Source: an uncultured Deinococcales bacterium
Lineage (GTDB): Bacteria > Deinococcota > Deinococci > Deinococcales > JAAFIG01
Direction: 5' to 3'
Assembly (NCBI GenBank): GCA_964247135.1
Contig: CAXTTL010000043.1
Span: 1-26,114, forward strand
DNA: 26,114 bases
Positions 1-26,114 of the stretch are shown here, piece by piece (the first letter of the stretch is position 1; each line of letters opens with the position of its first letter). The translations under genes and the position numbers were made by a program. The notes under the pieces are model-generated. The model saw nothing but the letters and a program-made list of their open reading frames with translations. It was not told the DNA's origin and ran no database searches.

Positions 1-1158
1 TTTAACAACTGGTCTTCAGATGCCGAGATTGGGGCGCTCAACGTGGTGCGCAATGCCTTCCAAGCCCAGGGTGGCAAATGGACGGACATCACCATTGCCC
101 ACGACACGGGCGCGAGCATTCCACTGATCAACATGTTGACCGGCGGCAACCCGCCCGATGTGTTCATCGAAAGCAACGCTGGCTTGCGGCGCGAACTCTT
201 CAAGCAAGGTTTGCTGAACGATTTTACCGCCTATTACAACTCGCTGAAAGTGGACAAGTACATTCCACCAGCCGTCAAAGACGCCATGATGGTCGATGGC
301 AAGGTGCTCAGTGCGCCCTTGGCAATTCATATCGTCGGCACGGTGTTCTGGAACATTGCGGCGGCGAAAAAAGCGGGCGTCAACCCCAAAGCCTGGAAGA
401 GTATGGACGACATGTTCGGCGACTTTGCCAAGATCAGAAAAGCCGGCATCATCCCGCTGGCAATCGGGGCGCAAAAATGGCAACTCGAGTATTTGCTCGG
501 CTCAATGATGGTTGAAGTCTCGGGCAGCCTGTACGACGATATTTGCGGTTTAAACCCCAAGAAAGCCTCGATTGATTCCAAAGACATGCGCCAAGCGCTG
601 GCATACTTCCGCAGGATTCAAAAAGAAGCTGATCCAGGCAGCGCCAACCGCAACTGGAACGACACCACCGCCCTGGTCATGCGCGGCGATGCCCTGATGC
701 AACTGCACGGCGACTGGATGAAAGGCGAATTCCTGGCAGCCAAAAAGAAGCTCGGCGTCGATTTTGACACCATGCTCGTGCCCGGCGCGGCTGGCGTGCA
801 AGTGACCGTGGACGAGGAAACCTTTTTGAAGCCAGCCAACGAAACCAAAAAGAACTCCATCGAAGCCCTGTTTAAAATCATGCTCACCAAAAGCATCACC
901 GAGAATTTCAGCGTGATCAAAGGCAGCACCCCAGTTCGGCTCGACGCCACCAAAGGCATTGACAAGCACGCCAAACTGGTGCTCGCCGCCCTGAAAAGAC
1001 CAGGCTTTGGACACCCAGTCAAAAACATCACGATGGATCAAGATTGGTCTGGCGCTTTTGCAGACTTGGCGGATGCCTTCTGGAACACGCCAGAAATGAC
1101 CGCCGATCAGTTTATTTCACAAGCCCAAAGTAAGTTTGACGAGGTGTTCAAGAAGTAA
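1..1158 (+). CDS. Sugar ABC transporter substrate-binding protein (family 1, glucose/mannose GtsA-like), 5'-truncated by the window edge
   Basis: Frame is open from position 1 (FNNWSSDAEIGAL...) to TAA at 1156-1158. Motifs GGNPPD, NWNDTTALV and ALMQLHGDWMKGEF resemble glucose-binding SBPs. Confidence 0.88.
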   Translation, partial: FNNWSSDAEIGALNVVRNAFQAQGGKWTDITIAHDTGASIPLINMLTGGNPPDVFIESNAGLRRELFKQGLLNDFTAYYNSLKVDKYIPPAVKDAMMVDGKVLSAPLAIHIVGTVFWNIAAAKKAGVNPKAWKSMDDMFGDFAKIRKAGIIPLAIGAQKWQLEYLLGSMMVEVSGSLYDDICGLNPKKASIDSKDMRQALAYFRRIQKEADPGSANRNWNDTTALVMRGDALMQLHGDWMKGEFLAAKKKLGVDFDTMLVPGAAGVQVTVDEETFLKPANETKKNSIEALFKIMLTKSITENFSVIKGSTPVRLDATKGIDKHAKLVLAALKRPGFGHPVKNITMDQDWSGAFADLADAFWNTPEMTADQFISQAQSKFDEVFKK

Positions 1159-1180
1159 GCTCGAGTATCGCAGTATTTCT

Positions 1181-1220
1181 CCTCTCATCCCCGACCCTTC
1201 TCTCCCAGGAGAGAAGGGAG
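1181..1220. repeat. REP-like GA/CT-rich hairpin, possibly an mRNA-stabilising stem after the SBP gene
   Basis: CCCTTCTCTCC (1195-1205) - CA - GGAGAGAAGGG (1208-1218), preceded by CCTCTCATCCCCGA. It resembles the widespread CCCTCTCCC..GGGAGAGGG dispersed repeats. Confidence 0.6.
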
Positions 1221-1267
1221 TTTGGGTACGATATTGATTCGTGAAATTTAGGTTTTCAGCCGTCACT

Positions 1268-1293
1268 AAGGGCGCAGCAAGCAGCGCCCCTAC
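1268..1293 (-). repeat. GTAG-type REP element
   Basis: Minus strand reads GTAG-GGGCGC-TGCTTGCT-GCGCCC-TT, a GTAG tetranucleotide followed by a GC-rich imperfect palindrome. Confidence 0.6.
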
Positions 1294-1392
1294 AGCTTCA
1301 AAATACATGACAGACGCAAATTAGCAAAAACATTCTGACTATTGAAATCAAGAAATTATTTTGAATCCAATTTTTGCGAACAGGAGAACGAC

Positions 1393-2847
1393 ATGACGAA
1401 CAAAACTGGGGCTTTTGACGTGGTGTGCGATGTGGGAACAGAGCGTCTTCCTGGCAGCACGGTCTATGACGTGCAAACGCAGACATACACGATCACAGGC
1501 AGCGGCAACAACATTTGGGGACTCGAGGATGAATTTCAGTTTGCGGCTTTGAAAATCTCGAGCAATTTGATCCTGACCGTGCAGGCTGGGTTTTTGGGAG
1601 AGGGCAAAAACCCGCACCGCAAGTGGGGCATCATGTTCAGACAGGGTCTCGAGGGTGATGCGGTTCATGCGAACGTGGTGGTGCACGGCGACGGGTTGAC
1701 TTCTTTGCAATACCGCCCAACAAAAGGCGCTGAGACGCTCGAGATCAAAGCCGCGCTTACCACCGCAGATGTGGTGCAACTCGAGCGCTCTGGGAATGAC
1801 ATCATCATGCGGGCGGCAAAATTTGGTGAAGCCCTGATCGAAACTGGACGCATTCAAATTGGATTCTCGAGCGAGATTTACGCAGGGTTGTTTGTTTGCT
1901 CGCACGAAATTGATGTTCTCGAGACCGCCGTTTTTAAGAATTTTCGGCTTGATGTTCCCGCCGCCATTGGGATTGACGGCTACCAACAGACTTCACCAAG
2001 CCGTCTCGAGTTGCTCGAGGTGGAAACTGGCAACCGCAGCATCATTTACTCGAGCACCGCGCATTTTGAGGCGCCCAATTGGTCTCGAGATGGCAAGTAT
2101 TTGCTGTACAACCAGGAGGGCAAAATCTATAAATTTTCGCTCGAGACAAAACAACCCGAATTGCTCAACACGGGCAATGTGACGGCGAACAACAACGACC
2201 ACGGCATCTCGTTTGACGGCACAAAACTTGCCCTCTCAAGCCACACCACGCAGGATGGCAGAAAAGCGGGATCGCAAATTTATGTGGTCGATATTGCTGG
2301 CGGCGAACCCGTCAAAGTCACCGATGATGCGCCGTCGTATTGGCACGGTTGGTCGCCCGATGGCAAGACGCTGGTGTACTGCGCCGAACGGGATGGCAGT
2401 TACGACATTTACGCGATTCCCTCGAGCGGCGGGGCGGAAACCCGCCTGACCGCCTCGCAAGGACTTGACGATGGTCCAGAATTCAGCCCAGATGACAAGT
2501 TTATTTATTTCAATTCGACCCGCACTGGGCAAATGAAAATCTGGCGCATGAAACCAGACGGCAGCGAGCAAGAGCAAGTCAGTTTTGGCAACGGCAACGA
2601 CTGGTTCGCGCATCCCTCACCCGACGGCACACGAATGCTGTACGTCTCGTATCGGCTCAGTGTGCCAGCCGCCAGCCACCCGCACAACGAACGCGTGACC
2701 ATCGTTGAGCAGGAAATCTCGAGCGGCAAGGTGCGGGTTCTGGCGTACCTGTATGGCGGGCAGGGCACGTTAAACGTTGCTTCCTGGAGTCCCGACGGCA
2801 AGTTTGTGGCGTTTGTCTCGTATACTTACGGCGACCCATCAATTTAG
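1393..2847 (+). CDS. TolB-like (PD40-repeat beta-propeller) protein with an N-terminal beta-sandwich domain
   Basis: SD CAGGAG precedes ATG 1393. Repeats APNWSRDG, HGISFDG, HGWSPDG, GPEFSPDD, AHPSPDG and ASWSPDG are present. No signal peptide is evident. Confidence 0.85.
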   Translation: MTNKTGAFDVVCDVGTERLPGSTVYDVQTQTYTITGSGNNIWGLEDEFQFAALKISSNLILTVQAGFLGEGKNPHRKWGIMFRQGLEGDAVHANVVVHGDGLTSLQYRPTKGAETLEIKAALTTADVVQLERSGNDIIMRAAKFGEALIETGRIQIGFSSEIYAGLFVCSHEIDVLETAVFKNFRLDVPAAIGIDGYQQTSPSRLELLEVETGNRSIIYSSTAHFEAPNWSRDGKYLLYNQEGKIYKFSLETKQPELLNTGNVTANNNDHGISFDGTKLALSSHTTQDGRKAGSQIYVVDIAGGEPVKVTDDAPSYWHGWSPDGKTLVYCAERDGSYDIYAIPSSGGAETRLTASQGLDDGPEFSPDDKFIYFNSTRTGQMKIWRMKPDGSEQEQVSFGNGNDWFAHPSPDGTRMLYVSYRLSVPAASHPHNERVTIVEQEISSGKVRVLAYLYGGQGTLNVASWSPDGKFVAFVSYTYGDPSI

Positions 2848-2853
2848 GAAAAC

Positions 2854-3798
2854 ATGCCTGACCTGAGAGCCAAACTCGAGCAATCGCCGCTGGGCATGGG
2901 TGGGTCTTTTTACGGTCTGGATCACGCCAAACTCGAGGGTGAACCAGACATTTTGGCGGCATGGGAAACCGCATTTGAACTTGGCATTAACCATTTTGAT
3001 ACCGCCACGGGGTACGGCGACGGTTATTCCGAACGCCTGCTGGGTCGGTTTATGGCGGGCAAGCGCGAGCAGATTTTTCTGGCATCCAAAGCCGATCTGG
3101 ACATTACCAGCAGCCAAGCGATCTTGGAAGCCATCGATGCCAGCCTCGAGCGTCTGCAAACCGATGTGATCGACCTGTACTACCTGCACTGGTCCCGAAC
3201 CGGTAAAGACATGCGCCCTTGGATGACCGGACTCGAGGCGGCGCGGCAACAGGGCAAAATTCGTTTTGTTGGGGTCAGCAATTTTTCAGTCTCGCAGATG
3301 GAACAACTCTCCGAGGTCGGGCAGATTGACGCCTGTCAAATGGGGTACAACCTGTTGTGGCGTTTTAACGAGCGCGACATTTTGCCGTACTGCCGCCAGC
3401 ACAACATTGCCGTGATCGCCTACAGCGCCTTGGCGCACGGGATTTTGTCGGGCAAATACCCCAGAGCACTCGAGTTTGCCCCAAACGATCAACGCTGGAG
3501 CATTCGGCTGTTCAAACCTGACGCCTGGGCGCAGGTTTTTGAGGCTGTGAAAAATTTCAAACAACTTGCCTCTTCGGAAAACCTGGCACTCTCGCATTTG
3601 GCGTTGCGCTGGTTGTTGCATCAAGCCGATGTTGCCTCGGTATTGGTCAGCAGCAAAAACAAACAACAGGTGCTCGAGAATCAAAAAGCACTTGCCCTCG
3701 AGATTCCAGACCGTGTCTTTGCTGAACTGACCACCCTCAGCGACCACCTGATCCAAGCCATTCCCGACGACAGAGACCTCTTTGGGTATCAACCCTAG
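2854..3798 (+). CDS. Aldo/keto reductase
   Basis: GINHFDTATGYG, ASK, SLERLQTDVIDLYYLHW, GKIRFVGVSNF and AYSALAHGILSGK give the AKR catalytic D/Y/K/H residues. Confidence 0.95.
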   Translation: MPDLRAKLEQSPLGMGGSFYGLDHAKLEGEPDILAAWETAFELGINHFDTATGYGDGYSERLLGRFMAGKREQIFLASKADLDITSSQAILEAIDASLERLQTDVIDLYYLHWSRTGKDMRPWMTGLEAARQQGKIRFVGVSNFSVSQMEQLSEVGQIDACQMGYNLLWRFNERDILPYCRQHNIAVIAYSALAHGILSGKYPRALEFAPNDQRWSIRLFKPDAWAQVFEAVKNFKQLASSENLALSHLALRWLLHQADVASVLVSSKNKQQVLENQKALALEIPDRVFAELTTLSDHLIQAIPDDRDLFGYQP

Positions 3799-3811
3799 AA
3801 TTGGAGCGAAC

Positions 3812-4774
3812 ATGCCAGACTCGAGCCTTCCAGACCAAAGCATTTTTCAGATTTGCGTGATCGTCGATGACCTGGAGCGGTACGGCGAAAATTACCGCAA
3901 AATACTTGGCTTTGACGTGCCGAGCGAGGTTCAAACCACGCACACTTTTGAGCACACGCAGGCACAATATTTCGGACAACCGATGAACGCTCGAGCCAAA
4001 ATTGTCAGCTTTATGCTGGGCAACGTCGCATTCGAGTTGCTGCAACCGCTCGACGAGGGCAGTGTTTGGATGGATTACCTGAAACAACACGGCGCGGGAA
4101 TTCATCACATTGCGTTCAACGTGCCGCGCATCGCGCCTGCCGCCGCGTTTTTTGCCGACCACGGTTACCAGGTCATCCAGCAGGGTTTGTTCACGGGACG
4201 CACGGGCATGTACGCCTACCTGAACACCGACAAAGACTTGGGTCTGACCACCGAATTGCTCGAGCATTACCAAAACACCACTCGAGCCACCACACCAATA
4301 TTCTCGAGCGACAGAGGCATTGGCACGAACGTTGTAATTCAAGTTGGAATTGTGACCAACGACATTGCGGCGATGGCAAAGCGTTATCAAGAGGTCTTGG
4401 GTTTACCCAAACCAAGCACGCAAGAAACTCCAGGCTATCAGATCACCGAAGCCAGATTCAACGGCGCACCAACCGAAGCCACAGCCAAACTCGCCTTTTT
4501 TGATTTTGGGCAAGCGCAACTCGAGTTGATCCAACCCGACCAGATTCCCAGCGTTTGGCGCAACGACCTGAATGCCTTTGGCGACGGCACACACCACATT
4601 GCCTTTAAAGTTGAAAGCACCCAAAAAGCCGTGGCTCACTTTGCCAAACACGGCATCGAGGTGAGTCAACAAGGCTATTACGGTGATCGCAGCGGCATGT
4701 ACACCTATATGGGCAGCCAGACTGCGCTTGGGGTTGTGATTGAACTGCTCGAGAATTTTCCCGAACCCCGCTAA
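3812..4774 (+). CDS. Tandem two-module VOC-family protein (methylmalonyl-CoA epimerase/glyoxalase-like)
   Basis: SD GGAG precedes ATG 3812. The two homologous halves each carry Q(I/V)-EL(L/I)QP-HHIAF-ELLE metal-ligand motifs. Confidence 0.88.
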   Translation: MPDSSLPDQSIFQICVIVDDLERYGENYRKILGFDVPSEVQTTHTFEHTQAQYFGQPMNARAKIVSFMLGNVAFELLQPLDEGSVWMDYLKQHGAGIHHIAFNVPRIAPAAAFFADHGYQVIQQGLFTGRTGMYAYLNTDKDLGLTTELLEHYQNTTRATTPIFSSDRGIGTNVVIQVGIVTNDIAAMAKRYQEVLGLPKPSTQETPGYQITEARFNGAPTEATAKLAFFDFGQAQLELIQPDQIPSVWRNDLNAFGDGTHHIAFKVESTQKAVAHFAKHGIEVSQQGYYGDRSGMYTYMGSQTALGVVIELLENFPEPR

Positions 4775-4786
4775 ACCAGGAGGCTT

Positions 4787-5116
4787 ATGAAATGGATTAC
4801 AAGGGAAAAAGTCAAGGTTGATCGTGTCGCCTGCCCGTGGTTGATTGCCAAATTCGTGGACCAAGACGCCGATTTTTTGTTCGTTCCAAACGATCAAATC
4901 ATGGCGGTGGCGGCACTAGAGAATGCGATTCCTTACGATGTCAAGGATGTCGAACTCGGGCTTCACGGGCAGGAGTGTAGTTTTGACGCGATTTGCCGCA
5001 AGTACAACTTGTGGGAAAAAGACGCTGCACTGGTGCGGCTGGTAAAAAATATCAATAGTGCAGACACCGACAACGCGCTCTGGAATCAACCCGAGGCGAT
5101 TCCCAATTCAAAATAA
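4787..5116 (+). pseudogene. Chromate-resistance ChrB-type domain protein, apparently C-terminally truncated
   Basis: SD AGGAGG. MKWITREKVKVDRVACPWLI..F.D..A.FLFVP and CSFDAI are family motifs. The ORF stops a few residues after 'QPE', before the usual C-terminal helices. Confidence 0.65.
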
Positions 5117-5140
5117 CCTTTGGTTTGTTGCTTTGGGAGA

Positions 5141-5177
5141 GATGAAGCTTGGTAAAATACCAAGCTTCATCTTTTTT
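5141..5177 (+). terminator. Intrinsic terminator between convergent genes, possibly bidirectional
   Basis: Perfect 14-bp stem GATGAAGCTTGGTA-AAA-TACCAAGCTTCATC followed by TTTTTT. Confidence 0.85.
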
Positions 5178-5187
5178 GCCGCTCGAG

Positions 5188-6684
<1,497 letters not shown>

Positions 6685-6733
6685 GGGTGCTCGGGGGTTG
6701 GTCTTGGCGGGCGTTGGAATGGGGTCGCTGACG

Positions 6734-7498
6734 TTATTCGTTGGCGATCACCACTTCGGGTCCACGTTGGCGCAGGGTGGCGCGGGTGCTGGCGTCCAGG
6801 CGGTTGTCGGTGATGACGCAGTGAAGTTCGCGGAAGGCGGCGACCCGCAGCATGGCTTGCGAATCCCATTTCGAGGCATCCAGCAGCAGTGCCACCCAGG
6901 TGGCGTGTCCGAGCGCGGCGCGTTTGATGTCAATTTCGGGCAGGTGCTTGTCGGAAATGCCAAACTCGAGGTTGGCGGCGGAGGCGGACAGAAAGCAGCG
7001 GTCAAACCTCGAGGATTCGATGAAGCGCAGGGCTTGTTGTCCGGTCACGACGCCGGTGTTGCGGTAGAGTTCGCCGCCGAGTTGAACCACGGTGATCTCG
7101 TCGCAGATCAGGGCGCTCGAGATTGTGACGGCGTTGGTGACGATGCGCAGTTGTTTGAAGTCGCGGCGCTTGATGGCGAGTGCCAGCTCGAGCATGGTGC
7201 TGCCGGCGTCCAGGAAAATGGTTTCGCCGTCGCGGATGTGGTCGGCGGCGGCTTCGGCGATGGCGCGTTTTTCGGTGATGTTCAGGCTGCTGCGGGCTTG
7301 GCTGGGGGCTTCGCTGCGGTGGACAATTCGGGCGCCGCCATGCACGCGTTTGACCTTGCCGTCGCGGGCGAGGCTTGCCAGGTCGCGGCGCACGGTCATT
7401 TCGCTGACGCCCAGGTCGGTTGCCAGCAGGCTGTTGGTGCGAAAACCGTGGGTTTCGAGCAGGTTGAGGATTCGTTCGATGCGTTGATCGGCAAGCAT
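6734..7498 (-). CDS. DeoR/GlpR-family transcriptional regulator
   Basis: AAGGA SD precedes ATG at 7498. HTH motif LGVSEMTVRRDL..L, then RVHGGA, EKRAIA, IFLDAGST, VTN and DASKW. Confidence 0.95.
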   Translation of the reverse strand: MLADQRIERILNLLETHGFRTNSLLATDLGVSEMTVRRDLASLARDGKVKRVHGGARIVHRSEAPSQARSSLNITEKRAIAEAAADHIRDGETIFLDAGSTMLELALAIKRRDFKQLRIVTNAVTISSALICDEITVVQLGGELYRNTGVVTGQQALRFIESSRFDRCFLSASAANLEFGISDKHLPEIDIKRAALGHATWVALLLDASKWDSQAMLRVAAFRELHCVITDNRLDASTRATLRQRGPEVVIANE

Positions 7499-7629
7499 GG
7501 TTTGGTGTCCTTGTTTGTGCGTTTGTGTTGTTATCTTGGTTGGTGTTTGATGATTTGGGACTTTTTTTAGAGTATACCGAATTGGGCGAGCCTGCATTTG
7601 GCGTGTTTGTGACCATCAATCACAAAGGC

Positions 7630-7658
7630 TTGACAATTGTTTGAATTTGAGTTACTTT
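7630..7658 (+). promoter_or_regulatory. Sigma-70-type promoter for the RbsACB-like operon
   Basis: TTGACA (7630-7635), 17-bp spacer, TACTTT (7653-7658). Confidence 0.7.
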
Positions 7659-7695
7659 TGTCGCATCTTGTTTAACTCTGTTTGAAATTGTTTGA
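7638..7695 (+). promoter_or_regulatory. Candidate DeoR operator: phased TGTTT(G/A)A direct repeats
   Basis: TGTTTGA 7638, TGTTTAA 7669, TGTTTGA 7679 and TGTTTGA 7689, with exact 10-bp spacing for the last three. Another TGTTTGA lies at 7544. Confidence 0.65.
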
Positions 7696-7861
7696 ATCAC
7701 CAGTCGGCGTTCATGTCTGCAACTTGGACAGCTTCACCTTGACCACCCGAGGGGATGCCCCTCGAGCGGCGGTGTCAACTTCACTTTTTAAAGTCCAAAT
7801 TTTGGGGATGCCGCCCAATTCAAGACCCAAACCAGCCAGATCAGGGCACCAGAAAGGGATC

Positions 7862-9463
7862 ATGATTTCCAGTTCAGCGCTTCTCACCCCACCCCCAGCG
7901 CCGCAGCCGACGCAAGCCTTGCTCGAGATGCGCGGCATCAGCAAACGATTTCCGGGCGTGCAGGCGCTGGCGGAAGTCAATTTCAGCGCCCACGCCCATG
8001 AAGTCCATGCCTTGATGGGCGAGAACGGCGCGGGCAAATCCACCCTCATGAAAATCCTGACCGGCGTGTACTCGCACGACGGCGGTCAAATCTTGCTGGA
8101 GGGCAAAATCACCCATTCCAGCGACCCTCGAGCCGCCCAGCGCCACGGCATTGCGATCATCCACCAAGAACTCAACCAAGTGCCGGAGCTGAGCATCCGT
8201 GAAAATTTCTTTTTGGGACGCGAAAAACGTGGCGCGTTCGGCATTCTGGACAACGAATTGATGCGAATTGAGACCAAACGCTGGCTCGAGCAGGTGGGTT
8301 TGAAACTCAACGTCGACCGACCACTGCGCGGCTTGCGGGTTGCCGAACGTCAATTGCTCGAGATTGCCAAAGCCATCAGTTTACGCGCCCGCATTCTGGT
8401 GATGGACGAACCCACCACGGCACTGAACGCCGAAGAGGTCGCCAGGTTGTTCACGATTGTGCGTCAATTGCGCGACGACGGACTGGCGGTGATTTACATC
8501 TCGCACCGCATGGACGAGATTTTTGCGATCTCTGACCGTGTGACCGTGCTGCGCGACGGACAACTCGCCGGAACCCGAGTCACCGGCGAACTCAGCCGAG
8601 ACGTGCTCATTACGTTGATGGTCGGACGGGAACTGCCAGATTTGTACGCCGAACACGTCACCAAAGATGCCCCATCAGACCCGAACAACCCAAGACCAGA
8701 GGTGATTCGGGTCAGCCATTTAAACGTGAAAGCCAAACCGGGCGGGCAACCCCTGCACGACATCAATTTTCAGGTTCGTGCCGGCGAAATCCTCGGGCTG
8801 GCGGGTTTGCTCGGTGCTGGGCGCACCGAACTGCTCGAGGCACTCTACGGCGTGCCTCACCCTGCCAACATCAGCGGCGAGATTTACCTGGACAACCAGC
8901 CCGTGCGCATCACCTCCCCAGGGGCTGCGATTCGGGCGGGCATCGGGTTTATCACCGAAGACCGCAAACACCAAAGCCTGGTGCTGGTGCGTTCCGTCGC
9001 CGAAAACATCAGTTTGGTCGGACTTTCTAAATTTGTTCGTGGCGGACTGATCAACCTCAAGCTCGAGGAAAAAGCGATCGGTGACGCCATTCGCACCCTG
9101 CGCGTCAAAACCCCGACGCCCAACACGCCGATTGCGTCGTTGTCGGGCGGCAACCAGCAAAAGGTGGTGTTCGCCAAATACTGGCTGACCAAACCCAAAC
9201 TCTTCTTGCTCGACGAACCCACGCAAGGCATCGACGTGGGCGCAAAAGCCGAAATTTATGCTTTAATTCGAGAACTCGCCAAATCAGGAACCTCGGTGAT
9301 TCTCGCCTCGAGCGAAATGCCAGAATTGCTGATGCTCTGTGACCGTATTCTGGTCCTGTGCGACGGTCGAATCACCGCCGACCTGCCAAGGATCGAAGCC
9401 ACCCAAGAAAAAATCCTCGATTTCGCCACGCGCTTTCGCGCCCCCTCGGAGGTTCACGCATGA
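7862..9463 (+). CDS. Sugar ABC transporter ATP-binding protein (RbsA-like)
   Basis: AAAGGGA precedes ATG 7862. Motifs GENGAGKS, MDEPTT, ISHRM, TEDRK, LSGGNQQK and DEPTQGIDVGAK. Confidence 0.95.
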   Translation: MISSSALLTPPPAPQPTQALLEMRGISKRFPGVQALAEVNFSAHAHEVHALMGENGAGKSTLMKILTGVYSHDGGQILLEGKITHSSDPRAAQRHGIAIIHQELNQVPELSIRENFFLGREKRGAFGILDNELMRIETKRWLEQVGLKLNVDRPLRGLRVAERQLLEIAKAISLRARILVMDEPTTALNAEEVARLFTIVRQLRDDGLAVIYISHRMDEIFAISDRVTVLRDGQLAGTRVTGELSRDVLITLMVGRELPDLYAEHVTKDAPSDPNNPRPEVIRVSHLNVKAKPGGQPLHDINFQVRAGEILGLAGLLGAGRTELLEALYGVPHPANISGEIYLDNQPVRITSPGAAIRAGIGFITEDRKHQSLVLVRSVAENISLVGLSKFVRGGLINLKLEEKAIGDAIRTLRVKTPTPNTPIASLSGGNQQKVVFAKYWLTKPKLFLLDEPTQGIDVGAKAEIYALIRELAKSGTSVILASSEMPELLMLCDRILVLCDGRITADLPRIEATQEKILDFATRFRAPSEVHA

Positions 9464-10476
9464 CCAGCCTGCCCGTCACGCCCGCCCGCACCGCCAACGG
9501 ACGGCGCATCCTCGATTTTGTGCTGCGTTTCCAAGGGTATTTGGGGCTAGTGGCGGTCTTTGTGATCGGCACGATCTTCGCCCCGCAACGCGACGGTGTG
9601 AACCTGTTTGTGGATGTCACCAACCAAATGAACATTTTGCGCTACGTCGCCGAAACGGGCATCATCGCCATCGGCATGACCCTGGTGATCCTGGTCGCCG
9701 AAATTGACCTGTCCGTCGGCGCAATGCTGGCGTTTTCGGCAACCTTCACGGCGTACCTGCTGACCGGCACGGGTATCGGCGCGGTGCCTGCGTTTCTGAT
9801 CGTGATTGTCACAGGCATTGTGCTGGGCTTTATCAACGGCACAGTCACCACCGGTTTACGCATTCCCTCATTTGTGGTCACGCTCGCCATGATGAGCGTC
9901 GCTCGAGGTTTGGCACGGCTGTTGTTTGGAGGCGTGGCAATTCCCCTGCTGCCCATTTCGCAGGGCGGCGCTGCCCCCGAAAGCGCTTTTTTCTTCTCGC
10001 AACGCATTGCCGGAATTTTTCCGGTGCCAGCTTTGCTGATGTTTGCCGTGGCGGGACTGACCGGTTTTGCCCTGCGTTACATCCCCTTCGGACGGCACGT
10101 TTACGCCGTCGGCGGCAACCCAATCGCGGCTCGACTCTCCGGCGTGCGGGTCGATGCCACCAAAATCGCAGTTTTTGCGATCAGCGGCGCACTGACCGCA
10201 CTGGCGGCTTTTGTTCACGCCATTCAACTCAACCAGGGCGCACCAAACGACGGCAACGCCTACGAATTAAACGCCATCGCCGCCGTGGTCATCGGTGGCA
10301 CCAGCTTGCAGGGCGGCATTGGCAGCATCGCGGGTTCTGTGGCGGGCGCCTGGATGCTGGGCATGATCGACAATGTGCTCAACCTCAACAACATCGAATC
10401 TGATGTTCAACTGCTGATCAAAGGCAGCCTGATTGTCGTGGCGGTGGCGGTACAACGCCTGCAACGCCGCGCCTGA
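9460..10476 (+). CDS. Sugar ABC transporter permease (RbsC-like)
   Basis: ATGA overlap with the upstream stop and GGAGG SD. Motifs IDLSVG, IPSFVVTL, GRHVYAVGGN and YELNAIAAVVIGGTSL.GG.G. Confidence 0.95.
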   Translation: MTSLPVTPARTANGRRILDFVLRFQGYLGLVAVFVIGTIFAPQRDGVNLFVDVTNQMNILRYVAETGIIAIGMTLVILVAEIDLSVGAMLAFSATFTAYLLTGTGIGAVPAFLIVIVTGIVLGFINGTVTTGLRIPSFVVTLAMMSVARGLARLLFGGVAIPLLPISQGGAAPESAFFFSQRIAGIFPVPALLMFAVAGLTGFALRYIPFGRHVYAVGGNPIAARLSGVRVDATKIAVFAISGALTALAAFVHAIQLNQGAPNDGNAYELNAIAAVVIGGTSLQGGIGSIAGSVAGAWMLGMIDNVLNLNNIESDVQLLIKGSLIVVAVAVQRLQRRA

Positions 10477-10540
10477 AAATCGTTCCTCTCGAGCCACAAC
10501 CACATTCAACGTCCAGGTTTTCTGGAGGAGGTGATTTGAC

Positions 10541-10615
10541 ATGACGAGATTCGCCGTACCCAACCCGTGCCGTTCAAAACCCAGGTTGAACGACGAATCC
10601 CGCCACACCCGATGA
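10541..10615 (+). other. Candidate 24-aa small ORF (MTRFAVPNPCRSKPRLNDESRHTR) within a structured intercistronic region
   Basis: Extended SD GGAGGAGGTGAT lies 5 nt before the ATG; TGA at 10613-10615. No recognised homology. Confidence 0.35.
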
Positions 10616-10681
10616 GATAAAAATCCGAACCCCATCTGCCCAGAGGCTATCACCTTTCCAGCGAACGTTAAAGGAGTAAAG

Positions 10682-11656
10682 ATGAACCGCATCACCAAAG
10701 GTTTACTGACCATCATGGGCATCACCACGCTTGCCGCCATGGGCTTGCAGGCAACACAGGCGCAAGGCAAGACCTACACCATCGGATTCTCGCAACTGGC
10801 ATTTGACGATCCGTGGCGCGTGGCATTCAACAACCAGATGACCAAAGCCGCCGCCAAACACGCCAACTTCAAACTGACCATCGTCAACGCACAACGCGAC
10901 AGTTCCAAACAGATTGCCGATGTCGAAAACCTGATCCAACAAAAAGTGGACGTGCTGATCATCTCGCCAAACGAGGCTGCGCCACTGACCGCGATTGTCA
11001 AAAAAGCCTACGACGGCGGCACACCCGTGATTGTCCTTGACCGCAACGTCCTCGGCGACGCCTACACGATGTTCATCGGCGCGGACAACAAGTTCATCGG
11101 CAAAAAAGCCGGCACATACGTCGCCACCTGGTGTCGCAGCCAAAAACTGATTCCCTGCAACATCCTCGAGGTTTCGGGCTTGTCCGGTTCGACACCAGCC
11201 CAAGAGCGCGGCTCGGGATTCCGTGAGGGCATTCAAAGCAACAAAAACGCCAAAATTGCCGCCAGCGTCACCAGCGAATGGCAAAAAGCCTTGGCTGTGC
11301 CCGCCGCCGCCGCCGCCTTCCAAGCCAACAGCAAAATCAACGTGGTTTACGCCCACAATGACGATTCTGCCGAAGGGGCTTACATTGCCGCCAAGAATGC
11401 CAATTTGGACTTGAAGAAAATGCTGTTCCTGGGCATCGACGGTCTGCCCGACAAGAACGGTTCTATCGTCAGCATTTTGCAAGGTCGTCTGGGCGCGTCG
11501 TTCGTTTATCCAAACGGTGCCGCCGAAGCCATCGAATGGGCTTCTAAGATTCTCGAGAAGGGCGAAAAACCACCCAAGAAAATCACGCTCGGCACCGATG
11601 AGATCAACACCAAAAACGCTTTGGAAATGTGCGCCAAGTACGACTGCGAGAAGTAA
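10682..11656 (+). CDS. Sugar ABC transporter substrate-binding protein (RbsB-like)
   Basis: AAGGAG SD and SPase I-type signal peptide (..QATQAQ). Motifs IGFSQ, KQIADVENL, VDVLIISP, PVIVLDR, IGADN, VYAHND and GIDG. Confidence 0.95.
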   Translation: MNRITKGLLTIMGITTLAAMGLQATQAQGKTYTIGFSQLAFDDPWRVAFNNQMTKAAAKHANFKLTIVNAQRDSSKQIADVENLIQQKVDVLIISPNEAAPLTAIVKKAYDGGTPVIVLDRNVLGDAYTMFIGADNKFIGKKAGTYVATWCRSQKLIPCNILEVSGLSGSTPAQERGSGFREGIQSNKNAKIAASVTSEWQKALAVPAAAAAFQANSKINVVYAHNDDSAEGAYIAAKNANLDLKKMLFLGIDGLPDKNGSIVSILQGRLGASFVYPNGAAEAIEWASKILEKGEKPPKKITLGTDEINTKNALEMCAKYDCEK

Positions 11657-11691
11657 TTTTTCACTGACAACCCTTCTACCTCCTCCCCGCA

Positions 11692-11724
11692 AACCCCGAC
11701 GGAACAATGTCGGGGTTGTTTTTT
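11692..11724 (+). terminator. Intrinsic terminator of the sugar ABC operon
   Basis: AACCCCGAC-8 nt loop-GTCGGGGTT followed by GTTTTTT. Confidence 0.85.
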
Positions 11725-11829
11725 GCATGTCTCGAGAGGGCAGCGTCAAGGCAAACTCGAGGTGGTGAATGTGGGATTTATTGCTCAGTATCGGCATTGT
11801 GATCTGGTCACTTATGTTGCACGTCCTTT

Positions 11830-11956
11830 AAAAGTCAATCCTGACATACTCGTGCCAATAAACCTCAAGGAACTGAAGGCTGGGCATGACAATCAACTGA
11901 AGGCTGGGCATGACAAGCAACTCGAGGCTACTGTCGAGGAATTGGGGATCAAGTAA
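11830..11956 (+). pseudogene. Probable remnant of the C-terminus of an S41-family peptidase
   Basis: Translates KVNPDILVPINLKELKAGHDNQLKAGHDKQLEATVEEL, resembling the PDI.V...G.D.QLE.AVE.L tail of S41 peptidases. No upstream gene body is present. Confidence 0.45.
11871..11929. repeat. 24-bp tandem duplication (two copies plus a partial third)
   Basis: AACTGAAGGCTGGGCATGACAATC / AACTGAAGGCTGGGCATGACAAGC / AACTCGAGGCT. Confidence 0.95.
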
Positions 11957-12088
11957 ACGTTCAAATCATATGGCAACAATACGGTGGCAGTATTTAAGTA
12001 CCTCGAGAAACCCTAAGAAGACTGGCTTCCGTTCAGCCATGCCCTTTTAAAGCATGTCCGAATATTTTTGAACACCGTCGCTCGAGCC

Positions 12089-12832
12089 TCACAACCGTCC
12101 AGCTTCAATAATGCTTTTCAAAAATTGTTGCGTTCGTTCGTTTTGTGGGTCACTAAAAATCTGTGCTGGCGCTCCCTCTTCATGCACCACGCCGTTGTAC
12201 AAAAAGCAGACCTTGCTCGAGACTTCCTTGGCAAAGCCCATCTCGTGGGTTGCCAGCAGCATGGTCATGCCCTCGTGCGCCAGTTCGCGGACAATGTTTA
12301 AAACCTCACTCACCAGTTCTGGGTCGAGCGCCGAGGTGATTTCGTCTAACAGCATCACCATCGGTTCCATCGCCAGGGCGCGAGCAATGGCGATGCGCTG
12401 TTGCTGCCCGCCCGAAAGCTGATCGGGGTAAGAGAGCGCCTTGTGATCCATCCTGACGCGTTTCAGAAGCTCGAGGGCGCGTTGTTCGGACTCCAATTTG
12501 GACATTTTTAAAACCTGTCGCGGCGCGAGGGTCAAATTGTCCATGACGTTCATGTGCGGGAAGAGGTTAAAGCTCTGAAACACAATGCCCACATCGCGGC
12601 GCAAACGGTTGACATCGACGCCAGGACCTGACACGCGGTCATCGTTGATCCGAATTTCGCCACCCGTGATGTCCTCGAGTCCGTTGATGCAGCGCAAGAG
12701 CGTGCTTTTGCCGCAGCCCGAAGGTCCGATCAGGCACACGACCTGATGCTCCTCGACGTTTAAATTGATACCGCGCAACACCTCGACGTTGCCGTAACGC
12801 TTGTGAACATCGTTGATCTCGAGAAAACTCAT
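12089..12832 (-). CDS. Polar amino-acid ABC transporter ATP-binding protein (GlnQ-like)
   Basis: GPSGCGKS, VFQSFNLFPH, YPDQLSGGQQQR, LDEITSALDPELV and THEMGFA. Confidence 0.96.
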   Translation of the reverse strand: MSFLEINDVHKRYGNVEVLRGINLNVEEHQVVCLIGPSGCGKSTLLRCINGLEDITGGEIRINDDRVSGPGVDVNRLRRDVGIVFQSFNLFPHMNVMDNLTLAPRQVLKMSKLESEQRALELLKRVRMDHKALSYPDQLSGGQQQRIAIARALAMEPMVMLLDEITSALDPELVSEVLNIVRELAHEGMTMLLATHEMGFAKEVSSKVCFLYNGVVHEEGAPAQIFSDPQNERTQQFLKSIIEAGRL

Positions 12833-13959
12833 CGTGCTCCCCTGGTTTTTTTGGCGTCATGCTCGAGCATCCTGTCCACAAAACGGGCTTGGGGAATGGT
12901 GATGATGACGAACAAAAACGCGACGATGGTGACGGTGGAGAGGTTAAAGTAATTGCTGGCGAGCATTTTGGATTGGTTGAACGCGTCAATCGTACCGATG
13001 ACGTTGACCAAAGCGGTGTCTTTTTGCAAGCCAATAAAGTCGTTCAACAGCGGTGGGATGATGCGCCGAATGGCTTGCGGCACAATCACAAAACGCATGG
13101 TTTGGGTGAACGAAAGCCCCAAGCTTCGCGCGGCGGCAAACTGGCTGGGGTGAATGCTCTCGATGCCGGCGCGGTAGACCTCGGCGACGTATGCGCCGTA
13201 AGTTAAGGTCAGGGCGATGATTGCCCAGAGGGTGGTCAGGTCGTCGATGCCAAATTTGGCTTGCAAAAAAGAACTGATGCCGTCGGTCAAACCCGTGAGC
13301 GGCAAACCGAAACCTACCAGGTAAATCGTAATGATGCTCGGCAAACCGCGAAAGGCATCGGTGTACAAGGTCGCCAGCAAACGAATCGGCTGCCCTGCGC
13401 GACCTGGAATCATGCGGGCAATCGCCACAACCAGCGCCCAGACCAAAATCAAAACCTCGGCGATGCAAAAAATAATCACGTTGGTCATGAAGGCTTTCAA
13501 GACCAGACCGAACTTATCAATAATCAATGACATTTTAAAAAACGTGCTGCCCACCGCAACATCGTTGGTGATCAAAAACCAAACCCCAAGCGCGGTCAAC
13601 ACCGCAAACACGCCGTAACCGAGCGCGAACCAACTCGAGCTTTGGGCGCTGGCGGTCCGAACTCGAGCGGTGATCAAATCGTTTTGGCGCAGTGCAGATT
13701 GGGCTTCTCTGGCTTCGCGCACCCCTCGGATGGCGGGAACGAACAACGCCAACGGAATCAAGCCCACCAGCACCATGATCGCGTCGAACAAACCAGAAGC
13801 AATTTTGTTTTTCTCAAGCGTGAAGCGTAAAAATTGCAGCACCGCCCAGCAAATCAGTACAGTTAAAGCGCACAAACCCACTGCCAGCAAGGAAAACGGC
13901 AGCACGTTTGGTGGTATTGAAGGTTTGCGAAAACGCGACGCTCGAGCCGAGTCATTCAT
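12829..13959 (-). CDS. Polar amino-acid ABC transporter permease with extra N-terminal TM helices (start at 13959 or 13986)
   Basis: FRGLP, AYVAEVYRAGIESI, QFAAARSLG, PQAIRRIIPPL.NDFIGLQKDTAL. 4-nt overlap with the ATPase gene. Confidence 0.93.
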   Translation of the reverse strand: MNDSARASRFRKPSIPPNVLPFSLLAVGLCALTVLICWAVLQFLRFTLEKNKIASGLFDAIMVLVGLIPLALFVPAIRGVREAREAQSALRQNDLITARVRTASAQSSSWFALGYGVFAVLTALGVWFLITNDVAVGSTFFKMSLIIDKFGLVLKAFMTNVIIFCIAEVLILVWALVVAIARMIPGRAGQPIRLLATLYTDAFRGLPSIITIYLVGFGLPLTGLTDGISSFLQAKFGIDDLTTLWAIIALTLTYGAYVAEVYRAGIESIHPSQFAAARSLGLSFTQTMRFVIVPQAIRRIIPPLLNDFIGLQKDTALVNVIGTIDAFNQSKMLASNYFNLSTVTIVAFLFVIITIPQARFVDRMLEHDAKKTRGAR

Positions 13960-14057
13960 GCTGACCCGCCCGGAGCTGAAGATCATTCGGTTTTAGGGTC
14001 TTCATGTTGCCAAGAGTTTTACCATGAATTGAATCATGCCATCAAAACTCGAGCATC

Positions 14058-14093
14058 AAAAACCCCCAATCCGATCACTCGAGATTGGGGGTT
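14058..14093 (-). terminator. Terminator-like hairpin between the SBP and permease genes
   Basis: Minus strand reads AACCCCCAATC-11 nt-GATTGGGGGTT-TTT. CTCGAG 14078-14083 lies at the stem-loop junction. Confidence 0.75.
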
Positions 14094-14114
14094 GTCCTCA
14101 TTGCCAATTGCTTC

Positions 14115-14963
14115 TTACGGACGGAAGTACTTGATCGCCATTGGGTCGATGTTCATGTATTTCGCCACGAGTTTGCGCACGGTTGAATCTTTGATCAGGG
14201 TTTCGATGACTTTGTTAATCGCCTTATTGTTGGCATTGCCCTTCGGGAACAACGCACCGTAAGCCTCACCGGTTTTGTACTGGGCAACCACTTCAAATTT
14301 GCCGTTTGATTGTCTGGCTTGCGCCATCAAAATTGAGGTGTCGGTCATGGCAAGGTCAATCTGACCCGCTTGCAGGGCAGCGAACATGCTTGGGGTGTCG
14401 GGGAAAACCTTGACCTTGGCAATTTTTAAGGTTTTATTGGCGAACGAGTCGCCGGTGGTGCCCTGTTGCACGCCCCAACGCAAACCTTTGATGCTTTTCT
14501 CGTCCACTTTCTTGCCTTTTTTGACCATGATGCCGGCGTCGCTGGTAAAGTACGGCGTGCTGAACTCCACAACCTTTTGGCGTTCTTTGGTGATCGAAAT
14601 TTGCGAAAGCGCCAAATCGAAATCCTTGGTTTGACCCGCCACCAGACCATCCCAAGCCACGTTTTTGACCACCAGTTTCTCGAGTCCCAAACGGTGCGCG
14701 ATGTTGGCGGCAAAGCAGTACTCAACACCGTCTTTGATGGTTTCTGGCGTGTCGCCATTGTACCAACCTGGAGCCGGCAAGTTGACTTCGACAGTCAATT
14801 GACCCGCCACGGCTGGCGTGAACTTGGCAGGATCACCCATTTTGCCCGTGACCGCGCAATTGCCGTACTTGGAAGCCGCCATTGCGTCCTGGGCGCTCGA
14901 GAGACCCAAACCTATGGCAGTCACCGCTGCCAAACCCAAAGCCATTAACACTTTCGTTTTCAT
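14115..14963 (-). CDS. Polar amino-acid ABC transporter substrate-binding protein (family 3)
   Basis: AGGAGG SD and signal peptide. Motifs WDGLVAG, FDLALSQISITKERQKVVEFSTPYF, GVQQGTT and LQAGQID. Confidence 0.95.
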   Translation of the reverse strand: MKTKVLMALGLAAVTAIGLGLSSAQDAMAASKYGNCAVTGKMGDPAKFTPAVAGQLTVEVNLPAPGWYNGDTPETIKDGVEYCFAANIAHRLGLEKLVVKNVAWDGLVAGQTKDFDLALSQISITKERQKVVEFSTPYFTSDAGIMVKKGKKVDEKSIKGLRWGVQQGTTGDSFANKTLKIAKVKVFPDTPSMFAALQAGQIDLAMTDTSILMAQARQSNGKFEVVAQYKTGEAYGALFPKGNANNKAINKVIETLIKDSTVRKLVAKYMNIDPMAIKYFRP

Positions 14964-15106
14964 GTCATTCCTCCTGTAGAAACTGCCCGCTCAGGATACT
15001 CGGATTCTCGAGCGGGCGCAATCAAGTACGTAAAGCTTGAGATACAAGCTCGAGTAGGGTTCGCCATACGCACGGTTGAAGACGTGCGCAACTCGAGTTG
15101 TAGGTT

Positions 15107-16204
15107 TTATTCTTGTTGCAGTGCGTTCGAGAGCAACGTATGAAAGTGATGCACGCCCTGCTCCCGTTTGGGGCTGAAGCGCCCCGTGTTGTAAAACCGT
15201 GATTTGACCCCGCGTTGCACCGCTTCGACAATCACTTCATCCTCGCGCTCAACGCGGTCAAGCCTCGCACCTGCGCCCTGCCCGTATTTTTTGGCATCCC
15301 AGACGTACTGAATAAAACTGACTTTGGTCAGTTCTTGCCCAAGTGGGCGCACGACGTTGATGCTGACGCCCCAAGGGTAAAAGTTAAACATCAGGTTCGG
15401 GAAGACCCAGAAATAATAGGCGGCAATCCGTTTGCCGTAATCTGGACTTTCTGGCGGCAGATCAAACACCAGATCATCACCGCCAGCAGGCGCGAGTTGC
15501 AAATTGCAATGTGAAAAAATTTCGGAGCTGTAATTTTCGTAATCGATCAGCGAATTTAAGCTGGCATGAACGAACGGAATGTGAAACCCCTCGAGGTAAT
15601 TGTCGCAGTACAGCGCCCAGTTGGCTTGAATCAAGTAATCGCGTCCGTAATCAGGCTCGAGCAAGAAGTCTTGCAGCGGCAACCATCCCAGGCGGTCATT
15701 GATGGGTTTCATGACCTCTTCAAAGCTCACGCTTGGGTCTAGGCTCGAGAATAAGAACTTGCCTTTGCCCCAGGTGGCAAAGGGTACTTTTGCCAGGTTG
15801 TCGCTGGGGCTGGGGAAGTTTTTGGCTTGCTCGAACTCGGGCATGGCTTGAAAGCAACCGTCCAAGCCGTAACGCCGCCCGTGGTAGCGGCAGCGCAAGA
15901 AACGGTCGTTGCCGCCCGTTTCGGCAACCAACATGCTGCGGTGGGTGCAAACGTTACTTAAAACATGAAGTTCGTCGTTGAAGTCCCTGGTGGCGAGCAA
16001 AGGCTCGTCGAGGCAACCCTCGAGCAGCGTGAACGGCGCGACAGAACCTGGGGCTTTAAGGTGGTCGGTGTCGCCAACAAATTGCCAGGAACGGGCAAAA
16101 ACTTTTTCTCTCACCAGTTCAAAAGTGCTTGGGTCTTTGTAAAAACTGGCGGGCAGCGTGCTGGCGGCGGTGATATCGGGGTTAACGGCAAAACGGTTTG
16201 ACAT
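15107..16204 (-). CDS. Rieske non-heme iron oxygenase alpha subunit (choline monooxygenase-like)
   Basis: GGAGGT SD precedes ATG 16204. Rieske ligands NVCTHR...CRYHG, mononuclear Fe motif DNYLEGFHIPFVH...ED, plus FPNLMFN and EQGVHHFH. Confidence 0.93.
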   Translation of the reverse strand: MSNRFAVNPDITAASTLPASFYKDPSTFELVREKVFARSWQFVGDTDHLKAPGSVAPFTLLEGCLDEPLLATRDFNDELHVLSNVCTHRSMLVAETGGNDRFLRCRYHGRRYGLDGCFQAMPEFEQAKNFPSPSDNLAKVPFATWGKGKFLFSSLDPSVSFEEVMKPINDRLGWLPLQDFLLEPDYGRDYLIQANWALYCDNYLEGFHIPFVHASLNSLIDYENYSSEIFSHCNLQLAPAGGDDLVFDLPPESPDYGKRIAAYYFWVFPNLMFNFYPWGVSINVVRPLGQELTKVSFIQYVWDAKKYGQGAGARLDRVEREDEVIVEAVQRGVKSRFYNTGRFSPKREQGVHHFHTLLSNALQQE

Positions 16205-16442
16205 GGCAAAACCTCCAAATGAAAGAAGCTCGAGAAGCGTTGACGGTTTTTCAGTCCGGTCAGCGTGCCACGAAACCATTTGGCAGCAAATCCAAACCCC
16301 AAGATTGATGCGGGCTGTGCCGTTCACAAAATGGCAGGTTTTGATTGTTCATTGCCATCCTTGAGTTGCTGTTTTGATTCTACTCGAGTGATTTGAGAAT
16401 GTCTTGTCAAACTCGAGATTCAAGAAATTTTTCTCAGTGGTT

Positions 16443-16796
16443 TCAGGTATTTGCAGGCATTTCATTGCCAGTTGCATATTCTGTAAACTGTCTTTTGTAA
16501 GGCGCGTGAAAACCCACCACAATTCTATTTTTTGGAATTCCTTGATCGCATAAAGCCTGCACAATGTTAACATCGGTGTTATCACGTTGTACCCAAACAA
16601 AATCACCTTTGATGTCAATATGCACCACAACTCCATGGGTGCGATGCAATTCGTCCCAGCCGACATTGAGCATCAGATAATGACCGTTGCGATCATCCAT
16701 GACCACTTGTTCTTCAATTTTTTCATGCGCTTCTCTTGGTTGCGTCAGTTGCTCGAAAACCCGATGAACCGCCAATTGCGTTTTGGTTAAAGCCAT
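16443..16796 (-). CDS. xisI: XisI-family protein
   Basis: DDRNGHYLMLNVGWD..R.HG.VVHIDIKG..VW.Q.DNT...GIPKNRIVVGFH.PYKRQFTEYA. Overlaps the xisH stop. Confidence 0.93.
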   Translation of the reverse strand: MALTKTQLAVHRVFEQLTQPREAHEKIEEQVVMDDRNGHYLMLNVGWDELHRTHGVVVHIDIKGDFVWVQRDNTDVNIVQALCDQGIPKNRIVVGFHAPYKRQFTEYATGNEMPANT

Positions 16797-17200
16797 TTCT
16801 CGATCACCTCTGCCATTGGATTGTAGACCAAAAGCGCGATTTTGTATTGTGCTACGAGTTCCTGAGTCAGTCTTTCTTGAAAAAATGTTTCAAAAGTATC
16901 AAGCGGCACGGCAAGGTATAAAACCCGTTCTGGCTCAATATTTGAAAGCATCAGTTTGTACGTCAAAAACTGTCCAAGTGCTGTGTGAAATTCGTAAGTA
17001 TCAGATTCGGCAATAAAGCTTTTAATCTCGACTGCAATAAATTGGTCATCACGTTCAGCAGCAATCAAACGCTCTGCACCAAGATCAACGTAATATGTTT
17101 TCTCTTCGTATCTTAACTTCAATGGGTCTTTGTTAACATTCCAGCCGTCTTTTTCAAGAGCACGTTTGACCGCGTTGTGAAAAACATCCTTTTTCGGCAT
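16787..17200 (-). CDS. xisH: XisH-family protein (PD-(D/E)xK nuclease-like fold)
   Basis: KDVFHNAVKRALEKDGW..DPL..YVDLGAERLIAAER..IAVEIKSF..FHTALGQF..EPERVLYLAVP. Confidence 0.95.
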   Translation of the reverse strand: MPKKDVFHNAVKRALEKDGWNVNKDPLKLRYEEKTYYVDLGAERLIAAERDDQFIAVEIKSFIAESDTYEFHTALGQFLTYKLMLSNIEPERVLYLAVPLDTFETFFQERLTQELVAQYKIALLVYNPMAEVIEKWL

Positions 17201-17227
17201 GACAATATTTTACTCGACACTCGAGGT

Positions 17228-19276
17228 TCAAGAAACCTTGCTCAGTTGCTTGATGTCTTTCAATGAGGTCATTGCCACGGTGTTGTTGGTTTCTTCGCCC
17301 GCGCCACTGAATTGCGCGGCGTATAACCTCGAATACGCTCCTCGAGCCGCCAGCAATTGCTCGTGCGTGCCTTGTTCGACAATCTGCCCAGCTTCCATCA
17401 CCAGAATCAAATCGGCATCGCGGATGGTTGAAAGGCGGTGCGCGATCACAAAACTGGTGCGGTCCGAACGCAGCGCATTCATGGCTTTTTGCACCAACAA
17501 CTCTGTGCGGGTGTCCACCGAGGAGGTCGCCTCGTCCAGGATCAGCAAATCGGGGTTTGAAAGAAATGCTCGAGCGATGGTCAGCAGTTGCTTTTCGCCC
17601 GCGCTGATGTTGCTGGCTTCATCGTCCAAACGGGTTTGATAACCATCTGGCAGGGCGTGAACAAAACGATCCACAAAGGTCGCTCGAGCCGCCGCCATCA
17701 CCTCGGCTTCGGTTGCGTCAGGTTTGCCGTAAGCGAGGTTTTCAAAAATTGTCCCAGCGAACAACCAGGTGTCTTGCAAGACCATGCCGATTTTTGATCG
17801 CAAGTCTTTGCGAGCCATTTCGGTGATGTTGACCCCGTCGAGTGTGATGCGCCCAGCGCTCAGTTCGTAAAAACGCATGATCAGGTTGACCAGTGTGGTT
17901 TTTCCTGCGCCCGTCGGACCGACAATCGCCACGGTCTGCCCTGGTTGAACCGATAAATTCAGGTGTTGGATCAGCGGTTTGGCAGGGTCATACGAAAAAC
18001 TGACATCCTCGAAACGCACTTGACCGCGCACGCCAACGTTCGTGGCGGCTCGAGTTTGGCTGGTGTCAGGATTTTGCTCGGTGGCATCGAGCACTTGAAA
18101 CACGCGCTCTGCCGAGGCGACACCAGATTGCAATAGATTTGCCATCGAAGCCATCTGTGTTAAGGGTTGTGTGAATTGTCTCGAGTATTGAATGAAGGCT
18201 TGAACGCCACCGATGGTCATGGCGCCGGAAGCGACCCGCAAACCGCCAACCACGGCGATGGCGACGTAATTGAGATTTCCCAAAAAGGTCATGGCGGGCA
18301 TGATGATACCCGAAATAAATTGCGCCCCGAACGCCGCGCCGAACAGGTCATCGTTTTTGATTTTGAAGGTCGCGTCCGCCTCGCGTTGACGCCCAAACAC
18401 CTTGACCAGACCGTGACCGGTAAAGGTCTCTTCGATCAAACCGTTTAACTCGCCAGTGTTACGCCATTGTTTGACAAATAGCTTTTGTGATCTCGAGGCG
18501 ATACCGCCAGCCAGCACCATTGACAGCGGAATCGTGACCAGCGCGATCAGTGCCAGCAACCACGAGATGCTGAACATCATGCCGACCATCGCAATGACGG
18601 TCAAGAAAGAAACCATCAATTGCGAGAGCGTCTGCTGCAAACTCGTGCCGACGTTGTCCACATCGTTGGTGACACGACTGAGCAACTCACCTCGAGGTTG
18701 ACCGTCGATGTAGGGCAGCGGCAAGGTGTTGAGTTTTTGCGCGACATCGGCGCGAAGTTTGTACACCGTGGATTGAATCACGCCCGCCAGCAGATAGCCG
18801 GACAGCCATTGCAGCGCCGCCGAAATCAGGTACAAACCCATCGCCAGCAGCAAGACTTGACCCAAGGCATTCATGTCGATGCCCTTTCCAGGCACAATGT
18901 CCATGCCCTGAAGCACATCGGCGATTCTGGTTTGACCCGAAGCCCGCATTCCTGCCAGCACCGATTCTTTGGTCGCGCCAGCGGGCAGTTTTCCGCCAAT
19001 AAACCCAGAAAAAATCAGATCGGTGGCGCGACCCAAAATCTTTGGACCGACCGAGGTCATGACCACGCTCGAGATTGAGAGCACCAACACCAAAACCACT
19101 TGCGCCCGGTAAGGGGCAAGCCTTGCCAGCAATCGCCGCGCCGACGGACCGAAGTTGCTGGCTTTCTCGGCGGGAGCGCCCATCTGCATGAACGGACCAC
19201 GGCGCACGGCTGCCGGACCGCGACGTGCCTCGGCGGCGCGTTCCTCTTCGCTGCGAACACCTTCACCACGACTCAT
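17228..19276 (-). CDS. ABC exporter fused TMD-NBD subunit with consensus catalytic site (TM288-like)
   Basis: GELLSRVTNDVDN, GPTGAGKTT, ISAGEKQL, LDEATSSVD and IAHRLST. Confidence 0.95.
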   Translation of the reverse strand: MSRGEGVRSEEERAAEARRGPAAVRRGPFMQMGAPAEKASNFGPSARRLLARLAPYRAQVVLVLVLSISSVVMTSVGPKILGRATDLIFSGFIGGKLPAGATKESVLAGMRASGQTRIADVLQGMDIVPGKGIDMNALGQVLLLAMGLYLISAALQWLSGYLLAGVIQSTVYKLRADVAQKLNTLPLPYIDGQPRGELLSRVTNDVDNVGTSLQQTLSQLMVSFLTVIAMVGMMFSISWLLALIALVTIPLSMVLAGGIASRSQKLFVKQWRNTGELNGLIEETFTGHGLVKVFGRQREADATFKIKNDDLFGAAFGAQFISGIIMPAMTFLGNLNYVAIAVVGGLRVASGAMTIGGVQAFIQYSRQFTQPLTQMASMANLLQSGVASAERVFQVLDATEQNPDTSQTRAATNVGVRGQVRFEDVSFSYDPAKPLIQHLNLSVQPGQTVAIVGPTGAGKTTLVNLIMRFYELSAGRITLDGVNITEMARKDLRSKIGMVLQDTWLFAGTIFENLAYGKPDATEAEVMAAARATFVDRFVHALPDGYQTRLDDEASNISAGEKQLLTIARAFLSNPDLLILDEATSSVDTRTELLVQKAMNALRSDRTSFVIAHRLSTIRDADLILVMEAGQIVEQGTHEQLLAARGAYSRLYAAQFSGAGEETNNTVAMTSLKDIKQLSKVS

Positions 19277-21012
19277 GCCGCCACCTCCTCTTGCTCGGCG
19301 GCGCGTTGCGAGAGCACGATTTCTTGATAGGTCGTACAGCTTTTCAAGAGTTCACCGTGCGTGCCCTGACCGACCACCTTGCCCGCCTCGAGCACCACAA
19401 TATGCTCGGCATCGACAATGGTGGACACGCGCTGCGCCACCACGATCACCACCGCATCTCGAGTCACAGGTTTTAAGGCGCTGCGCAACCTCGCGTCGGT
19501 GGAGAGATCAAGCGCTGAGAACGCGTCGTCGAACAAATAAACCTCGGGTTTGCGCACCACGGCTCGAGCGATGGCGAGGCGTTGGCGTTGACCGCCTGAA
19601 ACGTTCGAGCCGCCCTGCGAGATGCTCGAGTCCAGACCACCCATTTCGGTCACAAAATCCTTGGCTTGGGCAATCGCTAGTGCGTCCCAGAGTTCGGTAT
19701 CCGTGGCGTCGGGCTTGCCGTAACGCAGGTTGCTGGCAACCGTCCCAGAGAACAAAAACGGTTTTTGCGGAATCAAACCAATTCGCGCCCAGAGCGTCTC
19801 GAGTTCGATGTCGCGCACGTCAACGTTGCCAAAACGCACCGAACCGCTCGAGGCGTCAAACAGGCGCGGGATCAGGTTGATCAAGCTCGTTTTGCCCGCG
19901 CCGGTGCTGCCGATGATCGCGGTGGTCTGCCCAGGTTTTGCGGTCAGCGAAATGTGTTGCAAGACCGCAATTTCGGCACCAGGGTACTGGAACGAGACAT
20001 CGCGCAACTCGAGGCTGGCAGATGCGGGAAGTTTGAGGATTGGATTGCTCGACGGAATGACTGAAGATTCGGTATCGAGCACCTCCGCGATGCGCTCTGC
20101 CGAAACCGAGGCTCGAGGAATCATCATGGACATGAAGGTCGCCATCATGACCGCGATGAGAATTTGCATCAGGTACGCCATGAACGCCGTGAGCGCCCCA
20201 ACCTGCATTTGCCCCGATTCGACTCGAGCCGCGCCAAACCACAAGACCGCCACGGTTGAGGCATTTAGAATGATCGTGACAATCGGGAAAATCATGGCTT
20301 GCAACCTTCCAACCGCCAATGCCGTACCGGTCAAGGTCGCGTTGGCATCGGCAAAGCGTGCGGTTTCAAAATCTTCGCGCACGAACGCCCGAACCACACG
20401 AATGCCCGTGATCTGCTCGCGCAAGACGCGGTTCACGCCGTCGATGGCATTTTGCATGATCCTGAATTGCGGCAACATGCGTTGAATCACCAAGCCGACC
20501 GCGATAATCAAAATCGGTACGGACACGCCGACCAACCACGACATCGAAACGTCTTGGCGCAGTGCCATGATGATGCCGCCGACCATCGAAATTGGCGCGG
20601 AAACCATCAGCGCCAGCGCCATGAACATCAAGGTTTGAACTTGTGTGACATCGTTGGTGCTGCGCGAAATCAAGGTGGGCGCACCAAATTTGGTGACCTC
20701 TCGAGCCGAGAACGTGCCGACGTGATGGTAAATTGCAGCCCGTAAATCGCGTCCGAGACTCATCGACGCTCGAGCGCTGAGGTAAACCGCCGCAATGGTC
20801 GCGGCGATTTGCAGCAAGGTCACCAGCAACATCCAAGCGCCAGTTTGCAAAATATAATTGGTGTCGCCTTTGGACACGCCATTGTCGATGATGTCGGCGT
20901 TCAGGGTCGGCAGGTACAAAGCGGCAATCGTGGCAACCAATTGCAGCCCCACCACCCCTGCCAGTCCGACCCTGTACGGCACCGAAAACTGCCTGAGCAA
21001 GCGTAAAAGCAT
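19273..21012 (-). CDS. ABC exporter fused TMD-NBD subunit with degenerate site (TM287-like), heterodimer partner
   Basis: GSTGAGKT and VSGGQRQR. Walker B reads FDDAFSALD (E to D) and the switch reads AQR (H to Q). 4-nt overlap with its partner. Confidence 0.95.
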   Translation of the reverse strand: MLLRLLRQFSVPYRVGLAGVVGLQLVATIAALYLPTLNADIIDNGVSKGDTNYILQTGAWMLLVTLLQIAATIAAVYLSARASMSLGRDLRAAIYHHVGTFSAREVTKFGAPTLISRSTNDVTQVQTLMFMALALMVSAPISMVGGIIMALRQDVSMSWLVGVSVPILIIAVGLVIQRMLPQFRIMQNAIDGVNRVLREQITGIRVVRAFVREDFETARFADANATLTGTALAVGRLQAMIFPIVTIILNASTVAVLWFGAARVESGQMQVGALTAFMAYLMQILIAVMMATFMSMMIPRASVSAERIAEVLDTESSVIPSSNPILKLPASASLELRDVSFQYPGAEIAVLQHISLTAKPGQTTAIIGSTGAGKTSLINLIPRLFDASSGSVRFGNVDVRDIELETLWARIGLIPQKPFLFSGTVASNLRYGKPDATDTELWDALAIAQAKDFVTEMGGLDSSISQGGSNVSGGQRQRLAIARAVVRKPEVYLFDDAFSALDLSTDARLRSALKPVTRDAVVIVVAQRVSTIVDAEHIVVLEAGKVVGQGTHGELLKSCTTYQEIVLSQRAAEQEEVAA

Positions 21013-21139
21013 AAATGTCCTTTCAAGACTCGAGTTGAATGACCGAGTTCCGCAAACGGTAGCATATCAAAGTTTGTGTGAATGTCTGATGCGCCATTTG
21101 ACTGATCTGGCTCGAGAAAATGTTGCGTAAACTAAAACC

Positions 21140-21667
21140 ATGCCACAGTTTGAAATGACCAGCCGTGACGTGCTCGAGTTTTTAGCACTGACCCAAGCGC
21201 ACGGTATTGAAATTTGGATTGATGGCGGTTGGAGTGTAGATGCGCTCTTGCAACGTCAAACCCGAGTTCACAGCGACCTGGACATTGCCCTTTATCACCA
21301 AGACGTTCCCAAACTCCGCGCACTGCTCGAGGCTCGAGGGTTTAAAGACGTGCCCAGGGACGACACCAGAGATTGCAATTTTGTGCTGGGAGATGACTTT
21401 GGGCATCAAATTGATTTTCATTCGTTTGTGTTTGACGCCGAAGACAAGATTATTTTTGGTGTCCCGTATCCTCGAGAATCGCTCACGGGAATAGGTTCAA
21501 TCAATGGTTTTCAGGTGAAATGTATTTCGCCTGAATGGTTGGTGAAATTTCACACGGGTTACGAGGTAGACATTGACGATTACCGCGACGTGCTGGCGTT
21601 GTGTGAACATTTTGGGTTTGAATTGCCGCTCGAGTTTGAAAAGTTTAAGCAAAAAATCTTGAAATAA
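21140..21667 (+). CDS. Lincosamide nucleotidyltransferase / aminoglycoside-2''-adenylyltransferase-like protein
   Basis: WIDGGWSVDALL..QTR.HSDLD, IDFH, and CISPEWLVKFHTGYE.D..DYRDV.AL. Confidence 0.85.
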   Translation: MPQFEMTSRDVLEFLALTQAHGIEIWIDGGWSVDALLQRQTRVHSDLDIALYHQDVPKLRALLEARGFKDVPRDDTRDCNFVLGDDFGHQIDFHSFVFDAEDKIIFGVPYPRESLTGIGSINGFQVKCISPEWLVKFHTGYEVDIDDYRDVLALCEHFGFELPLEFEKFKQKILK

Positions 21668-21681
21668 ACTCGAGTTTATTT
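21662..21681. repeat. Perfect 20-bp palindrome spanning two convergent stop codons
   Basis: AAATAAACTCGAGTTTATTT. Confidence 0.95.
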
Positions 21682-22395
21682 GCAACCTGGTGTTGCCATT
21701 GTTTTTGCATTTTCAATTGCTTTTTTAAGACTTGGCACATGGAACTCGGCTCGTTCCGCGTCTGTGGTTTGTGTGTCAACCACGTACAAACGGGTGCAAT
21801 CGTTTTTCCAACTGCTGTATTGTGTGCCAAACTTTTGTGCTTTGCGCGAGTACATGAGCGCTCGGTCAAGGGTAAGTGCATATAAATTGCGTGGGTCAAA
21901 GTTTTTTGATTTTACTTGGTTTTTGTCTTCGATTCCCATTGCGATAGACGCCAATTCGTTCGCCAGCATGAAATGCTGGACACAATCGCCATGCTGAAAA
22001 ACCAGAGCGATGTTTAGAAAATCCTCAACTGTTACAGCTTGGGCAATCAGGGGCAATAACTTCTGACGACGAATTTGATCGCCGTGTATCCCATCAGGGT
22101 CTGGTTTGCCACGGCGTGGCACTTGGTCTTGTTCTGCAATGATCGCAAGCTGCTTTGACAATGCTGGATTTGGTTTTTGGCTCGAGACATCTGATGGAAT
22201 CATTAAGCCTTTTAAAGACGGCAAACAACTGCCACCACGAGAAACATTTGTTGGGAAATCCATCATCGTTTTTGGGATTGGATTTGGCTTGATGGTATCT
22301 GGTAAAGATGCGGCTTTGAAAGCCTCGAGCACTGGACCAGTTTGCGCCAGAACAGAACCCAGGAATATCAAAACCAAAATCAAAGTTCGAGTCAT
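21676..22395 (-). CDS. Secreted protein of unknown function, DUF6624-like
   Basis: Signal peptide MTRTLILVLIFLGSVLAQ. Motifs QDQ..R, LVFQHG and YALTLDRAL...AQKFGTQY. TATGCT lies 7 nt upstream of ATG 22395. Confidence 0.75.
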   Translation of the reverse strand: MTRTLILVLIFLGSVLAQTGPVLEAFKAASLPDTIKPNPIPKTMMDFPTNVSRGGSCLPSLKGLMIPSDVSSQKPNPALSKQLAIIAEQDQVPRRGKPDPDGIHGDQIRRQKLLPLIAQAVTVEDFLNIALVFQHGDCVQHFMLANELASIAMGIEDKNQVKSKNFDPRNLYALTLDRALMYSRKAQKFGTQYSSWKNDCTRLYVVDTQTTDAERAEFHVPSLKKAIENAKTMATPGCK

Positions 22396-22459
22396 GTTGA
22401 AAAGCATACTCAAGAAATTCTCGAGAATCGTGAATCTTCTAGAAATTCCAGCTTGAGCC

Positions 22460-23143
22460 TCAAAGCCGTACACCAAAGGTTTTTTGCAAGCCCACACGCC
22501 CTGTTTCAGTCATGCGCAAAGCCCGAGCATTTGGCAACCTGACCAACCATTTTAACTCGAGCATTTTGCTGGTGATGGCGCGTCCCAACGCGCCGCCAAG
22601 GTGATGTTTGCGTTCCGTCCAATCCAAACAGGCTTTGGCGAAATGTCGTTGAAGTGCCAGTGTCTCGAGGTCAAGTCCAAAAGCTTCAAAGGTCTTCCAG
22701 CCCGTGGGCGTCAGGTTGAATTGCAAACCATCTTGCTCGAGGCAACCCGATTTTTTTAAAGCTTGCACGAATTCCACACCCAACCATCCTGCCAAATGGT
22801 CGTAACAGGTTCGGGCAAAGCACAAGTCGGTGTCGCTCGAGTTTCGTTTTCTGGGTTGCGGGGCAATCACCATCAACGCCTCGAGCGCTGCCGCAACTTC
22901 CAAACTCGAGAGTCGGTAATACCGATGCCGCCCGTGCGATTCGACGCTCAACAATTTCCCCTCGAGCAACTTTTGCAAATGCGTGCTGGCGGTCTGAGGG
23001 CTGACGCCAGCCAGTTCTGCCAATTCGCCTGCGGGAAGCGCCAGACCGTCCATCAGGGCGCAGAGCATCGCGGCTCGAGCGGGTTCGCCCATGAGCGCCG
23101 CGACGCTGGACAGGTCGGTTTCAAGCTGTGACTCGAGGATCAT
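22460..23143 (-). CDS. ArsR/SmtB-family regulator, long form with C-terminal RTCYDHLAG domain
   Basis: PARAAML.ALMDG..AGELA..AGVSPQTASTHL, GRHRYYRL, ARTCYDHLAG and CLDWTERKHHLGG. Confidence 0.93.
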   Translation of the reverse strand: MILESQLETDLSSVAALMGEPARAAMLCALMDGLALPAGELAELAGVSPQTASTHLQKLLEGKLLSVESHGRHRYYRLSSLEVAAALEALMVIAPQPRKRNSSDTDLCFARTCYDHLAGWLGVEFVQALKKSGCLEQDGLQFNLTPTGWKTFEAFGLDLETLALQRHFAKACLDWTERKHHLGGALGRAITSKMLELKWLVRLPNARALRMTETGRVGLQKTFGVRL

Positions 23144-23171
23144 GATTTCAGTTTAAAGCCAGTGGTTTGAA

Positions 23172-23197
23172 AATGATTCGACGCGCATCGAAACATT
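23172..23197. promoter_or_regulatory. Candidate operator (inverted repeat) for the ArsR regulator
   Basis: AATGaTTCGA-CGCGCA-TCGAAaCATT overlaps the expected -35 zone of the regulator's own promoter (-10 TAAACT at 23150-23155, minus strand). Confidence 0.65.
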
Positions 23198-23208
23198 GCT
23201 TGTTGGCT

Positions 23209-23247
23209 TGTGGATAAGCTCGAGCTTGTGGATAACCCTGTGGATAA
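23209..23247 (-). promoter_or_regulatory. Cluster of three perfect DnaA boxes (TTATCCACA)
   Basis: TGTGGATAA at 23209-23217, 23227-23235 and 23239-23247, all in the same orientation and intergenic. Confidence 0.85.
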
Positions 23248-23308
23248 ATCAAGCGTCAACCGAAACAATGACCATTTGCGTAGACTGAGCTTGCACTGGG
23301 GGGTCAAG

Positions 23309-24469
23309 ATGTCAACCTCAACTCGAGCTTTTCTGACGGCACTCGGTTTGGCATTCGGTCCGACGGTCGCCTTGGGCTTTGCGCGTTTTGCTTACGCGCT
23401 GCTGCTTCCCGCCATGCGTGCCGAGTTGCACTGGACGTACTCCTTGTCTGGCGGTATCAACACCGCCAACGCTTTGGGATATTTGATCGGCGCACTGCTC
23501 GCCACGCCAATCATGCGAATGGTCGGCACGAAACTCGCGTTTATTGCCGCCTTGTTCGTGACCGCGCTGGCACTGATTGGGCTTGGTGCAAATGACACGT
23601 ATGCTTGGCTGATCGTGGCTCGAGGTTTGGCGGGAGTGGGCGGCGCCATCATTTTTATTGCCGGCGGCGCACTGACCGCCCATGCCGCCTCGAGCGCCCC
23701 GCCCAGGTTGGCTGGCATCATGCTGACCACGTATTACGCTGGCGCTGGCTTCGGGATTTTCTTATCGGGCATCAGCTTGCCGTTCGCGCTGGCAGCCAAC
23801 ACCAACTGGCGTACCTTGTGGGTCATTCTGGGACTGGCGAGTTTTGTGGTCAGCCTGATCTCGAGTCAAACCGCCTGGGGCTTAAAAACGCATCAGACGC
23901 AAACCAATACGGCTGGAACGTGGTCGGCTCGAGGTTTGATCTTGCCGCTGCTGGCGTATGCCTGTTTTGCCCTCGGCTACATCGCCTACATGACTTTTTC
24001 GGTGGCGTTCATCAAGGCAAACGGGGCGACCACGCTGCAAATTGCGGTTTTCTGGGCGACCCTCGGGTTGGCTGCCATGCTCGCCCCGAGGGTGTGGAGC
24101 GTCCCGATCACCCGTTGGCGCGGCGCTCGAGGGATGGCGGCTGCCATGACCAGCTTGGCGCTCGGGGCAGTTTTGCCGCTCGTCTCGAGTCAATTTGCGT
24201 TGATGCTGGTTTCGGCGGTGTTGTTCGGCGGGTCGTTCTTGTCGGTGGTGGCTTCCACAACCGCGCTTGCACGCCGTGACCTTCACTCGAGCGCCTGGAA
24301 TGCGGGCATTGCCTTGTTTACCACTGTCTTCGCGGCGGGACAAAGTTTTGGACCACTGATTTCTGGGGCGCTCAGCGACGGTGCAGGGGGGTTACGCGCA
24401 GGTTTGGCATGGTCGGCAGGCGTGCTGGCGTTGGGTGCGCTGATCGCGTTTTTACAACCTGCAACATAG
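23309..24469 (+). CDS. MFS transporter, YbfB/YjiJ-like
   Basis: LGFARFAYALLLPAMR..L.W, NTANALGYLIGA, GYIAYMTF and GQSFGP, with about 12 hydrophobic segments. ATG 23309 follows GGGGG, with -10-like TAGACT at 23281. Confidence 0.92.
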   Translation: MSTSTRAFLTALGLAFGPTVALGFARFAYALLLPAMRAELHWTYSLSGGINTANALGYLIGALLATPIMRMVGTKLAFIAALFVTALALIGLGANDTYAWLIVARGLAGVGGAIIFIAGGALTAHAASSAPPRLAGIMLTTYYAGAGFGIFLSGISLPFALAANTNWRTLWVILGLASFVVSLISSQTAWGLKTHQTQTNTAGTWSARGLILPLLAYACFALGYIAYMTFSVAFIKANGATTLQIAVFWATLGLAAMLAPRVWSVPITRWRGARGMAAAMTSLALGAVLPLVSSQFALMLVSAVLFGGSFLSVVASTTALARRDLHSSAWNAGIALFTTVFAAGQSFGPLISGALSDGAGGLRAGLAWSAGVLALGALIAFLQPAT

Positions 24470-24594
24470 GCAATCCCACGCCAATACGTGCTATCGTGCC
24501 TCGAGTGACTTTAACCTATCGAGCGTTGGACGAGCCTTGAGAACAGTATTTTTCGGCTCGAGACAGCACAGGTCACAAAATACAGGAGAACATC

Positions 24595-25479
24595 ATGCGG
24601 GTTTTTGTGACTGGCGCAAGCGGCTTTATCGGCTCTGGGGTTGTTCAGGAGCTTCTTCGGGCGGGTCATCAAGTCACTGGGCTGGCGCGGTCTGATGCGA
24701 GTGCCAAGGCGCTGCGTGCGGCAGGCGCTCAAGTCCAATTGGGTTCGCTTGAGGACTTGGAAGGTTTACGAGGCGGCGCATCCACCGCAGATGGTGTGAT
24801 TCACTTGGCATTCAATCATGATTTCTCAAAAATTCTTTCGTCGGTTCGAGAAGATCAACGCGCCATCGAAGCCCTCGGTTCTGGACTGGCAGGATCAAAC
24901 CGTCCCTTGGTGGTTGCGGCTGGGATTCTTGGACTCAAACCAGGTCGTCTGCTCAGCGAGAACGATACCGCTCGAGCGCTTCGCAAGTCGGAGCAGACCG
25001 CACTTGGATTGGTCTCCAAGGGTGTCAACGCCTCGGTGGTACGCCTGCCTCCAACCGTACATGGTGAGGGCGATAAGGGTTTTATGGCGTTGCTCGTTGC
25101 CACCGCACGAAAAAAGAAGGTTTCGGGATACCTGGGAAACGGCTCAAATCGGTGGTCATCGGTTCACCGACTCGATGCCGCCCAACTGTTCAGGTTGGCG
25201 CTCGAGAAGGCTCAACCATCTGCCAAATACAATTGCATTGCTGACGAGGGTGTGCCTTTTAAAGACATTGCCAATGTTATTGGGCAGCGCTTGAAGATAC
25301 CCGTGGTCAGCAAACCTCGTTTGCTGGCAATGCCCCATTTTGGTTGGCTTGGTTTACTGGTTGGAATGGACTGCCCCGCCTCGAGCCAGCAAACCCGAGA
25401 ATTGCTGAAATGGCAGCCGCAGCAACTTGGGTTGATTGCAGACCTCGAGCAAGGGCATTACTTTGACCAGCCAACATAA
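24595..25479 (+). CDS. Atypical SDR / NAD-dependent epimerase-dehydratase family oxidoreductase
   Basis: CAGGAG SD. MRVFVTGASGFIGS, DGVIHLAFNHDF, VVRLPPTVHG and VHRLDAA. Confidence 0.93.
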   Translation: MRVFVTGASGFIGSGVVQELLRAGHQVTGLARSDASAKALRAAGAQVQLGSLEDLEGLRGGASTADGVIHLAFNHDFSKILSSVREDQRAIEALGSGLAGSNRPLVVAAGILGLKPGRLLSENDTARALRKSEQTALGLVSKGVNASVVRLPPTVHGEGDKGFMALLVATARKKKVSGYLGNGSNRWSSVHRLDAAQLFRLALEKAQPSAKYNCIADEGVPFKDIANVIGQRLKIPVVSKPRLLAMPHFGWLGLLVGMDCPASSQQTRELLKWQPQQLGLIADLEQGHYFDQPT

Positions 25480-25480
25480 G

Positions 25481-26113
25481 TCATTCCAAACTTTCAACTT
25501 TTGTCCGTAACGCCGCGACTTGCTCGAGCAAATGTCTGGAATCGTTCTGGCTTTTCTCGAGCCTTTCGGTCTCAGAGCGAATAAACCGAGTGTACGGTCC
25601 ACTGGCTTCAAGCAACCTGGCGGTGGCACGTTCGGACTCGAGTTTGTGCTCGCGGGTTAAAACCTCGTGCAGCCTGTCGCGCAAGGTATTGATGCGCGTC
25701 TCGAGGTCGGCTTTGGCTTGGGCGCGTTTGCGGGGCAGAATGAACAAGCCCATGCCTGCCGCCGCCAGCCCCAACAGAATGCCTGTGAAATCAAGCAGGA
25801 AGCCTCCTAACACCGTTACGAGCACCGCGCCGAGTCCAATACCCCCAGCCCCGAACGCGCCCGATTGCAGGACGGCACTTTGGGCTTCGTTGGCAAGGCG
25901 TTTGCTGAACTCCTCGCGGTTGAAGCCTTCAACCTCGTTTTGCACCGAAGTTCCCAAACCCTCGAGTAAGGCTTTGCGGTCGTAATCAAATTTTGCACCG
26001 CGCAACAAGGCTTCTCGGGTGTCGCCATCTTTGGTTTCAGTGCTGGCTCGAGCGCTTAAAAACGCCATCGTTTCATCCCAGAATTTGTGGTTTCTTGCCA
26101 AAAAACGGTCGAT
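25481..26113 (-). CDS. C-terminal part of a probable bacterial dynamin-like protein; 5' end lies outside the window
   Basis: Frame is open to the window edge. A helical region flanks a Gly-rich hydrophobic hairpin ending DFTG...GLFILPRKR..AK. The GTPase domain is not visible. Confidence 0.6.
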   Translation of the reverse strand: MDRFLARNHKFWDETMAFLSARASTETKDGDTREALLRGAKFDYDRKALLEGLGTSVQNEVEGFNREEFSKRLANEAQSAVLQSGAFGAGGIGLGAVLVTVLGGFLLDFTGILLGLAAAGMGLFILPRKRAQAKADLETRINTLRDRLHEVLTREHKLESERATARLLEASGPYTRFIRSETERLEKSQNDSRHLLEQVAALRTKVESLE

Positions 26114-26114
26114 G

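Follow-up and report, generated by a model that had tools for sequence, protein, structure and literature searches.

Among the closest described counterparts of CTCGAG, the word studied here, is the cyanobacterial palindrome HIP1 (GCGATCGC), which is less dense than the ~1 per 150 bp of CTCGAG and in whose copies deletions are known to end in Synechococcus. Other iterated words, namely DUS, USS and Chi, are asymmetric 8-12-mers that occur about once per kb, often as inverted pairs forming terminators; DUS and USS often lie just downstream of genes, and Chi is orientation-biased. The attC sites of integron cassettes are long imperfect inverted repeats used in an array by the IntI integrase. According to the available text of Elhai 2015 (PMC4390886) and Xu et al. 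2018 (PMC5861425), HIP1 and the alternate highly iterated palindromes of cyanobacteria are, like CTCGAG, short palindromes over-represented tens-fold. In the parts of Xu et al. (PMC5861425) available to us, the 10 bases directly following stops are excluded and HIP1 is described as unlinked to promoters; in the accessible portions of the HIP1 literature we came across neither a stop-codon register nor an overlap with a -10 box.

The window, the whole stretch of DNA analysed here, comprises 26,114 bp from the MAG of an uncultured Deinococcales bacterium (G000, 84% complete), and contains 143 copies of CTCGAG versus 4.66 expected from shuffles. A count over the whole 5.09 Mb genome gives 33,925 copies, compared to 3,272 for the runner-up palindromic hexamer and 2 for HIP1. 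Among Leu-Glu dipeptides, 17,252/22,377 (77%) are encoded by the word, as are 4,038/9,131 (44%) of the eligible frame-1 tripeptides. Downstream of stops, 42 exact copies per position are seen versus 19 for all 18 one-off variants combined. Between G000 and the same-genus genome G005, CTCGAG is 69-83% conserved, compared to 42-46% for other hexamers. Over-representation was found in 18/18 family genomes, with sister families almost without it. CTCGAG is a HIP-like hyper-iterated palindrome of this whole family of uncultured Deinococcales, and a strong bias to form and keep the word acts everywhere in these genomes.

The first-pass annotation had pointed to six stop codons in the window with CTCGAG directly downstream. 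All six adjacencies are present (6/24 gene ends, 5 sites, offsets of 0-2 nt; Table 1), and each of the stops ends either an ORF with a Pfam domain or the locally best-scoring ORF. One of the 24 ORFs called, 9642-10007 (-), is likely to be spurious, as the genuine gene at this place is 9358-10476 (+), for which the nearest downstream motif, counted from coordinates, lies 11 nt past the stop.

Table 1. Copies of the word, and associated variable segments, at gene ends of the window.
Feature	Positions	Strand	Relation to gene ends	Relation to variable segments
CTCGAG	1160-1165		offset 1 from TAA stop 1156-1158 (+) of solute-binding-protein gene 43-1158 (+)	
CTCGAG	5182-5187		offset 0 from TAA stop 5188-5190 (-) of two-domain ABC ATPase gene 5188-6684	
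CTCGAG	12081-12086		offset 2 from TGA stop 12089-12091 (-) of amino-acid ABC ATPase gene 12089-12832	
CTCGAG	16383-16388			left edge of segment 16389-17301 (XisI 16443-16796 and XisH 16787-17200), missing in G001
CTCGAG	17220-17225		offset 2 from TGA stop 17228-17230 (-) of ABC exporter gene 17228-19276	
CTCGAG	21669-21674		shared, offset 1 from converging stops 21665-21667 (+) and 21676-21678 (-)	left boundary of gene-sized indel
Variable gene, no Pfam match	21676-22497	-		carried by G000; lacking in G001 and G002; 2.4-kb segment instead in G005
CTTGAG (one letter off)	22452-22457 (counted from printed sequence)		offset 2 from TGA stop 22460-22462 (-) of HTH regulator gene	right boundary of the 21669-21674 indel

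Alignment shows the stop and motif at 1160-1165 to be common to G000, G005 and G002, at offsets of 1, 1 and 0 respectively. G005 carries an extra ~75 nt insertion directly after the motif, and the HSPs of both G005 and G010 terminate at 1165; homology to relatives breaks at the downstream edge of the motif. The copy at 5182-5187 sits between the stop and a hairpin with T-run at ~5143-5178; the block 5188-11660 has counterparts only 65-79% identical in congeners, but 71-80% identical in the other genus G011. The +2 motif at 12081-12086 is found in G000, G001, G003 and G004, with the neighbour in G004 differing ~20 nt beyond the motif, while G002 and G005 are without it and homology there ends at the stop codon. 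The copy at 17220-17225 forms the right edge of a G000-specific XisH/XisI insert; it is lacking in G001 and G005, where the last few codons of the exporter gene differ. At the other side of this insert, G001 matches G000 through the motif 16383-16388 inclusive and diverges after, and its short allele is no clean motif-to-motif deletion. At 21669-21674, the two outer genes are joined in G002 with a single CTCGAG between their stops (TGA-CTCGAG-G-TTA), whereas G001 reads TGA-CTCAAG-...-TCA, and G005 has an exact CTCGAG at the position matching 22452-22457. Comparison with these relatives identifies gene 21676-22497 as a motif-bounded insertion or deletion.

To place these sites in a genome-wide context, gene ends of G000 were called with our own crude ORF caller, for which the stops of real genes are exact and some false ORFs are included. 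CTCGAG lies at offset 0-2 in 315 of 4,327 gene ends (7.3%), with counts for offsets 0, 1 and 2 of 31, 79 and 205, and ~42-45 per position farther downstream. The metagene profile proposed in the first-pass annotation reveals a peak just after stops, at +2 and ~4.5x the flanking intergenic density (205 versus ~45 expected, Poisson P = 4.5e-67). By stop codon, offset-2 copies follow TAA in 116/2,169 cases, TGA in 85/1,737 and TAG in only 4/421. The congener G005 repeats the peak (31/977 versus 7.7 expected, P = 2e-10; TAG 0/84), while no significant +2 peak was found in G011 and G009, two other genera of the same family with the same word (5/353 versus 3.0 and 7/703 versus 4.95). TAA and TGA trinucleotides that are not stops are likewise enriched for CTCGAG at +2, and non-stop TAG is depleted. 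Only purine-first spacers (AA, AG, GG, GA and others) show a stop-specific excess; TT, TC, CC and GC lack it. The newly found feature is a sharp genome-wide CTCGAG peak exactly 2 nt past TAA/TGA stops.

One site per 150-180 bp will hit some stops by chance, and wrongly called ORFs or repeat families could raise their number. The window rate indeed clearly exceeds that of the genome as a whole (binomial P = 0.006, or 0.02 counting 5 independent sites, since two of the six adjacencies use one site), suggesting part of the eye-catching pattern is local luck over a real bias. As an account of the peak itself, such an artefact is scarcely credible: stop positions are independent of the caller's model, no repeat family was found behind the 205 sites, and the 133 REP cores show no fixed distance to CTCGAG. 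Chance as sole explanation is ruled out by the G000 peak and its independent replication in G005.

The word has preferred flanks in G000, with A(-3) enriched 1.6x, G(-1) 1.5x and G(-4) 1.26x, and the same is seen in G005. In G011 and G009 A(-3) reaches only ~1.2x, and among the genera compared the full preference is confined to this genus. It is apparent at frame-1 coding sites, where flanks are protein-fixed (A(-3) 0.513 versus G 0.357; G(-4) 0.52 versus ~0.39; G(-1) 0.519 versus A 0.319); A(-3) does no better than C or T in the almost saturated frame 0. The expectation at offset 2 from 5-mer context is 89.3 copies versus 205 observed, or 82.7 versus 160 for true spacers only, while offsets 0, 1 and 3-6 agree with it within 0.9-1.6x. 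The excess over context at +2 is 2.3-2.8x for TAA and 1.5-1.9x for TGA. Flank context accounts for about half of the +2 peak, and a ~twofold residue remains. Certain words are nearly missing from the 5.09 Mb (GAGCTC 0, GGGCTC 4, GAGCCC 6, GGCC 380), and in deep intergenic DNA no GAG, GGG or GGC was found directly before CTCGAG.

We consider it somewhat probable that the post-stop pile-up is mostly a by-product of this word bias rather than a dedicated gene-junction signal. In this genus, the word would be formed or kept preferentially when preceded by G(-4) A(-3) N G(-1), and in the mirror arrangement. A TAA or TGA two letters upstream would provide the favoured A(-3), and TGA also G(-4), in a form fixed by selection; this step alone would predict ~89 of the 205 cases. 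The lack of a TAG peak can be explained by the disfavoured G that TAG would place at -3. Furthermore, TAG followed by the favoured spacers AG or GG would create GRGCYC, nearly absent from the genome. Two causes may contribute to the residue. According to a back-of-envelope model, a selection-fixed flank would show the preference undiluted while free flanks drift. In addition, when DNA is broken and rejoined at a motif edge, or recombines there through microhomology, the stop-nearest copy may be kept and the DNA beyond replaced, and such events would also shrink the spacers of converging genes to one motif. Several observations run against this explanation: context covers only about half of the peak; A(-3) has no advantage in frame 0; by the coding-frame measure TAA should have a lower rate than TGA, but its rate is no lower; and the purine-first-only excess is not predicted by simple 'fixed flank' amplification.

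A peak after stops could also arise if roughly even spacing were kept by selection or close-copy interference, with the first free place after a motif-free ORF end being filled preferentially. CTCGAG-CTCGAG spacings <20 nt are scarce in G000 (1,355 observed versus ~3,020 expected), long CTCGAG-free gaps are rarer than under a geometric distribution (spacing CV 0.96), and positions 0-6 after stops generally stand at ~1.3x context expectation. Genes with a +2 copy have both their last coding CTCGAG (median 117 versus 78 nt, P = 6e-6) and the next downstream copy (107 versus 66 nt, P = 1e-7) farther away, although general repulsion at short range would push neighbours away from any copy in this manner. 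We regard such homeostasis as a decidedly unlikely origin, as it predicts a broad rise across the first tens of bases rather than a single-position spike, and leaves unaccounted for the missing peak in other genera at the same word density.

Between G000 and G005, +2 copies are no better conserved than other intergenic copies (21/31 versus 614/826). Offset 2 holds 53 one-off variants versus 19 background, mainly transitions. Among 11 conserved gene ends with a +2 copy in one genome only, 4 have a 1-2-off variant at that place in the other genome and 3 differ by a 1-8 nt spacer change. Turnover of +2 copies is best read as point change at a held position. This persistence through point changes, together with the sharp register and the specificity for TAA/TGA, would suit a selected signal acting in the transcript or DNA, whether for termination, for processing of the RNA or for release of the ribosome. 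It is nevertheless very improbable that the copies serve this role: beyond the conservation data, two further genera of the family that carry the word show either no peak or an insignificant one, a 6-nt palindrome is unable to fold on itself, and no longer shared element follows the copies. Terminator-like hairpins in the window occur at chance level (31 versus 30.9), and those present lie tens of bases past the motif. The earlier suggestion that the word marks 3' ends is thus left without support, both by the conservation of +2 copies and by the genera that miss the peak.

A mirror peak is found before starts. CTCGAG lies at -8 from the start in 77 genes, 60 (78%) of which have TA at -4/-3, compared to 62/1,309 (5%) of other upstream copies. 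In the resulting TAnnCT-CGAG-nn-ATG arrangement the word would share CT with the -10 box of putative leaderless promoters, and the start-side peak can be explained by the same overlap logic as the stop side. In Deinococcus deserti, 60% of the mRNAs are leaderless, as given in the available text of PMC4007540.

The first-pass annotation had further proposed CTCGAG as the crossover point by which gene blocks are shuffled or acquired. This holds for a minority of junctions: in the same-genus comparison, 7/118 indel boundaries (7 of 59 indels, ~12%) fall exactly at a motif edge, versus ~0.8-1.2 expected from motif density by our own arithmetic on the indel listing. It does not hold for most, with no exact motif near either boundary in 50/59 indels, and the window indel 24465-25483 is not motif-bounded. 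The algorithm found 2/59 indels to be motif-bounded on both sides, with a single copy left in the short allele, and inspection by eye added a third, 1,044 bp long and with CTCCAG in its short allele. At several junctions a motif edge forms just one of the two boundaries, and the short allele contains 9-15 nt of unrelated filler.

Where homology is lost downstream of a gene, its end has a +2 motif 2.5-2.8x more often than where homology is kept (14/142 versus 20/515, p = 0.009 in G000; 9/142 versus 12/515, p = 0.027 in G005), an association partly built into the classification, as the alignable spacer is lost entirely only when the break falls at the motif nearest the stop. Pooling offsets 0-2 gives no significant enrichment at breaks (18/142 versus 40/515, p = 0.09; 10/142 versus 25/515, p = 0.30). 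The coincidence of breakpoints with the motif is likewise partial: 9/117 true breaks end 0-2 nt past a motif common to both genomes (9/32 of those with homology >=5 nt past the stop), but at 85/117 homology extends just 0-4 nt past the stop codon, too short for a whole motif. Where converging genes are 8-12 nt apart, CTCGAG is in the spacer at 40/66 gene ends.

These data, and the window cases at 21669-21674 with 22452-22457, 1160-1165 and 16383-16388, are consistent with stop-adjacent copies being scars or boundaries of cassette exchange at a cut-and-rejoin point. This could involve cutting by an XhoI-like nuclease followed by religation, or a signal resembling Chi or an uptake sequence, as proposed for HIP1. 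In the available text on HIP1, a Chi-like stimulation of transformation and recombination by the word is reported (10.1101/2024.09.10.611283), and a role as uptake sequence is proposed (PMC13756078). As main cause of the peak, exchange at the motif is unlikely. It leaves the exact 2-nt distance from the stop unaccounted for, and 20 of the 34 +2 copies in G000 are at conserved junctions, compared to 14 at breaks. Moreover, +2 copies are commoner beside fully 'ameliorated' genes (5.6%) than beside genes with few motif-coded Leu-Glu (0-4%). By our own mass-action estimate, CTCGAG provides ~15% of identical-hexamer pairs within 2 kb, so passive microhomology could yield the observed share of motif-edge junctions. 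Returning to the word-bias explanation, the post-stop pile-up is a genus-level positional bias that is real, modest and partly explained.

In comparison with known systems, CTCGAG resembles HIP1 in its presence in coding and non-coding DNA, in conservation among relatives far over control words, and in its lineage-wide spread, but it is another word, of six letters rather than eight, in another phylum. DUS (Neisseria), USS (Haemophilus) and Chi are likewise short words over-represented genome-wide, theirs being tied to recombination of incoming DNA, whereas CTCGAG is a far denser 6-bp palindrome. Integron cassettes place a recombination site (attC) right after the stop and are gained or lost as gene-sized units, reminiscent of gene 21676-22497; here there is a 6-bp word only, no array is seen, and only the ~12% of indels noted above touch it. 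The fully motif-bounded indels, in leaving one copy, resemble the products of microhomology-mediated or homology-facilitated illegitimate recombination in transformable bacteria, where joints form at few shared bases, and CTCGAG, as the commonest hexamer, is expected to be the most used in such joints. The one-sided motif edges with filler differ from the classic direct-repeat deletion scar. Finally, the Deinococcus leaderless -10 box (de Groot et al. 2014, PMC4007540), a TAnnnT sequence a few bases before an ATG that doubles as transcript start, is matched in sequence by the TAnnCT element of the 60/77 genes above; this likeness concerns the start rather than the stop side.

The positions of CTCGAG relative to stop codons were determined throughout the genome of the uncultured Deinococcales bacterium (G000, an 84%-complete MAG of 5.09 Mb in 386 contigs, 52.7% G+C), using 4,398 genes from a simple codon-usage ORF caller (83.6% coding; the stop positions of true genes are independent of the caller). 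The motif was found to start 0, 1, 2 or 3 nt after the stop at 31, 79, 205 and 60 of 4,327 usable gene ends, respectively, compared to ~42–45 per position further 3'. The stop register is real and significant genome-wide, with the excess at offset 2 (Poisson P = 4.5e-67) rejecting pure chance. The first-pass annotation had pointed to CTCGAG 0–2 nt past six stops in the window. All five sites concerned are confirmed, they adjoin 6 of the 24 window gene ends (more than the 7.3% averaged over the genome, P = 0.006), and the sharp genome-wide peak bears out the pattern seen there. The peak at +2 depends on the stop codon, occurring at 116 of 2,169 TAA, 85 of 1,737 TGA and 4 of 421 TAG ends. It is present in every gene-arrangement class (3–7%), reaching a maximum of 27/174 for converging genes 8–30 nt apart. 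A second genome of the same genus (G005, 1.18 Mb) displays the same peak (31/977 compared to 7.7 expected; TAG 0/84). Two genomes from other genera of the family, with similar motif density, show no significant excess at +2, either individually (G011, 0.4 Mb, 5/353 versus 3.0; G009, 0.8 Mb, 7/703 versus 4.95) or pooled (P = 0.11).

Genes of the window with a stop adjoined by CTCGAG.
Gene	Position	Remark
Solute-binding protein gene	ends 1158	motif-adjoined stop
Sugar-type ABC ATPase gene	stop 5188	motif-adjoined stop
Amino-acid ABC ATPase gene	stop 12089	motif-adjoined stop
ABC exporter gene	17228-19276	motif-adjoined stop
Aminoglycoside-nucleotidyltransferase-like gene	21140-21667	Pfam Aminoglyc_resit (aminoglycoside-2''-adenylyltransferase family), E = 6.7e-25
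Gene annotated without function ('unknown')	21676-22497	motif-adjoined stop

CTCGAG has the properties of a highly iterated palindrome (HIP). The window contains 143 copies compared to 4.66 expected from shuffles, and the genome 33,925 compared to a median hexamer count of 989, with the runner-up palindromic hexamer at 3,272 copies; the over-representation is thus of an order of magnitude or more and genome-wide, as in HIP-type palindromes. Copies occur in both coding (1 per 153 bp) and intergenic DNA (1 per 139 bp) and override codon choice: 77% of Leu-Glu dipeptides in coding sequence are spelled CTCGAG, and 44% of eligible [Ser/Pro/Thr/Ala]-Arg-[Gxx] tripeptides contain the word in frame 1. 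Leu-Glu itself is found 22,377 times, whereas ~9,300 are predicted from the Leu and Glu frequencies (~2.4x by our own arithmetic). Given that most of these excess-abundant dipeptides are spelled by the word, CTCGAG has reshaped protein sequences. Between G000 and G005 copies are conserved well above control words (0.69–0.83 in coding and 0.74 in intergenic DNA, compared to 0.42–0.46 for other hexamers), and 3' of stops the exact motif occurs 42 times per position against 19 for all one-off variants pooled. Occurrence is lineage-wide, as gauged by the proxy word AACTCGAGTT, which is present in 60–464 copies in G000 and 18/18 family genomes and in 0–8 copies in 12 genomes of sister families. Furthermore, CTCGAG copies repel one another at short range: spacings below 20 nt number 1,355, less than half of the ~3,020 of a geometric distribution, and very long gaps are also fewer (CV 0.96).

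Several sources of the stop register could be rejected. A repeat or mobile element delivering the word after stops is not supported, as the 205 sites share nothing beyond ~20 nt around the motif, and the 133 REP cores (GTAGGG[GT]GCG) lie at no fixed distance from the word. ATGA-type overlaps do not account for the register either, as the TAA peak is as strong as that of TGA, just 17 of the 205 sites are followed by NN and a start codon, and none has a called gap of 10. Hairpins between neighbouring copies would require a second copy nearby, yet this is found within ~25 nt in ~6 of the first 40 sites listed, by eye no more than density gives. A link to recently acquired genes is likewise not apparent: there is no clear trend with in-gene motif density, and fully ameliorated genes show a slightly higher peak. 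As a separate observation, some REP hairpins (GTAGGGTGCGCT...), of the type for which the cores were counted, carry CTCGAG in the loop or hairpin centre. Many contigs, as well as relatives, also contain the REP-like repeats located at window 1177-1223 and 1259-1345.

The proposal that CTCGAG marks 3' ends is not supported by conservation, since +2 copies are retained at 21/31 positions, no better than other intergenic copies (614/826). At 11 conserved G000/G005 junctions a +2 copy is present in one genome only; the other genome has a variant 1–2 letters off in place at 4 of these, and a copy shifted by a 1–8-nt spacer change at 3. One-off variants, mostly transitions, are 2.8x enriched at +2. 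No longer shared element was found 3' of the 205 +2 copies. An intrinsic terminator would have a G+C-rich hairpin and a T-run at the site, which these sites do not show, and CTCGAG alone cannot fold. Terminator-like hairpins in window 1-20000 are at chance level (31 versus 30.9), with the convincing ones located beyond the motif. In the window, a perfect hairpin (GATGAAGCTTGGTA...TACCAAGCTTCATC) and a subsequent T-run (5143-5178) are located between two converging genes, 4787-5116 and 5188-6684. This hairpin, which includes two AAGCTT words, is likely an intrinsic terminator.

The most fitting reading of the stop register is that a HIP-like word behaves in a manner particular to this genus: it prefers certain flanking letters, and the stop codon supplies a favourable flank that does not change. 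Deep intergenic copies in G000 and G005 show a preference for G(-4), A(-3), A(-2) and G(-1) directly 5' of the word and a bias against G(-3). The same preference is present at frame-1 sites, where protein coding fixes the flanks (A(-3) 0.513 versus G 0.357; G(-4) 0.52; G(-1) 0.519), hence the flanks influence formation or persistence of the word. The A(-3) preference is weak in G011 and G009, and thus the stop peak is found in those genera that have the flank preference. A stop two letters 5' of the word would place its third base at -3, providing the favoured A in the case of TAA and TGA, and the disfavoured G in the case of TAG. In addition, GRGCYC, which is nearly absent from G000, would arise wherever TAG is followed by one of the favoured spacers (AG or GG). 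TAA and TGA trinucleotides that are not stops show the same +2 enrichment, albeit weaker. A non-parametric expectation, for which the rate of the motif following each 5-mer was taken at offsets 10–100, amounts to 89.3 at offset 2 compared to 205 observed (82.7 versus 160 for true spacers only), while offsets 0, 1 and 3–6 are at 0.9–1.6x of expectation. About half of the +2 peak, and also the TAG exception, can therefore be put down to flank context. The remaining ~twofold excess is larger for TAA, is confined to purine-first spacers and exceeds what flank context explains.

A mirror peak is located at -8 before start codons, with 76–77 genes compared to ~35 per position. Sixty of 77 genes with the word at -8 read TAnnCT-CGAGnn-ATG (TAnnCTCGAGnnATG) and have no Shine-Dalgarno sequence, the CT of the word forming part of a -10-like box at leaderless-promoter distance from the ATG. 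Leaderless promoters are described as dominant in Deinococcus deserti (PMC4007540). The -8 peak directly shows a selected element fixing the word's register by overlapping with it. Selected sequences of two kinds hold CTCGAG in a fixed register: at +2 it follows TAA/TGA stops, and ahead of starts it overlaps the putative -10 box of leaderless promoters. A -10 box reading does not extend to the stop side, where it fits offset 1 with TAA only (TAAnCT), and just 6/79 such sites precede a start.

The first-pass annotation further suggested that the palindrome is a crossover point for gene blocks. To place breakpoints, ends of 691 G000/G005 orthologue pairs (673 usable) were classed at the DNA level by the homology surviving 14–260 nt past the stop, in place of a gene-neighbour orthology test of synteny that was dropped as noisy, many of its 'breaks' being gene-calling differences. 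Copies at +2 are more frequent at break ends than at conserved ends, in G000 (14/142 versus 20/515, p = 0.009), in G005 (9/142 versus 12/515, p = 0.027) and for spacers of at least 8 nt (10/98 versus 13/300, p = 0.044), a comparison in which the classification itself favours a link to +2, as the break has to fall at the motif nearest the stop for all alignable spacer to be removed. With offsets 0–2 pooled, the difference between break and conserved ends is not significant. Anchored extension from the stop showed that 85 of 117 true breaks lose homology within 0–4 nt, while 9, falling among the 32 with homology at least 5 nt past the stop, end 0–2 nt after a motif common to both genomes. Of 59 clean indels, 2 (1,651 and 1,883 bp) have the motif at both ends and retain one copy of it in the short allele; visual inspection added a third motif-bounded indel (1,044 bp). 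Seven have one boundary exactly at a motif edge compared to ~1 expected from density. An exact motif lies inside the 11-nt boundary window in 9/59 (3.9% chance per boundary). The crossover proposal is thus partly supported: a minority of indel and rearrangement joints do fall at motif edges, but 50/59 indels have no exact motif at either boundary and most breaks occur almost directly at the stop. Joints at motif edges are a real but minor contribution to the stop register.

Passive use of microhomology could account for the motif share at joints, as CTCGAG pairs already make up ~15% of identical-hexamer pairs within 2 kb by our own estimate. The short allele of several one-sided indels contains an unrelated filler of 9–15 nt, and these indels look more like break-and-join than classic direct-repeat deletion. 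Converging genes 8–12 nt apart have the motif in the tiny spacer at 40/66 gene ends, and the gap-length distribution of converging genes has a bump at 9–10 nt; such single-word spacers are what motif-to-motif deletion between two stop-adjacent copies would leave. It is conceivable, though we regard it as improbable, that CTCGAG is an active break-and-rejoin site, cut or targeted and then rejoined to ends from other loci or incoming DNA. Candidates for the agent would include a nuclease with a specificity like that of XhoI and a Chi or uptake function in the style of HIP1; the +2 copies would serve as natural outer boundaries of exchangeable gene cassettes. If so, this would amount to genome-wide, integron-free cassette shuffling that also trims the spacers of converging genes to one word, and an active rather than passive role would represent a new bacterial way to exchange gene-sized blocks. 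With the motif at ~12% of indel boundaries, the 'recombination joint' idea, also raised for HIP1, becomes directly testable within one genus by comparing genomes.

Individual loci of the window illustrate the range of outcomes. The gene annotated as 'unknown' is absent in the congeneric G001 and G002 and replaced in G005. Its alleles describe a clean motif-bounded indel between CTCGAG at 21669-21674 and CTTGAG at 22452 (an exact CTCGAG in G005), with the short allele of G002 reading TGA-CTCGAG-G-TTA. At 1160-1165 the stop and motif are common to three genomes and divergence begins directly past the motif. The copy at 12081 is common to 4/6 congeneric genomes, one of which has a different neighbour, and is missing in two that have another neighbour. 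Motifs at 16383 and 17220 flank a G000-specific XisI/XisH pair, but the allele in G001 does not represent a clean deletion. An insert at 24465-25483 has no motif at its bounds.

A number of further features were observed in these regions. The XisI/XisH pair (PF08869, PF08814; 16443-17200) is missing at the same place in G001. The insert at 24465-25483 is flanked by an imperfect ~15-nt direct repeat (accNgcNaacataRg) rather than CTCGAG. Its NAD-dependent epimerase/NmrA-like gene (24595-25479) is G000-specific, and G002–G005 join the flanks with 13–18 nt. The sugar ABC transporter and DeoR block (5188-11660) has 65–79% identity in congeners and 71–80% in G011 from another genus, a pattern that points to either replacement by transfer or a paralogous cluster. 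Outside Deinococcales MAGs, the next-best relatives of the ABC exporter gene are from Actinomycetota (Arthrobacter and others) at no more than 76% amino-acid identity, a hint that the exporter pair (17228-21012) may have been horizontally acquired. The Aminoglyc_resit-family gene sits in an environmental Deinococcales MAG. Elsewhere, in-frame inserts of ~1.24 kb occupy different places of the same conserved gene in G000 (contig C49, ~11572-12813) and G005 (contig C7, ~50272-51538); judging from the junction letters only (ends ...cacaac or ...cataat), we would guess that their boundaries are intein-like.

Enzymes that might act on the word were sought in the family. Candidate C5-methyltransferase genes were found by Pfam census in G000 and 17/18 family genomes, with none found in G008 (91% complete). 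Enrichment driven by Vsr repair was rejected, as PF03852 is present in 0/19 family genomes searched, G000 included. Both variants, CTTGAG (1,442) and CTCAAG (1,436), stand above the median hexamer count of G000 rather than being depleted. Other palindromes are strongly avoided in this genome (GAGCTC 0, GGGCCC 1, CGTACG 5, GGATCC 7, CCGCGG 11, CAGCTG 15, GCATGC 17), with GGGCTC at 4, GAGCCC at 6 and GGCC at only 380 copies, and the 0.8-Mb sample of G009 shows the same avoidance (GAGCTC 2, GGCC 17). Such avoidance, the opposite of the hyper-abundance of CTCGAG, is suggestive of numerous restriction systems that are or were present.

For an attC-like cassette site, use on both sides would be expected for most events, whereas here it is seen in 2/59 indels, and no extended element of the kind found at cassette ends is common to the 205 stop-adjacent copies. 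HIP1 proper is the cyanobacterial word GCGATCGC, associated with the DmtA/DmtC methylases. This word occurs only twice in G000, among the avoided palindromes, and the closest named records to the window are 'Deinococcales bacterium' MAGs. A literature search returned no paper on CTCGAG as a highly iterated palindrome, none of the titles listed for a Deinococc CTCGAG palindrome concerns this word, and the terms CTCGAG, Deinococc and Vsr are all absent from the main text of Elhai 2015 (PMC4390886). The Deinococcales family provides a second, apparently independent case of a hyper-iterated palindrome. Such palindromes have puzzled researchers for some three decades, and studies of HIP1 have to our knowledge been confined almost entirely to cyanobacteria. 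What is added here is positional anatomy that bears on mechanism, i.e. the flank preference, the two registers and the coincidence with indel boundaries. The flank preference and fixed registers favour a sequence-reading enzyme or binding protein, with a wider footprint that differs between genera.
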